Source: a virus (Duplodnaviria > Caudoviricetes). Taken from it: a stretch of DNA of 56,059 bases. Within the stretch, counting starts at the first letter, position 1; every line of letters begins with the position of its first letter. The DNA is taken from positions 1 through 56,059 of the IMG/VR virus record IMGVR_UViG_3300033004_000002. One strand, given 5' to 3'. The notes beneath the pieces were generated by a model. It was not told where the DNA came from, ran no database searches, and saw nothing but the letters and a program-made list of their open reading frames with translations. Of this stretch, positions 1-56,059 are shown piece by piece. A program made the position numbers and the translations under genes.

Positions 1-127
1 GACCTCATCCGACGAAAGCCGCGCCAGAAACCCTATCGCGTTCGTTGACCCGTCCCGCCGCAATCCAGGCGTCAACGGTTCATCGAATGGCCGCCGGGTG
101 AACCCGAGCTTCCGCTCGCCGTCGCGC
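1..127. repeat. 127-bp terminal direct repeat (copy 1), circular-assembly overlap
   Basis: Identical to 55933-56059. Confidence 0.97.
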
Positions 128-168
128 CGAACGGGGCGCTCGCTTGGATGACGTTCCTTGCGGTCCAT
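1..168 (-). CDS. Small hypothetical protein spanning the circular junction (MDRKERHPSERPVRRDGERKLGF...SSDEVED); stop at 55924-55926
   Basis: ATG at 168; frame is open through the repeat and ends in a TGATG overlap with the start of the 55541-55924 gene. Confidence 0.7.
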   Translation of the reverse strand, partial: MDRKERHPSERPVRRDGERKLGFTRRPFDEPLTPGLRRDGSTNAIGFLARLSSDEV

Positions 169-244
169 CCTACAGCCGCCTTTCCAGCGTTCCCGGAACA
201 ATCCAGATGCAATCGCTCAAACCAATGTGCGAACGGAAGTGAAA

Positions 245-412
245 TCACTCCGGAGAGACGTAGAACGGCTTCGTCCCGTAGTAGTGCACATAGTGGGGGT
301 ACGGCTCAGACATCAGATCGAAGAGAGCGGTATGGAAAGCTCTCGGAGGAGGCGTGTCGATAGCCCGCTTCAGATCCTTGAATCCGAGGGCGTTCAATGT
401 GCTCAGCGCCAT
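245..412 (-). CDS. Hypothetical protein (MALSTLNALG...), possibly extending to 170 past an internal TGA
   Basis: ATG overlaps the stop of the upstream gene; the frame reopens after the TGA until a TAG at 170-172. Confidence 0.5.
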   Translation of the reverse strand: MALSTLNALGFKDLKRAIDTPPPRAFHTALFDLMSEPYPHYVHYYGTKPFYVSPE

Positions 413-651
413 CAGTAGCCGCCCCCGAGATGCTTCGCTGCCGCCTTCGCCGAGATCGCCCCGCGCTTGATCGCGCGCTTGGCGCGGTCGCCGTCGACAT
501 GCTGTGGCAGCTTCTTCAGCTTCTTGCCCTTCGCGCCCTTGGCGAATTCTTTCCCGACCTTCTTCGGAATCCCAATGGTCGACTTGCCGGCAGCGGCTGC
601 ATGCATCGCCGCGTTTTGCGCCTTCGAGACCGGTTTCGGATAGGGAGGCAT
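412..651 (-). CDS. Small Lys/Ala-rich basic phage protein (MPPYPKPVSKAQNAAMHAAAAGKSTIGIPKKVGKEF...)
   Basis: GGAG upstream of ATG at 651; resembles small basic proteins often found near terminase genes; carries the shared C-terminal KRGxIS tag. Confidence 0.75.
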   Translation of the reverse strand: MPPYPKPVSKAQNAAMHAAAAGKSTIGIPKKVGKEFAKGAKGKKLKKLPQHVDGDRAKRAIKRGAISAKAAAKHLGGGY

Positions 652-716
652 TTCGTTCTCCACGCGACCGCGGAAGGTGACGGATTTGTTGTTGGCGGCG
701 GGCGCGGTCAGAGCCA

Positions 717-911
717 TCAGAACCCGCGCGCGACATGCCACGCCGCCTTGAATGAGGCCATCCGGCCAAATCCAAGTTGGCGGTAGTTCACATAACTATT
801 CCGAAACCGCTCACAGAACGGGCGAAGCCTCACGCGGATCATGCCGTCGGGGCGGCTCATCTCCCGTTCCACTGTCTCGCAATCATCGAGCAACTCGAAG
901 CGAAAGAACAT
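717..911 (-). CDS. Hypothetical protein
   Basis: ORF co-oriented with the operon; GAGGG upstream. Confidence 0.45.
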   Translation of the reverse strand: MFFRFELLDDCETVEREMSRPDGMIRVRLRPFCERFRNSYVNYRQLGFGRMASFKAAWHVARGF

Positions 912-927
912 GATGACGCCCTCAAAT

Positions 928-1068
928 AGGTGGCCGGCTTCTTCCGATTAGACGCGTTCTCTATGTCCGGAACGTTGCCGCTCCCCCTTCACACCCGCGT
1001 CCAAACATCGGAAGCGTGATCAGCTGCCCGCCGGCCTCGGGGCGCAGCCCAGGATGGGTGTGACGGGT
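928..1068 (-). ncRNA. Putative structured RNA element
   Basis: Nested stems 932-938/1030-1036, 941-948/1007-1014 and 949-956/996-1003; GCAA-tetraloop hairpin 969-984; extra pairing 989-996/1056-1063. Confidence 0.5.
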
Positions 1069-1072
1069 TAGT

Positions 1073-1315
1073 TCAGGTCTTCGGAGCCTTCGGAAACTCC
1101 ACGGGGCAGAACACGATGGCCATGTTTTGCGGTCTCACCCACCAAGAGTTGCCATCGAGATCGACCAGCAATGCTGGCTCCGTGATGATGGTCCCTGGAG
1201 GTAGCCTAGGCCTCGGAGCAGGCAGCGCCGTTGAACGCGCCGCCGCATCGTTCGCGCTTTGGCCGTGCTGGCGAAGGGAATTCATGTTTAGATCTTGACA
1301 GTATGCCATTCTCAA
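1073..1315 (-). CDS. Hypothetical protein
   Basis: Co-oriented ORF overlapping the upstream stop; start uncertain. Confidence 0.5.
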   Translation of the reverse strand: MRMAYCQDLNMNSLRQHGQSANDAAARSTALPAPRPRLPPGTIITEPALLVDLDGNSWWVRPQNMAIVFCPVEFPKAPKT

Positions 1316-1506
1316 ATCCCCCGCTTGGCGTAGATCTCCAGCCGCCGCCCCATCGCCTCACGAAACCGCGGCAGGAACGGCCAGGCCTTCCGCGCGATCG
1401 CCATGTGCTGCATGCCCTGCTCGATCGAGGTCGGCGGGAAGCCCTGCGCGTAGTGCCATTCGGCGAGCGACAGCTGCGTCGTGCATCCGAGCACTGCAAC
1501 CAGCAC
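1312..1506 (-). CDS. Small protein overlapping the 3' end of the O-antigen-ligase-like gene (VLVAVLGCTTQLSLAEWHYAQG...)
   Basis: Alternative frame has a hydrophobic start and helical, TPR-like composition. Confidence 0.5.
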   Translation of the reverse strand: MLVAVLGCTTQLSLAEWHYAQGFPPTSIEQGMQHMAIARKAWPFLPRFREAMGRRLEIYAKRGI

Positions 1507-2545
1507 AATGGCCCGCAAACAGCGCGCCAAGAACGACGGTGCCCGGGTCGTGGAAGGGCATGGCGAACAGCGAGAGGACGAAGAGAGCGGCGAAGACGCT
1601 GCGCTCGGGCCGTTCGTCAGCGGCAAACCAGAGCCCCAGCGAAAACAGCATGCCGAGGCCAAGGGCTGGAACGCCGCCTTCGAAGACGAGCCAGAGCCAT
1701 TCATTGTGGGGGTGCTCCGGTCGGCTTTGCCAGTGGTTGAAATCGAAGGTCTGCGCCAATGCAAGGAACACCTCGCGGAATGAGCCGAGGCCATGGCCGA
1801 AGACGGTGAGGCCCGAAATGGTGTCGCGCCAGATAGCGAGGCGTTCGCCATCGGAAGGCGCCAAACCGTGCAAAATGAGGTACGTCGGAATCGCCATCAC
1901 AAGGGACAGCCCTGCGTAAATCCGAAACGGCCGATAGAGACTCTCCGTTACGACCACTCCCGCACAGATCCCAAGCCATGCCGCCTTCGACGGCGCGAGC
2001 ACCAGGGACGGCAGCAGCAGCGGCAGCAATAGCCATACGCGAGGGAGGGCAACCAACCCCACGGCGACCACGGCCGCCGCTGCTGCCAGCCGATCGCGGT
2101 TGACGAACAGTCCGGGATAGCCGCCGTTGACGATCTCGACGCCCTGCCAGCCGAACCATTGCGCCACAGCGACCGCGCTGTTGATGCCGATGCCGAGTGC
2201 CGCCCCGATGATGAGACCGCTGAGGTCGGTCAACGTCGAGCCGACGGCGAAGGCGCACAGCACGACCAGCAGTTCAAAGCTCGCCTCGCCGCCGTCGAGC
2301 CTGCCGTCGGTGCCGCCATCGTTCCAGAGAATCGACAGAACCAGCCAGCCGATCAGCAAGAGGCCGACCCAGTGCGTCATGGTCATGCGCACGCGCGGGG
2401 CCATGAACAGCGCGAGGGCAAGCGAGGCGGCGACGATCCAGCGCGGCGTGGTAGCCGCGCCGGCGATGCCGGGCCAGTAGGCCGTCATTAGCGCGAAACC
2501 GAACAGACCAGCGAACAGATCAGAACGGCGGAAACCCTTCGGCAT
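1358..2545 (-). CDS. O-antigen ligase / O-oligosaccharyltransferase (Wzy_C, WaaL/PglL-like) membrane protein
   Basis: About 10-12 hydrophobic segments; G-L-F-x-N-R, S-K-A-A-W, R-L-x-I-W, G-H-G-L-G-S-F and H-P-H-N-E-W-L...E-G-G motifs typical of Wzy_C. Confidence 0.85.
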   Translation of the reverse strand: MPKGFRRSDLFAGLFGFALMTAYWPGIAGAATTPRWIVAASLALALFMAPRVRMTMTHWVGLLLIGWLVLSILWNDGGTDGRLDGGEASFELLVVLCAFAVGSTLTDLSGLIIGAALGIGINSAVAVAQWFGWQGVEIVNGGYPGLFVNRDRLAAAAAVVAVGLVALPRVWLLLPLLLPSLVLAPSKAAWLGICAGVVVTESLYRPFRIYAGLSLVMAIPTYLILHGLAPSDGERLAIWRDTISGLTVFGHGLGSFREVFLALAQTFDFNHWQSRPEHPHNEWLWLVFEGGVPALGLGMLFSLGLWFAADERPERSVFAALFVLSLFAMPFHDPGTVVLGALFAGHCAGCSARMHDAAVARRMALRAGLPADLDRAGHAAHGDRAEGLAVPAAVS

Positions 2546-2768
2546 CGAGCCTCTCGTTCAGCGTGTCGTCGGGATATTCGGAGTGGTCGCGCCATTCGTC
2601 GGGCTGGTCGGGATCGTCTTCGATCTCATCGTCTTCGTCTTCCGGATCGAGCGACTGCACCATCCTGACGACGCATCCACGATAGATCACGTCACCCTTT
2701 TGGTATGGTCCCCAGTTCTCGGTCACCAGCAGCGCATGCTCGCCGCCGAAGTCGATCGTGCGCATCAC
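2520..2768 (-). CDS. Hypothetical acidic protein
   Basis: Coupled by stop/start overlap. Confidence 0.65.
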   Translation of the reverse strand: MMRTIDFGGEHALLVTENWGPYQKGDVIYRGCVVRMVQSLDPEDEDDEIEDDPDQPDEWRDHSEYPDDTLNERLDAEGFPPF

Positions 2769-3028
2769 TGCGCGCCATGAACCGTTGCAATCAACTCGTT
2801 GGCGTCCGCCTGCATGTCCCTGGCGATCTTGCCGGCCTTCTGCTCTGCGGCGAGCAGCTGACCCGACAGCACCTCGCGGTCTTCGTGCGCTCCGATGCCG
2901 GCATCGAGCAGGGCCTTGAGGTCGGACATCATCACCGAGGTGACGGGCGCGTTGCTGTCCATCGCGTGCTGGAAGTCGGCCAGCAGTTCCTTGGCGCGGT
3001 CAGCGAAGGACGGGAGGGTATCTGCCAT
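2765..3028 (-). CDS. Hypothetical helical protein
   Basis: High GC3; GAGGG upstream. Confidence 0.7.
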   Translation of the reverse strand: MADTLPSFADRAKELLADFQHAMDSNAPVTSVMMSDLKALLDAGIGAHEDREVLSGQLLAAEQKAGKIARDMQADANELIATVHGAQ

Positions 3029-3031
3029 CGT

Positions 3032-3418
3032 TCAACCCTCGCCATCTTCCCCCAAAGGGACATTCGACAGCCGCTCGATCACCGCCACGGACTCGTCAAC
3101 ACCCTTGATGATGGCATCGTAATAGCTGTGATGCTTTTCGGCTGCGGCATCACGTTTTCGCTCGGCGACACCGATCTTCGCCGCGATGCCGTCGAGCACG
3201 GTTTCGGTCTTCTTGTGGAAGTCCTGTGCGCGCTCGGTCAATGCCGCCATCTTGCCGGTCAGGCTCATTCGTCGATCCCGTGCGATGGTGGTCAAAACGC
3301 GCGCCGCGACAAGACGGTCTGCGGCGCCATCGATGGCCTCCGCGCTGACGATCGCCACGTCCGCGCTGACAACCTCCTGTGCGATGCCGGTGTGATCGGT
3401 GGCGGGATCAGGCATCAC
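3032..3418 (-). CDS. Hypothetical coiled-coil protein
   Basis: GTGA overlap with the terL stop; an alternative start at 3268 is possible. Confidence 0.7.
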   Translation of the reverse strand: MMPDPATDHTGIAQEVVSADVAIVSAEAIDGAADRLVAARVLTTIARDRRMSLTGKMAALTERAQDFHKKTETVLDGIAAKIGVAERKRDAAAEKHHSYYDAIIKGVDESVAVIERLSNVPLGEDGEG

Positions 3419-5037
3419 ATCGTCACCGTCGAATACATCTCGCCGCCCCGTTCGTCCCGCGCCTCGCGGTAGCCGTCGCGGCGGACCGGTTCGTCCTTCG
3501 CCAGCGACTTGATCCAGGGCCGCGACAGGCAGGCGTAGCGCCAGTCGTCCGCCGCATGATCTTCCGCATCGGTGTCGAGATCCTCGGCGCGGCTCTGGTC
3601 GTGCTGCAGCACCGGGATGGTGCGGATCGAGTCGGTACAGGTCGAAAAGCAGTAGATCATCGGCCGTCCCGTCGACCAGTTGATCGAACCGTCGGTTTCG
3701 TTGCGCTGCGCCGATCCGATCAGCCGCGCCCGGAACATGTCCCAGCCGCCCATGGGCCCGGCCTTCTCGCGGTCGCCGGTCTGCCGCGTCACGCGCTTGT
3801 TGTCGGCGGCGATGAACGCGGCGAGCTTGGCCTTGAACAGTTCCTCGTTGATGCGCTCGGCGTTGGAGGGGCCGCCATCCTCGGTGAAAGCGGAAGGGTC
3901 CAGCACGCCGTAGGTCAGCTTGGCGAGGTCATCGCGCTCGCGCGACGCGATGCCCTTGCCGACTTCGTTCGCCGTCAGCTTTCCGCCGACGGCGCCGTAC
4001 CATTCGCGGTATCGGACCAAGGCGCCTCGGGGAAGCGTTTGCGTGCTTCTTCCCGCGTCATTGGACGAAACTGGAAGTGAAAGTCCGTCGGACTGTTGAA
4101 GAACTCCTCCTGCGGACCCGGGAAAGGCCTCCAACCTGAACTCGTCTCCGACGACCGCCCACCATCCGACACTGAACGGGCTGTAAGAACCCCAGTCACC
4201 GCTGCGAAAGCGCAGCCAATGCTCCGGAATAGCGAACGGCGTGACAACATGTTGCTCATTGCTCCATTCCGAGAAGAAGGCGCCTTCGATCGCGGTCCAG
4301 TCGCCTTCGAGCCAGGCCTTGACCAGCTGCGCGGTGCCGACCAGGTAGAGCCGCGAGCGGTAGCCCGGATCGCTCTGCAGCAGGATCTTGTTGTTTTCCA
4401 GCCGCGAGGGGATCACCGCCATCTTGTGCAGCGAACCGTCGGGCAGCTTGCGCGTCAGCACCTTCGGCCGGCGCGGGAACGGATGCAGATGGTAACGGTT
4501 GCGAAGCCAGTGCTGGCCGGCGCCGCCGGGGTTGGCGGTGAGGATCAACTGGACCGGCACGCCGTGGCTGGAGCGCAGCACGCCGAACAGCCGGTCGATC
4601 GGCGCCGAACTCGGATATTGCCCGGCTTCTTCCACCCATGCATCGGTGACGTTGCGACCCTGGTACTCGTTGGCGTCCTGCACGCTCTCCAGATACTTGA
4701 ACCGGACTTTGCCGCCGTTCGGCATGATCCAGCCCTTGTTCTCGATGTAGCGCCCACCTAGCGGGCCGTAGATTTCCTTCGACCGGTCGATCGCATCTTC
4801 CGCCGAGGTCGTGGTGCGGCGGAACATGATCGCGTTGAAGGCCGTGCCGTATCGCTTTTCCTTCAGCGCCCACTTGCCGAGCACGCCATCGGTCTTGCCG
4901 CCGCCGCGGGCGCCGCCGAAGAACACTTCCGGAAACGGACAGCAGCAGAGATCGTCCTGCGGGCCTTCCTGCGGCGACCAGGAGCGGTCCTGGTCATGGG
5001 CGACATGCGCGCTGGTCCGCGGCGCGACGACATTCAT
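3415..5037 (-). CDS. terL: Terminase large subunit
   Basis: W-x-P-Q-x-G-P-Q, Walker A GGARGGGKT, Walker B WVEEAG, LTANPGG, nuclease DWG and EDHAADDWRY. Confidence 0.95.
   Translation of the reverse strand: MNVVAPRTSAHVAHDQDRSWSPQEGPQDDLCCCPFPEVFFGGARGGGKTDGVLGKWALKEKRYGTAFNAIMFRRTTTSAEDAIDRSKEIYGPLGGRYIENKGWIMPNGGKVRFKYLESVQDANEYQGRNVTDAWVEEAGQYPSSAPIDRLFGVLRSSHGVPVQLILTANPGGAGQHWLRNRYHLHPFPRRPKVLTRKLPDGSLHKMAVIPSRLENNKILLQSDPGYRSRLYLVGTAQLVKAWLEGDWTAIEGAFFSEWSNEQHVVTPFAIPEHWLRFRSGDWGSYSPFSVGWWAVVGDEFRLEAFPGSAGGVLQQSDGLSLPVSSNDAGRSTQTLPRGALVRYREWYGAVGGKLTANEVGKGIASRERDDLAKLTYGVLDPSAFTEDGGPSNAERINEELFKAKLAAFIAADNKRVTRQTGDREKAGPMGGWDMFRARLIGSAQRNETDGSINWSTGRPMIYCFSTCTDSIRTIPVLQHDQSRAEDLDTDAEDHAADDWRYACLSRPWIKSLAKDEPVRRDGYREARDERGGEMYSTVTM
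3975..4259 (-). CDS. Overprinted ORF inside terL; twin-arginine-like N-terminus (MSNMLSRRSLFRSIGCAFAAV...)
   Basis: GGAG just upstream of ATG; terL third-position GC drops over this interval; terL has an apparent insertion here. Confidence 0.6.
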   Translation of the reverse strand: MSNMLSRRSLFRSIGCAFAAVTGVLTARSVSDGGRSSETSSGWRPFPGPQEEFFNSPTDFHFQFRPMTREEARKRFPEAPWSDTANGTAPSAES

Positions 5038-5046
5038 GCGAATCCG

Positions 5047-5310
5047 CTAATGCCGGCCGTGAAGACCATATCCCATCTGCACAGAGAAGCGCGGCACACC
5101 ATCGATGCAAAGATGCGTGATGCCGTTCTCCAGATCGATCAGCGAAAACCGCTCGATCTCAACACCGCACTCTCGGAACCGATGAATAGCGGCTTCGATC
5201 GCTTGGATTCGCGCCTCTCGCGCCTGGCGCACAAGGTCGACCGTCAGGCTATGAAAGACCTTTGAGTCAATGACCCCAGGCTCTTCATAAAATCTAGTCG
5301 GCACCTGCAC
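5047..5310 (-). CDS. Hypothetical protein between terS and terL
   Basis: GGAGG upstream; fills the gap. Confidence 0.6.
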   Translation of the reverse strand: MQVPTRFYEEPGVIDSKVFHSLTVDLVRQAREARIQAIEAAIHRFRECGVEIERFSLIDLENGITHLCIDGVPRFSVQMGYGLHGRH

Positions 5311-5743
5311 GCTGCGCCTCCCATTCGGATTCCGACATCGGCTTTTCCGAGATCAGGTAGACCGAGGCCGGGTTGTTGCCGGTGGGATCTGTCAGCGCGG
5401 TCTTGGTCACCGCCTTGAAGCCGTGCATGTCGCGGAGCTGGGCGAGCGCGCCAAGCCGATGCGGCCAATCCAGCACGACGCGGCGGCCGGGAAACTCCGA
5501 ACCATCGCCATAAGCGATTGCCGAAAGCGCCGTCTCGATCTGATCGCGCTTTTCACGAACCACGTCTTCGCTGGTCGCGACCAGTTCGGCGATGCGCGCC
5601 TGCACGGCTTTGTTGCGCTCAAGCTTGGTAGCAACGCCAGACGTCGGCTTAAGCCCGATCGCCTTCGCTGCCGCGCGCGGCGGAATCAAGATCGCGCGAA
5701 GACGCGAATACCGTTCGTGGTTCTCGTTGGTCAGGACTGGCAC
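5294..5743 (-). CDS. terS: Terminase small subunit
   Basis: Probable GTG start (MPVLTNENHERYS...), HTH followed by VQARIAEL; directly upstream of terL. Confidence 0.75.
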   Translation of the reverse strand: MPVLTNENHERYSRLRAILIPPRAAAKAIGLKPTSGVATKLERNKAVQARIAELVATSEDVVREKRDQIETALSAIAYGDGSEFPGRRVVLDWPHRLGALAQLRDMHGFKAVTKTALTDPTGNNPASVYLISEKPMSESEWEAQRAGAD

Positions 5744-5908
5744 AAGGTGATTCCAAAAGATTCCAACTTGTTCATGTTCCAAAAGATCGCCGCTCGCGCC
5801 GGGGAATGCCGGGATGGATGGACCGACACGAGCGGCAGTCAAAGGGAGGAAACGCCCTGAGAGGGCAGCGATAGCCGCAAGGTGACTACCGCATACCCTA
5901 TGCAAACG

Positions 5909-5937
5909 AAAAAGCCCGGCACTGAGGCCGGGCTCTT
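5909..5937 (-). terminator. Rho-independent terminator in the late leader
   Basis: AGCCCGGC/GCCGGGCT stem followed by a T-run on the minus strand. Confidence 0.8.
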
Positions 5938-5944
5938 GAAGATA

Positions 5945-5991
5945 TGGGGACAATGACCAGCGGAATTACATGGGACACCTGTCAGGTTATT
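5945..5991 (-). repeat. Bipartite site copy A (AATAACC-N26-GGTCATTGTCCCCA)
   Basis: Aligns with copies B-G. Confidence 0.9.
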
Positions 5992-6018
5992 GAGCGGTCT
6001 TTGCTCGGCTCTCTCCTT

Positions 6019-6052
6019 AAAAGAGAAAAGCCCGGCGCGAAGGCCGGGCTTT
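6019..6052 (-). terminator. Rho-independent terminator downstream of the NusG paralog
   Basis: AAAGCCCGGC-TTCG-type loop-GCCGGGCTTTT on the minus strand. Confidence 0.8.
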
Positions 6053-6211
6053 ATGCTTTGGAAGGCCGCCTATCCGCTGCAGCCGCTCCTCATTGCCGCG
6101 CCTGTCGGATAGCGCGCTCTGGGTATCTCAGGAATCGTTCTAATGGGCCAATCTCTTGGCCCTTCCGCCGGGCGCTTCGGCCCGTCTCCGCGTTGTCACG
6201 GGTGTAACCCG

Positions 6212-6790
6212 CTATACCGCTTCGATCTGGTCCTCATTCAAGTGCAGCAGGACCTGACGCGTCAATATCTCGATTAGAATGGTGATTCGGTAGCGCGGGT
6301 CAAGCCGCTCAATGCGACCTTCCCACATGTCGAACGGGCCGCCGATCAAGCGCACCTTCTGGTCGACCCTGAATTTGCGCTCCTCGGGCAGTCCGTTGCG
6401 CCTGGCTTCGAACCTGCGAACGTCTGCCATGACGCTGAGCGAGATTTTCAGTGCTTCCGGGCCTTGCTTGCCGCAGTATTTAACGAAGCCTCCGATGCCA
6501 TCCGCCGCATCCTTGAGCCTAGCGATATCGGCGTCGAAGTCCGGAATAAACATCGCGCCGGGAAAGATCGGGACCGTCCTCGACAAGCGACGGTTCCATG
6601 CACCCTTGATCGTCCGTTTTTCCTTCGGCACATAGGCCGAGATGCCGTGCTGATGCAGCTGCCGCTCGGCCTTCAGGTCATAGTTCGGATGCAGCCGCAG
6701 CAGGTACCACAGTTTCGGCAGCGGTGTTGCGATAACAGGCCCTTGGACGCACGCGACAAAATCCCTGGTTTCGTAAAGCGCTGCTGTCAT
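6212..6790 (-). CDS. NusG/RfaH-family transcription antiterminator
   Basis: NGN motifs (WYLL...P, PIFPG-MF) and KOW motif (F-x-x-D-Q-K-V-R-L-I-G-G-P-F); sits upstream of terminators and the late genes. Confidence 0.9.
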   Translation of the reverse strand: MTAALYETRDFVACVQGPVIATPLPKLWYLLRLHPNYDLKAERQLHQHGISAYVPKEKRTIKGAWNRRLSRTVPIFPGAMFIPDFDADIARLKDAADGIGGFVKYCGKQGPEALKISLSVMADVRRFEARRNGLPEERKFRVDQKVRLIGGPFDMWEGRIERLDPRYRITILIEILTRQVLLHLNEDQIEAV

Positions 6791-6811
6791 CTGTGGTGCT
6801 CCCTGATTGGT

Positions 6812-7972
6812 TCATTTGAAATCCGCCAGATCATCATCGGTTGCCAGCGCTTGCGGCGGGCCGGTGGTCGACAGTGTTCCATCCTTCCGGGGTGGCCATG
6901 GCCACGGCGCGCGCGAGCCTTCGCGCAGGCGTTGGCGGACCTGCAGGGTCAGATGCTCGCTGAGGAAGCTTTCCCAGGCCGCGGCCTGGTTGCGAGCCAG
7001 CGTCGCCCACTCCGCAACAGCCGGTGCCTGTGCGAGCGCCGCGAGCCGCGGCGTCATGGGAAGTTGATAGTAGACCCGGTCGCCCTTGCGGACGACACTG
7101 CGGAAGAAATCGCCCGCGCCAACGATGTCGTACAGCACAGAGACCGCGCGACCTTCGGGGCTGGCGGTCGGATAGCCGGACATTTTGGCCTCAACGGAGA
7201 CCTGCTCCAGCAGCGTCCAGCGCTTTTCCTTGAGATATTTCCATCCGGCAGGAACCGTGGTGCGCTTGTCGCGTTTCAGCTTTCCAAGAAATGCCGGGAT
7301 GCCGCCCAGCGCTGCCTCGCCCTCGTCGAATTCGAGCACGTACCACGCATCGTCGATCTTGGTTTGATCGTCGCTTGCCGCCGTCGGCCAGCGCCGCTTG
7401 AACTCGGCCAGATTGAGGGCGTGCTTTTCTCGCGCTCGCGCAAGTTCTCTCTCAGAATTTTGGTAAGATTCGTCCCTTGGTTCTTCCGTATTTGGTCCTT
7501 CTATATAGGCCACCCCTGCCTCACCACCCCTCTGGTCAACCACTACTGGCTGGGAGGGGGGTGGATCGTCTGGAATGGAGGGTGGTTCATCCGCCTCATC
7601 ATAGCCGCGCACAATGCCGTCGGGATCGACCTCGCTGGACACCAGCGACAAAGCCATCCTGATCTCGTCATCGCTCAGCTCTTTGCCGGGCAGATCGGAA
7701 ATATCGTAGAGAATGCAGAACGTTCCGTTGGGAAGGCGGATCTTGGTCGCCTGACACCAGCCGGCCGCCATCCACTTGTTCATGATGCGCTTCATGGTTC
7801 CGGGGCCGATGCTCCAGCGGCGCATCAGCGCGGAGCGGCGGATTTCCCAGTCGTGGGGACGTGACAACAGATAGGCCAGGATACCGACCTCGTCGGCGGC
7901 AAGGCGCATGTCATCGAACAGCGTGTTGCTGATCGTCGTAAAATTCTTGGTATGTCGACGGCGGATGATCAT
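6812..7972 (-). CDS. Replication initiator (N-terminal wHTH)
   Basis: NFTTISN...LAYLLSRPHDW wHTH, low-complexity linker, C-terminal FKRRWP...W..L...YL.EKRW domain. Confidence 0.75.
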   Translation of the reverse strand: MIIRRRHTKNFTTISNTLFDDMRLAADEVGILAYLLSRPHDWEIRRSALMRRWSIGPGTMKRIMNKWMAAGWCQATKIRLPNGTFCILYDISDLPGKELSDDEIRMALSLVSSEVDPDGIVRGYDEADEPPSIPDDPPPSQPVVVDQRGGEAGVAYIEGPNTEEPRDESYQNSERELARAREKHALNLAEFKRRWPTAASDDQTKIDDAWYVLEFDEGEAALGGIPAFLGKLKRDKRTTVPAGWKYLKEKRWTLLEQVSVEAKMSGYPTASPEGRAVSVLYDIVGAGDFFRSVVRKGDRVYYQLPMTPRLAALAQAPAVAEWATLARNQAAAWESFLSEHLTLQVRQRLREGSRAPWPWPPRKDGTLSTTGPPQALATDDDLADFK

Positions 7973-8184
7973 CTATTTTCTGGTTTCTTCTTGTTCGCAG
8001 GCCATAGCCCAAACCTGCATCTGTAGGCCTGCTGGCACGACCGTGCCGCGCAGATGATGGTGTCCGGGTTGAAGCACGGCTTCTCGAAATGCGGGCCGAA
8101 GCGGCGCCGGTCGAAGGGGACGAGGTGTTGGTCTTCCTCGGTCCATTCGAGGGGTGGTGTGGTGGGCGGCGGATGGGTGGTCAC
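7969..8184 (-). CDS. Hypothetical protein
   Basis: Coupled overlaps; GAGGAG upstream. Confidence 0.6.
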   Translation of the reverse strand: MTTHPPPTTPPLEWTEEDQHLVPFDRRRFGPHFEKPCFNPDTIICAARSCQQAYRCRFGLWPANKKKPENR

Positions 8185-8315
8185 TCCTCGGTCTCCCGGA
8201 TCGCGTCAGCGAGCGCTTCAAGCCCGCCCTTGAGGTCGTTACCGAGGCCCTCGATTCCGTAGGCAATGAACCAGCCAGCGACAGCCATCCCGATGCCGAT
8301 AAACAGCCCGTTCAT
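8181..8315 (-). CDS. Small membrane protein (MNGLFIGIGMAVAG...)
   Basis: ATGA overlap; one TM segment. Confidence 0.55.
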   Translation of the reverse strand: MNGLFIGIGMAVAGWFIAYGIEGLGNDLKGGLEALADAIRETEE

Positions 8316-8584
8316 GCCACCGCTCCCGCCGCCACGCCCGTGCACCTGATCGGCCAGCGCGACTGCGTCACAGCCCCCTTCTCGCGCCACTCGCGCCAGG
8401 CGTCGCCCTTCGGCGGGATCACGGTCACACGGGTGGCGCCGCAGGTGAGGCAGGTCTTTTCGTGCTGCTCGCAGCCGGTGACGGAGGCCTCCGGCTTGAC
8501 GATTTGTTCCTCGCCGAACAGGTGCTCCGGCGCGCGTGGCTGCGGCAGGTGCACGACGTAGCCCTCGGGCAGCGGCGTGCTCAA
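8312..8584 (-). CDS. Hypothetical Cys-containing protein
   Basis: Probable TTG start overlapping the upstream TGA; CxxC motif. Confidence 0.55.
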   Translation of the reverse strand: MSTPLPEGYVVHLPQPRAPEHLFGEEQIVKPEASVTGCEQHEKTCLTCGATRVTVIPPKGDAWREWREKGAVTQSRWPIRCTGVAAGAVA

Positions 8585-9345
8585 GTCAGACCACCTTGCG
8601 GCTCGCCAGTGCATGTCTGTCTCCGTTGATCTAGGGCGGAATAGCCGGGCGCGGGGTCGCCGAAAAAACAGGCCGTGAGAGACCGTTGAGCCCACGCATA
8701 GCTGCGCGCCTCGGCGTCACGCATGGCCTGCGAGATCTCGACCGGCTGCGGCAGCGGCTTGCTCGCTGCATGCAGGCCAAACGAGGCCCCGTGCGTCCGC
8801 AGCCGGCTCGCGACGGCGGTCGGCGTGCGGTCGAGTTCGGTGCCGATGACCTCGCAGACACGGCGGCGATCGGCGTGCGTGCCGCCGCCATTCTCGGTAA
8901 ACAGCTCGCGCCAGCGGGCCTGGGCCAGCGTCATGTCGGCCTCGGACCATGGCGGATTCTGCCGTTCGGCAGGAGGTGCGGTCTCGCCGGACTCGCCGTT
9001 GCCGGCGTTCGGCCTGAGCCGGTTGTACTTGTGCGAGCAGGTGCCGTGCATGCGGCCGAAATGGCTGTCGATGTCGAGCCAGCACAGCTTTTCGACCTCG
9101 CGCAGCCGGATCAGTTCGGCCTCGGTCTCGGGCGTCCAGCGCGGCCTATTGACCTGGCGCAACTTGATGGCGGTAGCGATCTCCGCTGACGGTCGTTTGC
9201 AACGCGAGGGGTGCGTTACCTTGTTCTTGCAGGACGCGACCGTGCGCCCCACGGCGTCCGCGATCTCGTTCCATGTCGCATTGCGCGCCAGCATGCGAAA
9301 CAGCGTCGCTGTCTGTTCCTCGGTCCAGACGGGGCCCCGTGCCAT
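8581..9345 (-). CDS. GcrA/Myb-like tandem HTH regulator
   Basis: Three W-[TS]-x-x-x repeats each followed by an HTH (WTEEQ, WTPET, WSEAD). Confidence 0.7.
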   Translation of the reverse strand: MARGPVWTEEQTATLFRMLARNATWNEIADAVGRTVASCKNKVTHPSRCKRPSAEIATAIKLRQVNRPRWTPETEAELIRLREVEKLCWLDIDSHFGRMHGTCSHKYNRLRPNAGNGESGETAPPAERQNPPWSEADMTLAQARWRELFTENGGGTHADRRRVCEVIGTELDRTPTAVASRLRTHGASFGLHAASKPLPQPVEISQAMRDAEARSYAWAQRSLTACFFGDPAPGYSALDQRRQTCTGEPQGGLT

Positions 9346-9382
9346 GGTTCAGTTGCTCCTGTTGATCGTGATGCATTCCAGA

Positions 9383-9429
9383 TGGGGACAATGACCGGGG
9401 TCGCCTGTGGCGGCCCCTGTCAGGTTATT
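9383..9429 (-). repeat. Bipartite site copy B
   Basis: AATAACCTGACAGG...GGTCATTGTCCCCA with a 26-nt spacer. Confidence 0.9.
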
Positions 9430-9448
9430 ATCGACCGGTTGTGCGGCG

Positions 9449-10252
9449 TTAGATCTTGCCGAACACCGCCATGACGCTGGTGCGCTCGACCACCCCCGTC
9501 ACGATCAGCTTGAACGCGGCCTGCCGGATCAATTCCGAGCGGTGCAGCTTGATGCCGAGCGTCAGCTTGGCATCGTCCAGTTTCCAGCGCAGGAAGGCGT
9601 AGACCTCGGTCGGCGGATCGCCGAAGTATACCGGGATGTTGAGCAGGAACCTGGTCGGCAATTCGAGATCGCCTTTGGTGCGCGCCTCGGTGTTGTCGTT
9701 GAACTCGAAGCTCTCGTTGTCGGTCTCGGTCCGTATCGCCTTGATGAAGCTGACGTTGCGGCGGGCCTGCAGGTCGCGGCATGCCTCCAGCAGCGAGCCG
9801 GCATCGGGTGCCTTGATGTCGGGCGCGTTCTCCTCGATGAAGCGGGCAAACTCGAGCTGCTCGCTCATCTTGCCGTTGATGCCGCTCCAGATCTTCCATT
9901 CCTCTGAGAACGGCAGATCGAGCGTGGCGCGATGCTCGACCAGCGCCGGGGATTGGGCACCGTGATAGTCGACGGCGGCCAGGATGCGGCTCGCGGCGAC
10001 GTCGGCGAGCAGCAGCGACTCTGCGGTCTTGAAGCGGTTGAGGTAGTCGGCCATCGCGTCCGCGTTCTGCAGGGTCACGCCCTGCTTGATGCTTTTCGGC
10101 TTCAGCACCTCCGTCTTGTGCGGTGGCGTCACCTCGATTGAGCCGTGATCGTTGGGGACGATCAGGTATTCGCGGCCGCTCGGCGTCGAAATGACGTGCG
10201 GCGCGGCTGCGGCTTTCTGGGCCAGTTTGGCAATCGAATCGGTTTCGGTCAT
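9449..10252 (-). CDS. DUF2303 (YfdQ-like) phage protein
   Basis: AVDYH...HRATL...SEEWK-W...Q-EFA-FIEEN and LP-RF-L-IPVY motifs. Confidence 0.85.
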   Translation of the reverse strand: MTETDSIAKLAQKAAAAPHVISTPSGREYLIVPNDHGSIEVTPPHKTEVLKPKSIKQGVTLQNADAMADYLNRFKTAESLLLADVAASRILAAVDYHGAQSPALVEHRATLDLPFSEEWKIWSGINGKMSEQLEFARFIEENAPDIKAPDAGSLLEACRDLQARRNVSFIKAIRTETDNESFEFNDNTEARTKGDLELPTRFLLNIPVYFGDPPTEVYAFLRWKLDDAKLTLGIKLHRSELIRQAAFKLIVTGVVERTSVMAVFGKI

Positions 10253-10303
10253 GGTCTCTCCGGGTTGGATATCGTCGGTTAATCGTGCAGTGCGGTTGAA
10301 CGA

Positions 10304-10624
10304 TCAGTCGCGCGCGGCCGATCGGCCGCCCGCCTCGGTGAACATCTCACGCTGTTGCGGGTCGGAGCGGTGCAGGCTGCCTTCCTCGTCCGAGAAGAAC
10401 ACCGCTTCCGGAATGTCGCCTTCCGGCATCTTGGCCTTGACGTCGCAGCCGATGGTCTTCTGCGAGCCGCCACCTTTTTCGGGCTTGACCTTGAAGGTGA
10501 TCGTCAAGGTGCCGGCCTTGCCGGTTTCGTCGACCGCCTGGACCAGTTCAGCCATCTTGCGGCTCGCCACATCAGCGGCGCGGCCGTTGCGGTATTCGCG
10601 GAGAATGTCGGTGATCAATCGCAT
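10304..10624 (-). CDS. Conserved phage protein usually paired with DUF2303
   Basis: V..TGKAG.LT.T...P...FF...G.L.R.DP.Q pattern; AGGAGG RBS. Confidence 0.8.
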   Translation of the reverse strand: MRLITDILREYRNGRAADVASRKMAELVQAVDETGKAGTLTITFKVKPEKGGGSQKTIGCDVKAKMPEGDIPEAVFFSDEEGSLHRSDPQQREMFTEAGGRSAARD

Positions 10625-10650
10625 GCGCTATTTCCTCCTGTTGGATTCGA

Positions 10651-10697
10651 TGGGGACAATGTCCAGCGCCGTGCGCTGGGACACCTGTCAGGTTATT
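10651..10697 (-). repeat. Bipartite site copy C; contains the NADAR stop codon
   Basis: Shares 21 nt with copy A; 26-nt spacer. Confidence 0.9.
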
Positions 10698-11241
10698 GTT
10701 GACCGACCTCGCGGCTTCCGCGCAGTTCGGCGCGAATTTCCATCCAGAGCTTGCCGAGCATATTCTGGCCGTCGCGGTTCGGACCCCATCCCCAGAAGTC
10801 ATCCCGCCAACTGTCCTCAATGAGTTCGCGATCGTCGGTCGCGAGGAGCTTGCGGCGCACGTATTCATGCTGGTTCGCTTTCTCGCGCAGTATTTCGCGC
10901 ATGAAGGCAATCTTTTGAAAGTCCCAATCACCAACCTGAAAACGCTGCTCCTGCTGCGCCAACTTGAAGGCATCATGAGCAGATCGTGCATTCTTGACCT
11001 TGCCAGCGATAAGCTGGGCACCGGGCAAATCCGACAACGTAAACCGCAACCAGTGATAAAGATGCTCGCTGGTCTTGAAGGTGAATCCGGACCATTCGAC
11101 CTCGAACGACGAGAAGTTCGAAAGGACATAGAAGTCCTGTTCGTAAAAGAAAACCTGCCGCTCGTTGTCGAGCTTGTGAAACTCCGGAACTGCGGGGTAA
11201 CCGATGACTGCCGACGCGGGCTCAGTGGCGCGGTGATCCAT
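10693..11241 (-). CDS. NADAR (YbiA-like) family protein
   Basis: LSNF...F-T-SEH-Y...K..QH...LLAT...E-S-D-FWG...G-N-LG-LWM-IR motifs. Confidence 0.92.
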   Translation of the reverse strand: MDHRATEPASAVIGYPAVPEFHKLDNERQVFFYEQDFYVLSNFSSFEVEWSGFTFKTSEHLYHWLRFTLSDLPGAQLIAGKVKNARSAHDAFKLAQQEQRFQVGDWDFQKIAFMREILREKANQHEYVRRKLLATDDRELIEDSWRDDFWGWGPNRDGQNMLGKLWMEIRAELRGSREVGQQ

Positions 11242-11243
11242 AT
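11189..11243. repeat. 55-bp repeat (site H) forming the 5' end of the NADAR gene
   Basis: 52/55 identical to 17503-17557. Confidence 0.95.
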
Positions 11244-11255
11244 CCTTCTCTCCGT

Positions 11256-11498
11256 TTACTTCTTGTTTTCCTTCGTCGCCGGCACGATCACATACCCCGC
11301 CTGCCGCAACAGCCGCAGCGTCTGAAAGATCACCTGGTCCCCGTCCTCAACGGGACGCCCCGGCACCCACTGCGTCCCGTTGAGCGCGAGCGCGATCACC
11401 TCGCCGGGCGTGAGCACGGGCGCGGCCGTGGGCTTGCGCAGGACGGCCGCGAGGTCGTCGATGATGAGGCGGCGGGTGGCCGAGGTACGGGGGGTCAT
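11256..11498 (-). CDS. Hypothetical protein
   Basis: ATGA coupling. Confidence 0.65.
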   Translation of the reverse strand: MTPRTSATRRLIIDDLAAVLRKPTAAPVLTPGEVIALALNGTQWVPGRPVEDGDQVIFQTLRLLRQAGYVIVPATKENKK

Positions 11499-11959
11499 GG
11501 GTGATGTCCCAGCGAGCGGGCGTCACTGACCTGACTCGGCAGAATCATTCGGGTGACCTCGTCCGGCAGCGTGAACATGCTCTGTCGCCCGCGATATGGG
11601 ATCGGTTGGTTCAGTTTGACGATCGCCGCGCGGCGCCACGCGAAGCGCCCGGCTTCCCAGTTACCGCACTGGAAATCATCGGCATGCGCCGGCTTCGCCG
11701 CAGGCATCTGCTCGCAGGCGATCAGATCGACCGCGCCGATGATTGCGCTCGTCGGCAGGTCCATGGCCCAATGGCCGCCGAACTCATCGTCGAGGATGTC
11801 CTGCATCGCAGCCCACGTGCTGAAATCCTTTTCGAAGTGCTTCGTCGCGTGCACGGCGAGCCAGCCGCGGTGCGGCGTCGACCAGTGCCGGGTTTCGTGG
11901 ACCTTGCGGTCGGTCAGCCACAGCGAGGCCCAGGGTTGCCACAGGGAGATTGCTTTCAT
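11495..11959 (-). CDS. ASCH domain protein
   Basis: MKAISLWQPWASL...K-HETR-W...RG-LAVHA...G-QS motifs. Confidence 0.9.
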   Translation of the reverse strand: MKAISLWQPWASLWLTDRKVHETRHWSTPHRGWLAVHATKHFEKDFSTWAAMQDILDDEFGGHWAMDLPTSAIIGAVDLIACEQMPAAKPAHADDFQCGNWEAGRFAWRRAAIVKLNQPIPYRGRQSMFTLPDEVTRMILPSQVSDARSLGHHP

Positions 11960-12159
11960 GCTGTCACCCCATCCGGTTCACACACAGGCGTCCCCTTCCC
12001 CTCGCCCCTCTCCCCGTCCCGCCAGAACTCCACCCCATGCACGCGGCCCTCGCGTCCAAACGGATGCAGCGTGACCTTGATGGTGCGGCAGCCGCGCAGG
12101 CATTCGCGCTCGGTCTTGTGCACCATGCGATTGCCGAGCTTGGGCCAACGATGGTTCAT
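11956..12159 (-). CDS. Hypothetical protein
   Basis: ATGA coupling on both sides. Confidence 0.6.
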   Translation of the reverse strand: MNHRWPKLGNRMVHKTERECLRGCRTIKVTLHPFGREGRVHGVEFWRDGERGEGKGTPVCEPDGVTA

Positions 12160-13292
12160 GGGCGGCGCTCCGGCATCGCGTTGTGTTCGACGTCGTCGAG
12201 CAGGCGGCCGGCGCGGGCCTTGCCGACGCGCTCGACGAACGCCGCACCGGCCTCCGGGTAAAGCTCATCGGCCCGCGCGACATGCGGATAAGCCTTGATC
12301 GCCTGCCACCCAGAACGCGGATTTCCCTTGGCCTGCTCCGGCGTCGACGGCGCCCATTCGCCCCATTGCTTGAAGAAGAAGGGCACGCCGGCAGCCTGGC
12401 ACTGGTCGCGCAGCGATCGGTCCCAATCGACATGCATCGGCCGCGCCCTCGGGCCGCTCTCGCCGCCGACGATCACCCAGTCGAGGCGCGGGCCGCAGTT
12501 CGTGGACCAAACGGAATGACTCCCGGTGCCGTCTGCCCGGCGATGTGACCAAGTCCCATCCTCATGAAGATGTTCACGCCGATCACTCCCAGTGAGAACG
12601 TTATATCTCTCCCGAACTGTTTTCCGGTCTGGTACGAAGCCTCGCATTGCCCAGGGAATCGCCGTCAAGTCGATCGGCCCCAGCAGCGGCTCGCCGCTGA
12701 TGAACCGCACCGCTGCTGGCGTCTGCAGCAGCAGCGGAATCCGTTCGTCGGCCTCCTGCTGCCGCTCGGCAGATACACCGAGCCAGACGTTCGGCAGCGG
12801 CCAATTCACTTGCCAGTCGCCGCCATGGTTGATCTTGCTGCCTTCGGGCGTGCCCAGCATTGACCAGATATGGCCGTTGATCGTGTGACGGCTCGTCCTG
12901 ACGCAATAATCCCGCATCCTTCGCGCCCGCTTCGTCAGCACCTGAAACGTATGCTGCGGGCACAACGCCATCACCGCGAAGACGCGATCGATCCATGCAT
13001 CGGGACAATCCTCGTGGAACAGGTCGCTCATCGAGTTGACAAAATACGTGGTCGGTTTCTTCCGCTTCAGCGGCTGCAGCAGCGTTGCTTCCGGTGCCTG
13101 CACCAGCTTTCCGGTCCACAACGCGTTGCCGTTGACGACGCGAGTGGTGCCGTCATAGCGGGAGATGCCCATGGCCTCGTTGCGGGCTGCAGTCTTCATG
13201 GCATAGCAGTTGGTGCAGCCGGGGGGGACGATGGAGCAGCCGACGATGGGATTCCAGACGTGTGACGTCCATTCGATCGAGGTTTTGCTCAT
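12156..13292 (-). CDS. DUF5131 / phage Gp37-Gp68 family (radical-SAM-like)
   Basis: IEWT...WNP-GC-x4-GC-NCYA, FVNSMSDLFH, LTKR, WVIVGGESG, PFFFKQWG. Confidence 0.92.
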   Translation of the reverse strand: MSKTSIEWTSHVWNPIVGCSIVPPGCTNCYAMKTAARNEAMGISRYDGTTRVVNGNALWTGKLVQAPEATLLQPLKRKKPTTYFVNSMSDLFHEDCPDAWIDRVFAVMALCPQHTFQVLTKRARRMRDYCVRTSRHTINGHIWSMLGTPEGSKINHGGDWQVNWPLPNVWLGVSAERQQEADERIPLLLQTPAAVRFISGEPLLGPIDLTAIPWAMRGFVPDRKTVRERYNVLTGSDRREHLHEDGTWSHRRADGTGSHSVWSTNCGPRLDWVIVGGESGPRARPMHVDWDRSLRDQCQAAGVPFFFKQWGEWAPSTPEQAKGNPRSGWQAIKAYPHVARADELYPEAGAAFVERVGKARAGRLLDDVEHNAMPERRP

Positions 13293-13471
13293 GTCGGCAC
13301 CCCGCAATCCGGACACCCATGCAGCCACACCTCGGCAATCTTGCGGACGTGCCAGCCCTCGCGCTTCATCATCGCGCGGGCCTCGTCGAAATCCCTGGTC
13401 CTGGTGTCAAGGACTTCATCGCAGCTGTCGCATTCGATGTGGATGATGCCGCCTTGCTGTCGATCGATCAT
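13289..13471 (-). CDS. Small Zn-finger protein (CDSC...CPDC)
   Basis: Two CxxC motifs; coupled. Confidence 0.7.
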   Translation of the reverse strand: MIDRQQGGIIHIECDSCDEVLDTRTRDFDEARAMMKREGWHVRKIAEVWLHGCPDCGVPT

Positions 13472-13755
13472 CAGATGTACCCCTTGACGATCCATCCGAT
13501 TGCAACGGCTATAAGAGGAACAAGCAGCGGATAGGTGATCGCGTCCCATGTCTCATCATCCTTCTGTGGAATCTGCTGATGGCAGAGCAGAGAGACAACG
13601 AGCGAAACCGCAGTCGCCTGCGCGATCGATAGCGGCGGCGCATGGAAAATCGGCACCATGAACCATGACCAGAGCACGCTCAGAGCCCAGCCACGCAAGA
13701 GCGTCAAACCACCGATGACGGCGCCAACTATAACGGCTGATATGATGACGATCAT
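13471..13755 (-). CDS. Small membrane protein
   Basis: Several hydrophobic segments. Confidence 0.7.
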   Translation of the reverse strand: MIVIISAVIVGAVIGGLTLLRGWALSVLWSWFMVPIFHAPPLSIAQATAVSLVVSLLCHQQIPQKDDETWDAITYPLLVPLIAVAIGWIVKGYI

Positions 13756-14205
13756 CTAGAAGTCACCTTCAGCAACTTGCGCACACGGCACCCCCGCCGC
13801 CCGCCAAGCCTTAACCACCCGCGATCGATCATCAAAAACAACCACCGGCTCAAAGCCGTCGGCGCGGACCTGTTCGAGCAGAACGATCTTCAGCACGTCG
13901 TCGTCGCGATGATCGCCGTCCGGGCGCATGTAGAGCCGCAGCGGATAGCGACCGGTATAGGCGCCGTGATCGGACAGCCATTGCGCGGTCTTCTCCCTGC
14001 AGCGCTCCGCGCGGCCCGATACGAAGACGGTCACCAGCTCGCGATCGAGGGCGCGCAGCACGCGGATCATGTGCGGGATCGGCTTGTCGTCGTGACAGAG
14101 ATCGAAATAGGCATCCCATTGCTTGGGTGTCTGTTGAATCAGGTGCAGGCGGTGATCGCCGTTGGCGAGGGTACCGTCGATGTCGAAGATCACGCAGGGT
14201 TTCAT
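13756..14205 (-). CDS. HAD phosphatase (T4 PNK 3'-phosphatase-like)
   Basis: IFDIDGTLA, VSGR, MRP..D.R.D..K, FDDR..VV..WR, QVA-GDF. Confidence 0.9.
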   Translation of the reverse strand: MKPCVIFDIDGTLANGDHRLHLIQQTPKQWDAYFDLCHDDKPIPHMIRVLRALDRELVTVFVSGRAERCREKTAQWLSDHGAYTGRYPLRLYMRPDGDHRDDDVLKIVLLEQVRADGFEPVVVFDDRSRVVKAWRAAGVPCAQVAEGDF

Positions 14206-14207
14206 GA

Positions 14208-14483
14208 TTAGATATTCCGATCCGATCCGCAAAGCATCCGCGCGCGGCGCCAGAATTCATCAGCGCTGACGCGAAAGTTCAGATTGATGTCGTTGTTGTC
14301 GATGGTCACGGTGCCGTCGTCATTGCAGATGATGGCGCCGCGATGGGCGCGCGACGCGTTATCTGCTGCGGCCCACAGAGCTATGAGCGCCGACCCGACA
14401 ATAACGACGATCGCAGCCTGTCTCACAGTCCGTTTGGTGCGGATGATTTCCCATTTCAGCCGGTCCTGCTCGAGCCAGGTCAT
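14208..14483 (-). CDS. Hypothetical membrane-anchored protein
   Basis: One TM segment; coupled. Confidence 0.6.
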   Translation of the reverse strand: MTWLEQDRLKWEIIRTKRTVRQAAIVVIVGSALIALWAAADNASRAHRGAIICNDDGTVTIDNNDINLNFRVSADEFWRRARMLCGSDRNI

Positions 14484-14773
14484 CGCACCGGCTCCGATGA
14501 TGGCGAAATCTCCCGCGCATAAGCGTAGGTCTTCGCGCGCGGCCAGCGATCCGAACGGTTGAGCGTGATCGGTCCCCGGAAGCTCCGATCCTTGACGATG
14601 TCGGGCGCGGCACGCCAGCGGCCGTGCGGCGCGATGCTGCGCGCGCCGTTCTGGCGATAGGTGTTCGCGGGTCGTGGCGTCTTGCGGCGCTTGGCCGGCT
14701 TGGATGGTTCGGTCACGTCATATCCTCCGTTCAGGAGCGCACGCGACGATGAAACCGCGCCCGTGCAAGCCAT
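14480..14773 (-). CDS. Hypothetical basic protein (start probably near 14716)
   Basis: GGAGG upstream of an internal GTG. Confidence 0.5.
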   Translation of the reverse strand: MACTGAVSSSRALLNGGYDVTEPSKPAKRRKTPRPANTYRQNGARSIAPHGRWRAAPDIVKDRSFRGPITLNRSDRWPRAKTYAYAREISPSSEPVR

Positions 14774-14906
14774 CGAGCGCGATCAGCATCCTGATGTTGC
14801 GTTCGCACGCATCAGCGTTTTCGGCATCGAAGTGTGCGAGCGAATGGCCCTGCGGAATCGGGCATAGGGCGAGATGGATGCAGGCGATGAAGACGCTGAA
14901 GGTCAT
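14718..14906 (-). CDS. Small Cys-containing hydrophobic protein
   Basis: ATGA coupling. Confidence 0.55.
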   Translation of the reverse strand: MTFSVFIACIHLALCPIPQGHSLAHFDAENADACERNIRMLIALDGLHGRGFIVACAPERRI

Positions 14907-15298
14907 GCCGCTTCGCCCTCCTGCTCATCCTCTTCAAAAGGGAAGTCGTCATCATCCCCATCGCCCGAGACCATATCGTCAGGTGTACCCGGCTTCGGTA
15001 GCGTCAGCCGTGACGGCGGCTCCCACGGTTTGTTGCGCGCGAGCACGGTTTCCTCATCGGTCAGGGCGTAGGAGAAGATCGCGGCACCAGAATAGTAGTG
15101 CGTCGTCCAGCCGTGCGCGGCCGGGTCGCCCTTGATCGGCACATCGATGCGCAGCATCTTGGCGCCGAAGCGTTCCTCTTCGCGGGCGCGGCCCCAATGG
15201 CTGCGATGGCCCATGATCTCGACCAGCATCCATTCCCAGCCGGGTTCGGTTGCCGTGGGTTGTGGTTGGGTGATCTGCTCTTGTGCTTCGTTCGTCAT
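14903..15298 (-). CDS. Conserved phage hypothetical protein
   Basis: W-LVEIMGH...GR.REEE.FG.KMLRIDVP pattern; GAGG RBS. Confidence 0.75.
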   Translation of the reverse strand: MTNEAQEQITQPQPTATEPGWEWMLVEIMGHRSHWGRAREEERFGAKMLRIDVPIKGDPAAHGWTTHYYSGAAIFSYALTDEETVLARNKPWEPPSRLTLPKPGTPDDMVSGDGDDDDFPFEEDEQEGEAA

Positions 15299-16878
15299 GC
15301 CGCCTCATCCTCGTTTGAAACGTGCGGAGGCGCGGACTGTGTCCCTACGTCTGAGCCGGCTGCCCCAACCAAGGGCTCCCCCGTCTCGCGTTCGCATAGC
15401 GTGCTGGGGGCCTCGCGAGCCGTACCAGACGCCTCCTCTCTGGGTAATTCTGAACCAGGTGCTTCATTCCCCCACGCATCCCAGCCCGGCCGCGCGCGAC
15501 GCGCGTTCAATTCGATCTTGGGAAGGTTCGGGAAGTGAAATTCCGCATGCTCATATTGCTGGTCCGGCTTCTCGCTATGCTCGCCGACAGGCGCTTCGAA
15601 CAGGCTGCGGAAATGCGCGGTTGCCGGCGGCACGACGTTGCCGCGCACGCAGATCAGGAGAATCTCGTGCTCGCCGGTCACCCAGTAACCGGGGCCACGG
15701 CCGGCGCCGTTGCGCAGCTTGGCCCAGACACGTTGGGTTACATATTTGAAGCCGCGCAGCTCGATGACCCGATGGGCGATGGCCTCGTGGGGGATCGTGG
15801 TCCACATGTAGAGCACACAGTCGTCAGCCAGGCATTTGAAGCGCTCGGCGGTCCGAGCGACGATTTCTTCCGGCGTGTGGGCATCGGCCGCCGTCGGGTA
15901 ATGATTGGAGGGATGCCGGTCCATTCCGGACTCGCGAGACCAGGGTTGATGGTCCCATTCGAAATCCTCGATGGCGACGCCGTAGGTCTTCTCGGACATG
16001 CTCTGCAGCTTGCGGCCGAGATCGGCCTCGCGATCATTGCGGCGCTCTTTCTTCGCGGCCTGTTTTTCGGCGCGGATTTCCTTGATGACGGGGGCCAGCG
16101 CTTTCTTGGCCTCCGGCGTCAGCTTTCCGGTCTCGTCGCGCGGAAGCGCCGCGAGAATGGCTTCCTGTTCTTCAGCTGGCCGGCGGGCGATCTCCTCCGC
16201 GGCCGACGCCACGATCTGACCATCGCGGACCGCTTCGTTCAGTTGCTCGGTACCATGATCGCGGACCACGGCAGCGCTCGCGATCAGGCGCGCGGACACA
16301 TGCCCGCGTTCCGCGAGATCGGCGCGCGTCGACGGGGTTGGTGTTTCGGCTGGAATATCAAGATGCAAATTTGCATCTTGCTGCTGTGGTTGCCGCGGTC
16401 CGCCCCAGCGATATTGCTCATAGGAGGCCATCGCATGCGCCCGCTGCGAGGCCTCGAGGTGCCGCCGGAAGATGTTCTTGCTGATGACGTAGTCGAGCGC
16501 CTCGTCATTGGTGCCGGTGAACTGCTCGCACAGAACCGCCAGATTTCTCTTCCTGCAGGCGCGGTAGCGGTTGCGGCCGTCGAGGATCATGTCCTTATGG
16601 ATGATGACCGGATCGCGTTGGCCGTTGGCCGCAATGTCAGCGGCGAGTTCATTCAGCTCGGTTTCGGACAGCAGCGGGAACAGGCCCGCGAAAGGATGGT
16701 CCTTCAGGCGTTCGTGGCCCGCTTCGAGCGAATAGACCTGATTCACCATCTCCCCCACCCTCGGCACCGCCACGCAGGCCTTGCAGGCCGACGCCTTGCC
16801 GTCCGGCTTGCGCTGGTCGGTCTTGAAATCGTCGAGCGGCTTGGCCTGGTGGCAGCGGCTGCAGGTTTTGGTGGTCAC
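15295..16878 (-). CDS. ParB-like domain + MT-A70-family adenine methyltransferase, N-terminal Zn finger
   Basis: CxxC pairs; HP.A.LFP...ILDGRNR..AC ParB-like block; HY-T, LYMWT, GF-Y..W-K, E.LL...RG, HS-KP, IEL-AR...GWD-WGNE. Confidence 0.88.
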   Translation of the reverse strand: MTTKTCSRCHQAKPLDDFKTDQRKPDGKASACKACVAVPRVGEMVNQVYSLEAGHERLKDHPFAGLFPLLSETELNELAADIAANGQRDPVIIHKDMILDGRNRYRACRKRNLAVLCEQFTGTNDEALDYVISKNIFRRHLEASQRAHAMASYEQYRWGGPRQPQQQDANLHLDIPAETPTPSTRADLAERGHVSARLIASAAVVRDHGTEQLNEAVRDGQIVASAAEEIARRPAEEQEAILAALPRDETGKLTPEAKKALAPVIKEIRAEKQAAKKERRNDREADLGRKLQSMSEKTYGVAIEDFEWDHQPWSRESGMDRHPSNHYPTAADAHTPEEIVARTAERFKCLADDCVLYMWTTIPHEAIAHRVIELRGFKYVTQRVWAKLRNGAGRGPGYWVTGEHEILLICVRGNVVPPATAHFRSLFEAPVGEHSEKPDQQYEHAEFHFPNLPKIELNARRARPGWDAWGNEAPGSELPREEASGTAREAPSTLCERETGEPLVGAAGSDVGTQSAPPHVSNEDEAA

Positions 16879-17102
16879 ACCCGCCCCCGCATCTGCTTGA
16901 TCTTCGCCCTCACCACCTTCGGCCACAGCACGATCATCACCGCGATGGCGAGCGCGACGAAGCCGCCCGGCGGCAGCCGGCCGAAGCGGGCGCAGTAGCG
17001 CGACAGCGCGAAATCGATGTAGGCGGATGGTTCGCACAGCATCCAGACCAGCGCCCCGATCAGGAGATAGACGAGCAGCCATGCAACGGGATCGAGCAAC
17101 AT
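16875..17102 (-). CDS. Small membrane protein
   Basis: Two TM segments; GGGAG upstream. Confidence 0.65.
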   Translation of the reverse strand: MLLDPVAWLLVYLLIGALVWMLCEPSAYIDFALSRYCARFGRLPPGGFVALAIAVMIVLWPKVVRAKIKQMRGRV

Positions 17103-17233
17103 GCGAAACACTCCCGGAAATCGAGACAAAGAGGCTCACGCGTTGCGATGATGCGACGCGCGGGCAGGCGTTGGGACTTTGGGTTGACGCAAACGGAACG
17201 CGGGTGATGCTTTACGCGTAGGAAAACGAAGGT

Positions 17234-17280
17234 TTGGGACAACTGCCGGGGTCGCGCGGGGCGGCCCCTGTCAGGTTATT
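17234..17280 (-). repeat. Bipartite site copy D
   Basis: AATAACCTGACAGGGGCCGCC...GGCAGTTGTCCCAA; close to copy B. Confidence 0.9.
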
Positions 17281-17282
17281 GG

Positions 17283-17561
17283 TCAGTCTTTGCGCGGCTC
17301 GGGATACTTGACCCCGCAGAACGGACAGAAGCTCGCGAATATCTTGGTCGGCTTGCCGCGCTTCCTCCCGTCCAGCTTCATCGATTCAATGAACGGACGC
17401 TGCAGTCCGATCCAGGGCAACATAATCTGGGTGTTGCTCTCGGCGAGCTTGGCGTTGATGCGATCGATACAATCACAGTCCGCTGCTGGTGCGTCGTAGT
17501 CGACTGCGGGGTGACCGATGACTGCCGACGCGGGTTCGGTGGCGCGGTGATCCATATTCAA
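17283..17561 (-). CDS. Zn-binding hypothetical protein (CDC...FCPFCG)
   Basis: N-terminus MDHRATEPASAVIG shared with NADAR. Confidence 0.75.
   Translation of the reverse strand: MNMDHRATEPASAVIGHPAVDYDAPAADCDCIDRINAKLAESNTQIMLPWIGLQRPFIESMKLDGRKRGKPTKIFASFCPFCGVKYPEPRKD
17503..17557. repeat. 55-bp repeat (site I)
   Basis: 52/55 identical to 11189-11243. Confidence 0.95.
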
Positions 17562-17568
17562 ATCCTTT

Positions 17569-17643
17569 TGGCTGGGAAGGCAGGATTCGAACCTGCGACA
17601 AGGCGGTTAACAGCCACCCGCTCTACCTCTGAGCTACATCCCA
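17569..17643 (-). tRNA. trnN: tRNA-Asn (GTT)
   Basis: Cloverleaf TGGGATG/CTTCCCA (one mismatch), D arm GCTC/GAGC, anticodon loop CT-GTT-AA, T loop TTCGAAT, discriminator G, encoded CCA. Confidence 0.95.
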
Positions 17644-17649
17644 TCGTCG

Positions 17650-17942
17650 ATGATCGGGCGACGGCGGGGCATATAGCGCGATCACGCGCCCTTCCCGATG
17701 GAGCTGGCATCGCCAGACGATCGCCCCATGTCATTGACCCGGGCTGTTGGATGCCAAGGCCGTCGCCCGAACTGAATTTGTGGGGGACGCATTTGCGCGT
17801 CCCCCTGCTGAATGGGGCCGGCGGTTGGTGCGGAGTTTCTTCCCGTTGGCCATATAGTCCGGCCGCCTTGTGTGCCAGGGAGCACCAACGCTCTGATCCC
17901 AGCACCCTCATGCCCTCGCCACCTTGCGGCAAAGGCCCCTCT
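17650..17942 (-). ncRNA. Cluster of structured RNA domains 5' of the tRNA
   Basis: Stems TCGGGCGACGGC/GCCGTCGCCCGA, GGGGGACGC/GCGTCCCCC, GTTGGTGC/GCACCAAC, GGGGCC/GGCCCC. Confidence 0.55.
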
Positions 17943-17951
17943 TGGATTCGA

Positions 17952-18221
17952 TTAAACGCGCTTGCGTGGCCGCAGCTCGTCAAGCACGGCCATGAGCGCT
18001 TCGTAGGACGGAGGCGTCTTGCCGGTGATGTAGAGGTTCGCGACGCGCTCGGTCTTGCCGATGATCTGTGCGAGCGCAACGCCGGGCTTGTCGATGCCCC
18101 ACAGCGCGATGCATACCCGGCCGAAGGGAGGAAGATTTTCCCGGCCAAAGTTTCGCGGAAATAAATTTCCCGGCGTTCTCCTTGAGAACCCCGCAGTACC
18201 GGCGCTTGATTCGCTTCGCAT
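17952..18221 (-). CDS. Putative CII-like HTH regulator
   Basis: LAQIIGKTERVANLYITG HTH-like segment; position downstream of cro. Confidence 0.55.
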   Translation of the reverse strand: MRSESSAGTAGFSRRTPGNLFPRNFGRENLPPFGRVCIALWGIDKPGVALAQIIGKTERVANLYITGKTPPSYEALMAVLDELRPRKRV

Positions 18222-18465
18222 GACGCACCCACTCCACCACGCACACCACCCATCATCCGAACGCCCCGGCCTCCCCCATCAAGGCGAAATGATGGCAGGG
18301 AAACTGGAAGAACGTCCGTCACAAAAAAATAACATTTATGTTTGTCACCCGCCGAAATTGTGTTTTCATGGCGTACACCATTACCAAAATGGCGAGACAA
18401 CTCGGCTGGCGGCGGCGGGGTGCGACCATGGGCGCAGTGATTCTGAAGTTTCGGCGACGTCGTCG

Positions 18466-18687
18466 TCATGTGCGGGCCTCTTCGGTGGTCTCGAAACCGA
18501 AGACCGAAGGGCAGACGTCATCCAGATGCCTCGCCGCGAGCGCTTCCTTGATCAGGATAAACTTCTGCTGCGAGATTTTCCCTCGCGCGCGCCAGTTGCT
18601 GACGGCCGACACGCCGACGCCCGCGACCTCGGCCGTTCCGGCCGGTCCTCCGAGCGCGTCGATGACGTCGTCGACTGAATTGAGCAT
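18466..18687 (-). CDS. cro: Cro-like HTH protein
   Basis: VIDALGG...A...GV..SAVSNW..RG.I HTH; divergent from the repressor. Confidence 0.85.
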   Translation of the reverse strand: MLNSVDDVIDALGGPAGTAEVAGVGVSAVSNWRARGKISQQKFILIKEALAARHLDDVCPSVFGFETTEEART

Positions 18688-18693
18688 GCCACC

Positions 18694-18722
18694 AAATTGT
18701 TCACGATATGTGAAGATGTCAA
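18694..18722 (-). promoter_or_regulatory. Leftward promoter (TTGACA-N17-CAATTT) with operator TTCACGATATGTGAA (18700-18714) in the spacer
   Basis: Sigma70-like boxes; palindrome matches three sites at 19045-19111. Confidence 0.75.
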
Positions 18723-18775
18723 CCCTTCACGGAAAGGCAATAGAAATTCCTGCGCCGGTGAGGTCTCATTTGACC

Positions 18776-19036
18776 ATGCCGGAACAACTCAAAGCATTGG
18801 CGAAGCGACTGGAATTGACGCGGGAGGCGTTGGACCTCAACGCGTCGCAGCTGTGCAAAAGGATCGGCATCAAGGAGAACCGTTGGTCTCAATATGAGAG
18901 CGGAGAGCGGCGAATCACCCTGGAAGTCGCCAACGCGCTGTGTGACGAATTCGGCCTGACCTTGGACTGGATTTACCGGGGGAACCCGGCCCAACTGCCG
19001 CATGTGCTCCGGCTGAAAATCCGTCAGGCCGCCTAA
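18776..19036 (+). CDS. XRE-family HTH repressor (no peptidase domain)
   Basis: RL...REALDL....LC.RIGI....WSQYESG.R...LDWIYRG. Confidence 0.88.
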   Translation: MPEQLKALAKRLELTREALDLNASQLCKRIGIKENRWSQYESGERRITLEVANALCDEFGLTLDWIYRGNPAQLPHVLRLKIRQAA

Positions 19037-19044
19037 CCTACTGT

Positions 19045-19119
19045 TCACATTACGTGATCTCGAAAATCACAAAATGTGATATTTTGTGCTTGACCACTTC
19101 ACAGATTGTGAAGTAGGGT
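19045..19119 (+). promoter_or_regulatory. Three TCAC-N5-GTGA operators (19045, 19067, 19099) and rightward promoter TTGACC...TAGGGT
   Basis: Repeated palindromes in an AT-rich stretch; the third lies in the promoter spacer. Confidence 0.8.
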
Positions 19120-19330
19120 AATCCCATCAGAGCAGAGATGGGAATGCCCAAGGCCCGGGTGAGACACGACCGGGGAGTGGCACAGAAAGGACCCTTCGAA
19201 GGGTTCGGTGAAGGGGAACGGCACAACGCTAACCGACAGGTTGAAAGTCCTGTCTCAACCGGCCAAATCAAGCTGGCGCCAAGCGGAAACAGCCCCCCTT
19301 CTCCGAACCCTTCCGAAAGCCTTTCTGCAA
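19120..19330 (+). ncRNA. Structured leader RNA of the early rightward operon
   Basis: Long stem CAGAAAGG..GAAGGGTTCGG..AAGGGG / CCCCTT..CCGAACCCTTC..CCTTTCTG enclosing a GACAGG/CCTGTC hairpin. Confidence 0.55.
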
Positions 19331-19370
19331 GATCCCGTCTCCGTTCATTCACATGATGGAGCCGCCGCTC

Positions 19371-19742
19371 ATGTCCACCGCCCGCCAAACCATCAACATC
19401 TCAATTTTCCGGAACGACGACGAAGAAATCTTCACCGTTCCCGCCGTCTGGATCATCTGCCCGCATTGCGAAGGCTGCGCTACCGATCGCGGCGCTTCCG
19501 TTGAATGCGATGGGGGCGGGTTCACCTCTTCCGAATGGGCCGAACAAGACGACGATTTCAAGCAAGACTATCTTGCGGGTCGTTACGACCGTCCCTGTTC
19601 ATACTGCGATGGTCTCGGCCGTATTCAGACGCCGGACCTTGACGCGCTCGATTCCGATGATCGTGAAGCTTACGAACAAAGCCTGCAGGACGATGCCGAC
19701 TATCGTGCGATGTGCGCCGCCGAGCGGAGGATGGGCGCATGA
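19371..19742 (+). CDS. Zn-finger (CxxCxG x2) hypothetical protein
   Basis: CPHCEG and CSYCDG motifs; GGAG upstream. Confidence 0.75.
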   Translation: MSTARQTINISIFRNDDEEIFTVPAVWIICPHCEGCATDRGASVECDGGGFTSSEWAEQDDDFKQDYLAGRYDRPCSYCDGLGRIQTPDLDALDSDDREAYEQSLQDDADYRAMCAAERRMGA

Positions 19743-20059
19743 CCAACACCCGCCCCAGTCCCTTCGAAACCGCCCGCCTCGCGCTGATCGCCCGCCTCTC
19801 CGCGATGACCGCCCCGCGCGGCTTCGTTTCTTTCCCGCATCCCACAGACTTCGAGGTGGTCGCTGACCACATCCGCGAGGCCGCCGCGATCTTCGATGAA
19901 TGGCTGGCCGCGATCGGCGCCGAGGTCCGCGACAACAGCAACTGCCACGTCTCGACCGATCTGTTCGCGGGATCGTTCACCGCAGCGGTCGATGGCAACG
20001 AGACCTGGGCCTGCGAAGAGGCCGGCTGCAGCCTGCGCGACAATCGGAGGGTTGCGTGA
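19739..20059 (+). CDS. Hypothetical protein
   Basis: ATGA coupling; high GC3. Confidence 0.7.
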   Translation: MTNTRPSPFETARLALIARLSAMTAPRGFVSFPHPTDFEVVADHIREAAAIFDEWLAAIGAEVRDNSNCHVSTDLFAGSFTAAVDGNETWACEEAGCSLRDNRRVA

Positions 20060-20394
20060 TGGCCCTGCGTCTTCCAGATCGAGGCCAGATCTTTTACGTC
20101 GCCATCGCCGCTTGGTTGGTTGAAGAGCGCGCGGTCCGAGAGTGTGACCTCGATCCCGATACTTACCTGATCGACGATCTCGACTTCGATGGGATCGATC
20201 TCGCCGAATTCATGCTCCATTTCGACGATCGATTCGGGTTCGAACGCAAGTCACCGGAAGCCGAGGCCCTTGCGCCCGTCCGCATCATGGACCTCGTCGA
20301 GTACTGCATCATCAACAATACCTTCAACAAATGCGTCCCCGATCCGGCACGTGGCGTCGGCTATCGCAAAGCGACAGCATGGGAGGTTGCGTGA
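20059..20394 (+). CDS. Acyl-carrier-protein-like protein lacking the phosphopantetheine Ser
   Basis: PDTYLIDDLDFDGIDLAEFMLHFDDRFG aligns with ACP P-x-x-F-x-D-D-L-G-A-D-S-L-D-x-x-E-L-x-M-x-x-E-E-x-F-G. Confidence 0.7.
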   Translation: MALRLPDRGQIFYVAIAAWLVEERAVRECDLDPDTYLIDDLDFDGIDLAEFMLHFDDRFGFERKSPEAEALAPVRIMDLVEYCIINNTFNKCVPDPARGVGYRKATAWEVA

Positions 20395-20639
20395 TGGCCA
20401 TCGGCAACTGCGACTGCTGCGACCGCACCAACGTCCCCGGTTCTGTCGTCAACTGCCCGGGTGAACCCTTCGCCTGCTTCATCTGCCAGGGCGACGACGA
20501 CGCTGACCCCTACGGCGAGCGGGAAATCGATTGCACGGACTGTGACGGCGAAGGCTGCGACGCCTGCAGCGGCTGCGGCACGGTCTGGATTGAGACCGCG
20601 CCGGTCACCCTGGCCGACTTAGAGGAGATGCCCGCGTGA
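20394..20639 (+). CDS. Cys-rich acidic Zn-finger protein
   Basis: Multiple CxxC motifs including DnaJ-like CxxCxGxG. Confidence 0.7.
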   Translation: MAIGNCDCCDRTNVPGSVVNCPGEPFACFICQGDDDADPYGEREIDCTDCDGEGCDACSGCGTVWIETAPVTLADLEEMPA

Positions 20640-20739
20640 TCCGCCCGTTCGCCATCGACCGCATCGAGGCGGTCTTCCTCGCCATCAGCTTCGTCGCGAT
20701 CGGTTTCATGATCGCGGTTGCCTTGTAGGAACAACGCCC

Positions 20740-22134
20740 ATGCATGACCGTACCGACCACAACCGCCTCGCCGCACAGTTCGCCGAGCGTCTGCGCTCCG
20801 ATTCCGCCTTCGTCGAGCAGCGCGTTGCCGAGATCAACGCCTTCGAGGCCCGCGCCCGCGGGCAGGCCCCGCGCAAGCCGAAGCGTACCCGCGTCACGCC
20901 CGTTTCCCCTCCCGTTTCCCCGGCCACGACCGCCGCACCGGTCGCAACACAAGGAGCTACCCCGACCATGTCCAGCATGTCCCTCTTCCAGCCTGCTGTC
21001 GTCACCGCCGCCTATCTCAAGATGGGCGTCATGGGCAAAGCCGGCGGCGGCAAGACCAAGACCGCCTCCAAGATAACGATCGGTCTCGTCAAGCACCTGA
21101 AGAAGCTTGGTGTCGACTATGCCGACCGGCCCGTCGCGTTCTTCGATACGGAGTCCGGGTCCGACTTCGTCATTCCGGACTTCAAGGAAGCCGGCATCCC
21201 GCTGGTGGTCGCCAAGAGCCGGACGCTCGCCGACCTGGTGCAGGCGATCGACTGGGCGGAAGCGCACGCCTCCGCGCTGATCATCGACAGCATCACCCAT
21301 CCCTACCGCGAGATGATCGCGGCGTTCCTGAAGAAGAAGCAGCGCACCTTCCTGCAGATCGATGACTGGCAGTATCTCAAGGGTGACCACGGCTGGCAGA
21401 TGTTCTCCAACCGCTACCTCAATTCCAACCTGCACATCGTCATGTGCGGCCGGGCCGGCGACGACCTCGACCAGTACACCGACGAAAACGGCAAGCGCCA
21501 GCTGGAGAAGGTCGGTGTCAAGATGAAGACCGAGAGCGAAACCGGTTTCGAACCGTCGCTGCTGGTCGAGATGAAGCTGATCGAGCAGAACTCGATGGAA
21601 AAGGCGGCCCGCAAGCGCACCTTCGTCAACCGCGCCATCGTGGTGAAGGACCGCTGGGACGTCATCAACGGCGACGAGATCGACAACCCGGACTTTGCCG
21701 ACTTCCTGCCCCACATCGAAAAGCTCGCGCTCGGCGGCCGGCACGTCGGCTTCCAGGACACCGGCGATTCCACCACCATCCTCAAGACCGAGAAGCGTGA
21801 CCATACTCCCGTGCAGCGCGAAATCTGCATCGACGAAATCCAGACCCTGTTGCAGCTGCATTTCCCCTCGCAACAGGCCGAGGACAAGAAGAACAAGCTG
21901 AAGGCGATCCTCAAGCACTTCGACGCCACCTGGACCGAAATCGAGAAGGTGATGCCGCTGCCCGACCTCCGCGCCGGCTATGACAGCCTGCACCAGGAGC
22001 TGGAGGGTCGGCCCTCCAAGTACGGCACCGCGATCGCGAAGGATGCAGCTCCTGCCGAGATCAACGACAGCCTGCCGACCTTTGCCGACATGGTTGACGA
22101 ATCCTTGCCCGAGCCGACTGCGGCGGCGGCTTAG
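20740..22134 (+). CDS. AAA-24 / Sak4-like ATPase (recombination)
   Basis: Walker A GKAGGGKT, FFDTESGS, LIIDSITH, K.E.ETGFEP, KDR. Confidence 0.85.
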   Translation: MHDRTDHNRLAAQFAERLRSDSAFVEQRVAEINAFEARARGQAPRKPKRTRVTPVSPPVSPATTAAPVATQGATPTMSSMSLFQPAVVTAAYLKMGVMGKAGGGKTKTASKITIGLVKHLKKLGVDYADRPVAFFDTESGSDFVIPDFKEAGIPLVVAKSRTLADLVQAIDWAEAHASALIIDSITHPYREMIAAFLKKKQRTFLQIDDWQYLKGDHGWQMFSNRYLNSNLHIVMCGRAGDDLDQYTDENGKRQLEKVGVKMKTESETGFEPSLLVEMKLIEQNSMEKAARKRTFVNRAIVVKDRWDVINGDEIDNPDFADFLPHIEKLALGGRHVGFQDTGDSTTILKTEKRDHTPVQREICIDEIQTLLQLHFPSQQAEDKKNKLKAILKHFDATWTEIEKVMPLPDLRAGYDSLHQELEGRPSKYGTAIAKDAAPAEINDSLPTFADMVDESLPEPTAAAA

Positions 22135-22218
22135 CGCGCGAGGCCCGGCAGGTCGCGAGCGTAGCGACCTTGCGACCTGCCGGGGATCTTTCCATCACGA
22201 CAATCAGGACCGACACCC

Positions 22219-22434
22219 ATGGGTTTCCACCGCAAAGGCCAGCCGCAAGCGCTCGACCGCGCCGCCATCCGCGCGCAAGTGATCCCGCTGTTGGCCGACG
22301 AACTCGCCTTCCTCGATCGTGCCGCCGATCCGTTTGGGATCGAACACGACTGCCTCAACCCGGCCGGGCACGAAGCCATGGCGTCCTGCGGCGCGATCGT
22401 GTGCGCGCATTGCGCGAAGGTGTTCTGGCAATGA
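22219..22434 (+). CDS. Small Cys-containing protein
   Basis: AGGA RBS; CxxC. Confidence 0.65.
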   Translation: MGFHRKGQPQALDRAAIRAQVIPLLADELAFLDRAADPFGIEHDCLNPAGHEAMASCGAIVCAHCAKVFWQ

Positions 22435-22634
22435 CCCGACGAGAGCGACATCAGCACATCATCGAGAGCTTCGGCCGCGACCGCGAGCGCTATCACCTCG
22501 CCGAGGTTCTCGCCCGCCACGGGCTTTCGGTCCTGACCGACGAGGGGATCGAACTTCTTACCCGGTCCATCGTCACCAGCCATAGGCGCCAGCAGCGCTA
22601 CAACCGCGAAGCCCGCGCGAGGAGGTCGTCATGA
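22431..22634 (+). CDS. Hypothetical protein (MTRRERHQH...)
   Basis: ATGA coupling. Confidence 0.6.
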   Translation: MTRRERHQHIIESFGRDRERYHLAEVLARHGLSVLTDEGIELLTRSIVTSHRRQQRYNREARARRSS

Positions 22635-23035
22635 CCGCGATCGACCTTTCGGCGTGCACGATGCGCGAAGAGGCGCATTACAACGGCGGCAAGGAATGGT
22701 TCGGATATCGTCACCGCTGCATCCAACATCCCCGGCTGACGCGGTTCGATAAGTACATCCGCAAAACGCGCAGCGTAGAGAGCACCTTCAGCGTTGACGG
22801 CAAGCTGGTCGCCAATCTTGAAGCAGCGGCTCAACTCCTCGCAATTCCGTATCAGCCGACGCCGGAAGACCTCGAATTGCTGAGGTTAGTTCCGGACGAA
22901 TGGACCCGCATGGAGGACCGCGTACGCTTCGTGCACCTCCAAGACTTCGGACTGATCGAATTCAAGACTGGAGATTGCCGGCGCACCGACGCCGGCCGCG
23001 CAGCGCTGCAATCGCAACCGGAGTCAGGATCATGA
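22631..23035 (+). CDS. Hypothetical protein
   Basis: GGAGG RBS. Confidence 0.7.
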   Translation: MTAIDLSACTMREEAHYNGGKEWFGYRHRCIQHPRLTRFDKYIRKTRSVESTFSVDGKLVANLEAAAQLLAIPYQPTPEDLELLRLVPDEWTRMEDRVRFVHLQDFGLIEFKTGDCRRTDAGRAALQSQPESGS

Positions 23036-23271
23036 CCGCAACCCCCTTCCTGCTCAACGGCCCCCTGATGACCGCGATCGAGCGCCGTCGCGCCGTCACC
23101 GAGCGCATGGCGAAAGACCTCACCGAGGCCGGGGCGCTGGCCTCCGACCAGGACGCCATCCGGCTGCTGCACGCCAAGGGCTATCCCATGCTCGACGTCG
23201 CGCTGCTCGCGGAAGAAGCGCGGATGCTGGCCTATCAGGAGATCGTGGCGCGGGAGATGAGTGCGCCATGA
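23032..23271 (+). CDS. Hypothetical protein (MTATPFLLNG...)
   Basis: ATGA coupling. Confidence 0.65.
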   Translation: MTATPFLLNGPLMTAIERRRAVTERMAKDLTEAGALASDQDAIRLLHAKGYPMLDVALLAEEARMLAYQEIVAREMSAP

Positions 23272-23543
23272 GCCCGCGAGGACACGACAGGCCATACAGA
23301 GGCCCGCTGATCCCGGTCGGCACAAAGGTCGCTGTCTATTGCCGCTCAAGTTCATGGTTTGGTTCTTCGAGCCGAAATCTGGGTGTGGTGGTCACGGCAG
23401 CGACAGTGCCAGGCACGAGCCGCCGCGCGCGCCGCTTCGACATGCAGCTCCCAATCTACAGTGTTCGCTTGGATGACGGCCGAACGATCAGCATCGAAGG
23501 CAATGCCGATATTTCGATCGCTGAAGAGAGTGGTGCGTCATGA
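23268..23543 (+). CDS. Hypothetical protein (SH3/Tudor-like beta pattern)
   Basis: ATGA coupling. Confidence 0.55.
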   Translation: MSPRGHDRPYRGPLIPVGTKVAVYCRSSSWFGSSSRNLGVVVTAATVPGTSRRARRFDMQLPIYSVRLDDGRTISIEGNADISIAEESGAS

Positions 23544-23908
23544 TCAAGGTCTGGGTGATGCTGGTTTGCATATCGGATGCGCAGGGCCCTTGCCATGACG
23601 CCGCACTGGCGGACGACATTACGTTCCCGACCAAGCATCAGTGCGAACAAAAAATCCACACCCGCGATCCGTTGCATCGTTTCGTGGTGCATTGCGAGGA
23701 GATCACTGTGACGGTTTCACCGAAGTATCCTCCCGCCGGAACGCCATGCGTGATTCTCGGCTCGCCCGATGCTGCCGGCGTCTATGACGAGGAGGGCAAC
23801 TGCGTTGTGCCGTTCAAGTTCACGAGGCCAGACGGCATCGCGCGGCAACCTGAGCAACCTGCGCCGGACCCCCTGATGCACGATTTCCACCCGGACGAGC
23901 GACGGTGA
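23540..23908 (+). CDS. Cys-containing hypothetical protein
   Basis: ATGA coupling; hydrophobic N-terminus. Confidence 0.6.
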   Translation: MIKVWVMLVCISDAQGPCHDAALADDITFPTKHQCEQKIHTRDPLHRFVVHCEEITVTVSPKYPPAGTPCVILGSPDAAGVYDEEGNCVVPFKFTRPDGIARQPEQPAPDPLMHDFHPDERR

Positions 23909-23912
23909 GATC

Positions 23913-24170
23913 ATGAGCGACGAAGCCCGCCAGGCCGCCCGCGCCAAGATCAGAAAAGCCCAAGCCGCTACCGCCGGCATTGACCTCGGCCTGTGGGCCG
24001 CGATCGAACGGCTGCAGCGCGCCGGCAGCCAGGGCAACGGTGCCGGCATCTACGCCGACGTGCCGCAGTTCCGCGCCGCGCTGGCGGACGCCGCATCTGC
24101 CATTTCGCGCGCACAGGAGATCGTGCGCGCGACCGATTGGCCCACGAACGAGGACTATGACGTCGCATGA
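23913..24170 (+). CDS. Hypothetical helical protein
   Basis: High GC3. Confidence 0.7.
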   Translation: MSDEARQAARAKIRKAQAATAGIDLGLWAAIERLQRAGSQGNGAGIYADVPQFRAALADAASAISRAQEIVRATDWPTNEDYDVA

Positions 24171-24322
24171 CCCTCACCCGATGGCTGCACAGCTACCTCC
24201 GCGCATGTCTGATCACCGGCTCGCCTGCGCAGGCCTGGCGCAGCGGGCGGCCTTATCTGCTGGGGGCTGCGCCGTGGTTGAGGGCGGTGTGGATGATGGC
24301 GAAGCAGAGGGGGAAAGCATGA
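24167..24322 (+). CDS. Small protein (MTLTRWLHSYL...), below the ORF-track cutoff
   Basis: ATGA overlaps on both sides; GAGG upstream. Confidence 0.55.
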   Translation: MTLTRWLHSYLRACLITGSPAQAWRSGRPYLLGAAPWLRAVWMMAKQRGKA

Positions 24323-24888
24323 GCATCGAAATTCCAGATGTCGTTGTCTCCACTATTCGCACGGCTGCGAAGATGGGATTTTCGGACGGCTATGCCAGCG
24401 CGGCAACGGCCGCCTATATCCGCCTCTGTTCGCACTTCCATGGCCATACGGGCTCGCTGATCCTGTTCAGTCGCGATCAATATCATCACTCCAGTGGCTG
24501 GATGAAAAACCCGGATTTTGAACGCTGCTGGCATCTGAGCCTGTCGTTCCGCGAACCATTTCCGACATGGCCAGTCGACCGGCTTTCGAGCCCACAGACA
24601 CTGGCGCAACTCGGTGCAGTTATTCCGCTTGTTTCTTTCGATTGGAAGCTGGCGCGAAAGTGGGTCGATCTGATTCTCGGCGATGACGCCAAGCTGTCCT
24701 GGGTTGAGACTGCGAAAAGCCCGCAAGGCAAGGAGCTGAGTGTCATGCACTGGCGCGTGTTCACCGATCCAGGATGGTCGGCGATCAAGCCTCGCGGCGA
24801 AGTCTACAGTAAGGAACTCACCAATGCGGGTTGGCGATCTTGGTCGGACCTCAACATTGAACGACCGAGCAACGTCGATGCCGATTAA
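24319..24888 (+). CDS. Hypothetical protein (RD..HHSSGW.KNPD.ERC.HLSLSF)
   Basis: GAGGGGG RBS; lower GC3. Confidence 0.7.
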   Translation: MSIEIPDVVVSTIRTAAKMGFSDGYASAATAAYIRLCSHFHGHTGSLILFSRDQYHHSSGWMKNPDFERCWHLSLSFREPFPTWPVDRLSSPQTLAQLGAVIPLVSFDWKLARKWVDLILGDDAKLSWVETAKSPQGKELSVMHWRVFTDPGWSAIKPRGEVYSKELTNAGWRSWSDLNIERPSNVDAD

Positions 24889-25312
24889 CCGCCCGCAACG
24901 CCTCACCCCGCCGTCACCGCTCGGCAGCCTGCTTAAACGCGCCGGGGTACCGACCCGGTCGCGCATCTCGCCTGAAGAGAGGAATCCCGACTATCTCGCC
25001 CTGGTCAGGCAGTGTCCCTGCCTGCGCTGCGGCATGGAGCCCTCGGAAGCGGCGCATGTTCGTTACGCGTCGGCCGCTTTCGGGAAGGCCTCCGGGATGC
25101 AGAAGAAGCCGGAGGACCGATTCGCGGTGCCGTTGTGCGCGGACTGTCACCGGCTTGATCGCGACGCACAACACAAGCAGAACGAACGTGGGTTCTGGGA
25201 ACAGATCGATATCAACCCGCTGCTGGTCGCAGCACACCTCTATGCGCAGCGGGGCGACCTGGTGGCGATGCGGGCGGTTTGTTTCGTGGCGATTGCGGAA
25301 CGGGGGAAGTGA
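24878..25312 (+). CDS. DUF968/Ref-like HNH Zn-binding nuclease
   Basis: YL..VR..PC..CG...AAHVR...KP.D...VPLC..CH. Confidence 0.75.
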   Translation: MPINRPQRLTPPSPLGSLLKRAGVPTRSRISPEERNPDYLALVRQCPCLRCGMEPSEAAHVRYASAAFGKASGMQKKPEDRFAVPLCADCHRLDRDAQHKQNERGFWEQIDINPLLVAAHLYAQRGDLVAMRAVCFVAIAERGK

Positions 25313-25488
25313 TGGGCCCTGCTATTGCTCGCTGGACTGGAAAGTGCCCGACCTGCAAATGGCGGTTTGAGGCAGTCTCCGAATCTGAGCCAGAACGCAA
25401 TCCATATCCGAGCGGACTTCGCTGCCCGCACTGTCAAAAAGATGTTTTCTTTTTAACACGCGACACTAAGCCAACAGAGGAAGTTTGA
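25312..25488 (+). CDS. Small Zn-ribbon protein
   Basis: CPTC...CPHC. Confidence 0.55.
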   Translation: MGPAIARWTGKCPTCKWRFEAVSESEPERNPYPSGLRCPHCQKDVFFLTRDTKPTEEV

Positions 25489-26204
25489 ATCACCGGACCG
25501 CCGCCGTCTCGTCGAGAGCGGAGCGGTCATCAGAGAGCGAAGGGATTTGCGACATGCGTGAAAAGCCAATTTTATGTGTCGATTTCGACGGCGTTATTCA
25601 TTCCTACACAAGCGGATGGAAAGGCGCGACCGTCATCCCCGATCCTCCGGTCAAGGGCGCGCTGCGCTGGCTGTGGAAAGCGACCGAATGGTTCGATGTG
25701 CAAGTCTATTCCTCGCGGTCGAAGGAGTCGGCGGAGCGAGAGGCGATGCTGCAATGGATGATGCGTGAGAGCCGCAAGGAGTTCGACGCGGATCATCCGA
25801 TGTGCAATCCGGAGGAGACGGAGGATCTGATCGACCTCACGACTTTCGACAAATATCCGATCACGTTCGCGCACGAAAAGCCGGCCGCGTTCTTGACGAT
25901 CGATGACCGCGCGATCTGCTTCGAGGGCGATTGGAGCGAGATCGACCCGGCCGACCTGCTCAACTTCAAGCCGTGGAACAAGCGAGACCTCGGCGCGACT
26001 GGAACCTTCCCGCAAGGCGTTCTCAACGATGACGACCAGGGCGCACTCAAGATCGGGATCGCCTACGATAAGCGGGATGGGCTCGTACATCTGAATTTCG
26101 GCAAGCCTGTCGCGTGGACTGCCTTCCCTCCGGAAATGGCCGCCAATCTCGCGCGCACGCTGTTGAAGCATGCTGGCGCGAAGAAGATCGAAATTTCCTT
26201 TTAG
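25485..26204 (+). CDS. HAD-family hydrolase fused to a C-terminal conserved phage domain (start may be 25554)
   Basis: LCVDFDGVIHSY, SSR, KPAA..IDDRA; C-terminal GATGTFPQG...DD.G.L...FGKPV.W. Confidence 0.85.
   Translation: MNHRTAAVSSRAERSSESEGICDMREKPILCVDFDGVIHSYTSGWKGATVIPDPPVKGALRWLWKATEWFDVQVYSSRSKESAEREAMLQWMMRESRKEFDADHPMCNPEETEDLIDLTTFDKYPITFAHEKPAAFLTIDDRAICFEGDWSEIDPADLLNFKPWNKRDLGATGTFPQGVLNDDDQGALKIGIAYDKRDGLVHLNFGKPVAWTAFPPEMAANLARTLLKHAGAKKIEISF
25488..25531. repeat. Degenerate bipartite site J at the 5' end of the HAD gene
   Basis: AATCAC-N32-GTCATC; GGTCATCAGAGAGCG matches GGTGATCAGAGAGCG at site G. Confidence 0.6.
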
Positions 26205-26224
26205 CCCCGCGAGCGCGACCGCCA

Positions 26225-26271
26225 GATAACCGAACAGGTCTCACCTCGCACACAGCAGGTCATTGTCCCCA
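26225..26271 (+). repeat. Bipartite site copy E
   Basis: GATAACC-N26-GGTCATTGTCCCCA. Confidence 0.9.
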
Positions 26272-26292
26272 AATCCTTAAGGAATCCCTCCC

Positions 26293-26586
26293 ATGAGCGA
26301 ACGCCTAGGCCGTCTCGAATCCACCAACTACGACGTCTACCTCAGCCTGTCGGAGCAGGCCGCGATCGAAGCCAACCAGCGCGCCAGCGAGGCCTTCGCC
26401 GCAGCGCTGAACCGCCAGATCAAGCGGGGCCGCGAGAGCGTCGCCCGCGGTACCTTCGTCGACCGCTCGCCCGCGATCGGCGCGCGGCGGCTCTATGGCA
26501 GCACGCCTGCGTCCGCCTACGGCTCGCCGGCTCAAATGTGTGCCGAGCGGGGCAGCATCAGCGTGGTTGCGGCGGCGTTGAAGTAG
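26293..26586 (+). CDS. Hypothetical protein
   Basis: AAGGA RBS. Confidence 0.7.
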   Translation: MSERLGRLESTNYDVYLSLSEQAAIEANQRASEAFAAALNRQIKRGRESVARGTFVDRSPAIGARRLYGSTPASAYGSPAQMCAERGSISVVAAALK

Positions 26587-26599
26587 AGGGCTGCGCGCA

Positions 26600-26974
26600 A
26601 TGTACTACCGTCAATGCGGCGACTTGCCCATCCATCCATTCCGACCGAACGAGAACATGGCGCCGCTCGGTCGCAGGCGCCCTGATGGCAGCCGCGAATC
26701 TGCCGGACCCTGGATGTCCATGCTCATGCTTACCGAGGGCGACGCCAAGTACGCCGCGGCGCATCTCAACATGCAAGACGACGGGTTTATCTACGTCGCT
26801 CATCCCAATTTCATGGGCTATGAGGGGCCCGACTACGGCGTGAGCCAGCATCTGAAAACCCCTTGGGGCGCGGGCCCATACTACGATTCCGTCTATCGCG
26901 ATCACCTTGCCCACATCTGCTGGGATCGCCCGATTGTGCCGCAGGCTGACGCCTACAACCATCGAGAAATATAA
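26600..26974 (+). CDS. Hypothetical protein
   Basis: GAGGG RBS. Confidence 0.65.
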   Translation: MYYRQCGDLPIHPFRPNENMAPLGRRRPDGSRESAGPWMSMLMLTEGDAKYAAAHLNMQDDGFIYVAHPNFMGYEGPDYGVSQHLKTPWGAGPYYDSVYRDHLAHICWDRPIVPQADAYNHREI

Positions 26975-26987
26975 GGAGGAAAACGAT

Positions 26988-27392
26988 ATGACGGAATTAG
27001 AAGAGCTAACAGAGCGATTACTGCAGCTCGCCAATGACGAGGGAACCGCGCAAATTCACGATGTCGCTGTGCAGATCGCGAGCCTGGCACCTCGACTCGG
27101 ATCGGCTCCTAAGCGCACGGATACAAAGACGTTGGAGCGGCTTGCCGACCAAATAAAAATAGATGCCTCCTCTGGAAGGGGGCTGAACCCATCGGCGCTT
27201 TTCTCAATCGTTGACATAATTCAGCGCGCGATCGGTGCACCGCTTATGTGGCCGAGCCGATCAGCGGGCGCAGACGCGGCAGATGCCTACTATCGGGGAG
27301 ATCCAGATCTTCGGCACGCTTTCAATGCAGGCGTGAAGTGGGCTGTTGAACAATACCATGACTTGAACCTGGACCAAGTCAGGCCGCGTTGA
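26988..27392 (+). CDS. Hypothetical protein (lower GC)
   Basis: AAGGAGG RBS. Confidence 0.7.
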   Translation: MTELEELTERLLQLANDEGTAQIHDVAVQIASLAPRLGSAPKRTDTKTLERLADQIKIDASSGRGLNPSALFSIVDIIQRAIGAPLMWPSRSAGADAADAYYRGDPDLRHAFNAGVKWAVEQYHDLNLDQVRPR

Positions 27393-27413
27393 CCTCGCAT
27401 CACCGGAGTCACC

Positions 27414-27668
27414 ATGTCCGCACTCACCCTGATGGCCGCAGCCCTCAACAAAGAACTACAGCACCGAGGCGTTTGCGACTTCACGCAGGACGCGTGCGCC
27501 GAGATCCTGCGCACCGTGATCGACCAGGTCCGCGACATCGAGGCAACCTACAACACCTCCCATCCCGGCCCCATGCCCCCCTCGACAGGCCGGGTCACTG
27601 ACGGCGGATGCATCATCGCAAGCGATGCATCCGCCGTCGATTTTGAAAATCAGGAAGAGCAGCCGTGA
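27414..27668 (+). CDS. Hypothetical protein
   Basis: GGAG RBS. Confidence 0.6.
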   Translation: MSALTLMAAALNKELQHRGVCDFTQDACAEILRTVIDQVRDIEATYNTSHPGPMPPSTGRVTDGGCIIASDASAVDFENQEEQP

Positions 27669-27904
27669 CCATAAGCAGAGACGTTCACATCCTCACCAGC
27701 CGCGATCTCGACACCATGGTCAGCGAGGCTTTTCAGCGTGGCGTAAAGCGAGGTCGTTTCGAGCAGCGAATGGATGACGGCAAAGAGCCGGTCGCCAGGA
27801 ACTGCCGGAACTGGCGCGACGGAATCTGCGATCATTGCGGAGCGCAGCACCAGGGCTGCGAAGTCGCTGCAGATTTTAAATGTCCGCATTTCGTTCGTAG
27901 ATAG
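27665..27904 (+). CDS. Cys-rich hypothetical protein
   Basis: GTGA coupling. Confidence 0.55.
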   Translation: MTISRDVHILTSRDLDTMVSEAFQRGVKRGRFEQRMDDGKEPVARNCRNWRDGICDHCGAQHQGCEVAADFKCPHFVRR

Positions 27905-27917
27905 CGGCCGGCAGCCG

Positions 27918-28367
27918 ATGACCACCACAAGCACAGAAAACTTCATTATCGTGGAGCGCGACCTCGATCTGCGGGACTCCGGCGTGTTCACCGGCCAGAT
28001 CCAGATCGTCGAAACTCGCCTGATGCTGTTCGAAGACGGCCGTCCAATCCAGAGCATCGACGGCATCGCCTCGCCGCATATCGAGCACGCCTTTGTGTTT
28101 CATTCGGCGTGGACGGCCTGGCGCTTCGCAATGCAGTTCGAGCCACACTGGGACGCCGGGCGCCGCCGCTATTGGGGCTTCCGACGCTGGGTCGCGCGCA
28201 GGGATGGTGACTTCTTTCCGGGCGAATGCCGGCACGGCATCAACGCGCCGAATCCCTGCATTCACGGCAAGACCTGGATTCCGCACGAGGCCATCATGGC
28301 AGCGGCGGCGGACAGTTTCGAACAAGGCCGACGTTCGGCGCTGGCCGAGATGGGGCAGCCGCAATGA
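27918..28367 (+). CDS. Hypothetical protein
   Basis: High GC3; coupled downstream. Confidence 0.65.
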   Translation: MTTTSTENFIIVERDLDLRDSGVFTGQIQIVETRLMLFEDGRPIQSIDGIASPHIEHAFVFHSAWTAWRFAMQFEPHWDAGRRRYWGFRRWVARRDGDFFPGECRHGINAPNPCIHGKTWIPHEAIMAAAADSFEQGRRSALAEMGQPQ

Positions 28368-28543
28368 AACACGCCCAGCGCCAGAGCGAGGACTCGCTAC
28401 CCCCCGACATCCTGCGGATCGTCGAAGGCATAGCTTTGGCGCTGGCGCAAGAGCATCATGAGATGGAAAACGCGGAAAAAACAGTTTTCAGGGCGGGACG
28501 GCCGGGATTTGATCGGCGCAGCCTTGGCCAACAGGAGCGATGA
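28364..28543 (+). CDS. Candidate recombination directionality factor
   Basis: LPPDILRIVEGIA..LA.E.HE helix of the kind often found just upstream of serine recombinases. Confidence 0.45.
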   Translation: MKHAQRQSEDSLPPDILRIVEGIALALAQEHHEMENAEKTVFRAGRPGFDRRSLGQQER

Positions 28544-28720
28544 ATGACTCTCGAAATCCACTGGGGAAAGGTTGCTCGTCATCTCAAGGATGACGCCGAG
28601 CAAATCAGAGAACGCGCGATAACCGCGTTTCACGGGGACATCGCTACGCAGAAGGAAATGCAGACCCGCGCCGCGATCCTGGAATCGTTGGCGAACGCAC
28701 TTTGGTACGGCCTAGAGTGA
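28544..28720 (+). CDS. 58-aa hypothetical protein (MTLEIHWGKVARHL...), below the ORF-track cutoff
   Basis: AGGAG RBS; GTGA overlap with the integrase start. Confidence 0.6.
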   Translation: MTLEIHWGKVARHLKDDAEQIRERAITAFHGDIATQKEMQTRAAILESLANALWYGLE

Positions 28721-30399
28721 AACGCGCCGCGATCTACGCCCGCTTCTCAAGCGACCTACAGTCCGACCGCTCGATCGAGGACCAGGTCACGCTCTGTCAG
28801 GCGAAGGCCGCCCGCGACGGCTTCAAGATCGTGGCGACCTTCTCCGACCGCGCCCGCTCCGGCGCCTCGATCCACGGCCGCGCCGGCATTGCCGAGCTGC
28901 TCGCCGCCGCCAAGGCCGGCCAATTCGACGTCCTGATCGTCGAGGAGCTCGACCGCCTGTCGCGCTCGCAGGCCGACCTTGCCTCGATCTATGACCGGCT
29001 GACTTTCGTCGGCATCGACATCCTGACCGTGCATGGAGGGGCGGGCCGCACCGACCAGATCCAGGTCGGCATCCGCGGCATCGTCGGCGCCCTGTTCCTG
29101 ACCGACCTGGCGCACAAGGTCCGCCGCGGCGCCGCCGGCAATATCCGGCTGGGCAAGCACGCCGGAGGTCTCGCCTATGGCTACGACACCACGCCGGGCC
29201 AGCCAGGCGCGTGGACCATCAACGAGGAACAGGCGGCCATCGTGCGGCGAATCTTCACAGCCTATCTCGCCGGCGAGCGGACGCCGGCAATCGCGCGATC
29301 GCTCAATGCCGATGGCATCAAGCCGCCGCGCGGCAGCTATTGGCAGCCGGGCGCTTTGACCGGATCAAACAACCGCCACAACGGCATCATGGGCAACGAA
29401 ATCTATTGCGGCCGTCTGGTTTGGAATCGCGTGCGCATGATCAAGGATCCGGAGACCGGAAAGCGCGTGTCGCGGCCGAACCCGGAAACCGAGTGGCAGC
29501 GGGCTGAGGTGCCGCATCTGATGATCGTGCCGCCGGAAGTCTTCGACCAGGCCGCGGCGCTGAAGGCCTCCCGCGGCAATCTGGCGCCGACGCACCGCCG
29601 CGCGCCGAAGGCGCTGCTCTCCGGCCTGCTCAAATGCGGCAGCTGCGGCGGCGGCATGTCGATCAAGGGCCGCGACCGCGGCGGCGTGCGCATCGTCTGC
29701 ACCACGTTCCACAATGCCAAGCTTTGCGCCAACAACCGGACCTATTACCTGCATCACGTCGAGGAGACCGTGCTGTCGGGCCTGCGGCGCCACCTGGTCG
29801 ATCCGCGCGCGATCAAGCACTTCCTCAAATGCTACCACGACGAGCGCAAACGGCTGGTAGTCGAGGCGTCCAGGGAGCGGCCGGATCTGGAGCGGCGGCT
29901 TGGCGAGGCCACCCGCAAGCTCGCCAGGCTCACCGAGGCCATGCTTGACAGCGATGCGCCCGTGGCTTCATTCACCACGAGGATCGCCGAGCTCGAGCGG
30001 GAGAAAGCCGAGATCGAGGCCAGGCTCGCGCAAATGTCGGAACCGGTCCGGGTGATCGCCCTTCATCCGGCAGCCCAAGAGCACTATCTCAAGGTCGTGA
30101 ATGATCTCGCCGCGGCGGTTCGGGACCGCGCCGACCGCAGCGCGATGGCAGCGCCGGTCCGGGACCTGGTCGACAGCGTGATCGTGCATCGGACCTTGCC
30201 GGGCGAGCCGATCCGGCTCACGGTCAACGGGCGCCTGGCGGCGCTGATCGGGCAGCCGGTGTTTCCGCAAGGTTCTCTGTCGGGGGTCAAGTTGGTAGCG
30301 GGAGCCCGCTACGGGATAGAACCCCGTGTGGATGTACCTGTTTTTGCTATGGAGTTTTTTGGCGCGCGAAAAATGGGTCGTACGGCCCCGCACCCATAG
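28717..30399 (+). CDS. int: Large serine recombinase (integrase)
   Basis: AIYARFSS..Q..SI.DQ, D.A.SG, LDRLSR; recombinase domain; Zn ribbon (LLKCGSCG...C...C); coiled coil. Confidence 0.95.
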   Translation: MKRAAIYARFSSDLQSDRSIEDQVTLCQAKAARDGFKIVATFSDRARSGASIHGRAGIAELLAAAKAGQFDVLIVEELDRLSRSQADLASIYDRLTFVGIDILTVHGGAGRTDQIQVGIRGIVGALFLTDLAHKVRRGAAGNIRLGKHAGGLAYGYDTTPGQPGAWTINEEQAAIVRRIFTAYLAGERTPAIARSLNADGIKPPRGSYWQPGALTGSNNRHNGIMGNEIYCGRLVWNRVRMIKDPETGKRVSRPNPETEWQRAEVPHLMIVPPEVFDQAAALKASRGNLAPTHRRAPKALLSGLLKCGSCGGGMSIKGRDRGGVRIVCTTFHNAKLCANNRTYYLHHVEETVLSGLRRHLVDPRAIKHFLKCYHDERKRLVVEASRERPDLERRLGEATRKLARLTEAMLDSDAPVASFTTRIAELEREKAEIEARLAQMSEPVRVIALHPAAQEHYLKVVNDLAAAVRDRADRSAMAAPVRDLVDSVIVHRTLPGEPIRLTVNGRLAALIGQPVFPQGSLSGVKLVAGARYGIEPRVDVPVFAMEFFGARKMGRTAPHP

Positions 30400-30507
30400 A
30401 GCCAATGTGGACTCGCCACATGCCAGCTCGCGCAAAAGCCCGCCAGATGGGTTCCGGCGGGCGTGGTGGCGAGGAGGACAATCACGGCGAGCAGGGGCAT
30501 GGGCCGC

Positions 30508-30807
30508 TCACGTCGCGATCTCGAACATTTCCTCGACCGCCTGGTCGGCGGTGATCTCGCCCCGCTTGTGGGCCTCCAGGATCGGCTTGACGTCCTTGAA
30601 GGACACGGTTTTGATTTCCGTCTTGAACAGGACCGCGCGGACCGCGCAATCCTTGGCTTCGAGCAGCTTGCGCAGGGCCACCGTGCTTTCCGGATTTTTC
30701 GGTAGCTCCGCTGCCAGTTTTCGGGCGAGATCGCCGAACGGTGCGCTGACAGCCTGCAGGTGCGGCGGCAGGTGCTCATAGGCGAAGAACTGCAACAGAT
30801 TATCCAT
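30508..30807 (-). CDS. Conserved small phage protein; helical hairpin reminiscent of nucleotide-sponge proteins
   Basis: FFAYEHLP.HLQ.VS.PF...LP.NPE.TVALRKLLEAKD.AVRA; AAGGA RBS. Confidence 0.8.
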   Translation of the reverse strand: MDNLLQFFAYEHLPPHLQAVSAPFGDLARKLAAELPKNPESTVALRKLLEAKDCAVRAVLFKTEIKTVSFKDVKPILEAHKRGEITADQAVEEMFEIAT

Positions 30808-30860
30808 CGGTCATTCCTTTGATCAACCGGGCATCCGGCCCGGCGCGGAGTTTTCAAGAT

Positions 30861-30906
30861 TGCGGACAACTGTCAGCGGTGAGGGGGTGAGACCGGTTCG
30901 GTTATC
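30861..30906 (-). repeat. Bipartite site copy F; contains the stop of the 30902-31231 gene
   Basis: GCCAGATAACCGAAC.GGTCTCACC shared with copy E; 25-nt spacer. Confidence 0.85.
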
Positions 30907-31231
30907 TGGCAGCGCATGATGCGGCCAAAAGCTTGGCGACTCGCTTCGCTGCGGCAATTTCACTTGCGCAATATTCTTCTTGCTGACGCGGCAGGATGAA
31001 AACGCGACCATCCCAACGTCTATCGAGAAGCACCAATTCAATCTCTGACCACGACAGACCTCCGCGTTGCGCTAGACGACTAAGTGTCTGATCGTGATTC
31101 TGTAGTGCTTGTTTTTCGTGTGGTCCGATTATGGACCATGGAATTCCTTGAGGGAAATCAGCGCCAACCATTTTTCGAGCGCTGCCTAAGACCGGAAACA
31201 AGGCATCCTCCGCTCTCTGATCACCAGTCAT
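30902..31231 (-). CDS. Hypothetical protein (IPW..I.PHE.QA..NH.QTL.RLA.RGGLS..E)
   Basis: GGAGG RBS; lower GC; bracketed by sites F and G. Confidence 0.75.
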   Translation of the reverse strand: MTGDQRAEDALFPVLGSARKMVGADFPQGIPWSIIGPHEKQALQNHDQTLSRLAQRGGLSWSEIELVLLDRRWDGRVFILPRQQEEYCASEIAAAKRVAKLLAASCAAR

Positions 31232-31265
31232 GACGACTCCTCCGCTACGCTGGCAGTTGTCCAAA
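31219..31265 (+). repeat. Bipartite site copy G (inverted relative to F)
   Basis: GATCACC-N26-GGCAGTTGTCCAAA. Confidence 0.8.
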
Positions 31266-31269
31266 ACTT

Positions 31270-31665
31270 TCAAGTCATGCTTCCCGGCATGAAGCAGCGA
31301 ATCTCGATGCGGACCGGCTCGTTTATTCCGCGCCGATAGATTGGCCACACCATGGTGCGCCCGACCCTGTTCGGCTCGGTGATCACCGCTTCGTCGGGCA
31401 CGTCCCACCACTGGTCTTCGATGCGCACGCGATAGTGACCGTCCTTGGTCTCCCAATCGATATCGCTCAAGGCGGTGCCGTCAGCGTCCGAGCAGCACGG
31501 GCCCTTGCCCGACTTCAGATTATCGAACCATGATTTGAGTGGAGACTGGGCATATTTGCCATCGAGATCACGCGCAGGCGCATGCCGAACCGAACAGCCG
31601 ACGGCGAGCAGGGCGAGCGCAATCACGGCCCACAGCCCGTACCAGCGGTTTTCCCTGGTCCTCAT
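31270..31665 (-). CDS. Secreted/membrane-anchored Cys-containing protein (CCSDADG...RCFMPG)
   Basis: N-terminal hydrophobic segment; GAGG RBS. Confidence 0.8.
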   Translation of the reverse strand: MRTRENRWYGLWAVIALALLAVGCSVRHAPARDLDGKYAQSPLKSWFDNLKSGKGPCCSDADGTALSDIDWETKDGHYRVRIEDQWWDVPDEAVITEPNRVGRTMVWPIYRRGINEPVRIEIRCFMPGSMT

Positions 31666-32078
31666 GGCTGCCTCACAAGGATCTGGTCGATCTTGCGCTC
31701 GAGACGATCGAACGCCTCCCGGTTTTCCTTGCGTCTCTCCTCGGCCGCCTCGCGGTCCTCGCTTCTCATCCGGTTGAAGTCGTCGCGGCGGACGAAATCC
31801 TTCTCGACCTCTAGGCGAAGGTCGTCGTACTGCCGGCGAATCCCCTCGAAATATTCCTGGTAATGGCCGCCCATGCCATCGATCCTCGCTTCGACCCGGC
31901 GCTCCGCCTCGCCCAGATCGTGCTGAAAATCGGCGCGGATCGTCGGCTCGATGCGCGCGACCCGCCAGAACCATGCGGCCAGGCTCGAGATCGCCCCGAA
32001 GATGGCCCCGCCCAGCGCGGAGACGGCGTGCGGCCAGTCAAACCCGGACCCGCCCGTATCCTGTGGTTGCATTGTCAC
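31662..32078 (-). CDS. Membrane-anchored coiled-coil protein (lysis-region type)
   Basis: One N-terminal TM segment and a coiled coil ending RLERKIDQI. Confidence 0.75.
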   Translation of the reverse strand: MTMQPQDTGGSGFDWPHAVSALGGAIFGAISSLAAWFWRVARIEPTIRADFQHDLGEAERRVEARIDGMGGHYQEYFEGIRRQYDDLRLEVEKDFVRRDDFNRMRSEDREAAEERRKENREAFDRLERKIDQILVRQP

Positions 32079-32231
32079 ACCTCAACAATGTTTGGTGAGA
32101 TGTGGGATTTCGGACAAATCACGCCTCAGTTCGGTAGTTGGATAAGTCTCAGCCATTGTCAGCCCCGCCCGGGTTGATGGTGGTCAGGGTCATCACGCCG
32201 TTGCTGCGACGTGATGGCCCGCTTGATCTTG

Positions 32232-33026
32232 CTACAGCGCGAGCGCAGGCAACGTGAATGGTGCCGCCGCCGGGAATAGTCCCGTCAAGGCTCCGGCGCC
32301 GACACCGACGCCAATCATGGCGAGCGTCTGCAGAAAGATCGCCTTCTCGTCTCCGATCAGCGCGCTGCAACCGAGCTTGAGATAGACGGGCAACCCGGCC
32401 TTGATCTGGGCAACCAGGTCCCGCTTGCGCTGGAACAGCACGATCATGTTGTAAGGCGCCTTGGCATTGATCACCTGCACCTGAGGCAATGACTGCAGGA
32501 ACTTGATCTGCGCCGGATAGCAGGCGTGGCTGATCGGGTCGCGGAAGCTGGTCGGATCGTTCGGATTGAGCAACGTGCCTGCGTCATCGTCGGCCTCCTG
32601 TATCGCCGCCACGACGTTGGCAACGAACTCGGCCTTCTTCGCGCTGATGTCCTCGATCAAACGCTGCAGCGGATCGATCGGCTTCAACGATCTCGGTTGC
32701 TGCTGCCCCTGCGCCATCGCCGGCGGCGCGAACAGGAACGCCGACAGCAACACGGCTGCGATCAGCACCTTGACGATCGCAGGCGGGATGACCGGAGCTT
32801 CAGCCGGCGCCGACACGAACACGCCGGTCTTGTTCGATGACAGCGCCGCCATTGCGGTCAGGATCACGCCGTTGATCTTGTAGGAGACACCGCAGAACCA
32901 CTGCACGGCGGGCGCATATTGCGCGACGATCGCGGGAGCGTGGTCGACGCTATAGCCTGCGATCAGCATCAACACGTTGGTCCAGACGCCGAACCAGAAC
33001 ATGAATTTCGGATCGATCTGTGGCAT
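32232..33026 (-). CDS. Multi-TM protein (holin-like N-terminus fused to a signal-peptide-bearing domain)
   Basis: Two N-terminal TMs, internal signal-like segment ...APPAMA|Q, Cys pair, C-terminal hydrophobic tail. Confidence 0.7.
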   Translation of the reverse strand: MPQIDPKFMFWFGVWTNVLMLIAGYSVDHAPAIVAQYAPAVQWFCGVSYKINGVILTAMAALSSNKTGVFVSAPAEAPVIPPAIVKVLIAAVLLSAFLFAPPAMAQGQQQPRSLKPIDPLQRLIEDISAKKAEFVANVVAAIQEADDDAGTLLNPNDPTSFRDPISHACYPAQIKFLQSLPQVQVINAKAPYNMIVLFQRKRDLVAQIKAGLPVYLKLGCSALIGDEKAIFLQTLAMIGVGVGAGALTGLFPAAAPFTLPALAL

Positions 33027-33044
33027 TGTCGTCCTTCTCCTTTT

Positions 33045-33209
33045 TCAGTTTCGGCAAGGCGGCGGCGATCCTAAGCCGTCGCACGGGTTCAGCAGGGTCT
33101 GCAGCTCGAGGAAGGTCTTGAAACTGTCGATGCCGCTTGCGATCAGCGGCCGGGCGAGGATCAGGATCGCAAGGCACAGGGCTGCGATCACCAGGATTCG
33201 GGGGGACAT
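33045..33209 (-). CDS. Small secreted/membrane protein (MSPRILVIAAL...)
   Basis: AAGGA RBS; hydrophobic N-terminus; Cys pair. Confidence 0.6.
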   Translation of the reverse strand: MSPRILVIAALCLAILILARPLIASGIDSFKTFLELQTLLNPCDGLGSPPPCRN

Positions 33210-33335
33210 GGGGGGGTCCTTTAGGGGGGGGGCGTGGTTGATCACGCGGCATACAGTGCTACCGCGGGGACTTGTCCGGGCGTCCCAGCAGGTGTAAGTT
33301 TCCTGCGATATCAACCGTTACGGGCAGGACTCTTC

Positions 33336-33506
33336 ATGGGAAAATGGCTGTTCTACGCGAAGGAGATCGCGCTCACCTTGGTGCTGCTGCTGGCTATCGT
33401 CGCGCTTTCGATCGAGATGATCTTGCTCTGCGCAATCGTGACCGTGTTCTTTCCGGTCACGGCGTTTCGGAAGGTATCCAGCGTCCTTGCTGACGGACTG
33501 AGCTAG
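33336..33506 (+). CDS. Small hydrophobic membrane protein, opposite strand (moron-like)
   Basis: AGGA RBS; very hydrophobic. Confidence 0.55.
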   Translation: MGKWLFYAKEIALTLVLLLAIVALSIEMILLCAIVTVFFPVTAFRKVSSVLADGLS

Positions 33507-33603
33507 ATTGTGGGCTGTCGCTGATCACCAGCCGTGAGCAGCCTGCTTCGCCTCCAGCGCAGCAATCTTCGCCATCACGTCGACGCCGTTGATGTTGATG
33601 ATG

Positions 33604-35619
33604 CTACCTGACTCGTCTTGCGCGGATGTAGCCATAAGCCCCGTTGGTGCTCACCGCAAACGTACTAGTGGCGACCAGGTAAACCGTCGTAGTCCCGGAC
33701 AGTGAATAGCGCGTCGGAGGAATGACGGCATCGATCCCGGGCTGGCTGGCCGAGGTCGCGACGCTGGTTTGATAGGAGTCGACTCGAACGTCCCCGGTGC
33801 CGGTGCCGGCCCGCGCTCCGGGGAAGGTCGCCGAGGTCGTCGTGATCGCTCCGCCGATGAACGTCTGTGTGGTCGACGCGGCCGGCGCCATTGCCACCAT
33901 GCCGGACACGTCCCAATCCCCGGCCGTCAGCGAGATGCTCGTGACGTTGGCCGCGACGCCGGAGGTCAGCGCCACGGCGGACCCGAGAACCACCGAGGCG
34001 GACACGAGCTCGCCGACGCTTCCCGCGGCCGCGTTGTTGTTGGTGTTCGTTCCGACGATGTTGGCAGTGTTCAGCGTCGGGCCGTTTATCGTCGGACTGG
34101 TCAGCGTCGCGCCGGTGGCGCGCACGTAACCGGTGCCCGCGGTGCCCGTCGGCGCGCCGCCGTTGTCGTAGACGGCGCCCTGCACGTTCAGGGTACCGGC
34201 GCCCTCGTTCGCGCCGGTCGGTGCACCGAGCGTCGTGCTACCGTCGGGATAGACGTTGATCCAGTTCGCAAGCGAACTGGTGCCTGTGAAGACGTGCCAG
34301 ACACCGCTCGCATCAGAGGTCGTGCCGGCCGCATTGGTTGCCGACGAGAAATAGACATAGACCTTACGGCCCGTCGCGCCGTCGCCGAGATAGGTGTCCC
34401 GATTGCTGTCGTTGCGGAATGCGACATTGCCCGCGCCGTCGCAGAGCTGGACCATGCTGGTCAGCGAGGACGACAGCCCGCTGCAGCTGCCGAGGATCAT
34501 GTCGTTCGAGCCGGTGATGACGCCCGAGCCAGCCTGGCCAGCGGCGGCAAAGAAGTTTCCGAGCCCCGTCGTCAGAGTCGGCGCTGCATTTTCGCCCAGA
34601 AACAGCCCGCTGCCCGATGTCAGAACCCCGGCGGAATTATAACCAACCGCCGTCGATCCATTGCTGGATAGCGTCGCCGCCGACAGGGCAAACGCGCCGT
34701 AACCCGTGTTTCTGGACGTGGGCGCCGATTGACCGCTGTTCGAGCATGTAAAGTAGCCATGGCAGGTATTGTAATCGCCGAGACCGATGCTGAGCGTGCC
34801 GAGAAGTGCTTTCCAGCCGCTCGAATCGTTGCCGGCGCCATCGATGTTGTAGATCTGGTTGGCCTCGCCCCAGCCTGCGTTGCCAAAGCACGTCGTGCAA
34901 AATTCCCCGGTTTCGAAACCGCCAAACGTATCATAGCTGGCGGTCGTCATGTTGAGGCAGGTCGTGAGACCGATGCAGGCGATGTACCGGCCCTGCAGCG
35001 AGACCGCCGTCATCGCCGTGGGAGATGCGACGGTCTGCGACGGCGAAACCGTATAATGCCCGATGCCGCCGGGCGTTCCGGAGACTTGCGCCCTGATCTG
35101 GGTGCCGACCGTGACGCCTGATCCAGAGAGCGTTGCCGTGCTAATACGCTCGACAGGTACCGTCCCCGTCGTGATCGCGGTCACGTTCATATCCGTGCCG
35201 GTAATCGTCGCCGTGAACGTGCCGGCGTTGTGCACCAGGCTCGTGCCGCCGTTGCCGACCATGAGCGTGGAGTTCGCCAGACCGTTGTCCAGCATCCCGG
35301 TCGAGGGCACGTTCCACAGGACCGTGGTTGCCCCTGTCCCGGAGTCCATCTGCACGGCGCCGAGCGAATTGATCGAAATCGTGGGATTGTTGCGCAGCGT
35401 GAGCCCGCTCGTCCCGTTCCACGTCGGGATGCCGCGATCGGTCGATGATCCGGGGCCGCCGATGGCGCCGAGGCTGGTGCGCGCAGCAGCAGCGGTCGCC
35501 CCGCCCGTCCCGCCCTTCGGGATCGACAGCGGCGAGGTGCCCTGATTGACCTGGGCCAGCGCCGGCTCAGAAATGAGCACGAACGCAAGCGCCAGCGCGA
35601 TGAGGCCGCGGAGCTTCAT
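33604..35619 (-). CDS. Tail fibre/spike-like protein with N-terminal signal peptide
   Basis: G/T/S/A-rich; [20 protein letters not shown]; N-T-x-x-G repeats; C-terminal LTAGDWDV...YIRARRVR domain; signal ...EPALA|Q. Confidence 0.8.
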
Positions 35620-35666
35620 GATGTCAGTCCGATGATGGGATGATGGGAGTTAGGAGTCGCGCGGAA

Positions 35667-36038
35667 TCACTCCGGCGCGACAGGCTCGGGTTTGTCGACA
35701 GGCCCGGCGGGGGTAGCCTGCTTGGTCTTGGCCGCATCGTCGGCGGTTTTCTTCGCGTCAGCCGCTGACTTTGGGGCAGCATCGTCGGCGGCCTTCTTTG
35801 CCGCAGCGGCCTGCGCCCTTTTCACCTCATTCTGCAGTGCCACCACCCACATCGAGATGGAGCGGCACACCGCGGCATCGTTGCGCAGCATCAGCGATGC
35901 CACGCAGCTATCGACCATCGAGGGCAACTGCGCCGCTGCGGTCTGCGCGCCATCATCGAAGTCGATCACAATGGGGGTCGCCGAGGCCGGCGCAGCAATG
36001 AGTGAGGCGGCAAATGCCGCAACATAGATCAGTCTCAT
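35667..36038 (-). CDS. Secreted protein with Lys/Ala-rich tail
   Basis: Signal peptide ...APASA|T; KKAADDAA/KKTADDAA repeat. Confidence 0.75.
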   Translation of the reverse strand: MRLIYVAAFAASLIAAPASATPIVIDFDDGAQTAAAQLPSMVDSCVASLMLRNDAAVCRSISMWVVALQNEVKRAQAAAAKKAADDAAPKSAADAKKTADDAAKTKQATPAGPVDKPEPVAPE

Positions 36039-36089
36039 GGATGGTTTCCCTTATATAGCCGCCGCTTTGAAATGGAGATCAGTGAGCAT

Positions 36090-36494
36090 TCAGTTCGCCG
36101 GCACACAAAAATCCTTGGCGAAGTAGGCATTGATCGACGTCGGATCGAGCGCGATTCCGATATCGATAGCCAGTTCGGCCGCCCGGCGCATGGCGAGCGA
36201 CTGAAACTCAGGATCCCATCGCGCGCTGTTGGGATAGACCTTTCCGTCGATGTTCAGATAGTAGCTCGTGCCCGGTGTCGGCACGTCGGCATGGCCGATG
36301 ATGATGTCGCAGCTTCCGTCTCTCAGGCTCCGCGCGGCGCCCGCACCGACGACCAGATTATTGAAGCCGATGATCTGAGTATGTGCCATTGGTGCGCCAG
36401 GCGGCGAGGTCAGATCGACAGAGGCAACGTCCGCCAGAGCAGGCATGGTAGCTAAGGCCATGGTGACGGACGCAGCGATGATGATGCATCTCAC
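36090..36494 (-). CDS. Secreted protein, fibre-repeat-like
   Basis: Signal peptide ...MPALA|D; AGGAG RBS with GTG start. Confidence 0.7.
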   Translation of the reverse strand: MRCIIIAASVTMALATMPALADVASVDLTSPPGAPMAHTQIIGFNNLVVGAGAARSLRDGSCDIIIGHADVPTPGTSYYLNIDGKVYPNSARWDPEFQSLAMRRAAELAIDIGIALDPTSINAYFAKDFCVPAN

Positions 36495-36524
36495 GGGAAT
36501 CTCCTGAATGTTTGTTGGGAAAGA

Positions 36525-37058
36525 TCAGTACGCGCCCGTCCCATCAGGCAGCGGCGTCAGCGTGATCGAGCCGCCGGCGCCGTCGATGGTGTAGGAATAG
36601 TTCACCGTGGCCATCTGCGTCTGCCCCAGCGCAGGCGTGATGGTGATCGGGTTGGCGACGGTTGCCAGCGCCGACTGGTCGACGATGCGCAGCGGCTTCA
36701 CCCGCGCCGACCAGTCCACCGTCACCGTGAACGGCACCGCATAGACCAAAAGCACGTCATCGGTTGGCAGCGCCGCATAGGGCGAACCCGGCTGGCCAAC
36801 GCCGCCCAGTTTTGTGGTGACCTTGTTCGCCGAGACCGCGCCGATCTGCAGGAACACCGCGACGTTGGTGAGTGGATTCCAGGCCAGCACGTAGGTATTG
36901 GCGGGATCGGAAACCGTCTGGGTCTGCGCGATACCATTGAAGTTGATCGAGACGGTCCAGATGTTGCCCGCCTTGGTGATCGCGACCAGACCCGACCCCT
37001 TCACGGTCGCCGGGAACGGCGAGGAGGTGTTGACCCGCACATTCGCTGGCAATGTCAT
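36525..37058 (-). CDS. Virion/tail accessory protein
   Basis: Beta-rich; coupled in the tail operon. Confidence 0.75.
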   Translation of the reverse strand: MTLPANVRVNTSSPFPATVKGSGLVAITKAGNIWTVSINFNGIAQTQTVSDPANTYVLAWNPLTNVAVFLQIGAVSANKVTTKLGGVGQPGSPYAALPTDDVLLVYAVPFTVTVDWSARVKPLRIVDQSALATVANPITITPALGQTQMATVNYSYTIDGAGGSITLTPLPDGTGAY

Positions 37059-37768
37059 GGCAGACCGTAGGGGTTGGAGGTAGAGGAGACCGCGATCGGC
37101 ATGGTGGCGACGCCGCCGCCGACGATCGGCAGTTTGCCGACGAAGGCCTGTCGCGAGTCATAGCCATCGAACAGCGTCATCGCCGCGCCATAGGTGCGAT
37201 GCCGCAGCTTGGCCATGGTGGAGGCCGGAATCCGGATCTGCAGCTGGCCTAAGCCCACCACCGTGATGCCGTTGCCGAGTTGCGCTGTGATCACCGGCGA
37301 GACCGTGTCGATGCCGATGTCGGAGGAGGACTCCGAATAGCCCGAGCCGTCGGCATGGTAATGGTGGCTGCGGATTTCGAACTCGAAGGCGCAGCCGACC
37401 TGCATCACCAGCACGCCCGTCGACGGCGCGTAGCTCGTGACATAGCCGAACATGGTGTTGAGCCCGGTCGCGTCCGAGATGGTGGCGAAGGCCCCTGCCG
37501 TGATCGCAAGGCCAGCCCCCACCACCAGCGTGACCGCCTGCATCTCGTTGCCGAACGGATAATCCTTGATCGTCAGTGACGTCACCGAGGCCGTGATGAT
37601 GGTGCCGATGGTCACCGTCCATGCGTTGCCGGTGAAGTCCCCCGGCGCGGCCAGGGTCCGGCCCGACAGATCGATCGCAGCGCCGGTGTCGTCATCGAAG
37701 AACGACACCGTGCGAAGCAGGTCTTCGCGGTTGGTCTGGACGGGAAAAAGGACGGGCCATGCATACAT
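37055..37768 (-). CDS. Tail accessory protein (BppU-N-like)
   Basis: DD.G.AIDLSG...NGIT...G...I.IPA pattern. Confidence 0.7.
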   Translation of the reverse strand: MYAWPVLFPVQTNREDLLRTVSFFDDDTGAAIDLSGRTLAAPGDFTGNAWTVTIGTIITASVTSLTIKDYPFGNEMQAVTLVVGAGLAITAGAFATISDATGLNTMFGYVTSYAPSTGVLVMQVGCAFEFEIRSHHYHADGSGYSESSSDIGIDTVSPVITAQLGNGITVVGLGQLQIRIPASTMAKLRHRTYGAAMTLFDGYDSRQAFVGKLPIVGGGVATMPIAVSSTSNPYGLP

Positions 37769-37770
37769 GA

Positions 37771-38775
37771 TCAGAGCTTTATGTAGAAGGTCTTGAGCAT
37801 GGTGGGCTGGACGAGCGGAAACGCCGTGCTGGTGCCGCCTTGCGCGTTGCCGACGAAAGAGGCGGTAATGTTGACGATGGTATTGATGGCGGCAAAGGTT
37901 GCCCCGCCGGGCGTATTGGCCACGCCGTTGGTTTGCCCGATATTGGTTCCGCTGCTGATCGGGACACTGCCGGTCGGCGTGTACGGCGGCAGGTTCGCGG
38001 TCACGAGTGTGCGACTTTGCGATCCACCGCCCACGCCAAGCACGTTCGGCGCCGCGCCGAGATAGGTCGAGGTCAGCCGCCCGGCCAGGATATTGCCCAT
38101 GTCATCGAGGCCGCCCGGGACCCGCCCGCGCATGTCCGGGGTGGCGATGGTCTTGTTGGCGTTGTAATCGTTGAGCGCATTGCCGGTGCGCCCGCCACTG
38201 ACGACTAGGTTCGGATCGATGTTGTAGAGATAGACGAACAGCGCCTGCGTGTCGGCATTGGCCCGTTCGGTGGCGCCCGAGACCGCATTACCGATGGTCA
38301 GCCCGTTTTCCCGCACCCAGCCCGACAGCGGCCCGGTGCCGTACCTGATCTTTTCATCGCCGGTCGCCATGATCGTGGTGGGATCGACCGTGCCACCGCC
38401 GCCCCCGCCGCCTGACGACGGCCCCAGCACCTGCATGGTGGTGTCGACATAGACCAGGCCCTGGCTGTCCGTGAGCCGGATATGGGTCAGCCCGTCGGCG
38501 AGCCAGTGCTGCGGCACCCGTCCGGTGGAATCGCACTGCAGCGGGTTCGGCAGCGGCGCGGTCAGGCCGAAGTCGGAAAAGATGTTCTGCCGGGTTGCCA
38601 CCGTGCCGGCGACATAGAAGTTGAGCAGGCAGCCGATCAGGGGGGCCCCGGTCGAATCAAACTGCTGCACCAGCGACAGTGGCGTGGTACCGGCGCCATG
38701 GGCCGGCGCGAGGCCTATTCCTGCCGCCGTTCCGAGTAAAAGCACAAGTCGTTTCAAGGTCTTGGCTATGGACAT
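37771..38775 (-). CDS. Tail protein with head-binding-like and collar domains; N-terminal signal peptide
   Basis: D..GAPL.G..L.FY.AGT...NP...D..GR; TGD.K...GW...NG.TIG; PDMRGR; QPT...FYIKL; signal ...APAHG|A. Confidence 0.8.
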   Translation of the reverse strand: MSIAKTLKRLVLLLGTAAGIGLAPAHGAGTTPLSLVQQFDSTGAPLIGCLLNFYVAGTVATRQNIFSDFGLTAPLPNPLQCDSTGRVPQHWLADGLTHIRLTDSQGLVYVDTTMQVLGPSSGGGGGGGTVDPTTIMATGDEKIRYGTGPLSGWVRENGLTIGNAVSGATERANADTQALFVYLYNIDPNLVVSGGRTGNALNDYNANKTIATPDMRGRVPGGLDDMGNILAGRLTSTYLGAAPNVLGVGGGSQSRTLVTANLPPYTPTGSVPISSGTNIGQTNGVANTPGGATFAAINTIVNITASFVGNAQGGTSTAFPLVQPTMLKTFYIKL

Positions 38776-38800
38776 GGGGGCCTTTTCCACACGCGCATCG

Positions 38801-38829
38801 TTGCCGGGGGTCAGGAACGGGCGTAAGCT
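38801..38829 (+). promoter_or_regulatory. Sigma70-like promoter TTGCCG-N17-TAAGCT for a leaderless antisense gene
   Basis: 17-bp spacing; ATG 6 nt downstream. Confidence 0.55.
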
Positions 38830-38835
38830 TTGCGG

Positions 38836-39183
38836 ATGTCGATTTTTCAGAAGCAACTGAAGCGCGAGGCCGGATGGGATGTCCGGGTCGCTGTCGTGCT
38901 CGGTGTGATCTTTGCCCTGTGCGGCCTGCTGTTGCCGCGCTGGACCTTCTGGTACTGGTTCACGCCGCTGGCGTTGTTCTGGTTTCGCTATCTCTTGGTG
39001 CGTTGCCGGCGCGACGAGGAGCTATTGCAGGCCGATCTCGCGGCTTCCGGTGGGACTTGCGCCCCGGGCTGCTATCGCAGCGAGGCCGGCATCTGCATTA
39101 CGGATGGCACCCAGCATGTTCTTGTTTTTCGAAATAAGCCGGATGCCCTTCTGCAGCTGCCGCACATCGTCGGAGACGAGTAG
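38836..39183 (+). CDS. Antisense membrane protein; candidate superinfection exclusion (SieA-like position)
   Basis: Two TM segments; own promoter; convergent with the last ejection gene. Confidence 0.55.
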   Translation: MSIFQKQLKREAGWDVRVAVVLGVIFALCGLLLPRWTFWYWFTPLALFWFRYLLVRCRRDEELLQADLAASGGTCAPGCYRSEAGICITDGTQHVLVFRNKPDALLQLPHIVGDE

Positions 39184-41031
39184 CTTCGCGACCTGCTGCG
39201 CCACCCGTTCGTCGATCACCCGATGCCCGCGCGCCGCGCCATAGACCAGCGCCGCATGCATCAGGGCCTGCGGGTCTCCCGTGTAGCTCTCATAGCCACC
39301 GACACCACCGGCCAAGCCCAGCTCGACCAGTTGCCGCGCCGTGGTCGAATTGCCCTGCACCGCAGGCCGCGCCAGATCCATGATATTCTCGACATGCATA
39401 TGGCCCATCACTTCGTTGGCACGGTCGCGGCCGAGCGCGATTTCCAGTTCTTCCTTCGCCGGCCCTGACTTCGCAATGCGGTTGACGATGGTGCGGCGGT
39501 CCGGGTTCTTCTCGATGGTCTGAATCAGGCGGTCGGCATAGCCATCGGCGAACAACTGCTTTTCCTCCGGCGACATTTTCGCAAGCTGCTTGCGCGCCTC
39601 GCGCAGGCCGAACTTCTCGCTTGCGCCGACGAAGTTCTGTCCGGCCTCCAGCGCATCGCCCGCGCCGAAGAACCGCGCAGCACCTGCCCGCGCAGTCGCA
39701 TAGGACGGCACCAGGCTGTCGACATGCTCGCGCAGGATCCGCGCCCAGTCCCGCGCCTCCGGCGTTCCAGTCTTGTCGAGGTTGCGCTTGACGATGTCCC
39801 AGAACTGCAGGTTCGGCTCCATCCTGGAGCCATCCGGGTTGGTCTTTAACTTCAGCCGCCCGGTTTCATCGAACTGGAACGGGTTCTTCGGCGGGGTGAA
39901 GCCGAGCTTGGCCGCATCATTCTTGGCCGACACCATCGCCTTGCGGATGGCATCCTGCACCACAGGAGCCTGGCTGATCTGCTCGAGCGACTCGTCGAAT
40001 TTCAGGTTGGCACCTTCCGAATAGGCCTTGGCGTAGGCCGGGCGGTTCACCGTGCGCGCGACCTTGTCCAAGGCTTCCTGCTGCGCATCCGCGTTCGGAT
40101 AGTGAAAGACGCCCTTCATGCGGTCGGCGAAGCGCGAGGACTGGCTTTCGAAGCGGTCGTTAATTTCCCGGTTGAGCAAAGCGCGGGCTTCTGCCGAGGT
40201 ATTCGCCGCACTCCGCGCCCCGGCACGCGTCGCTTCGCCCCCGATGTCCATCATGTTGACGGGCTGGCCCGCCTGTTTCGCGGCGGCAAATTCCTCAGCC
40301 GTCAACCCTCCAGAGCCCGATCTGATATCTCGGTCCATCCAGCCCGCGACCCGCCGTTCGGCTTCGCCGGCCGGATCACGAATGCCGCGGAGCGTGTTGG
40401 CGATTGGCTGACCCACCACCGCGTTGACGGCGCGTCCAATTGCAGGAGATGCCCCGCCGACGACGGCCCCTACTCCACCCGCTGCAAGCGGATTCTCGCC
40501 TCGCACGGCCGCGTCTGCCGCATCGATGACACCGCCTGACAATGCACCGCGCCCGATCATCTGCGGCAGTGTCTTGCCCGTCAGTCCCAGCGCCTGTGCG
40601 CCCAATTCGGTCGTCGCCGCGCCTCCCGTCGCCCCGATGCCGCCAGCGATTTCCGCCGCGGTATCGACGACCGGATGTTCTTCGTGAAAGGCCTTGTCCT
40701 TCCCCTCCTGGATGTCGAGGGCCTGTTGATAGCGCTCGCCGAAGGTCTGTCCGGGCAGCTTCTGGAAGGACTCTGGCAACAGCGGATCGACAACGGGGGC
40801 GAGGACCGCGTTCGTCGCCGCGTTCGCCTTGTTCAACAGCCCGCCGACGATCGGCACCCCACGCGCCAGCGCACGGCCGACGCCCTCCACCAAGCCCGGC
40901 GCCTGCCCCGACGGCGAAAGCTTCAGCTTCTTCGCAATCATGTCGACCTTGGCATGCTGCTCGTCCTCCGACAGATCAAGAAAACTGTCGTCGACGCGCA
41001 CCTTGCGGCCTTCGATGTTGAGGAGGGGCAT
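39022..41031 (-). CDS. Large DNA ejection (internal virion) protein
   Basis: Ala/Gly-rich helical protein, GNSTTA motif; third gene of the ejection trio. Confidence 0.8.
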   Translation of the reverse strand: MPLLNIEGRKVRVDDSFLDLSEDEQHAKVDMIAKKLKLSPSGQAPGLVEGVGRALARGVPIVGGLLNKANAATNAVLAPVVDPLLPESFQKLPGQTFGERYQQALDIQEGKDKAFHEEHPVVDTAAEIAGGIGATGGAATTELGAQALGLTGKTLPQMIGRGALSGGVIDAADAAVRGENPLAAGGVGAVVGGASPAIGRAVNAVVGQPIANTLRGIRDPAGEAERRVAGWMDRDIRSGSGGLTAEEFAAAKQAGQPVNMMDIGGEATRAGARSAANTSAEARALLNREINDRFESQSSRFADRMKGVFHYPNADAQQEALDKVARTVNRPAYAKAYSEGANLKFDESLEQISQAPVVQDAIRKAMVSAKNDAAKLGFTPPKNPFQFDETGRLKLKTNPDGSRMEPNLQFWDIVKRNLDKTGTPEARDWARILREHVDSLVPSYATARAGAARFFGAGDALEAGQNFVGASEKFGLREARKQLAKMSPEEKQLFADGYADRLIQTIEKNPDRRTIVNRIAKSGPAKEELEIALGRDRANEVMGHMHVENIMDLARPAVQGNSTTARQLVELGLAGGVGGYESYTGDPQALMHAALVYGAARGHRVIDERVAQQVAKLLVSDDVRQLQKGIRLISKNKNMLGAIRNADAGLAAIAARGASPTGSREIGLQ

Positions 41032-42848
41032 TACTTCTCGATGCTCCAGCCGAAACCGTCAGGCGTGGTGTTCTGGAAGGTGGTGGATTTTGACGACGAC
41101 GCGCCGCCCTTGGCGGTCGCGCCGGCTTCCTCGCCGGCCTTCTTCTTCGCGCCGCTGCCGTATTCTTCCTGCGTCTTCTTCAGCGCAGTCTTGGCGGAAT
41201 CGAGCTCCAGTTCCATCTGGTCGAGCGCGGCGTTGATCTGTCCGTTGCTCCACGCCTTGTCGAGAATATCGTGCGCGCGCTCCATGTCGGCCGCACCGAC
41301 GGTCCCCACGGGTTTGAGGATCTTCGCATAGACCGGGATCAGCGATTCCACGGCGACGCCGAGCCGGATCACGTTCGGGTCGCCGGTGCCCTTCTTCGCC
41401 GCCTGGATCAATTTGTTGATGCTGGGATACTCGGTGCGCGGCACCTGCGCGGAGATATCCCGCACCCGCGGAATCAGGCTCTTGGCCTCGTTCTCCGCGA
41501 GCGTCAGGCCGGCTGCGCGGTTCTCCAGGGTGCGCAGGCCTGCGGCTTGCGTTGCGAACTTCTGCCACCGCGTCGACCATTCGCTGGGGTCGCCGCCTTC
41601 GGCGATTTCCTTTTCGGCCGCGGCCGTGCGGATCGCGGTCGCCTGCTGCTGGCCCTGGATGCCGCGGCCCATGTTGGGCGGCAGTTTTCCCGTTTGCCGA
41701 TAGGTCTCCGCGTCCGCATCGAGGGTCGCGCCTGCCTCGCCGCCGGCATTGCCATAGGCCGCCGCAGCCGGGCCCTGATACAAGACCTTCCCAGAGCGCG
41801 GCTCAATCAGCGTCGTGGAGGCGCCGACCGACAGTGGCTTCAGCGAGGCCTCGATGCGATCGGCCCAGCCGTTCAAGGCCTGCGCCTGCTGCTGCCCGTT
41901 CGGCACCTGGCCGACGCGCACCGCTTCCGTGCGCAGCGCCTGAATCGCCTGCTCGGGATCGTTGAAGCCCTTCGGCAACGGCACCTGTGGCGTGATCGGG
42001 CCCTGCGGCTGTTGCGGTGCGTTCGCCGACACAGGTGCGCCAGTTCCCCCGCCGGGCGAGCCCGGCGCACCCGTGCGGCCCGCGGCCGCGCCTGCCGTCG
42101 CTCCCAGCGTCGGCGCAGGCGTGCCCGCGTTCGCAGACGGCGGCAGGTTGCCCCCCGCATCGCCGCCGAACCGATCGTTGAACGACGGCGAGGAATCGGC
42201 CGCCCGTGCGGCGCCGCCCTTCACCGGAGTGCCCGCAATCTCCGGGGCGTACTTGCGCAGGAGCCCTTTAGCCCGCGTCTGCTGGCCCGGCGTCAGGTCG
42301 GCATTGGGATCGACCCCCATCACCTGGGCGATCTTCATGATGGTCTCGCCCGTCGTCTGGTTCTGCGCCGGCAGGCGATCGGTCACCAGCGACGTCACCG
42401 TGCCGGTCCCCGCATCGCCCTGCGGACCGCGTCCGGGAGGCGGCAGCGGCCGGGCCTGCACAGATGCCGGTTGACCTTGCGGGGCAGCCTGCGGCGCCGG
42501 CTGGCCCTGCGGCTGGCCACCTGGCTGCCCCCCGCCGAACATCGGCGACAGCGGCGGCGGCTGCTGCTGCAACAGCCCGATCGCGCCTCCGATATCGCCC
42601 TTGGCCGCGAGGATGCCCGCCGCCTTGCGATAGTCGACCTGCCCGGTCTGCGGATCGGTCGGCAGTCCTCCCGCGAACGCCTTCGACAGTTCGATCTGCT
42701 GCTGGATCTGATCGAGCCGCGCCTTTTCGGTCGCGAGCTTGTACGGATCGTCCGCCGACCAGTTTGCAAAATTGGCAAAGTTCATCAGCGGCGCGGCATA
42801 GCTCGCGCCGCCCGGAGGTGAGACCGCGGTCGGAAACGACGTTGCCAT
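41031..42848 (-). CDS. DNA ejection protein (P22 gp20-like position)
   Basis: Pro/Gln/Gly-rich linker with helical C-terminus. Confidence 0.75.
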   Translation of the reverse strand: MATSFPTAVSPPGGASYAAPLMNFANFANWSADDPYKLATEKARLDQIQQQIELSKAFAGGLPTDPQTGQVDYRKAAGILAAKGDIGGAIGLLQQQPPPLSPMFGGGQPGGQPQGQPAPQAAPQGQPASVQARPLPPPGRGPQGDAGTGTVTSLVTDRLPAQNQTTGETIMKIAQVMGVDPNADLTPGQQTRAKGLLRKYAPEIAGTPVKGGAARAADSSPSFNDRFGGDAGGNLPPSANAGTPAPTLGATAGAAAGRTGAPGSPGGGTGAPVSANAPQQPQGPITPQVPLPKGFNDPEQAIQALRTEAVRVGQVPNGQQQAQALNGWADRIEASLKPLSVGASTTLIEPRSGKVLYQGPAAAAYGNAGGEAGATLDADAETYRQTGKLPPNMGRGIQGQQQATAIRTAAAEKEIAEGGDPSEWSTRWQKFATQAAGLRTLENRAAGLTLAENEAKSLIPRVRDISAQVPRTEYPSINKLIQAAKKGTGDPNVIRLGVAVESLIPVYAKILKPVGTVGAADMERAHDILDKAWSNGQINAALDQMELELDSAKTALKKTQEEYGSGAKKKAGEEAGATAKGGASSSKSTTFQNTTPDGFGWSIEK

Positions 42849-43795
42849 CAGGCCGCCTCGAGGAAACGCGCCAGCTCGGACGCATACTGCGTGGCGAGGT
42901 CGTAGCGCACCGCCTTCCAGCCGCCGATGTCGACCACGGCCGCGGGATTGTGCTGCTCGACCTCCTGCGCCATCAGGCCGATATGCGGCGTCGCATCGCC
43001 CTTGTAGCGATAGGAATAGACGTTCTGGCCGTCGTAAAGCTCGCCGACCTTGGCGATGTCTTCCTTGAGCCGTTCGTCCGACAGCATCGGCAGCAGCGAC
43101 GTGATCCCCGATGTGATTCCCGAGATGGCATTGCCGCCGACCGTGCCGCCGCCCTTGGTGCCCATACCGCCGATGCCGCCCAGCAAATTCCAGAAGTTGC
43201 CGGACGCGTTGTAGGCCGCGAGGTCAGCGTTGGCGTTGGCGTTGCCGATACCGGTCTGGGTCTGGTAGCCGAGATTGGCCAGCGTGTCGTATTGGCCCGC
43301 GGTGGCGCTGCCAAGGCCGGTATTGACGCCGGCAATGCCGCTCGCCGCATTGCCGGCTGCGCCGAGAAACGGCAGCAGGTTCTGAATATAATTTTGATAC
43401 GTGGTGCCGGCGAGACCCTGGTTGTAGTTTGCAAGCGCAATCTTTTCATTGCCGGACGACGTCTTGCCGCTCGCGGCATCTGCCGCGGTGATCGCAGCAT
43501 TGCCCTGCTGCAATGCGAACTGATAGCCCGGCGTATTTTCGAGCGTGGCCAGCGCGGAACTGGTGCCGGACGGTCCACCAAACCCAAGCGCGTTTTTGAG
43601 TTGATCGACCCCGGCCGACGCCGTTCCGTAGTTCTGCATGAACGGCTGCAGCGCGGCCGTATAGTTGGTCTTGAGCGCGTCGATGCCCTGGTTGATGTTG
43701 CCCGAGGCAAGACCATAGGCGCTGTTGAGCCCCGCGATCTGCGCGTTGGCCGCATCCTTTGCCGGCTGGTCGGAAAATATGTCAAAAATACCGAT
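42848..43795 (-). CDS. DNA ejection protein (gp7-like) with C-terminal Peptidase_S74-like chaperone domain; probable ATC start
   Basis: TPGYQFALQQG, SG....AL..Y.QGLA; SDERLKEDI...Y.YRYK...GLMAQEVE...V.Y; AGGAGG-N5-ATC GGT ATT TTT GAC. Confidence 0.8.
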   Translation of the reverse strand: MGIFDIFSDQPAKDAANAQIAGLNSAYGLASGNINQGIDALKTNYTAALQPFMQNYGTASAGVDQLKNALGFGGPSGTSSALATLENTPGYQFALQQGNAAITAADAASGKTSSGNEKIALANYNQGLAGTTYQNYIQNLLPFLGAAGNAASGIAGVNTGLGSATAGQYDTLANLGYQTQTGIGNANANADLAAYNASGNFWNLLGGIGGMGTKGGGTVGGNAISGITSGITSLLPMLSDERLKEDIAKVGELYDGQNVYSYRYKGDATPHIGLMAQEVEQHNPAAVVDIGGWKAVRYDLATQYASELARFLEAA

Positions 43796-43824
43796 TGTCG
43801 CCTCCTGTCAGGTTAGGTGCGATG

Positions 43825-44088
43825 TCACGCGGTTCGCATGTGCACGACGCCAACTGAGTCACGGTAAAGCCCGCCGACTGCCACGCCGCCCGCGGCGGCA
43901 GCCGCATCGTTGGCCGCCAGCGCTCCGCTGGCGCCGATGTTGAAGAGCGGAGGCGTATTGCCTGCCGCGATCGCCGTCACCAGCGCATCCAGCTTGACCA
44001 TGTAATCGCGAAACAGCTGCGTTGGCCGTCCGGTGGAATCGACCAGCGCAAACTGTGGATCGAACTTGGCTTTGACCGGAAGCGTCAC
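43825..44088 (-). CDS. Small tail-associated protein
   Basis: ANDAAAAAGGVAVGGLYR motif; GTGA coupling. Confidence 0.75.
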   Translation of the reverse strand: MTLPVKAKFDPQFALVDSTGRPTQLFRDYMVKLDALVTAIAAGNTPPLFNIGASGALAANDAAAAAGGVAVGGLYRDSVGVVHMRTA

Positions 44089-45794
44089 GGCAGCACCTCA
44101 CGCGGATTGTCCGACATCGTACCCCCGAGAAACGACCGATAGACCGGATCGGTGATATCGATGCGCCAGCGGGTGCCCATCGCCGTCGATTGCCCGCGGT
44201 TCTTCACCGTCGCCCGCGCCCGCTTGTTCTTGCGCTGCGGCTGCAAGGGACGGATGGCCGGGTTGTCATAGCTCCAGCCGCCATCCTTGGAACAGGAGAT
44301 CGCGACCTGCGGTTCGGCGGCGTTCGCGGTCACCGAGATATCGGTCGCGGTCCCGCCCGAGATGTAGGCGTTGACGAACACCGTGCCCTGCAGCTCGATA
44401 TGGGTGCCGTCCACCACCGTGATCGGGAAGGTGCCGTTGGCCTCCGTGGTGCCGGTCACATCAGCGACTTGAACTTCATCGCCGGTCGTCGCCAGCACCG
44501 TCTGGTTGACCGTGAGCCGGACCACGCCGCCGGTGCCGGCCGCCGCACCGGTCACGGTCATCACGTAGTTGCCCTCGACCAGGCCCGTGCCGAACACGAA
44601 ATCGAAATCGGCGCGCGCGATGCGGTGCGCTTCCGGGAAATCCCGCACCGGGCCTGACTCCATCCGGAACAGCATCGGCGAGCCGTTCTCGGTATTCGTG
44701 TCGTCATCGGGATAGAGGACGTTGCCCGACTGCGTGTCGCCCATCAGCCAGCGGCTGAAGGCCGGATGGCCGCCGACCGCGCGCCAGCGCACGTACTGCC
44801 CGGCGCTGTAGGACTGCCGCTCGTGCCATTTGCGGGTCGACAGGTTGAATTCCCAGCTCCAGTCCGGCGAGGAGATATGCCAGAACTTCTTGCCGCCGGC
44901 GATGTAGACCCCGGCATCCAACAGCTTGCCGGCCTGAATGGCGTCCTCGATCAGCTTGTCGAGATCGGGCGGCGAGACCTTGACCGGCGACAGTGAGCCC
45001 GGGTTCAGCCAGTAGACGCCATGATCCTGCGCCACCCACAACAGTTCGGAAAACCCGGTCTCGTTGCCGGCGATCGCGCCCGACTGGACGAGGCCATATT
45101 CGATCACGGTCGATCGGCTGTAGGGAAAGGCCGGTGCCGGGATCGCGGCATCCTGCCAGATCTCGCAGCCGCCGGTGGTGAACAGCAAGAGCGCCGAGGA
45201 GAACGGAATCCCGCGCAGCAAGGTCACGTCGGCCTTGGCCTGGCAGGTGATGAAGGTCAGCGCGTTCTGCGTCAGTGCGTTCAGGCCGGAGGCAAAGCAG
45301 CGGCCGTCGGCGACGGTGAAGAAGAAATAGCCGTCCTGGTTACACACCGAGTTCGGCTGCGGCAGGTTGCCGGCCCCGTTGTAAGCTGCGGGCGCACCGC
45401 CGGTCGACAATTGATAGGCGCCGTTGTCGACGTCGACCGCGACGACGTCGGGCGTGGCCGCCTGGTTGCGCGCGATCGACACCAGCTTGGTGCCGAGCAT
45501 GGTGCCGAGCACATTGACCGTGCCATTGACGTCGACCGTGGTCGCGGTGTCCTTGAACAGTTCATAGGACAGATTCTTGACCAGCAGCCCGCCGCGGTAG
45601 CCGGTCTGCCCCGTGACCGCATGCTGCAACAGGCCCGGCGAGCCCATCCATTTCTGCCGGGCCGGTCCGGTGGGCCGGCCCTGCTCCTCGAGCGGCTGCG
45701 CGTAGCAGTTGATCAGCCGCCCGCCGCCCTCCTGCGGGTTGGCGCCCGGGAACGACGACAGCGGAAACGGGATCGGGACCGGCTTCTGCAGCAT
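44085..45794 (-). CDS. Tail hub / packaged-DNA stabilisation protein (P22 gp10-like)
   Basis: G.RLIN.Y, QDGYF.F, T.KWHER, S.DGG.S, RWRI.ITDPV; beta-rich insert near the C-terminus. Confidence 0.82.
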   Translation of the reverse strand: MLQKPVPIPFPLSSFPGANPQEGGGRLINCYAQPLEEQGRPTGPARQKWMGSPGLLQHAVTGQTGYRGGLLVKNLSYELFKDTATTVDVNGTVNVLGTMLGTKLVSIARNQAATPDVVAVDVDNGAYQLSTGGAPAAYNGAGNLPQPNSVCNQDGYFFFTVADGRCFASGLNALTQNALTFITCQAKADVTLLRGIPFSSALLLFTTGGCEIWQDAAIPAPAFPYSRSTVIEYGLVQSGAIAGNETGFSELLWVAQDHGVYWLNPGSLSPVKVSPPDLDKLIEDAIQAGKLLDAGVYIAGGKKFWHISSPDWSWEFNLSTRKWHERQSYSAGQYVRWRAVGGHPAFSRWLMGDTQSGNVLYPDDDTNTENGSPMLFRMESGPVRDFPEAHRIARADFDFVFGTGLVEGNYVMTVTGAAAGTGGVVRLTVNQTVLATTGDEVQVADVTGTTEANGTFPITVVDGTHIELQGTVFVNAYISGGTATDISVTANAAEPQVAISCSKDGGWSYDNPAIRPLQPQRKNKRARATVKNRGQSTAMGTRWRIDITDPVYRSFLGGTMSDNPREVLP

Positions 45795-45795
45795 C

Positions 45796-46191
45796 TCAGA
45801 AACACTGCATCCGCTGCACTTCGTAGGTCGGCTTGCCGCGCGTGATGATCTTCAGCGACTTCGCCGCCGTGCCCGCGCCGATCTCGACCGCGCCCGCCCC
45901 GCCCAGCCCCTTGTTGACCAGCGTCATCAACTCCTCGCCGACGATCCCAAGCGAGGATCCGCATTCGCCGGCAACGATGTCGGCAAGATCGGAGAACCAG
46001 TCGCCCGGGATGTTGTCCGGATCGGCGACGTAGGCGATCTCCAAACCTGCGATCTTGCGCAGGATCGAATCCAGCTGCGTGCTGACGTTGGCGACATCCT
46101 CGACATCGGGCGGGTTGCCGATCGAAAGCACGCCGGCGCGCTGCAGCACCAGCGTGATCAGGTCGGAGGAGGTGCGGAAGGGGCCGGCCAT
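45796..46191 (-). CDS. Head-tail adaptor (P22 gp4-like)
   Basis: T..DLI..VL...GV...G..P..ED; size and position. Confidence 0.7.
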   Translation of the reverse strand: MAGPFRTSSDLITLVLQRAGVLSIGNPPDVEDVANVSTQLDSILRKIAGLEIAYVADPDNIPGDWFSDLADIVAGECGSSLGIVGEELMTLVNKGLGGAGAVEIGAGTAAKSLKIITRGKPTYEVQRMQCF

Positions 46192-46194
46192 GAC

Positions 46195-46722
46195 CTACCA
46201 GGGCAGCTGCGTGAAGCCGTGGCGTAGCCACACTTGCGCCAGCTGCGCCTCGGTGAGTTCGTCGCGCTTGGCGAGGTCGTGCAGCCTGGGCATGAACAGG
46301 TTGCCGATGAAGTCGTAATCGTCGGTGCCGACGCCGCAGACCTGGCGCATCTCGCGTTCCTTGGAGAACCGCGCGATCAGGTCTTCGGCATGCTCGAAGC
46401 TCGGCAGCTTCAGCCATTCCACGATGTACTGGCGATACTCTTCGGCCGTCGTCGGATCCTTGGCGGGGTCGCGTTTCGGCTTGGCGTTGCCGACCCGGAA
46501 ATGCCGGTTGTCGCGCGCCCGTTCGATCAGGCTCGCGTTCAGCTTCTCGCGCTCGGTGCCGCCGGCATGGCCCTTGATTTCCTTCGGAATGTTGGCCTCG
46601 AAGGTGTGGCCGCACCAGGTGGTGCGGACCGGGTCCATCGGACCGGGCACATAGGTCACGGTCTCCACCACCGGCTCATGGACCGGTTCGGACTCTTCGA
46701 CGGTACGCGGAGCTTTGGCCAT
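46195..46722 (-). CDS. Hypothetical virion-module protein
   Basis: AAGGA RBS; high GC3. Confidence 0.75.
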   Translation of the reverse strand: MAKAPRTVEESEPVHEPVVETVTYVPGPMDPVRTTWCGHTFEANIPKEIKGHAGGTEREKLNASLIERARDNRHFRVGNAKPKRDPAKDPTTAEEYRQYIVEWLKLPSFEHAEDLIARFSKEREMRQVCGVGTDDYDFIGNLFMPRLHDLAKRDELTEAQLAQVWLRHGFTQLPW

Positions 46723-46739
46723 TCATGATATCCTTTCTT

Positions 46740-46896
46740 GATTGAAGTGGACGTCTTTCCGCCCTGCCATCGGTTTGATCGGCTTTCGACGACCGACCCT
46801 CACGCATCCAGCGCACAGCATGTCTTTCAATGCCTATGGGGCGCTTCACCGAAACCCACGGCTCGGAAGTCCGGACGACGTATCGTCCGGACTAAT
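46740..46896 (-). ncRNA. Structured intergenic element
   Basis: Perfect 11-bp hairpin AGTCCGGACGA-TACG-TCGTCCGGACT plus several hairpins with GAAA-containing loops. Confidence 0.4.
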
Positions 46897-46900
46897 CGCG

Positions 46901-47413
46901 TTACATGTCGTTGTTCGGCGCGTAGGCCAGCACGCAGGTCACCGATCCTGCGGTCGCCGCGGTGCCGGTCTGGGCGTACTTGGCCCACAGCGTCACGTCG
47001 GCGGCCGAGGTGGCGTTGAGCCCAAGGCCGAGCGCGGAGGTCAGATGCTGCACCGTGGCCGAGGCCTCGTTCAGGTCGCCGGTGCCGAACACCTCGTTGG
47101 CGCTGGTCTTGGTGGTGCCCAGCGTCACCACGTTGGTGGTCGAGGCGTTGAACGCGGTGGTCACATGGCAATCGATCGAGTGGATGTACCAGTTCTGCCC
47201 CAGCGCTCCGAACGCAGCGCCGGAGGCGATGCCCGGATCGTTGAAGTTGATCGTCAGCCGATAGTAGTGCAGCTCCTGCCGCGAGGCGTCCCGCTTGCTC
47301 ATGATGCGGGTCTGGTCGACGTTGAGCGCGAACGCGGCGGTGACCGCAAACGCAGTCAGGATGAGCGCGGCAATCGCCTTGCCCCATCCCTTGAGGAGAG
47401 TGTTCAGTTTCAT
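46901..47413 (-). CDS. Capsid decoration/cement-like protein with N-terminal signal peptide
   Basis: Directly after the capsid gene; VTTAFNA.TTN...G...T.ATAG beta sandwich; signal ...TAAFA|L. Confidence 0.75.
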   Translation of the reverse strand: MKLNTLLKGWGKAIAALILTAFAVTAAFALNVDQTRIMSKRDASRQELHYYRLTINFNDPGIASGAAFGALGQNWYIHSIDCHVTTAFNASTTNVVTLGTTKTSANEVFGTGDLNEASATVQHLTSALGLGLNATSAADVTLWAKYAQTGTAATAGSVTCVLAYAPNNDM

Positions 47414-47504
47414 GGCTTGGCCTCCAATGGCCGGATGATTTGTCAGGTGAGAGGAGGCAGCGCGGAGTGATGCCGCGCTGCCGGTTGCATCACGCCATCA
47501 GGCC

Positions 47505-48668
47505 TTAGTTGTCGGCGACCGCCGCGAAGAAGCCGGTGAACGTACCCCAGTCCTTGAAGTTGCCGGCGGCGTTAAGCTTGGCGATCTTGCCAACTCCGTA
47601 AGCCATCTTGATGCCAACACCACGGATGAACTGATAGTCGTCCTCTTTCCGGAAGGTATTGGTCGGCATCTGACCCCAGCACCAGGCGACCGCCTGCTGA
47701 CCGCAGAGAAATGCAGGTGCAACCTGCCCCGCGCCGGAGCCGGCGTTGGTGTAGAACACCGGCAGCCGCAGCGAGAGTTCGGGAATCTCCCGGATGATCA
47801 CGCCGTTGTACAAAAGATCGCCGTCGACGAAGATCGGGTTCTTCAGGTAGCCCTGCTGTTCCCTTGCGCGCGAGTTCTGGTTCGCGGTCTTGATGTCGGT
47901 GTCTTGCTGCGCGTCGCGGAACTGCTCCTGACCGACGAACAGCACGAACCACTCGGTGCCGTTCTCCTTCAGCTTGAACGGACGGATGCGCGGGTTGGCC
48001 TTCTTCGCGCTCCGCTTCATCCGGTTGACCAGCGCGCCCGACAGCGTCATGGCGGCGGTGATGTTGGCCATCGAGGCCGCGAAGTTGCCCGCGACGAGGT
48101 TCGCCGTATTGCCCGAACCGATCAGGATGCGGTCGGCGTTATCGGTGATCCAGGTGTTGCGCTGGGCTGCGGTGGCCGCATCGAACAGGATCCCGTTGAC
48201 GCGCTGGCCGAGCGCGGAGCCGAGACCGGCAGGTGCAGCCTGCGAGGGAATCGCATAGAAACCGTCGCAGATTTCGTCGCGCTGCTTTTCCTGGCCCCAG
48301 TCGACCAGTTTCGGCTTGAACTCGCCGAACAGGTCGATCGAGGATTTGTTTTCATCGGCATTATTGACCGCGACCGCGTGCCGCGCCCAGTCGATCCAGA
48401 AGCGCGTGCCCTGGTTGTCAACCTGTTCTTCGTTGCCGACCAGCGGGCCGACGCCGACGCCTTGCGCATTGAGACGGGCAGACAACGGAATGTTGATCTG
48501 CTCGCCGCCCATCTTGCCGCCCTTGTCGAGGTCGGTGATCACGCGAATGATCGCGTTCTCGGACGGGCCCATGTAGGGCGAAAAGAGATTCTCGCGGACG
48601 TATTCCCGGAAGATCTGCTTGCGGAATACGACAAGCTTGTTGTTGCCAGAGGTGGTCGTGAGCGCCAT
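47505..48668 (-). CDS. Major capsid protein (N4-gp56/DUF4043-like)
   Basis: F.PYMG....II....L...GE.I.I.L...L.GNEE; NPIF.....YNGV.I.E; L.G.QA...WG; DY.F..G. Confidence 0.9.
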   Translation of the reverse strand: MALTTTSGNNKLVVFRKQIFREYVRENLFSPYMGPSENAIIRVITDLDKGGKMGGEQINIPLSARLNAQGVGVGPLVGNEEQVDNQGTRFWIDWARHAVAVNNADENKSSIDLFGEFKPKLVDWGQEKQRDEICDGFYAIPSQAAPAGLGSALGQRVNGILFDAATAAQRNTWITDNADRILIGSGNTANLVAGNFAASMANITAAMTLSGALVNRMKRSAKKANPRIRPFKLKENGTEWFVLFVGQEQFRDAQQDTDIKTANQNSRAREQQGYLKNPIFVDGDLLYNGVIIREIPELSLRLPVFYTNAGSGAGQVAPAFLCGQQAVAWCWGQMPTNTFRKEDDYQFIRGVGIKMAYGVGKIAKLNAAGNFKDWGTFTGFFAAVADN

Positions 48669-48784
48669 TGGGGCGGCCCTTTCAAAAAAAGGCCTCGCGC
48701 CAAGACGGCGGCAGTCAAACCGGCACTTACTCGCGACCGATCACTCGGTCGCGGCAGGCTTCGTCATTTTGGAAAGGCGCAGTC

Positions 48785-49837
48785 CTAACGCCAGGCGGCG
48801 TCTGCGATGGCTTGCGGCGAATCGTCGTACTGGTCCGGATCGACCCTTGAGGTTCCGACGTTGGAGCCCTGGGCGCCATTCAGCGACTTCGGCAAGCGTG
48901 TGGTGGTACGCGGTCGACCATCTTCCCCAACGCTCGCTTCCTGTCGCATGGAGGCGACGATCTGCTTGACGAACTCGGGGTCTTTCATGAGGGCTTCGCG
49001 GGTTTCCTTGGCGACACGCTCGCGATACGCAACGAAATCGTCGCCAACTTCAGCGCGGGTCTGCTCGCGCTTGTGCCACTTGATCATTGCCTCACCGGGG
49101 TTCGGTGCGGCAAGGATACGCTGAACAGTGGCGCGCGCCTCGGGGTCCTGATGGTTGAGCGATGTCATCGCTCCATAGGCTTGTTCGAACGTCTCCTTGT
49201 GGAGCGCGTGCGCAATCGCCATGGAGTTTTCGACACGCAGGTTCCTGATCTCGTTGACCAGAGGCGCGACCTGCGCCTTGATCCCATCGTCGAGATAGGT
49301 AAACACCCCGTCCGGATTTTCGAAGATGTCGGGCCTGGTGGCGGCCTTCGGCGGTTCGGCAGCCTTGGCAGGCTCCCGAGGCGCGGTCTTGAGTGCCGCG
49401 ATCTCCCGCATGACCAGATCGAGCTGCGCCTTGCTTTCGGCCTTGTCTCGCTCGATCGCCGCCTTGAGCGCATCACGCTCGGCTTCCGCTGCACGCGCCC
49501 GCTCGTTGGCCTCCCGTAACTTTCCCGGAGGAATGCGCCCTTCGGACTCGGTACGCACGGGCTGGGTCTCGCCGGGCTTGGCGGCCGTGGGTTCAACCAC
49601 CGGCTCGGCTTCGCCCTCGCCTTCGGCGTCTTCACCTTCGGCTTCTTCGCCTTCGGTTTCGTCCTCGCCTTCTTCGGCTTCGTGCTGACCCTCCAGACCG
49701 TCGCCCAGATCCTCCAGCGAACGATCGCCGGATGCATCCAAGGCTTCCGTCTCTTCGTTGTCCCACGCAAATCCCGCGATCTCTTTCTCGGTCTCGATCA
49801 TTGCGGCTTCGATCGGATCGCTACTCGCTGTTGCCAT
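48785..49837 (-). CDS. Scaffolding protein
   Basis: Acidic N-terminus, IPP..L.E..ER coiled coil, PDIFENP, P.SL; upstream of the capsid gene. Confidence 0.82.
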   Translation of the reverse strand: MATASSDPIEAAMIETEKEIAGFAWDNEETEALDASGDRSLEDLGDGLEGQHEAEEGEDETEGEEAEGEDAEGEGEAEPVVEPTAAKPGETQPVRTESEGRIPPGKLREANERARAAEAERDALKAAIERDKAESKAQLDLVMREIAALKTAPREPAKAAEPPKAATRPDIFENPDGVFTYLDDGIKAQVAPLVNEIRNLRVENSMAIAHALHKETFEQAYGAMTSLNHQDPEARATVQRILAAPNPGEAMIKWHKREQTRAEVGDDFVAYRERVAKETREALMKDPEFVKQIVASMRQEASVGEDGRPRTTTRLPKSLNGAQGSNVGTSRVDPDQYDDSPQAIADAAWR

Positions 49838-49862
49838 GATGGTCGACTCTCATTCTCTCTTA

Positions 49863-49997
49863 ATCGCGTTTCGTGCGATGACGGCGGCCCACTTTGTCTT
49901 GCGCTGGGGCCGGGTTAAGCGCCGTGCCGTCTGGTGGACACCTCCCGCAGGGTTCATAGCCGGCAACCCGTGACTGCCGTGCGCCGTTTCGTGGCGC
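49863..49997 (-). promoter_or_regulatory. Two hairpins with the identical loop ACGAAAC in the scaffold leader
   Basis: GCGCC-ACGAAAC-GGCGC (49981-49997) and ATCGC-ACGAAAC-GCGAT (49863-49879): different stems, same loop. Confidence 0.6.
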
Positions 49998-50008
49998 GGA
50001 CGAAGGGG

Positions 50009-50317
50009 TCAGTTGGCGATCACTGTTTCGCCAGCCAGGATTTCCTGCTGCTGCCGGTTGATCTCGATCGCGGTCTGCAGCGACTCGATCAGGATGGCGG
50101 CGGACTGCGGCGTGCAGCGCAGATGCGCCACGCAGACCATCTCGCCGCTCACACTGCCGTCGGGCTTGGGCTGCAGATAGCGCGCGGTCAGCTCGACCTC
50201 GACATTGCCGTTGAACGAGCCGCGCACCGGCGCGCTGTCGAAATAGATCAAGGGCGCGGTCGCGGCGTTCTTCATCATCGGAATGGACGCGGCCGGCGGC
50301 GTTGATCGGAGGGACAT
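50009..50317 (-). CDS. Hypothetical protein
   Basis: AP.IYFD...G...G.V.VEL...VAHLRC pattern; AGGA RBS. Confidence 0.75.
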   Translation of the reverse strand: MSLRSTPPAASIPMMKNAATAPLIYFDSAPVRGSFNGNVEVELTARYLQPKPDGSVSGEMVCVAHLRCTPQSAAILIESLQTAIEINRQQQEILAGETVIAN

Positions 50318-50332
50318 GAGGGGCTATTCCTG

Positions 50333-50776
50333 TTACTGCGCGAGGTAGCCGACGTTCAGCGTGATCCCGGTCGCGGCGTTGGTGTTGTCGTTGTCGGCTT
50401 GGCCGGCGACGATGCAGAAGCCGATGCCGGCCGTGAAGCGTGTGTCATCGAAGCCGATGGAAATGACGCCAGTCGAGGTCGTGGTCGGCGGCAAGGGAAT
50501 GGTGACCTGCGGCGTATCGGTGCCGCAGGTCGGCGCAGTCGCCTTGTTGTAGAACTTCAGGTAATAGATCGTCGCCGTGTTGTTGTAGACGATGATCCAT
50601 TTCAGGATGTTCTGGCCAGCGCCCGAGACCAGCGTCGAATTGTTGGACGCCTGCGACAGGTAATGAAACGGGATCGCCTGCAGCGACTGCGCCCGCGCGT
50701 CGGCCGACGCAAACGCGACAACTGCCGCAAGAAGCGCAGCGGCGACTCGCATCAGCTTTCCATTGATTGACATCAT
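50333..50776 (-). CDS. Secreted-type beta-sandwich virion accessory protein
   Basis: Signal ...DARA|Q; YLKFYNKATAPT.GTDTP, F..GI. Confidence 0.78.
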   Translation of the reverse strand: MMSINGKLMRVAAALLAAVVAFASADARAQSLQAIPFHYLSQASNNSTLVSGAGQNILKWIIVYNNTATIYYLKFYNKATAPTCGTDTPQVTIPLPPTTTSTGVISIGFDDTRFTAGIGFCIVAGQADNDNTNAATGITLNVGYLAQ

Positions 50777-51663
50777 TGCCGATACCCCCATGCCGAGACG
50801 GACACCACACCGCCGGAGCCTGGAGCTGCCGAAATCACTGCAATAGCCTGATTGGCACCAGAGGCAGGAATGCAGGCCCTGCCGAACGGTGGTTCAGTGA
50901 TTCCGATGCCACTCGCGAGAGGTGCGGTCCATTGCGTGAAATTCATCGTTCCGGTTATTGTGCCCGTGACCGTCGCATTGCCCGTTGCAGCCGCGGTCGC
51001 ATTCGCACGGATCGAAAATCCGCAAATATATGTCGTGGTGGTCGAACTCGCCGCCAGCGTTGCAGTGGTCGCGCCCGTCGTTCCCGTAGCCGATGCGGTA
51101 ATCGGAATGGCACCCAGCGGATATAACGACGTCAGCGTGACCGGAAAGTTGTTGTCGGCCATTACGGAGGAGATCGCTGTCGATCCCAGCATGGCAACGT
51201 TGACGCTGCCGCTCGCAATGTTGGTTCCGACGATCCGGATCGCCGACATGCCGGCGGCATTGATTTGGAAGATACCATTGGCTGTGATGGCCGTAACGGA
51301 GGCGCCGCTCGTCAAGGAGACGGCCGTCGTTACACCCCACGTCGCGCTGGCTGCGCCGACCTGGCCATAATCGACCGATGCCTGCACCTGCAACGCGCCG
51401 GTCCACGTCCCCGTGACGGAAAGACCAACCGTCGATTGTCCGTCGACGGGAATGACGACAGAATCGTTGGTCGACGCGATCGACCGGGACGTCGCAGCCC
51501 CACTGCATGGCACAGCCTGGGACTGACTGTTCAGGCACATGACGACTTTGCCGTCGACCTGAGAACCGCCCGGTGTCGTAAACGAGCTTTGGGCCCGCGC
51601 GGAAAATGCTGCGAGCGAGAACAGCAGCGAGAGTGTGACAGCGCGGATGATACCCAAGATCAT
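50773..51663 (-). CDS. Secreted-type S/T/A-rich virion accessory protein
   Basis: Signal ...SARA|Q; two beta-rich domains; ATGA coupling to the portal. Confidence 0.78.
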   Translation of the reverse strand: MILGIIRAVTLSLLFSLAAFSARAQSSFTTPGGSQVDGKVVMCLNSQSQAVPCSGAATSRSIASTNDSVVIPVDGQSTVGLSVTGTWTGALQVQASVDYGQVGAASATWGVTTAVSLTSGASVTAITANGIFQINAAGMSAIRIVGTNIASGSVNVAMLGSTAISSVMADNNFPVTLTSLYPLGAIPITASATGTTGATTATLAASSTTTTYICGFSIRANATAAATGNATVTGTITGTMNFTQWTAPLASGIGITEPPFGRACIPASGANQAIAVISAAPGSGGVVSVSAWGYRQ

Positions 51664-53660
51664 GGCATTGCCTGCGGCTGTGGTTGCGGCAACGGTTGCG
51701 GACCGCCCGCCCTGCCAGCTTGCGGCGGCTGCTGCCCGGCCTGCGCAATGCGATGCGCATCGAACAGCGTGTCACGGACATATTCGGCTGCGGCCAGATG
51801 CAGGTTGGTCTGGGCGTGCCCGACGCCGGCCCGTTTCTCTTCCGCCGTGGCCGCGGCCTGGTCGGCGTTGGCTAGCAGCTTCTGGGTTTCGGCCGCGGTC
51901 TTGGCATTGCGGCCCGCGACGCCTTCGAGCTGCAGCCGCTTGACCAACTCGGCCATCGGATCGGGCGGTTGCGGCTTCGGCGCGAGCAGCTGCAGCGCGC
52001 GATCCTTTTCCGAGCGCGGCATGCTCGGGTCCATCTCGATCAGCACCTGCGGTGGGATCGAGCCCGGCGGCAGCTGCCACAACTTGTTGGAGAGTTCCTC
52101 CATCATCGAGATCAGGTCCGGGCCCTGGTCGAGCACGATATCGACGTCGAGTGCGCCCACCGCGTTGACGATGACGGGGCGGCCCATTTCGTCGACATCG
52201 ACGCCGTTCAACTGGATGAACTGCGCCAGCTTGTCGTTGGAGTTGACCCGGATCCAGCGCTCCGCGGTCCAGTGCCGCTGAATCGCGTTCCAGATCGAGC
52301 GATAGATATCGAGCTTCCAGGAGCGATGCGCCAGCACGAACGGCCCCAGTTCGGCCATGCCTGGCTGCCGCAACAGTTCGATCGCCTTGCCGGAAATGTT
52401 GGTGATGCCGCCCGGCCCGCCCATCGCCGCAAGATCGGCATTGGCGAAGCCGTCGAGCTCTTTCTTCGCGTCGTCCGTGAAGGTCGAGAACACGGCGATT
52501 TCCGGCTTGGAATCGTTGATCTCAAATTTCTTTTGCGGATTGACCTCGATCACGCCGTCATGCCGCGCCGCTTCCCGCCGCGCGGTTTCGACGTCGTCGA
52601 CGGCGCCCTTCTCCAGGATCAGCCGGCGCGAGTTGGCCAGCGCCAACATCTTGGACTTGCCCTGGTTGAGCGCATCCTGCGGCCCCTTGAAGTTGCGAAC
52701 GAAGGAATAGCGGTCGCCGTCATGATCGACCATCGGGCCGAACATCTTGAACGAGGACTCGCTGTTGCCGCGGTCATCGGCGAATGGCGAGAGGCCCTGA
52801 TCCAGAAGCACGTTGGCGCAGTAGAACGCCCAGCACCATTTGCCCCGATGCTTGTACCAGTGTTCGATCATGCGCACGCGGCGTTGTGCGAGGATCATCC
52901 ACTTGATCTCGCGATCGGGATTGGTGGTCAGATCGCTGTCGCCCTGGAACAGGCCTTCGAGGTCGTCGCGGCGCTCGGGAAACATTTCCGCCGCGGCCTC
53001 GACGTCCATCCACTTCATGATGCCTTCGTAGCGGACATCCTTGAAGTTGAAGGCGTAGGAGCGCGGGTCATAGAAATACTCGTCGCCGATGACCGGGTGC
53101 AGCCCGATATCAGGGTCGCCCTTGTCGCCCTGGCGCAGGATCAGTTGTACGCCGCCGATCGCCTCGATGCCCACTTGCAGAAGGCAGGACGGCTCAATCG
53201 TGGTCTTGAACTGGTTGGCGTCGCAGACGTAGCGGATCGACTGCGTGGCGATCTCGGCTCCGGCTTCGCTCTTCGGGTTGCGCCCCATCGCCTTGGGGTC
53301 GCAGCGCATGCGCTCGACCTGGCCGACGATGCCATTGATCTTCCGTCCGACGCGGTTCCATATCTGTTCTGGCTGATGCCGCAGCCGCAACACCTTGCGC
53401 TGCTCGGCGGTCAGCTGCGCGCCGTGGTAGTAGCGGCGGGAGTCCTTCTGTTCCTCGATCTCCTCGACCTTGCCGCCGAGATAGTCCTGCAGCTGGCGAT
53501 GCAGCGTGATGACAGGAAGGAACTGCCCGCTGTCGTCCTCGCCGACCGTGTTGTCGCGCTTGTCCTCGTCCGGATTGTTGTCGCCGCGCACAAGCGGCGC
53601 CATCCGCGCGCGATCGGCGCGCGCCATGGTGGCGGACAAGGCTGCGTCAGACAGGGGCAT
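51660..53660 (-). CDS. Portal protein (P22-like)
   Basis: YYHG.Q.T....L..R.QP...NR...KIN...G; YDPRS; V.N..GPQD..N; SG.AI; N.V..LDVDI..D.GP. Confidence 0.92.
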   Translation of the reverse strand: MPLSDAALSATMARADRARMAPLVRGDNNPDEDKRDNTVGEDDSGQFLPVITLHRQLQDYLGGKVEEIEEQKDSRRYYHGAQLTAEQRKVLRLRHQPEQIWNRVGRKINGIVGQVERMRCDPKAMGRNPKSEAGAEIATQSIRYVCDANQFKTTIEPSCLLQVGIEAIGGVQLILRQGDKGDPDIGLHPVIGDEYFYDPRSYAFNFKDVRYEGIMKWMDVEAAAEMFPERRDDLEGLFQGDSDLTTNPDREIKWMILAQRRVRMIEHWYKHRGKWCWAFYCANVLLDQGLSPFADDRGNSESSFKMFGPMVDHDGDRYSFVRNFKGPQDALNQGKSKMLALANSRRLILEKGAVDDVETARREAARHDGVIEVNPQKKFEINDSKPEIAVFSTFTDDAKKELDGFANADLAAMGGPGGITNISGKAIELLRQPGMAELGPFVLAHRSWKLDIYRSIWNAIQRHWTAERWIRVNSNDKLAQFIQLNGVDVDEMGRPVIVNAVGALDVDIVLDQGPDLISMMEELSNKLWQLPPGSIPPQVLIEMDPSMPRSEKDRALQLLAPKPQPPDPMAELVKRLQLEGVAGRNAKTAAETQKLLANADQAAATAEEKRAGVGHAQTNLHLAAAEYVRDTLFDAHRIAQAGQQPPQAGRAGGPQPLPQPQPQAMP

Positions 53661-53663
53661 GGA

Positions 53664-53918
53664 TCAGAAAATACCTGGGAGAGGTTGATCAGGCGCAGGG
53701 CCGTCAACGTCGGCATCGCACCACATCGACGGATAGACGTGGCGGGTTGAACCGCGCATCTTCCACACCGACTCGGTCGCACTCCACTGCGCGACGACGC
53801 ATTCATGCGCCACGTCGAAGGGCCGGCCGCGCTCGTCGGTCTTGTAGGACGACGACGGCAGGAACACCCAGAGCGGGCGGTCGCGGGGTGCGTCGTGCGA
53901 GGGTGCCCAGACAGTCAT
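53664..53918 (-). CDS. Small DUF551-like protein (MTVWAPSHDAPRDRP...)
   Basis: W.P...AP.D...P..W pattern; ATGA coupling. Confidence 0.65.
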   Translation of the reverse strand: MTVWAPSHDAPRDRPLWVFLPSSSYKTDERGRPFDVAHECVVAQWSATESVWKMRGSTRHVYPSMWCDADVDGPAPDQPLPGIF

Positions 53919-54184
53919 GCGACCGGCGTCATCTTGTCGAGATCGGCGGTTTTCCCGCCGAGCTTCGCCATAGCCTTGTCGGAGATCATGCCTCGCTTGG
54001 CGAGATGCGCAGCGCGCTGCGCCTCGTCCTGCTTTTCCTTGGCCATGACGGCAGCATGCTTGCGCACGTGCTTCATCAGCTCCGGATTCTTGAGGTGCTC
54101 GCCGGCGCGCAGGATGGTGTGCGTGGCGTCGCGGACTTCCCATTCGTCGTACTTCTTCTGTTTCGCCGAGGTCGACTTTGCCAT
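53915..54184 (-). CDS. Small basic protein with the KRGMISDKA tag
   Basis: WE...A..T..RA.E...P.LM..V; shared C-terminal motif. Confidence 0.78.
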   Translation of the reverse strand: MAKSTSAKQKKYDEWEVRDATHTILRAGEHLKNPELMKHVRKHAAVMAKEKQDEAQRAAHLAKRGMISDKAMAKLGGKTADLDKMTPVA

Positions 54185-54206
54185 TCCGATGCCCTCTGCC
54201 ATGGGA

Positions 54207-55544
54207 TCACCCCTTCGCCATCATCTTGTCGAACTGCCGGTCGGAGATCTTCCCCGCCTTGTGCAGCCGCTCGGCTTCCTTCTGCTCTTTGGAGAGCTTC
54301 TTTTCCGGACCGAGCACCTGCTCGAGCTGCTCGCGGGCGATGTCCAGCGCATCGACGGGCTTGTCCAAGAGATGCCCCTCGACCAGTTCGCAGATGCGCT
54401 TGCACTCCGCGATCGCTTCATCAGGCGTGCTGCCCAGCGCAACCACGGCGCCAATTTCGGCGCAGCCGGTCCATTGCGGGATGACATAGTACTCGCCCTC
54501 AATGATGCAGTAGTTGCGGAGCTTGACGTTGTCGCGGACCTCGTCCGGAAACGAGACGTGCATCCAGTTCTGGTCCGCCCAGTCCGAGATCAGGAGCACC
54601 TCGGCGCCCCACTTCGCCTGGAACTCCGGCTCGATCACGATGCCTTCGGAGCCGTACCAGATGGCTTCCGCCATGTTGGTCATCAGGAGCTGATAGAGCT
54701 CGTTCGGCGGCGAGCCGGCGCGGCAGCAGGGATCGATCAGGTAGGCCTTGCCGTCCTTGGTGCAGCGGACTTCGGTGGAGATGAAGCCGCGATAGCCATA
54801 CTTCTTCAGCGCGGGCGCGAGCTTTTCGTTGACACTGCGGACCTGCTCCGGAAGTTCGGACCAGCGCACCGTCTTCATCAGGTAGGCTTCGTCCTTGACC
54901 TCGACCCCGGTCATGGCCGCCTTGGGAAACTGGCCGTCGATGGTGTAGCCGTCGTAGCCGGTCTCGACCGCGTCCGGGATATCCTGCTCGACCGTGAACT
55001 CCATGATCTTGGTGTAGGCGCCGAGGTTGTGGTCGAGCTCGTCGAGCCGCACCTCGACCTTGGGATAATCCTTGGCGCCGAAGGTCTCCATGTCGCCGCG
55101 GGTGCCGGAGATCTTCACCCACTGGTTATCATTGGCCTTGAGGTACTTGCGCAGCGCATCAAGCCCGGTGACGACCTTGTAATGGCCGATGTCGATGCCG
55201 AGCTTTCTCGACACCTCCTTCGACGCCGGCCGGTCGATCTCCAACTCTGCGCCGGAGCGGCAGCCCCACACGCGCTTGCCTTGCGCGACCAGGAAGTCCT
55301 GCAGGTCGCCCTCATAGACGTCGGGGAAGATCCACACGTCTATGTCGTCATAGAACGACCACGGCGAATCGATCCGCTCGACGCCGTCGATACCACTGCC
55401 GATCAGGCGCGCATTCGACTTCGGCATGCCGCTCGTCCACGGCACGTAGTAGAGCACGCGACCGAAGTGCTTCGCCAGCGTTTCGGCCATGGCCGTGAAG
55501 ATGCCGTTGTCCCAGACGAGGCAGCACTTCGAGCGCAGGTTCAT
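54207..55544 (-). CDS. PurD-like ATP-grasp ligase
   Basis: G..VWG.....LE.DR...K, WVK, VE.G, G.E.K, GYRGF...E, Y.ID..CR.G.PP; start MNLRSK by ATGA coupling. Confidence 0.82.
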   Translation of the reverse strand: MNLRSKCCLVWDNGIFTAMAETLAKHFGRVLYYVPWTSGMPKSNARLIGSGIDGVERIDSPWSFYDDIDVWIFPDVYEGDLQDFLVAQGKRVWGCRSGAELEIDRPASKEVSRKLGIDIGHYKVVTGLDALRKYLKANDNQWVKISGTRGDMETFGAKDYPKVEVRLDELDHNLGAYTKIMEFTVEQDIPDAVETGYDGYTIDGQFPKAAMTGVEVKDEAYLMKTVRWSELPEQVRSVNEKLAPALKKYGYRGFISTEVRCTKDGKAYLIDPCCRAGSPPNELYQLLMTNMAEAIWYGSEGIVIEPEFQAKWGAEVLLISDWADQNWMHVSFPDEVRDNVKLRNYCIIEGEYYVIPQWTGCAEIGAVVALGSTPDEAIAECKRICELVEGHLLDKPVDALDIAREQLEQVLGPEKKLSKEQKEAERLHKAGKISDRQFDKMMAKG

Positions 55545-55924
55545 TTCAGATTCAACTCCGAGTAGAACTGCCGTCCCTCGCCGCGCTCCACCGCCATCTC
55601 GAACAGGCTCGCCGTGCGATCGACAATGAACTGATCGAACGGCCTGCACGAGCAGATGAACAGATACGCGCCGCGATGGTCTGGCCATGTGTCCAGCGCG
55701 AGAAAGGAATCCGTGATCGGCATCACGGCCGTGCGGCCGTTGCCGCCCTTGCCGTGCAGCGGATAGGTCCAGAGCGCGTGGTCGCCGACCGCTGTCATGC
55801 CGATCGCGTCCGTTAGGGCCTGCAGGAATTCCACGAGGCGCGGCGCGCCGATATCCTGCTCCATCCGCAGCGTGACGCCGAAGGCGTGCATGCGCTCGCC
55901 GAGGACGAGATCGGGGAAGCCCAT
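55541..55924 (-). CDS. S-adenosylmethionine-decarboxylase-like (pyruvoyl) protein
   Basis: IGMT...G.T...ITDS.L.L.TWPD..AY..I.SC.PFD versus SpeD G-x-T-x-x-x-x-L-x-E-S-H-x-S-x-H-T-W-P-E...D-x-F-T-C. Confidence 0.78.
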   Translation of the reverse strand: MGFPDLVLGERMHAFGVTLRMEQDIGAPRLVEFLQALTDAIGMTAVGDHALWTYPLHGKGGNGRTAVMPITDSFLALDTWPDHRGAYLFICSCRPFDQFIVDRTASLFEMAVERGEGRQFYSELNLK

Positions 55925-55932
55925 CAGTCTTC

Positions 55933-56059
55933 GACCTCATCCGACGAAAGCCGCGCCAGAAACCCTATCGCGTTCGTTGACCCGTCCCGCCGCAATCCAG
56001 GCGTCAACGGTTCATCGAATGGCCGCCGGGTGAACCCGAGCTTCCGCTCGCCGTCGCGC
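55933..56059. repeat. 127-bp terminal direct repeat (copy 2)
   Basis: Identical to 1-127. Confidence 0.97.

Follow-up and report, generated by a model that had tools for sequence, protein, structure and literature searches.

In the WaaL/Wzy_C superfamily, a glycan already assembled on undecaprenyl-pyrophosphate (Und-PP) is transferred to an acceptor at the periplasmic face of the inner membrane. Tailed phages, on the prevailing view, fold and assemble their parts in the cytoplasm. The primary study on virion glycosylation in mycobacteriophages is reportedly that of Freeman and colleagues. According to the accessible part of one account, phage-encoded enzymes have been proposed or shown to glycosylate the capsid and tail proteins of mycobacteriophages (PMC11256854). 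The Wzy_C genes of phages D3 (Wzy-beta), phi297 and VarioGold (VG_p25) are read as seroconversion genes in the accessible part of another (PMC9658991). In case of protein-modifying members of the superfamily, 21 of 31 pglL homologues adjoin a pilin substrate gene in the same orientation, pilO likewise lies beside a candidate acceptor, and PilO is described as lacking the PglL motifs, all as given in the accessible part of PMC3643930. Phage Wzy_C genes are thus far known as lysogenic seroconversion cassettes, and finding such a gene embedded in head operons across many uncultured phages, as analysed here, represents a different arrangement.

The window, that is the whole stretch of DNA analysed (56,059 nt), is a complete temperate phage genome of 56 kb with the following features:

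1-127 and 55933-56059 (no strand): identical copies of a direct terminal repeat, 127 bp.
1358-2545 (minus strand): LIG, a 395-aa membrane enzyme of WaaL/Wzy_C fold (PF04932 and fold match).
2520-2768 (minus strand): acidic 82-aa ORF, its 3' end overlapping the LIG start by 26 nt.
3415-5037 (minus strand): terminase large subunit, terL (phrog_979, E 3.4e-25; Terminase_3).
5294-5953 (minus strand): terminase small subunit, terS, the first gene of the late operon (phrog_11494, E 1e-10).
6027-6052 (minus strand): strong terminator-like hairpin just upstream of terS, 10 pairs and a T-run.
6212-6790 (minus strand): NusG-like protein (Pfam NusG, E 7.2e-8, above the gathering score).
28702-30399 (plus strand): integrase, a large serine recombinase (Resolvase, Recombinase and Zn_ribbon_recom, all above the gathering score).
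47505-48668 (minus strand): major capsid protein, MCP (phrog_334, E 9e-75).
51660-53660 (minus strand): portal (phrog_156, E 1e-86).

The phage is taken to be temperate because it encodes a large serine recombinase, and since the terminal repeat circularises the record, LIG falls between terL and portal. The MCP is 33% identical to that of phage Pam1. The listed sequencing runs that contain this DNA are exclusively DNA metagenomes from wetland, freshwater and sediment, with no RNA run among them.

Residues 176-296 of LIG match Wzy_C (PF04932) with E 1.3e-6, at 28.7 bits and below the gathering score of 31.7, and PF04932 is precomputed in the protein database for LIG and for most of its 102 homologue clusters, which are named nothing beyond "O-antigen ligase". 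Using the AF2 model of LIG (pLDDT 81, pTM 0.83) in Foldseek, WaaL (7tpg_B) was the only PDB match at E<=1e-3 (E 2.8e-6, TM 0.58/0.57), ahead of FtsW and RodA, which are SEDS proteins; a LIG profile (HMM) searched against the PDB reached 7tpg at E 0.01, with an alignment that pairs the motifs sRaA/TRGA, GhGLGSF/GVGVGQF and EhpHne/EHAHND. The first-pass annotation had described a Wzy_C-type enzyme at this position, and the ORF is indeed present as described, with the motif HPHNEWL...EGG, the PF04932 match and the WaaL fold. Of the two relationships that it had put forward for comparison, the one to WaaL is seen in the fold match to 7tpg, whilst the motif of PglL is absent: PglL_A (PF15864) gave no match in LIG at E<=0.1 in a Pfam scan. 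Across 25 homologues H280, H332 and G250-S255 do not vary, and at least 90% of the sequences have R235 and R275; position 187 is Lys in the copy of the window and Arg in at least 90% of the homologues, which counts against the explanation that we favour below. These residue numbers are those of LIG itself; for E. coli WaaL, R215, R288 and H338 are named as residues of the periplasmic loop in the accessible part of PMC3643930. In the LIG model, a short loop between helices, with conserved motifs, covers approximately residues 245-281. The family comprises 1071 representatives at E<=1e-30, and the retention of catalytic-type residues across them indicates that the enzyme is under selection; one member sits on a 429-kb contig. 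Profile searches placed LIG in no PHROGs and no NCBIfam family. Judged from sequence and predicted fold, LIG is a real member of the WaaL/O-OTase superfamily and a functional-looking transferase.

The best-matching structure is that of a genuine O-antigen ligase, and the PglL_A motif is lacking; both favour a reading in which LIG remodels the envelope: it would ligate or polymerise a host Und-PP glycan onto lipid A-core or a growing chain, and the receptor so changed or masked would lead to superinfection exclusion or to protection of progeny from debris. Such an activity could fall into late infection, or into lysogens if there is an unrecognised internal promoter, and both the temperate lifestyle with its serine integrase and the seroconversion reading of the D3, phi297 and VarioGold genes (accessible part of PMC9658991) agree with it. 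The distribution of LIG speaks against this reading. At a cutoff of E<=1e-5, tblastn with LIG matched none of 50,697 phage records, among which D3-type phages are assumed to be present, and an insensitive pattern scan of GTDB representatives found only three distant cellular matches, in MAGs of Omnitrophota and Planctomycetota with 26-36% identity over parts of the protein, which argues against a recent capture from host LPS loci.

The position of LIG within the phage genome bears on the same question. The start of LIG and the upstream late ORF share 26 nt, with GAGAGG ahead of the ATG. LIG homologues keep the start MPK(G/A/S), and homologues of the acidic 82-aa ORF lie upstream of LIG in two further loci (L005 and L008). 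No promoter-like site was seen, and no terminator-like site was found on the minus strand from 5692 to 1; the hairpin upstream of terS is the sole strong minus-strand hairpin within 1-7000. The NusG-like protein is a candidate late antiterminator, and NusG-like ORFs upstream of terS recur among relatives. The gene layout thus establishes LIG as embedded in and, by its overlapping start, translationally coupled into the late operon (terS-terL-...-portal-capsid), behind the NusG-like gene and the terminator. This agrees with the original proposal that LIG is coupled inside the terL-to-portal part of the late operon rather than being a separate moron, as seen in the 26-nt overlap and the placement on the circular map. 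For envelope remodelling, this coupling to late genes is an obstacle: unlike the genes of D3 and VarioGold, LIG is not near the integrase (distance approximately 26 kb), does not run opposite to the late genes and does not form a cassette of its own. Apart from LIG, no glycan-related genes were found in the phage.

The location in the head module is maintained in all 47 related viral contigs. Within the clade of the window LIG occupies three positions, and on other backbones it lies downstream of terL and a portal-sized ORF or downstream of capsid genes (phrog_38, phrog_212, phrog_21712), which places it beside at least three unrelated capsid-protein families. Furthermore, not one of 149 proteins encoded next to LIG homologues in 44 loci matched a glycosyltransferase, flippase, acyltransferase or LPS family; these neighbours instead match capsid, terminase, scaffold, NusG, methylase and AdoMet_dc families. 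Both the constant association with head modules, unrelated backbones included, and the lack of LPS or glycan genes amongst the neighbours count against envelope remodelling. A term-based literature search, which cannot prove absence, retrieved no report of a Wzy_C enzyme in the head operon of tailed phages.

ORFs flagged as encoding exported proteins are frequent near LIG: of the 143 ORFs that lie no more than two genes away, 30 are of this kind, compared with 39 of the 510 ORFs in the rest of these loci. An exported protein is encoded immediately upstream of LIG in 15 of 42 loci and on at least one side of it in 21 of 49; with five duplicate or near-identical contigs dropped by hand, these values are 14 of 37 and 19 of 44. 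As the loci are interrelated, p-values for this enrichment overstate their independence. The gaps between LIG and the exported neighbour are often only 0-12 nt, or the genes overlap, and the pairing recurs with at least five families of exported proteins on several backbones. In the window itself, neither of the genes directly flanking LIG encodes an exported protein, which again counts against the explanation favoured here. It could be argued that LIG and the exported proteins are unrelated cargo that has accumulated by chance at permissive points of the head operon, after terL, the portal or the capsid gene, with LIG having a different function or none that matters to these proteins. In relatives, the terL-portal interval is in fact an accessory slot of variable content, occupied by a DNA methylase or by other ORFs, the same slots also accept an AdoMet decarboxylase-like gene, and the exported neighbours stem from unrelated sequence families. 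Nevertheless, we consider chance co-location unlikely: an exported upstream neighbour in 14-15 of 37-42 loci stands against a background of approximately 8%, the genes are closely spaced or overlap, different families and backbones show the same pairing, and the catalytic-type residues of LIG are conserved throughout the family.

The possibility that all exported neighbours represent a single divergent cement-like family was rejected, as hhalign of ten groups from which the signal peptides had been removed gave no pair that reached 30% probability. Because these neighbours belong to at least five families between which profile-profile comparison detected no relationship, there would be no single conserved acceptor. 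A search with the SP200 family led to one new locus only, on a 6-kb contig that carries a distant homologue but no LIG.

In the window, exported proteins are encoded elsewhere in the virion module, by seven ORFs:

33604-35619 (minus strand): SP671, exported, tail-fibre-like (phrog_11393 tail fiber, E 1.1e-7, residues 427-671); signal peptide ending ...EPALA before QV; 26% S+T.
35667-36038 (minus strand): SP123, exported, with an Ala/Lys/Pro-rich tail; signal peptide ending ...APASA before TP.
36090-36494 (minus strand): SP134, exported; signal peptide ending ...MPALA before DV; no match in Pfam, PHROG or NCBIfam.
37771-38856 (minus strand): SP361, exported tail-protein homologue (phrog_8763, E 7.7e-41, residues 52-360).
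46901-47413 (minus strand): SP170, exported jelly-roll protein; signal peptide ending ...AAFA before LN.
50333-50791 (minus strand): SP152, exported small beta-rich protein with a signal peptide and two conserved Cys.
50773-51663 (minus strand): SP296, exported; signal peptide ending ...AFSARA before QS; 27% S+T.

The signal peptides were called with a heuristic of our own, combined with conservation and an AF2 model. All seven exhibit the n-h-c organisation with an AXA-like end site; in case of SP361 the signal peptide runs from an internal Met near 38775, which is probably the true start. The mature parts contain 11-27% S+T and an even number of Cys residues throughout (eight in SP671, four in SP296 and two each in SP152, SP170, SP361, SP134 and SP123), and the families show conserved Cys columns. 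As controls, the heuristic flagged 0 of 15 head and tail CDS of Pam1 and 2 of 23 CDS of phage CBW1004C-Prop1, both of the latter being lysis-cassette proteins. Across relatives, the signal peptide is kept as a feature whilst its sequence diverges: 17 of 19 SP170 relatives, 19 of 24 members of the SP296 family and 11 of 14 of the SP152 family were flagged. The gene start of SP296 overlaps the portal stop, and an SP152 homologue lies directly upstream of LIG in one locus (L030). In the ESM Atlas, SP152 falls with unnamed viral clusters; a weak structural lead to a XepA-domain cluster was also observed there. The initial claim of at least seven signal-peptide genes in the virion module is therefore upheld, since seven were found, conserved and on virion-type folds or homologues, and on the strength of sequence conservation and modelling we regard the predicted Sec export of these phage proteins as real.

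The gene of SP170 follows immediately after that of the MCP, which is the position of the cement gene in Pam1, and the AF2 model displays a detached N-terminal helix (residues 4-26), a low-confidence linker and then a jelly-roll. The PDB matches with the best TM in Foldseek are phage cement proteins (7dn2_1, 7dou_4, 7eel_H and 8h89_J), with target-normalised TM of 0.47-0.64 and, for the fold-class comparison, 0.61-0.64 at an rmsd of 3.5-3.8 Å, and with marginal E values of 1e-3 to 5e-3; these correspond to the jelly-roll cement proteins of the Helicobacter phages KHP30 and KHP40 (7DN2, 7DOU), Pseudanabaena phage Pam1 (gp6, 7EEL) and Ralstonia phage GP4 (8H89). A further 63 matches to the model were found in BFVD at E<=1e-3. 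At the level of sequence, SP170 showed no significant similarity to the cement proteins of Pam1 and Pam5 (BLASTP against Pam1, E 1.0; hhalign, E 0.26), nor did SP152 in BLASTP against the Pam1 protein or the SP152 and SP296 families in hhalign against Pam1 and Pam5. By predicted fold and gene position, SP170 would thus belong with the jelly-roll capsid cement proteins. The occurrence of conserved Sec signal peptides and paired Cys on homologues of cement and tail proteins throughout the clade is more surprising than LIG itself, on which it does not depend, and a term-based search of the literature, which cannot prove absence, returned no description of cement or tail-fibre homologues that carry Sec signal peptides.

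It had further been proposed that the ligase and the signal peptides occur together. LIG was present in none of ten portal relatives, six of which are at least 90% complete; the same search found LIG in 5 of 5 positive controls. The six near-complete genomes without LIG keep signal peptides on SP170-type homologues and mostly also on those of SP296 type, and LIG is therefore an accessory gene. Homologues of SP361 carry a signal peptide in G002, G011 and G012; G002 is a sibling without LIG whose MCP is 87% identical. Another relative (G003) is classed as a provirus. Conversely, L019 contains LIG together with an SP361 homologue that has no signal peptide. The SP152 family was found in 3 of 5 genomes with LIG and in 0 of 5 near-complete genomes without it (Fisher p 0.17), and also in 5 of 5 fragments without LIG, one of which covers all three LIG slots. 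Hence, of the proposed co-occurrence, what stands is the enrichment of exported neighbours near LIG, whilst the near-complete relatives that keep their signal peptides without LIG contradict a strict association; for the earlier interpretation as a whole, enzyme identity, operon coupling and conserved signal peptides hold, and strict co-occurrence does not. The persistence of exported proteins in genomes without LIG is also what chance co-location would predict. Furthermore, presence or absence of LIG among siblings with MCPs up to 87% identical is typical of strain-specific fitness genes and, together with its residence in a variable slot, agrees with envelope remodelling, which we accordingly rank close behind our preferred reading as a possible, if rather doubtful, alternative.

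Our preferred reading, although tentative, is that LIG glycosylates exported phage proteins; glycosylation of the virion itself would be a conjecture beyond this. LIG would transfer a host-made, Und-PP-linked glycan on the periplasmic side: as no other glycan gene is present in the phage or among the 149 neighbours of its homologues, the donor must come from the host. The acceptors would most likely be the Sec-exported, Cys-paired and S/T-rich phage proteins that derive from the same late transcript, and LIG would then be not a lipid A-core ligase but a phage-borne protein O-oligosaccharyltransferase, by analogy to TfpO, PglS and PglL with their adjacent substrates. The location of LIG beside exported proteins in a head operon likewise points to a late-phase, periplasm-facing role. 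Since the exported proteins exist with or without LIG, glycosylation would be an optional addition to an export pathway found throughout the clade. That the exported proteins become part of virions is a separate matter from glycosylation, and one for which we would argue less firmly; that they join particles after lysis is speculative. The complete scenario, in which the clade exports cement-like and fibre-like proteins via Sec, these acquire disulfides and, in the subset with LIG, host glycans, and then attach at lysis to capsids and tails built in the cytoplasm, appears improbable to us. If the export and glycan reading is true, it would yield virions with periplasmically matured, glycan-coated decorations. 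The exported homologues may either join particles after lysis or serve the cell envelope, for example in exclusion or adhesion, and either outcome would represent new biology. Should LIG prove to be a compact O-oligosaccharyltransferase with loose acceptor requirements, it could also serve glycoconjugate production.

LIG and SP170 can be compared with several known systems. With WaaL from Cupriavidus metallidurans (7TPG), LIG shares the multi-helix fold, motifs of the Arg, GxGxG and H-x-H-N type and a length of approximately 400 aa, although the similarity is marginal (profile E 0.01), the motif-bearing loop of LIG is short and LIG is found in a phage head operon rather than in an LPS locus; as a WaaL proper is defined by an LPS or O-antigen locus, the head-operon location and the 0 of 149 LPS or glycan neighbours set LIG apart. 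PglL is much longer than LIG. With PglL (Neisseria), PilO/TfpO (Pseudomonas) and PglS (Acinetobacter), LIG has in common the Wzy_C superfamily, S/T-rich candidate acceptors and, in loci other than that of the window, a frequent co-oriented exported neighbour, but its neighbours are of Sec type (signal peptidase I-like) and belong to several unrelated families instead of type IV pilins, and PglL_A (PF15864), present in PglL, is missing. In case of Pseudomonas phage D3, phi297 and the Variovorax phage VarioGold, the resemblance lies in a Wzy_C membrane enzyme on a temperate phage and, for VarioGold, also in neighbours with a signal peptide or TM segment; as far as described in the accessible part of PMC9658991, these genes lie near integrase or lysis genes and opposite to the late genes, are moron-like and presumed active in lysogens, whereas LIG is inside the head operon and displays neither the sequence similarity nor the moron-like place near the integrase that characterise the D3 Wzy-beta type. 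SP170 resembles the Pam1 cement protein in fold class and in its gene slot after a homologous capsid gene, yet SP170 and 17 of its 19 relatives exhibit a signal peptide and, in approximately half of cases, conserved Cys pairs, with the Pam1 and Pam5 cement proteins having no such N-terminus. Finally, the glycosyltransferases of mycobacteriophages are soluble and act in the cytoplasm before or during assembly, whereas LIG would, by analogy to its superfamily, be a periplasm-facing transferase of lipid-linked glycans with exported proteins as candidate acceptors.

LIG, the 395-residue protein encoded at 2545-1358 on the minus strand, had been described in the first-pass annotation as a Wzy_C-type membrane enzyme, and this assignment held. 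The match to Pfam Wzy_C has an E-value of 1.3e-6, its 28.7 bits lying under the gathering score of 31.7 bits. A protein database search returned 102 further homologue clusters (E 1e-191 to 1e-14), most of them carrying PF04932, and of the 103 representatives listed (these and the window's own), 21 have a longest contig of phage-genome size (46-72 kb). The family is a large one: an exhaustive profile search at E<=1e-30, against a library without genomic context, gave 1071 representatives of clusters at 50% identity. R35, W36, G250, G252, G254, S255, H280, G291, H332 and P334 are invariant in a 25-member alignment, and R187, R235, R275, H251 and E289 are each kept by 90% or more of the sequences; at position 187 the window's copy has Lys. 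The AF2 model built from this alignment (pLDDT 81, pTM 0.83) was compared with known structures, as had been proposed for WaaL: the WaaL ligase 7tpg_B was the sole Foldseek PDB match at E<=1e-3 (E 2.8e-6, TM 0.58), with FtsW and RodA as runners-up, and 7tpg was also the top PDB sequence for the LIG profile (E 0.01), with the conserved motifs, of Arg, Gly-rich and His type, in register. Taken together, the Pfam match, homologues, conserved residues, predicted fold and profile match indicate that LIG is a true member of the WaaL/Wzy_C superfamily, and one predicted to work like it. The assignment stops at superfamily level, above the subgroups WaaL proper, PglL, TfpO-type and Wzy. The PglL_A motif is absent from LIG, and the LPS-locus context expected for WaaL proper was not found. 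That WaaL is the best match and that PglL motifs are missing would both suit an enzyme that remodels LPS or the receptor, which is a real possibility for LIG.

The window is an entire IMG/VR virus record, 56,059 bp long. Its first 127 bases recur at its end as a terminal direct repeat, and the map is therefore a circle of 55,932 bp. A long late operon runs along its minus strand, with terS first and the tail genes last, down to about 33600.

Features of the window's map
6790-6212, minus strand: NusG-like gene, just upstream of terS
6052-6027, minus strand: terminator-like hairpin just upstream of terS, the only strong one in the region
5953-5294, minus strand: terS, late operon
5037-3415, minus strand: terL, late operon
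55924-55541, minus strand: AdoMet-decarboxylase-like ORF (match to PF02675 at its gathering score, E 1.8e-5)
55544-54207, minus strand: conserved 445-aa protein, with a weak purD/ATP-grasp-type match only
53660-51660, minus strand: portal, late operon
48668-47505, minus strand: capsid, late operon
42848-43639, minus strand: Peptidase_S74 protein, 263 aa, with a C-terminal intramolecular-chaperone domain (E 9.8e-12)
28702-30399, plus strand: large serine recombinase, 565 aa
12156-13328, minus strand: DUF5131 protein, early region (E 1.6e-93)
15295-17139, minus strand: MT-A70 methyltransferase fusion, 614 aa, early region
13714-13807 and 17569-17643, minus strand: tRNA genes Phe-GAA and Asn-GTT, early region

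Three small ORFs lie between terL and LIG, and further small ORFs follow LIG; the portal is followed by scaffold-like and capsid genes, then by a head-closure/nozzle-like gene and the tail genes. The coupling of LIG into this operon, as originally claimed, was confirmed: its start, preceded by GAGAGG, has a 26-nt overlap with the 82-aa ORF upstream, and its N-terminal MPK is common to homologues. The genes for the exported proteins described below are as tightly packed, with the portal stop overlapping the start of SP296 and SP296 overlapping SP152. Promoter and terminator scans, which are weak evidence, found no sigma-70-like site at positions 1-7000, no terminator-like site on the minus strand between 5692 and 1, and a chance level of terminator-like sites across 33000-52999 (18, none strong, versus 14.7 +/- 3.9 in shuffles); nothing in them points to separate transcription units for LIG or for the genes of the exported proteins. 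A conserved WaaL-fold enzyme is predicted to be made with the late genes. Downstream of LIG, the 446-nt stretch 912-1357 is without a convincing ORF, an 80-aa ORF of modest GC3 (1073-1315, minus strand) lying inside it.

Past the circle junction, the AdoMet-decarboxylase-like ORF overlaps the start of the gene for the 445-aa protein (longest ORF 577 aa, over-extended at the 5' end), an enzyme pair inside the head module; the 445-aa protein occupies the terL-portal interval in most relatives and is 56-73% identical in three sibling genomes. The NusG-like gene and strong hairpin just upstream of terS suggest late transcription by antitermination, with a NusG paralogue of the phage's own as the apparent switch of the late operon. 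In relatives L100, L059 and L014, NusG-like ORFs hold the corresponding position, and such ORFs also recur among the LIG-neighbour proteins (3/149). The large serine recombinase shows that the phage is temperate, a lifestyle which would again suit LPS or receptor remodelling. Among the relatives, G003 is recorded as a provirus, and a 429-kb contig carries one member of the LIG family; the DNA sources matching the window are wetland metagenomes.

At least seven virion-module genes had been credited with signal peptides, a count reproduced here by our own heuristic, on which all signal-peptide calls rest: seven ORFs start with a positive n-region, after which come 10-17 hydrophobic residues and an AXA-like site, and the feature is conserved in relatives.

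Virion-module ORFs with a signal peptide by heuristic
50773-51663: SP296
50333-50791: SP152
46901-47413: SP170
37771-38856: SP361, signal peptide from an internal Met
36090-36494: SP134
35667-36038, minus strand: SP123
33604-35619: SP671

Two small proteins with a single TM segment (8181-8390 and 14208-14483) were also picked up, outside the virion module. An ORF at 35063-35545 (plus strand), antisense to the SP671 gene, was also flagged and taken as spurious. As controls, none of the 15 head/tail-module CDS of phage Pam1 was flagged, and in CBW1004C-Prop1 only two of 23 CDS were, both lysis-cassette proteins. Among relatives, 17/19 SP170-type, 11/14 SP152-type and 19/24 SP296-type proteins were flagged, the remainder being mostly ORFs whose longest reading begins far upstream; the signal peptide is kept as a feature while its sequence drifts. 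Cysteine counts in the mature parts are all even (4, 2, 2, 2, 2, 2 and 8 for SP296, SP152, SP170, SP361, SP134, SP123 and SP671), with Cys columns conserved inside the families, and several cytoplasmic virion proteins have no Cys. In the AF2 model of SP170, helix 4-26 is detached, with a low-confidence linker ahead of the folded domain. The conserved feature over drifting sequence, the even Cys counts and this detached helix argue for true export of the seven proteins.

Regarding their identity, residues 52-360 of SP361, which lie beyond the signal peptide, match a PHROG "tail protein" family (E 7.7e-41), and residues 427-671 of SP671 match a "tail fiber" family (E 1.1e-7). The SP170 gene directly follows the capsid gene, a slot annotated as cement protein in Pam1 (33% identity between its capsid protein and the window's); SP170 shows no significant sequence similarity to the cement proteins of Pam1 and Pam5. 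Its model is a jelly-roll (pLDDT 73.6), and the top PDB matches by TM are phage cement/capsid-decoration chains (KHP30 7dn2_1, KHP40 7dou_4, Pam1 7eel_H and GP4 8h89_J; TM by target 0.47-0.64, with marginal E-values of 1e-3 to 6e-3). Similar E-values at lower TM come from plant and picornavirus coat proteins. Among predicted viral structures SP170 has 63 matches at E<=1e-3, headed by Caudovirales proteins of 128-150 aa including a KPP25 "structural protein". No family was found for SP152, SP296, SP134 or SP123, and the ESM Atlas clusters of SP152 and SP170 are unnamed and mostly viral; term searches of the literature gave no counterpart to a signal-peptide-bearing capsid-cement homologue. The operon encodes a set of predicted-exported, Cys-paired, S/T-rich proteins with virion-type fold or homology. 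In the ligase-bearing sibling G011, an 863-aa exported protein (C1:13324-15915, minus strand) combines an SP296-like N-terminus with an SP152-like C-terminus; domains of the small exported proteins therefore also turn up, by shuffling, within larger ones. SP123 has an Ala/Lys/Pro-rich low-complexity tail with scattered Ser/Thr and a weak TolA-like match (E 0.013). O-glycosylation of Neisseria substrates is described in low-complexity regions of this kind, a resemblance that we treat as a lead. The Peptidase_S74 protein, whose PHROG matches are tail fibre, DNA-ejection and structural proteins, has no signal peptide and is a candidate cytoplasmic fibre or needle, so the exported fibre-like proteins are not the phage's sole candidate fibres.

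An IMG/VR scan yielded 47 loci with a LIG relative, and in every locus with recognisable window-type late genes LIG lies on the late-gene strand inside the head module. Its position varies: it is found in the terL-portal interval (L005-L014, L022), between portal and scaffold/capsid right after an SP152 homologue (L030, L040, L043), or right after capsid and SP170 (L016, L019), and on other backbones after terL (phrog_38) and a portal-sized ORF, or a few genes past capsid proteins of other families (phrog_212, phrog_21712). Exported ORFs are enriched near LIG: they account for 30/143 ORFs within two genes of it versus 39/510 elsewhere in the same 39 loci (odds ratio 3.2; eight loci, in which the GC3 filter left LIG uncalled, are excluded), the p-values overstating independence because the loci are related. 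An exported immediate neighbour occurs upstream in 15/42, downstream in 8/37 and on either side in 21/49 (two second copies of the same contigs included), or 14/37, 7/33 and 19/44 after five duplicate or near-identical contigs were removed by hand. Spacing is often 0-12 nt or an overlap, and at least five BLAST families are represented among the neighbours, with no profile-profile link detectable between them after removal of the signal peptides. LIG and exported proteins are recurrently adjacent across many phages; that they were brought together by chance in permissive slots is rather unlikely. The variable slot of LIG would fit LPS or receptor remodelling. Among 149 neighbour proteins (44 loci), none belongs to glycosyltransferase, flippase, acyltransferase or LPS families, the family matches being capsid, terminase, scaffold, NusG, DNA methylase and AdoMet_dc; LIG thus stands alone and must depend on host lipid-linked donors.

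The expectation that ligase and signal peptides would co-occur across relatives failed in one direction. A portal-based scan gave 55 loci, with no LIG apart from LIG contigs found again, and a LIG profile search over whole records scored 0/10 portal relatives (six at least 90% complete by the records' own estimates) against 5/5 positive controls. Signal peptides stand on the SP170-type homologues of all six near-complete genomes without the ligase, and in most of these on SP296-type homologues too; the ligase-less sibling G002 (capsid 87%, portal 65% identical) carries them on its SP296, SP170 and SP361 homologues, as do ligase-bearing G011 and G012. In these three genomes and the window, predicted cleavage of SP361-type proteins falls just ahead of a conserved AGT-PLSLVQQ start, whereas in ligase-bearing L019 (19563-20543) the homologue begins at the conserved domain without a signal peptide, which was therefore gained, or lost, in this phage group. 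The SP152 family occurs in 3/5 ligase-bearing versus 0/5 near-complete ligase-less records (p 0.17) and in 5/5 fragments that lack the ligase (completeness 21-61%), one fragment covering the three LIG slots together. Other accessory genes, e.g. a DNA methylase, occupy the relatives' terL-portal interval. Export of structural-module proteins is a clade trait, no exported family depends on the ligase, and the ligase is an optional passenger: an accessory distribution that also accords with LPS or receptor remodelling.

From these data we infer the identity of the acceptor, and tentatively favour O-glycosylation of exported phage proteins: LIG would transfer a host lipid-linked glycan to them, and, coming from one transcript, enzyme and candidate acceptors would be made at a fitting time. 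We favour it further because no LPS genes lie nearby and because one genome scan, an insensitive one, gave no close cellular relatives. That exported, glycosylated proteins join particles at lysis, as the first-pass annotation had it, is a narrower form of this reading and improbable. LPS or receptor remodelling is nearly as likely and has precedent in phages D3 and VarioGold (PMC9658991). A further reason for favouring O-glycosylation is that LIG pairs with genes of exported proteins much as the O-OTase genes pglL and pilO pair with their substrate genes (PMC3643930); known phage Wzy_C cassettes are arranged differently from the window's LIG.

What the first reader, a model, noticed from the sequence alone, without database searches (positions are those of the whole stretch)
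3975..4259. Overprinted gene inside terL with a Tat-like signal and a terminase-N-terminus look-alike
Seen: a 94-codon alternative-frame ORF with its own GGAG RBS. It starts MLSRRSLFRSIGCAFAAV (twin-arginine-like) and contains WRPFPGPQEEFFNSP, resembling TerL's own WSPQEGPQ start, and MTREEARKRFPE, resembling portal MDVEAAAEMFPE. TerL codons become A/T-ending over this span, and TerL shows an apparent 25-30 aa low-information insert between WWAVV and LPRGAL that encodes these motifs in the other frame. Inference: a real nested gene, perhaps a membrane-tethered decoy of TerL/portal epitopes sensed by host defences, or a Tat/lysis modulator.
Basis: partly seen in the sequence, partly recalled or inferred. 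Interest (0 to 1): 0.72.

Follow-up and report, generated by a model that had tools for sequence, protein, structure and literature searches.

The report
Hidden exported-protein gene inside phage terL
The large terminase gene of this 56-kb phage carries a second gene in another reading frame, kept open in dozens of related phages, which seems to encode a small exported protein with a highly variable body, and it explains an odd variable loop in the terminase.

Summary
The 94-codon ORF (3975-4259, minus strand, +1 frame of terL) exists as described. On its own it is unremarkable: synonymous shuffles of terL leave that span stop-free 39% of the time. Related sequences make the case.

- **Open frame.** In 32 distinct TerL loop inserts of 14 aa or more (window included), the +1 frame has 1 stop against 22.9±3.3 expected. 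The +2 frame has 57 against 58.9. Eleven further inserts gave 1 against 13.6.
- **Synonymous constraint.** TerL genes with long inserts show their strongest synonymous constraint at codons 256-280. Genes with short inserts show none there.
- **Forced rare codons.** Rare T-ending codons are fixed at these sites and spell M-L-S-R-R-S-L-F-R-x-I-G-C-A-F-A-A in +1.
- **Co-occurrence.** This Tat-like motif occurs with long inserts in 28, 1, 6 and 103 of 138 rows. The link holds in independent tree contrasts.

I read this as a real overprinted gene. A signal peptide is written over the conserved nuclease strands, and a hypervariable cargo fills the TerL β2-β3 loop. Translation, export and function are untested. 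The claimed likeness to the TerL start and to portal is not significant.

The parts
3415..5037 (-). terL, large terminase subunit, 540 aa; host gene of the overlap
   Evidence: ORF. Pfam Terminase_3 E 3.1e-5, 24.1 bits against a cut-off of 23.2. 7925 relatives with E up to 0.001 among the 8000 candidates scored. AF2 model mean pLDDT 75.
3975..4259 (-). Nested ORF in the +1 frame of terL: 94 codons plus a TGA stop at 3975-3977
   Evidence: The homologous +1 frame is open in the relatives with long inserts.
4262..4265 (-). GGAG, a possible Shine-Dalgarno element, made by TerL codons TGG-AGC
   Evidence: It lies 2 nt from ATG1 and 11 nt from ATG2. GGAG/GAGG-like elements stand upstream of the start in most relatives. 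Codons 259-262 show no synonymous constraint.
4245..4259 (-). Candidate start codons: ATG 4257-4259, ATG 4248-4250, TTG 4245-4247
   Evidence: ATG2 needs the CAT codon of His263. Among long-insert relatives with His at this site, CAT is used in 18 of 21 sequences, against 0.46 elsewhere in the same genes. Relatives without it have an ATG 5 codons, or a TTG 9-10 codons, before the motif; the TTG follows GAGGGAGC.
4224..4244 (-). Codes S-R-R-S-L-F-R, the twin-arginine-type motif of the nested protein
   Evidence: In alignment A2 (22 nested products) S6, R8, L10 and F11 are invariant, and R7 and S9 are at least 90% conserved.
4179..4223 (-). Codes SIGCAFAAVTGVLTA, a 15-residue uncharged h-region flanked by Arg on both sides
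   Evidence: AF2 predicts a helix at residues 7-31, with block pLDDT 71-85 over the first 20 residues. The T at TerL third positions supplies the hydrophobic residues.
4201..4251 (-). TerL codons 263-279: the block of strongest synonymous-site constraint in long-insert terL genes
   Evidence: observed/expected codon identity reaches 1.48 (gene-wide mean 0.99, sd 0.11), and the top 12 windows all start at codons 256-267. The short-insert group is at its gene-wide level or below at most of these codons (0.85-0.96 by window in the motif-defined grouping). Site-wise codon bias.
4036..4137 (-). Dual-coding insert. In TerL it is a disordered β2-β3 loop (RLEAFPGS...STQT). In the nested frame it is the variable cargo (GWRPFPGPQEEFFNSPTDFHFQFRPMTREEARKR).
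   Evidence: +1 stop depletion. GC by phase fits the nested frame in 27 of 31 inserts. More cross-lineage peptide similarity in +1 than in the other frames.
3978..4035 (-). C-terminal tail of the nested protein, read over the conserved TerL strand LPRGALVRYREWYGAVGGKL
   Evidence: No synonymous constraint was detectable here. The stop comes from the conserved K-L-T codons (AAG CTG ACG) in many relatives, while others run on further.

Best explanation
A real overprinted gene lies in the +1 frame of terL.

**Shown by comparison**
- Selection keeps this frame open.
- Selection fixes otherwise rare T-ending TerL codons, so that the +1 frame reads M-L-S-R-R-S-L-F-R-x-I-G-C-A-F-A-A-x-T-G...(A-x-A)-G-G.
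- This happens only in terL genes that carry a long insert in the β2-β3 loop of the nuclease domain.

**Inferred**
- Ribosomes start inside the late terL mRNA at ATG 4248-4250, or at ATG 4257-4259, using the nearby GGAG/GAG.
- The N-terminal 30 or so residues act as a cleavable export signal of twin-arginine type. They are written over the conserved TerL strands, which is why they are conserved.
- The remaining 60 or so residues, mostly coded by the loop insert, are released to or held at the periplasmic side.
- The insert is primarily the nested gene's coding space. TerL merely tolerates it as a disordered loop.
- The G/R/D/A-rich TerL reading and the low GC3 are by-products of this arrangement.

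**Guessed**
- The cargo is hypervariable between lineages, so I favour an envelope-side role under diversifying pressure. Candidates are exclusion of competing phages and lysis timing.
For: 1. **+1 stops inside inserts.** In 32 distinct long inserts (949 codons) there is 1 stop against 22.9±3.3 under codon permutation. None of 2000 permutations was as low (minimum 10). The +2 frame has 57 against 58.9.
2. **Calibration of that null.** Elsewhere in the same genes the observed/expected ratio is 0.88 and 1.02.
3. **Replication.** In 11 further inserts (425 codons) there is 1 stop against 13.6±2.5, and the +2 frame has 28 against 29.4.
4. **Synonymous constraint.** Groups were defined by insert length only and the window was left out. 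The 33 long-insert genes peak at 1.48 at codon 265, and the top 12 windows all start at codons 256-267. The 104 short-insert genes have no peak there.
5. **Site codon bias in the long-insert group, against use elsewhere in the same genes**:
   - Ala269 GCT 16/17 (0.13)
   - Ile270 ATT 16/19 (0.22)
   - Val270 GTT 10/11 (0.18)
   - Phe277 TTT 23/30 (0.27)
   - Ser279 AGC 21/28 (0.21)
   - His263 CAT 18/21 (0.46)
6. **Motif against insert.** The counts are 28 (motif, long), 1 (motif, short), 6 (no motif, long) and 103 (neither) of 138 rows.
7. **Tree contrasts.** On a TerL tree built without codons 255-356, the motif goes the same way as the insert in about 8 of 13 independent contrasts and the opposite way in none. 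The sign test gives a median p of 0.008.
8. **Decay where the insert is absent.** Close relatives without the insert have lost the start (L081) or carry a +1 stop in the signal part (L082, L165).
9. **Which frame is constrained inside the inserts.** Of 861 pairs, 12 exceed the 99.9% shuffle level in +1, against 3 in frame 0 and 2 in +2, with 0.9 expected. GC is highest at the nested third position in 27 of 31 inserts.
10. **Signal-like character.**
    - SRRSLFR is followed by 15 uncharged residues, then Arg.
    - Homologs have ASA or ALA just before GG.
    - AF2 predicts a helix at residues 7-31.
    - All three named nearest sets in the ESM Atlas are Tat-signal proteins, with scores 0.91-0.93.
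    - TIGR02811 (formate_TAT) matches weakly in 5 of 22 members.
11. **No conserved RNA structure.** Nothing found explains the constraint otherwise.
Against: - **No evidence of expression.** No RNA run was available and no proteomics exist.
- **The window alone is uninformative.** The ORF is within chance there.
- **No curated Tat model matched at E up to 1.** Pfam gave nothing relevant and NCBIfam gave only the sub-threshold formate_TAT hits. The Atlas recognition value was low, 1867 against 2300.
- **The RBS is not clearly conserved.** Codons 259-262 show no synonymous constraint. Some loci (L167, L128) show no SD-like element.
- **The cargo shows little conservation.**
  - Mean pairwise similarity of the inserts differs little between frame 0 and +1 (z 6.6 against 6.9).
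  - AF2 gives mean pLDDT 63.9 and no fold beyond two helices.
- **The C-terminal tail shows no constraint**.
- **Some long inserts lack the motif.** Three of 34 (L042, L150, L218) have nothing like it.
- **No pair of intermediate divergence was available.** dN/dS by frame could therefore not be computed.
- **The data have limits.** The tree is a FastTree tree with many weak branches. Almost all sequences are uncultured contigs, and the one from a cultured strain (L001) lies in a prophage whose terL is split.
Confidence: 0.75

Rival explanations
1. Chance ORF with no product. The local codon oddities reflect something else, such as a rare-codon cluster that slows translation just after the ATPase domain has emerged from the ribosome, or a DNA or RNA element inside terL.
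For: In the window alone the ORF is within chance. Long alternative-frame ORFs are common in this GC-rich genome. The constrained block holds a perfect hairpin, GCTGCG-CTTT-CGCAGC, at 4201-4216, which keeps all six pairs in 13 of 31 long-insert sequences. The block lies at the start of the nuclease domain.
Against: A pause or an RNA element does not explain the loss of +1 stops inside unrelated inserts 20-60 codons downstream. It does not explain retained start codons, the link between motif and insert, or the fact that common codons (CCG, CGC, AGC) are fixed as strictly as rare ones. RNAalifold finds almost no consensus structure (-6.2), the window's fold energy equals that of shuffles (-52.6 against -53.1±3.3), and the hairpin is broken without compensation in L161, L083, L130 and others.
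Confidence: 0.08
2. The insert is an adaptation of TerL itself, for example a variable surface loop that escapes a host defence sensing TerL. On this reading the +1 ORF is incidental.
For: The insert lies in a surface loop between two strands and is hypervariable in length and sequence. The TerL frame stays open through it in every gene kept, although I selected for that. That some defence systems recognise TerL is recalled knowledge, not tested here.
Against: It does not predict an open +1 frame alongside a normal +2 frame. It does not predict synonymous constraint 20-40 codons upstream of the insert only when the insert is present. It does not predict a TerL-frame GC3 that is the lowest of the three phases (0.45). 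The TerL reading is low-complexity (G, R, D, A and S make up 55%), while the +1 reading has an ordinary protein make-up. The two readings are not exclusive.
Confidence: 0.07
3. The +1 frame is reached by programmed ribosomal frameshifting from terL. This would give a truncated ATPase-only TerL with an alternative hydrophobic C-terminus, not a separately initiated exported protein.
For: In the window the +1 frame is open for 51 codons upstream of the ATG (145 open codons against 94 from the ATG). Public protein sets hold TerL-N::+1 chimeras (P0134, P0148).
Against: The upstream open stretch is only about 20 codons in L163, L167 and L100. Codons 240-262, where a slip site would have to lie, show no synonymous constraint (0.92-1.02). 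Start codons are retained just before the motif. The chimeras are 2 of 33 hits and may be assembly indels or broken genes.
Confidence: 0.05

Closest known systems
Lambda Rz1 (o-spanin) embedded in Rz
   Same: A same-strand gene wholly embedded in the +1 frame of another gene of a tailed phage, coding a small exported envelope protein. PMC8785237 (passage read) gives it as the best example and says embedded genes are rare in Caudoviricetes.
   Different: The host gene here is terL, not a lysis gene. The Cys here stands at the start of the hydrophobic stretch, not after it, so there is no lipobox. There is no partner i-spanin relationship, and the cargo is hypervariable. The properties of Rz1 are recalled.
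PhiX174 E (in D) and MS2 L: overprinted single-gene lysis proteins
   Same: Membrane-targeted proteins of about 90 aa, overprinted in another frame of an essential morphogenesis or structural gene, with an N-terminal hydrophobic segment and a poorly conserved rest (recalled).
   Different: Those belong to very small ssDNA and ssRNA phages that lack other lysis genes. This is a 56-kb tailed phage. Here the hydrophobic stretch is 15 residues bounded by Arg, which looks like a signal peptide rather than a membrane anchor. No lysis activity was tested.
Twin-arginine (Tat) signal peptides, e.g. of hydrogenase small subunits and Rieske proteins
   Same: An S-R-R-x-(L/F)-F-(R/K) motif, a Gly/Ala/Thr-rich h-region, a basic residue before an A-x-A-like site, and nearest ESM Atlas clusters that are such proteins.
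   Different: No curated Tat model matched. The cargo is small, variable and without cofactor motifs. Much of the motif is pre-set by the conserved TerL residues xPFA(I/V)P..WLRFRS.
T4 RI antiholin and phage superinfection-exclusion proteins (functional analogy only)
   Same: Small phage proteins of about 95 aa, sent to the periplasm by a weakly hydrophobic N-terminal segment and acting on lysis timing or incoming phage (recalled).
   Different: Those are stand-alone genes. There is no sequence or fold similarity, and nothing here tests such a role.
Arbitrium AimP-type phage signalling peptides (functional analogy only)
   Same: A phage-coded small precursor with an N-terminal export signal and a lineage-specific mature part (recalled).
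   Different: Those occur in Gram-positive hosts, as a separate gene beside a receptor gene. No receptor candidate was identified here.
Inteins and other insertions in terL
   Same: Extra sequence inside terL that the enzyme tolerates.
   Different: The inserts here are 14-62 aa with no splicing blocks and are read through as a loop. Their conserved property is an open alternative frame. Intein properties are recalled.

Membership tests
Overprinted (embedded, same-strand) protein-coding gene | The alternative frame is kept open in relatives beyond what the host gene's codons would give | tested here: met
   1 stop against 22.9±3.3 in 949 insert codons, and 1 against 13.6±2.5 in 425 further codons. 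The +2 frame is as expected. The null is calibrated elsewhere in the gene.
Overprinted (embedded, same-strand) protein-coding gene | Reduced synonymous variation in the host gene over the overlap | tested here: met
   Met for the N-terminal part only: a peak of 1.48 at codons 256-280 in long-insert genes and none in short-insert genes, with site codon bias. Not seen over the C-terminal tail.
Overprinted (embedded, same-strand) protein-coding gene | A conserved start codon with a ribosome-binding site | tested here: inconclusive
   Every long-insert locus with the motif, strict or degenerate (31 of 34 rows, window included), has an ATG, GTG or TTG candidate in the open +1 stretch before it. The CAT that makes the ATG is favoured 18/21. 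SD-like elements vary, are absent in some loci, and show no synonymous constraint.
Overprinted (embedded, same-strand) protein-coding gene | The product is detected (Ribo-seq, mass spectrometry, tagged fusion) | not testable with these tools
   No RNA holder was listed and only DNA contigs were available.
Tat (twin-arginine) signal peptide | An (S/T)-R-R-x-F-L-K-like motif near the N-terminus | tested here: met
   SRRSLFR at residues 6-12. In 22 products S6, R8, L10 and F11 are invariant and R7 is at least 90% conserved. The consensus itself is recalled.
Tat (twin-arginine) signal peptide | A moderately hydrophobic uncharged h-region, then a c-region with a small-x-small cleavage site | tested here: met
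   15 uncharged residues, SIGCAFAAVTGVLTA, are followed by R-S-V-S-D in the window. Homologs have ASA or ALA before GG. The criteria are recalled, and no SignalP or TatP tool was available.
Tat (twin-arginine) signal peptide | A match to a curated Tat-signal model (Pfam PF10518, TIGR01409) | tested here: not met
   No such hit at E up to 1. Only TIGR02811 matched, in 5 of 22 members with best E 0.031. Atlas neighbours carry PF10518, but that is a lead only.
Tat (twin-arginine) signal peptide | Export that depends on TatABC and on the RR pair | not testable with these tools
   This needs a reporter fusion in tat+ and tat- hosts.
Rz1-type embedded o-spanin | A lipoprotein signal with a lipobox Cys at the end of the h-region, embedded in an i-spanin gene | tested here: not met
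   The Cys at residue 16 precedes the hydrophobic stretch, and the host gene is terL.
Large terminase (TerL), the host gene | An ATPase with a Walker A motif plus an RNase H-like nuclease domain, and a match to terminase models | tested here: met
   Pfam Terminase_3 is above its cut-off. GGARGGGKT is invariant in 40 sequences. The AF2 model has strands 275-281, 289-295 and 340-347. terS lies directly upstream. There was no sequence match in the PDB, and no fold search was run.

The most novel reading that the evidence does not exclude
terL, the hallmark gene of tailed phages, hosts a widespread unannotated gene family born by overprinting. The +1 reading of the conserved nuclease strands became an export signal. 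The 'hypervariable loop' of TerL then exists mainly as coding space for a lineage-specific secreted peptide made late in infection. That peptide would act outside the cytoplasm as a phage-specific signal or exclusion factor between competing phages. If so, the nested gene drives the evolution of the hallmark gene rather than the reverse.
Probability: 0.2. Interest if true: 0.9.

Novelty: new variant of a known kind. Interest (0 to 1): 0.78.

Why it matters
- **A hidden gene in a heavily used marker.** terL is the most widely used marker gene of tailed phages, and gene callers never report a second gene inside it. A word search with the 94-aa product against 5.8 billion proteins found nothing.
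- **It explains an odd feature of TerL.** A selected nested gene accounts for the variable low-GC3 insert in the nuclease domain of many TerL proteins.
- **It adds a rare kind of example.** It would be a second clear class of embedded gene in Caudoviricetes beside Rz1. PMC8785237 calls such genes rare.
- **It is a clean case of gene birth.** An export signal is read from the alternative frame of two conserved β-strands, and the new protein's body grows inside a loop that the old protein tolerates.
- **It matters for tree building.** This stretch of terL is under dual constraint, so trees and codon models built on it should mask it.
- **It is directly testable.** Mutations silent in TerL and reporter fusions would test it.

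Tried and rejected
- **Word search with the 94-aa product**. Three candidates shared words, and none scored E up to 10.
- **Pfam and NCBIfam on 22 nested products**. Nothing was above threshold.
- **Profile search of 1.84 billion representatives**. There were 33 hits. By their TerL-derived ends (..ENGT..), most look like the same nested ORF called on fragments, or frameshifted terL. No named free-standing family emerged.
- **AF2 of the nested product**. Confidence was too low for a fold search, so none was run.
- **dN/dS by frame.**
  - Insert DNA of different loci is either identical or cannot be aligned.
  - Only one gapless block of 36 nt or more was found among 43 inserts, between L247 and L289.
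- **Public sequencing runs**.
  - No RNA holder was listed.
  - X1 may be the source sample.
  - X2 gave identical fragments.
  - X3 gave one 131-nt piece with 9 differences upstream of the insert.
  - Nothing covered the insert in another strain, so there is no population evidence either way.
- **Mean pairwise similarity of insert peptides**. It did not separate frames 0 and +1. The tail of the distribution did.
- **RNA structure over the constrained block**: rejected.
- **Internal promoter or terminator**: none found inside terL.
- **Derivation of the insert from the portal gene or the TerL N-terminus**: rejected as not significant.
- **Cultured relatives.**
  - The nearest phage is Pseudanabaena phage Pam5, at 57% identity, with a 477-aa TerL. 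I judged its insert short from that length alone.
  - Only 4 of 401 genomes of the family of G001 matched at E up to 1e-80.
  - Their prophages other than G001's have inserts of 4-13 aa, and the +1 frame shows neither the motif nor, in 4 of 5 loci, openness past the GG.
- **PDB sequence search for TerL**: no hit at E up to 0.01.
- **Literature.** In four searches I saw only listings and abstract starts. None described a gene embedded in terL.
Full report
**What is there.** The window is a complete 56,059-bp virus record with direct terminal repeats.

- terL lies at 3415-5037 on the minus strand and codes 540 aa. Pfam Terminase_3 is just above its cut-off.
- terS lies directly upstream, at 5294-5953. 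An antiterminator-like gene lies at 6212-6790. Portal lies at 51660-53660.
It runs from 3975 to 4259 on the minus strand, with 94 codons, starting at offset 778 of terL. Its codons therefore begin at TerL codon position 2, which I call the +1 frame.
- Its product is MSNMLSRRSLFRSIGCAFAAVTGVLTARSVSDGG..., ending at a TGA made by the TerL codons for K-L-T.

**The window alone proves nothing.**

- I shuffled synonymous codons within terL, keeping the protein and the codon usage. A +1 ATG-ORF of 94 codons or more appeared in 57% of shuffles. The very span was free of +1 stops in 39%.
- terL also contains alternative-frame ORFs of 205, 221 and 233 aa, as expected in DNA of about 65% GC.
  - TerL GC3 is 0.86-0.89 outside codons 251-354. 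It is 0.62 over codons 260-354 and 0.50 over codons 301-336, and no other phase rises to take its place.
  - TerL has a 34-aa stretch between GWWAVVGDEF and LPRGAL (4036-4137). It is predicted disordered, with pLDDT below 50 at residues 305-331. It lies in the loop between strands 289-295 and 340-347 of the nuclease domain.

**The TerL family.**

- A protein search found 7925 relatives among the 8000 candidates scored.
- In an alignment of 40 of them, everything is well conserved except this loop. The loop varies from nothing to about 60 residues and cannot be aligned. This is true even for P0001, which is 90% identical overall.
- I fetched DNA for relatives from genome, metagenome and viral contigs. 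Of 240 loci, 163 gave a full TerL frame holding DWG and R[YF]RE, and 137 of these were distinct. With the window that makes 138 rows.

**Test 1: is the +1 frame kept open?**

- I took the 32 distinct inserts of 14 aa or more, 949 codons in all, window included. I permuted the TerL codons within each insert.
- The +1 frame holds 1 stop where 22.9±3.3 are expected. None of 2000 permutations gave so few; the minimum was 10.
- The +2 frame holds 57 where 58.9 are expected.
- The null is calibrated. In the same genes outside the region, the observed/expected ratio for +1 stops is 0.88 (codons 20-250) and 1.02 (codons 360-520).
- These inserts share no alignable DNA, so they count as nearly independent trials.
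- For replication I scanned viral contigs for a 16-mer that lies outside the insert. It found 56 loci, of which 27 were in terL context. Eleven of these had new inserts, 425 codons in all.
- In those eleven the +1 frame has 1 stop against 13.6±2.5, and the +2 frame has 28 against 29.4.

**Test 2: synonymous constraint in terL.**

- For every pair of sequences I compared codon identity at sites with the same amino acid. The expectation was that pair's own rate for that amino acid.
- A first grouping used the +1 motif, which is circular. I therefore regrouped by insert length alone and left the window out.
- The 33 long-insert genes have a gene-wide mean of 0.99 (sd 0.11) and a single outstanding peak of 1.48 at codon 265. 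The 12 highest windows all start at codons 256-267.
- The 104 short-insert genes peak elsewhere (1.21 at codon 418) and have no peak in this region. Most of their per-codon ratios over codons 263-279 are 0.6-1.0.
- At single sites, the long-insert group uses codons that are rare elsewhere in the same genes:

| TerL site | Codon | Long-insert group | Share elsewhere in the same genes |
|---|---|---|---|
| Ala269 | GCT | 16/17 | 0.13 |
| Ile270 | ATT | 16/19 | 0.22 |
| Val270 | GTT | 10/11 | 0.18 |
| Phe277 | TTT | 23/30 | 0.27 |
| Ser279 | AGC | 21/28 | 0.21 |
| Pro267 | CCG | 28/31 | 0.52 |
| His263 | CAT | 18/21 | 0.46 |

- TerL third positions are second positions in the +1 frame. These T's are therefore what gives Leu, Phe, Ile and Val there. 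CAT followed by G makes the ATG.
- The constrained block CAT GTT xTC xCG CCG TTC GCT ATT CCG ... CTG CGC TTT CGC AGC reads M-L-S-R-R-S-L-F-R-x-I-G-C-A-F-A-A in +1.

**Test 3: do motif and insert go together?**

- Among the 138 rows, the counts are as follows:

| | Insert of 14 aa or more | Shorter insert |
|---|---|---|
| +1 motif S-[RK]-R-x-[LVF]-F present | 28 | 1 |
| Motif absent | 6 | 103 |

- Three of the six rows with a long insert but no strict motif carry a degenerate form of it.
- I built a TerL tree without codons 255-356. On it the long-insert state needs 18 changes, or 13 if only well-supported branches are counted.
- In phylogenetically independent contrasts, the motif changes the same way in about 8 of 13, never the opposite way. 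The sign test gives a median p of 0.008.
- The closest relatives without the insert show decay. L081 keeps the motif but has no start. L082 and L165 have a +1 stop inside the signal part.
- Five prophage loci in three other genomes of the family of G001 (handles only) have inserts of 4-13 aa and no motif. In four of them the +1 frame ends at or just after the GG.

**Which frame matters inside the insert?**

- The TerL reading is low-complexity: G, R, D, A and S make up 55%. The +1 reading has an ordinary protein composition.
- GC by phase is 0.67, 0.54 and 0.45 for TerL positions 1, 2 and 3. In the nested frame the third position is therefore the highest and the second the lowest, as in a normal gene. 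This holds in 27 of 31 inserts.
- Among 861 pairs of 42 distinct inserts, 12 exceed the 99.9% level of a residue-shuffle null in the +1 frame. The counts are 3 in the TerL frame and 2 in +2, with 0.9 expected.
- Examples: NSRLIQFRRESWERY against NAKLMQFRQQSWNEY, and VVRGEYRGITF against VIRGEYRGITF.
- The mean similarity, however, does not separate frames 0 and +1 (z 6.6 against 6.9). The cargo is very diverse: 57 distinct mature parts fall into 34 clusters at E up to 1e-3.
- I could not compute dN/dS by frame, for want of pairs of intermediate divergence.

**What the product looks like.**

- Residues 6-12 are SRRSLFR. Fifteen uncharged residues rich in Gly, Ala and Thr follow, then Arg, then small-x-small sites (ARS, SVS). 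Many homologs have ASA or ALA directly before the invariant GG.
- A 15-residue stretch bounded by arginines fits a cleavable signal better than a membrane anchor. That is inference from recalled rules.
- AF2 gives a helix at residues 7-31, a short helix at 69-75, and low confidence otherwise (mean pLDDT 63.9).
- The three named nearest sets in the ESM Atlas are all Tat-signal proteins: Fe-hydrogenase small subunit, the Rieske Tat-signal domain, and PF10518 fragments. Their scores are 0.91-0.93. The recognition value is low, so this is a lead only.
- No curated Tat model matched. Only TIGR02811 did, weakly, in 5 of 22 products.
- I therefore hold 'exported by an N-terminal signal' at about 0.6 and 'by Tat specifically' at about 0.45.

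**How it would be expressed.**

- terL contains no promoter-like or terminator-like site. The ORF would therefore be read from the late terS-terL mRNA by internal initiation.
- Most long-insert loci have an ATG two codons before the S of SRR. The others have an ATG five codons before it, or a TTG nine to ten codons before it preceded by GAGGGAGC.
- GGAG/GAGG-like elements are common upstream but not universal. They show no synonymous constraint.
- In the window, GGAG (4262-4265) is too close to the first ATG and 11 nt from the second.

**Rivals.**

- *A translational pause or an RNA or DNA element.* This could account for conserved rare codons. It cannot account for the open frame in the inserts, the retained start codons, or the link with the insert. 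No consensus RNA structure is found. The perfect hairpin at 4201-4216 is broken without compensation in several loci.
- *A TerL-side reason for the variable loop.* It predicts none of the +1 signals. It may well act alongside the nested gene.
- *Frameshifting from terL.* It is disfavoured by the short and variable open stretch upstream, and by the lack of constraint there.
There is no DNA similarity.

**Known or new.**

- Gene callers do not report this ORF. The word search found nothing.
- The profile search found only 33 short or chimeric ORFs, which look like the same nested frame called on fragments.
- Four literature searches showed nothing on a gene embedded in terL. I saw listings and abstract starts only.
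- The Phage Annotation Guide states that embedded genes are rare in Caudoviricetes and cites Rz1 (passage read).
- I file this as a new variant of a known kind, the overprinted embedded gene. Two features are unusual. The export signal is read from the alternative frame of conserved β-strands of a hallmark enzyme. The new protein's body occupies, and probably creates, that enzyme's variable loop.

**Caveats.**

- There is no expression evidence of any kind.
- Nearly all sequences are uncultured contigs.
- The only locus from a cultured strain (L001, a Bradyrhizobium prophage) has a terL split into two frames.
- The tree is a quick one with many weak branches.
- The function is a guess.

Noticed in passing
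window 1358-2545 (-): A 395-aa multi-pass membrane protein downstream of terL gives a sub-threshold Pfam Wzy_C (O-antigen ligase/polymerase) match, 28.7 bits against a cut-off of 31.7. It has no PHROG match. It may be a surface-polysaccharide-modifying accessory gene placed among the packaging genes.
   Followed up: partly
window 4201-4216 (-): A perfect 6-bp hairpin, GCTGCG-CTTT-CGCAGC, is formed by the TerL codons for (W)LRFRS, inside the block of synonymous constraint. It keeps all six pairs in 13 of 31 long-insert relatives and is broken without compensating changes in others.
   Followed up: yes
L247, L250, L259, L262, L264, L265, L274, L284, L286 versus L289 (viral contigs): Nine viral contigs carry an identical nested product. 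L289 keeps the same signal and the same distal part (NWRPAITY.EPDCSPAVPSS), but its central cargo segment is different and shorter. Cargo segments therefore seem to be replaced piecewise.
   Followed up: partly
P0134, P0148, P0145, P0150: Public protein sets hold chimeric ORFs that join the TerL N-terminal part to the +1 frame, or the +1 frame back to the TerL frame inside the insert. They may be broken terL genes, assembly indels, or real frameshift products.
   Followed up: no
L001 / L299 (G001:C1:5732525-5734077): The Bradyrhizobium oligotrophicum S58 prophage terL (74% identical) is split into two overlapping frames near residue 414-435, with one TGA inside the first match. Its nested ORF is still open, at 90 codons.
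   Followed up: partly
window 6212-6790 (-): An antiterminator-like protein (phrog_6386, E 1.2e-16) is coded just upstream of terS and terL. This suggests that the packaging genes, and so the nested ORF, belong to an antitermination-controlled late transcript.
   Followed up: no
window 2520-3418 (-) and 54207-55940 (-): Between terL and portal lie several ORFs with no informative family match: 128, 87, 82 and 577 aa. The 128-aa one has only a weak hit to a PHROG of unknown function. So terL and portal are not adjacent in this phage, unlike in Pseudanabaena phage Pam5.
   Followed up: no

Follow-up and report, generated by a model that had tools for sequence, protein, structure and literature searches.

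The window analysed here, 56,059 bp in length, is a complete 56-kb phage record in which a two-block element recurs at gene junctions as six full copies (E1 to E6) and one partial copy (Table 1). All six full copies (6/6) are intergenic and point as the flanking genes run, each sharing its strand with the ORFs to either side, in agreement with the first-pass annotation, which had six copies following the direction of local transcription. It had also noted that two sites contain a TAA stop; the TAA of block 1 indeed ends the NADAR gene at 10693-10695 and a 109-codon ORF (30902-31231) at 30902-30904, the latter in E6. No further gene separates the NusG-paralog gene from the late-control region, in which E1 sits between two intrinsic-terminator-like hairpins 90 nt apart, ahead of the late (terminase) operon. 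The ATG of the gene following E3 (10304-10624) lies 30 nt past block 2, and E4 is followed by a leader of ~100 nt with CGCGT repeats and then by a ParB-methyltransferase gene (15295-17139). E5 is 25 nt ahead of the ATG of gene 26293-26586, gene 30508-30807 starts 57 nt downstream of E6, and the partial copy is found between a lipoprotein-like gene (31270-31662, minus strand) and the 109-codon ORF. The element precedes regulators (the Myb-like protein and a small protein called GapR-like on the basis of its sequence), the methyltransferase leader and the late operon, while other downstream genes are moron-like, with N-termini that by eye resemble signal peptides.

Table 1. Element copies and neighbouring features in the window.
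Feature	Position	Strand	Weight-matrix match	Description
E1	5943..6008	-	5943-5993	block 0 GCCGAGCAAAGACCG, block 1 AATAACCTGACAGG, 23-nt gap, block 2 GGTCATTGTCCCCA
E2	9381..9446	-	9381-9431	22 nt past the DUF2303 gene stop; 41 nt before the Myb-like regulator gene start
E3	10649..10714	-	10649-10699	NADAR gene (10693-11241) stops at the TAA of block 1
E4	17232..17297	-	17232-17282	slot gene (90-92 aa) ends with TGA, 3 nt ahead of block 1
E5	26208..26273	+	26223-26273	GAAC class; 21 nt past the stop of a SIS/phosphoheptose-isomerase-like gene (25485-26204)
E6	30859..30923	-	30859-30908	GAAC class; gap 22, one base shorter
Partial inverted copy	31219..31265	+		block 2 good (CTGGCAGTTGTCC), block 1 poor; inverted relative to local genes
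T_up, terminator-like hairpin	6019..6052	-		10-bp stem and T-run; upstream of E1
T_down, terminator-like hairpin	5905..5935	-		starts ~8 nt past E1; common to relatives
NusG-paralog (antiterminator-like) gene	6212..6790	-		phrog_6386; PF02357, 33.3 bits
Myb-like regulator gene, two-repeat	8581-9345			directly after E2
Two-gene cassette	9430..10648	-		phrog_204 (10304-10624) and DUF2303 (9449-10252), bounded by E3 and E2
5' slot module	11189..11243	-		start codon and 16 codons (MDHRATEPASAVIGYP) of the NADAR gene
Second 5' slot module	17503..17557	-		start of the 90-92-aa gene ending at E4; tRNA-Asn directly upstream

The pattern by which the family was originally described, RAT[AC]ACC-N25/26-G[GA]NN[AG]TTGTCC, has exactly seven matches in the window and 0 in 300 first-order Markov resamples; a stricter form, ATAACCNNACMGG-N23-RTTGTCC, has five exact matches and one with three mismatches against an expectation of 0.05. 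A repeat search of the window recovered the family independently (repeats D2/D3). A two-block weight matrix with the gap left free, run on the window and on 20 shuffled windows, returned six full copies from the former and 0 from the latter. All seven sites listed in the first-pass annotation are present where it placed them, but the one at 31219-31265 (plus strand) fails the matrix and is not counted as a full copy. Three more sites that had been taken for degenerate versions (11196-11238, 17510-17552 and 25488-25531) are not copies of the motif, and 0/3 pass the matrix. The first two belong to a separate 55-nt repeat, D6, whose two occurrences (95% identical) comprise the start codon and first 16 codons (MDHRATEPASAVIG..) of two minus-strand genes; the third is the start of the plus-strand gene 25485-26204.

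Temperate soil phages share this repeat, which forms a non-random and conserved family. About 65 distinct copies were found in other uncultured phage, prophage and metagenome contigs, at one to six copies per carrier genome, with only one or two in each relative and no arrays. The hosts of the window phage are probably Hyphomicrobiales, because look-alike prophage copies occur in MAG records of Pseudolabrys and Hyphomicrobium. The element spans ~65 bp and consists of a weakly conserved block 0 (GCCGAGCAAAGACYG), block 1 (RATAACC-KR-ACMGG), a gap of 22-24 bp, block 2 (GGYMRTTGTCCMMA) and an A/T-rich tail. Block 2 reads ATTGTCC in ~80% of the copies, and positions outside the search pattern are still conserved (C19 in 98%, C22 in 89%, G33 in 96%, G34 in 93% and A46 in 84%). 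Read from the copies, each block is an 11-bp near-palindrome (ACCTG-A-CAGGT and GGWCA-T-TGTCC), and the two are not inverted copies of each other. When IMG/VR was scanned with the gap free to vary from 13 to 33, 25 matches were obtained; the family-like ones had gaps of 23 (n=15), 22 (n=7) or 24 (n=1), and the two remaining, with gaps of 26 and 28, look like chance. The near-constant spacing claimed for the window is thus kept in relatives, and in the orthologous pair of E5 and the copy L142 it differs by one base.

This pattern of conservation bears on the view that the element is a selfish or neutral repeat without a function of its own, be it a scar left by exchange, illegitimate or homologous, or a MITE-like passenger that was multiplied along with neighbouring genes. 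The family is confined to phages, with a low copy number per genome and an association with indels, and the single copies in two carriers, G011 and G012, may be passengers of the genes downstream of them. A neutral repeat, however, would be expected to decay evenly or to be homogenised as a whole, whereas here the blocks and several single positions are near-invariant among the ~65 copies while the spacer drifts at a fixed length. Moreover, the element has neither terminal inverted repeats nor target duplications, and its orientation is strictly co-directional with the genes, so that we consider a functionless repeat highly improbable.

An orientation that always follows transcription could also mean that the element acts as RNA, either as a processing or stability signal between cistrons or as a loading or antitermination site (nut-, put- or ops-like) for the NusG paralog. 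E1 comes just after the NusG-paralog gene, with terminators downstream of it; GACAG of block 1 and TTGTC of block 2 are able to pair in copies of the TGAC class, and a G+C-rich hairpin is present in many spacers. A smaller first sample of 25 copies gave a mean folding z of -1.7 for the forward and -1.05 for the reverse strand, but this signal fades with 55 copies, where spacer folding shows no excess over shuffles (z -0.15 +/- 0.16, n=55) and the forward strand folds no better than its reverse complement (-0.87 vs -0.92, n=55). No diagonal of column pairs rises above the shuffled control in any register, folding is absent from the GAAC class (mean z -0.44), the upper stem differs between homologous copies in G001 and G012, and gap length is kept more strictly than an RNA stem would need. 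A structured cis-RNA was rejected since we found neither compensatory changes nor folding beyond shuffled controls; the narrow gap range, the lack of register-fixed covariation and the spacer z value instead agree with the original proposal, in which a spacer that varies in sequence but keeps its length was taken as the mark of a DNA site bound by protein. At gathering thresholds, Rfam matches in the whole window are limited to tRNA. When 15,215 bases around five copies were searched with E values allowed up to 5, the element body still had no match to any Rfam family, c4 and c4-a1b1 among them; the nearest match, CC0196, reached 23 bits (gathering score 35) and covers the terminator after E1 and ~14 nt of the element. 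No gene for a complementary regulator RNA was found either, and the suggested c4-like antisense target pairs were abandoned.

With respect to the NusG paralog, the carriers differ. In an RfaH-type ops comparison, the paralog gene, the element and a terminator occur together in the window and in the relatives L129, L107 and G003, the order in these three being NusG paralog, element, terminator, late leader and terS. G010 and G005, by contrast, encode the paralog with no element ahead of the late operon, whereas G011, G012 and G001 carry the element with no detectable paralog. A strong terminator also precedes E1 and would cut off upstream transcripts. Overall, we regard an RNA-level function as improbable.

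If the element is read as DNA, a housekeeping promoter might come to mind, but the element does not fit the sigma-70 consensus (-35 and -10 hexamers 16-18 bp apart, with A-11 and T-7), as it contains no recognisable -35/-10 pair at normal spacing. None of the sequencing runs recorded as RNA contains this stretch of DNA. The best manual fit, made by eye from the logo, is xTGxCx, 17 nt and CATTGT (~6 of 12), and the base that would be A-11 is G in ~20% of the copies. A search confined to the E. coli consensus, as distinct from alphaproteobacterial variants, found no near-consensus sigma-70 promoter in positions 1-36900 except one weak match, and none on any element copy; by the same consensus, positions 1-20000 have 0 sites versus 3.6 expected, and the promoters of the phage are therefore unlike those of E. 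coli. Six-frame searches of the record and a Pfam scan of 52 ORFs show that it encodes neither a sigma factor nor an RNA polymerase nor GcrA, and tblastn against 13 carrier records revealed no regulator common to all carriers: the serine integrase has matches in 0/13, the NusG paralog in 2 and the Myb-like protein in 3. The integrase, a GcrA-like protein and the NusG paralog, which had been put forward as proteins to try for binding, are accordingly unsupported as dedicated readers.

Alternatively, the element might be an operator, roadblock or boundary site, not itself a promoter, at which a DNA-binding regulator controls read-through or local repression. The reader could be phage-encoded, with the Myb-like protein and a 386-aa HTH protein (6812-7972) as examples, or a host nucleoid protein. 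Two conserved near-palindromic blocks at a fixed gap, with no RNA fold, would suit such a site, and E2 lies directly before the Myb-like gene, likewise in G005 and G010, as for an autoregulated gene. Myb proteins recognise YAACNG; TAACCG or TAACCT in block 1 and, in ~20% of the copies, CAACTG on the other strand of block 2 resemble this site. The orientation rule and the placement at gene ends are also reminiscent of the stoperators of cluster A mycobacteriophages. We nevertheless judge an operator unlikely, since no homologue of the Myb-like, HTH or CI-like proteins is detectable by tblastn in G011, G012 or G001. The CI-like protein (18338-19036) matches only G007 and, weakly, G006, and G010, G011 and G012 bear the same element without it. 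Such sameness across phages with different or absent CI-like repressors is unlike immunity-specific operators, and a stoperator or repressor operator that follows its own repressor was rejected on these grounds. Neither block is in host-wide excess: the whole motif occurs once or twice in each of three host MAGs, and of the single blocks in these three genomes, block 2 has 7 matches versus 3 for its control and block 1 has 5 versus 0, with 4/5 block 1 matches on contigs holding a full copy. Because neither block is enriched outside prophage contigs, a host regulon is not visible in the three genomes. A host regulon site or REP-like repeat was rejected, as there is no many-copy presence outside prophages in the three MAGs; a scan of one genome per species gave 40 matches, only 3 of which were judged family-like.

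Comparison with the syntenic relative G010 showed that element copies coincide with insertion and replacement boundaries. The 196-bp segment 5935-6130, which comprises E1 and the extra terminator, is present in the window and absent from G010, as are the SIS-like gene and E5. At the position of the cassette between E3 and E2, G010 has one element and no cassette, and the interval from the NusG paralog to the terminator includes the element in L129 and lacks it in G010. The 16-codon gene start of repeat D6 adds a second boundary, as 8/8 genes found to begin with this shared module end at an element, while the remainder of each gene is unrelated to that of the others (NADAR, DUF4326, a zinc-ribbon-like protein and five without an assigned family).

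Such boundaries could be explained by an attC-like site for site-specific recombination at the 3' end of mobile gene cassettes, cut and joined by a putative recombinase. The element is located at or over the upstream stop codon, bounds the inserted cassette on both sides, comes and goes as a discrete unit between L129 and G010 and terminates every slot gene found; in addition, the AAC at the end of block 1 and the RTTG at the start of block 2 are faintly like the RYYYAAC and GTTRRRY cores of attC. However, no tyrosine (integron-type) integrase was found in the window, the only recombinase among 52 ORFs scanned with Pfam being the large serine integrase, which lacks a tblastn match in all 13 carrier records. 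The prevalent ATTGTCC of block 2 fails GTTRRRY, and blocks that are not inverted copies of each other, the lack of excess hairpin formation and the one or two copies per relative, without arrays, likewise speak against a recombination site, which we therefore deem distinctly unlikely. A bolder proposal, to which we give little credence, is that these phages run their own integron-like slot system, in which cassettes are exchanged between the 5' 16-codon module and the 3' bipartite element. The element would then be the recognition site of a dedicated recombination or expression factor, and the accessory genes (NADAR, DUF4326 and others) would possibly serve in anti-defence. If true, temperate phages would have a site-directed device for gene shuffling that forms a class of its own, and the element would not be an ordinary promoter.

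The explanation that we favour, tentatively and with somewhat less than even confidence, is that the element is a promoter-type junction module, read as DNA by a protein, that would also act as a recombination linker, similar to the promoter-early stem-loops (PeSLs) of T4-type phages. As far as the sequences suggest, a protein would read it as double-stranded DNA and touch both blocks, the most likely reader being RNA polymerase with a helper factor. The element would be a non-canonical promoter, with the downstream gene starting near the conserved A three bases past TTGTCC. Its positions, intergenic and co-oriented with both neighbours, fit a start signal, and E1, between two terminator-like hairpins, is where one would expect a promoter for a late operon under antitermination control. 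The distance from block 2 to the start codon ranges from 2 to ~60 nt, and the four copies with an ATG at +2 to +6 are compatible with leaderless starts near A46. Some observations count against a promoter: the element has no recognisable hexamer pair, no sigma factor or RNA polymerase is encoded, the carriers share no regulator, and no host regulon is visible in the three genomes; the late operon of G010 has no element, which is thus dispensable there; E2, E3 and E4 could sit inside one long leftward operon, where promoters are unneeded; and the element is closer to the upstream stop codon than to the downstream start, a tight placement that would also suit a 3'-end element. As a linker, the element may provide a homology patch where accessory gene cassettes get inserted, replaced and lost, because the same sequence occurs at many junctions and in several phage lineages. 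Among the functions proposed at the outset, phage-specific promoters or operators and recombination sites are both candidates; copies lie at starts of transcription units or cassettes and at indel boundaries.

Should the element be a promoter, it would define a promoter class unlike sigma-70, ECF or sigma-54 sites in soil Hyphomicrobiales phages, for which, to our knowledge, there is almost no experimental phage biology, and would flag, in phage contigs from metagenomes, the accessory genes that are expressed independently. If its main role is that of a recombination linker, the PeSL idea would extend from lytic T4-like to temperate phages, and the element would be a searchable marker for hypervariable slots holding candidate anti-defence genes such as NADAR and DUF4326. 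Under either reading, the motif is a cheap handle on the variable cargo of this phage group.

Several known systems share features with this element. The c4 antisense RNA of P1 and P7 with its a/b target pairs is similar in having paired short conserved boxes in a temperate phage, but here there is no Rfam match and the boxes keep a fixed spacing in ~65 copies across lineages. Promoters of T7 RNA polymerase are 23 bp long, phage-specific, conserved and located at gene junctions. Like promoters of this type, the element has near-invariant blocks at gene junctions and is co-oriented with the genes, often overlapping the end of the upstream gene; unlike them, it is ~50 bp long with a variable middle, and the phage encodes no RNA polymerase or sigma factor. 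Cluster A mycobacteriophage stoperators are single boxes of 13-14 bp, specific to the repressor of each immunity group, with ~20-30 per genome. They too are asymmetric, dispersed near gene ends and oriented with transcription, whereas our element is bipartite, ~50 bp long and common to phages with unrelated or absent CI-like repressors. Integron attC sites combine RYYYAAC and GTTRRRY cores in an imperfect palindrome, with the IntI tyrosine recombinase encoded nearby. The likeness lies in the position where cassette genes end (3'), with the stop codon included in some cases, in conserved ends around a variable middle and in the bounding of exchangeable genes; here, no integron integrase was found, the cores do not fit, and there is neither an imperfect-palindrome fold nor an array.

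The closest parallel may be the PeSLs, which Arbiol and colleagues reportedly described in 2010 as mobile regulatory cassettes of T4-type phages. In the account of Comeau et al. (2014; PMC4122927), these mobile regulatory cassettes of T4-type phages pair a terminator-like stem-loop with a recognisable sigma-70 early promoter and belong to lytic T4-like myoviruses of Gammaproteobacteria. Judged by this account, both are short conserved intergenic motifs that are repeated through variable regions, are oriented with the genes and flank small accessory genes. Both also mark insertion, deletion and replacement boundaries between related phages, as seen here between the window and G010 and between L129 and G010. 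The composite structure ascribed to PeSLs in that account is not found in our element, which has no supported stem-loop, T-run or consensus promoter. Compared with the phages covered there, the carriers of the element are temperate, have probable Hyphomicrobiales hosts and hold one to six copies per genome, and their slot is delimited on its other side by a second conserved piece, the 16-codon gene start that the slot genes share.

The window carries a family of bipartite elements of about 65 bp that is real and, by searches of Rfam, cultured phages (INPHARED) and the literature, undescribed. A weight matrix of the two blocks with a free gap called six copies as full (E1 to E6); in 20 shuffled windows it called none. 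The first-pass annotation had listed seven sites, and its pattern does match exactly these seven, with no match in 300 resamples; the stricter ATAACCNNACMGG-N23-RTTGTCC gave five exact matches and one with three mismatches in the window, against an expectation of 0.05. At the seventh site (31219-31265) the weight matrix upheld a good block 2, but block 2 alone, and the copy is inverted. Three supposed degenerate versions fell away: 11196-11238 and 17510-17552 belong to another, 95% identical repeat, with which two minus-strand genes begin (start codon plus 16 codons), and 25488-25531 is merely the start of the gene at 25485-26204. Among cultured phages, blastn with an 86-nt copy returned chance matches of 21-23 nt only, the papers listed for the two hexamers together with "promoter" held no description of the motif, and the literature on NusG paralogs in prophages, searched likewise, yielded no account of this system.

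Features of the phage genome that bear on the element family
Feature	Coordinates	Strand	Remarks
Terminase large subunit	3415-5037	-	
Terminase small subunit (terS)	5294-5953	-	
GANTC cluster	about 5740-5760	-	GGAATC..GGAATC
mmgR/suhB-like leader	5773-5873	-	E1 terminator to terS
Terminator-like hairpins	6052-6027; about 5935-5913		flank E1
Segment extra relative to G010	5935-6130		196 bases; E1 and second terminator
E1	5943-6008	-	
Conserved non-coding stretch	6131-6202	-	
NusG paralog	6212-6790	-	PF02357, 33.3 bits; phrog_6386 "transcription antiterminator"
HTH protein	6812-7972		386 aa
Myb-like protein	8581-9345		
E2	9381-9446	-	
E3	10649-10714	-	
NADAR-domain gene	10693-11241	-	TAA inside block 1
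Repeat (two copies)	11189-11243; 17503-17557	-	5' slot module
tRNA-Phe	13714-13807	-	94 nt; ARAGORN
ParB-methyltransferase fusion	15295-17139	-	
Leader, element to ParB-methyltransferase gene	17140-17231	-	
E4	17232-17297	-	
tRNA-Asn	17569-17643	-	ARAGORN; Rfam, 63.7 bits
CI-like repressor	18338-19036	+	
E5	26208-26273	+	GAAC class
Large serine integrase	28702-30399	+	Pfam
Sigma-70-like site	30799-30826	-	TTGATC-16-GATAAT
E6	30859-30923	-	GAAC class; gap 22
Tail-fibre gene			present in window

The record is a complete IMG/VR virus genome of 56,059 bases; it has a G+C content of 63% and a terminal repeat of 127 bases. Among the sequencing runs listed as containing the stretch, none is of RNA. 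The phage is temperate. Leftward genes extend from about 17.6 kb through 0/56 kb and on to 30.5 kb, rightward ones from 18.3 to 30.4 kb. Hyphomicrobiales are the probable hosts, as suggested by family-like motif copies in records titled Pseudolabrys and Hyphomicrobium MAGs. The sole match of the NusG paralog among cultured phages is in a Bradyrhizobium prophage (31% identity). Of the two tRNA calls, Rfam confirms tRNA-Asn only.

The anatomy of the element was derived from the window, 13 related phage records, three genome loci and 41 metagenome loci, which yielded 57 distinct 43-mers; two of these (L139 and L111) were set aside as chance, and seven copies with a gap of 22 and one with a gap of 24 were added on top of this pool. 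The logo of 55 copies reads R-ATAACC-(TG or GA)-AC-M-GG in block 1 and C-T-G-G-Y-M-R-TTGTCC-M-M-A in block 2, followed by an A/T-rich tail and preceded by a weaker block 0 (GCCGAGCAAAGACYG; C-17 at 82%). The search pattern itself constrained positions 1-6, 9-13 and 37-43, which are therefore uninformative; the conserved free positions are C19 (98%), C22 (89%), C31 (87%), G33 (96%), G34 (93%) and A46 (84%). An IMG/VR scan with the gap left free between 13 and 33 gave 25 matches, with gaps of 23 (15), 22 (7), 24 (1), 26 (1) and 28 (1), the last two without the other features of the family. All seven gap-22 matches belong to the GAAC class.

The near-constant spacing had been taken as the mark of a protein-bound DNA site, and the data agree with this view: the gap of 22-24 is kept in relatives and no fold was found. 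A signal at the RNA level would have agreed with the ability of GACAG in block 1 to pair with TTGTC in block 2 and with the hairpin-rich look of the first 25 copies (mean z -1.7 forward, -1.05 reverse), which hinted at a structured RNA. With 55 copies structured RNA was rejected, there being neither covariation nor excess folding: z was -0.15 +/- 0.16 for the spacer alone, -0.87 forward versus -0.92 reverse for positions 7-43, and -0.44 for the GAAC class; no column-pair diagonal rose above shuffled pairings, and the homologous copies of the related phages G001 and G012 have no common upper stem. The suggestion of c4-like antisense target pairs failed against Rfam, which assigned the element to no family, whether at gathering score or with E relaxed to 5. 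We regard an RNA-level signal as very unlikely. The fixed gap and the lack of a fold point to a reader that would recognize double-stranded DNA and touch both blocks.

All six full copies are intergenic and lie on the strand of both neighbours, so that the reported agreement with local transcription direction is borne out. Upstream genes supported by a family match end inside block 1 or at most 23 nt before it; besides the NADAR gene, these are the DUF2303 gene (stop at -22 from block 1), the SIS-like gene (-23) and a phrog_7033-like gene of 90-92 aa (-5). A general claim that the upstream stop lies inside block 1 (23 of 55) was withdrawn, because spurious frames in G+C-rich DNA stay open until they reach the A/T-rich block; after filtering by GC3, 48 of 67 copies were still undecidable, and only cases with a family match were retained. 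On the downstream side the distance varies widely. In 35 of 67 copies an ORF of 60 codons or more starts with an ATG at +2 to +59 after TTGTCC (at +2 to +6 in four of the 35), and several unrelated downstream genes have the stretch GAAAGCATCAC(C)ATG in common. Their products include a Myb-like regulator, the ParB-methyltransferase (behind a leader of about 100 nt), a GapR-like small protein in the syntenic relative G010 (named from sequence), an outer-membrane-like and a secreted-looking protein in G012 and G001 (by eye), and a putative FkbM-like methyltransferase of 256 aa in G011 (taken from sequence). Given the constant orientation and gap, a functionless repeat is highly improbable.

In the window and at at least 10 other copies, the leader of the ParB-methyltransferase gene contains repeated CGCGT-containing words (ACGCGTAA..CACCCGCGTT). 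Relatives have kept these words, which may be operators for control of the methyltransferase.

Comparison with G010, to which the window shows about 60-85% protein identity, revealed differences in gene content at the elements. Between E3 and E2 the window has a two-gene cassette (phrog_204, DUF2303), where G010 has a single element whose 5' side matches E3 and whose 3' flank matches E2; the SIS-like gene and E5 are absent from G010, as is the segment with E1. Furthermore, eight genes, spread over six records, start with the module MDHRATEPAxAVIGHP or a close variant. Each of them ends at an element, and their bodies are unrelated (NADAR PF08719, DUF4326 PF14216, a zinc-ribbon-like protein of 90 aa and five unknowns). 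The variable genes thus occupy slots with a conserved 5' piece on one side and the element on the other. A DNA-pattern census found further 5' modules in G010 only, and the related phage G005 has just short relics. This common N-terminus may have a function as a tag, or may be no more than a recombination patch. A site-specific cassette site would fit these differences; the serine integrase, proposed earlier as partner, has no tblastn match in 13 of 13 carrier records, and the element was accordingly rejected as its attP. We consider a site-specific cassette site distinctly unlikely.

One slot is occupied in the window by the NADAR-domain gene and in G010 by a DUF4326 gene (8447-8869, minus strand); the two genes start with the same 16 residues, and both may be anti-defence cargo. 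The tRNA-Asn gene adjoins a 5' slot module.

In the late region, two strong terminator-like hairpins flank E1. In the loci L129 and L107 and the related phage G003, the NusG-paralog gene is followed after about 100-130 nt by the element, then by a terminator, a conserved leader and terS. The same region in G010 lacks the element, and in G005 (13170-13360, minus strand) a different module of about 150 nt stands between two terminators in the place of E1. This module has block 0 (CCGAGCA) and tail (CCCCCGAAAATCTTAAACC) in common with the element and GAGGAACGACA where block 1 is expected, and may be a diverged sister family. Several modules can thus take each other's place before the late terminator, the element being one of them. 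E1 stands where a promoter of an antitermination-controlled operon would be, but G010 does without the element.

Several other signals were observed in this region. The leader before terS matches mmgR/suhB (RF00519), an alphaproteobacterial sRNA family, at 34.1 bits, where the gathering score is 41 (E was 3e-5 when 601 bases were searched and 7e-4 for 15 kb); the matching sequence includes a UGCCCU..AGGGCGUUUCCUCCC hairpin and a terminator of its own. The same sequence precedes terS in G010, G005, G003, G004, L129 and L107. Just after the NusG-paralog gene, the conserved non-coding stretch is 91.7% identical to G010, above the neighbouring genes, and forms a hairpin with compensatory changes between relatives (GGGCCAA/TTGGCCC in the window and G010, GGACAATCTC/GAGATTGTCC in G005), followed by TTAGARCGATTC. 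It is a candidate loading site for the NusG paralog or a candidate for the true late-control element. GANTC is the CcrM methylation site, and two or three such sites cluster right before the terS start in the window, which also encodes the ParB-methyltransferase fusion; the cluster recurs in G010, G005, G004, L129 and L107.

As to the reader, six-frame searches and a Pfam scan of 52 ORFs found no sigma factor, RNA polymerase or GcrA in the record, which leaves the GcrA-like protein suggested as partner unsupported. The NusG paralog, suggested likewise, matches only 2-3 of 13 carriers, as do the CI-like and Myb-like proteins, with no tblastn match in G011, G012 and G001. PHROGs offered no regulator common to all carriers, and in three host MAGs neither the whole motif nor a single block was in excess once prophage-like contigs were set apart. 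By eye against the consensus sequences, spacing or key bases misfit sigma-54, ECF (AAC-N16-CG), sigma-32 (CCCCATNT), CtrA, LexA and IHF; TTGTCC(A/C)CA fits 7-8 of 9 positions of a DnaA box, which leaves block 1 and the fixed gap unexplained. A scan for E. coli-type promoters gave none in 1-20000, one weak match in 17000-36900 and none on any element. This sole near-consensus site in 17000-36900 (9 of 12) lies downstream of E6 and overlaps the start of the gene at 30508-30807. Possible readers are the RNA polymerase of the host, aided by an unrecognised factor, and a small phage protein that evolves fast.

Our preferred, still tentative, reading is that the element is a junction module of promoter type, acting at the DNA level, with a second role as recombination linker. 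A regulator or boundary site without promoter function we deem unlikely, if the least so of the alternatives. While the defining anatomy of the PeSL cassettes of T4-type phages, a terminator plus sigma-70 promoter (PMC4122927), is not shared by the element, these cassettes are the closest described system and resemble it in behaviour (PMC4122927; see also PMC2839356).
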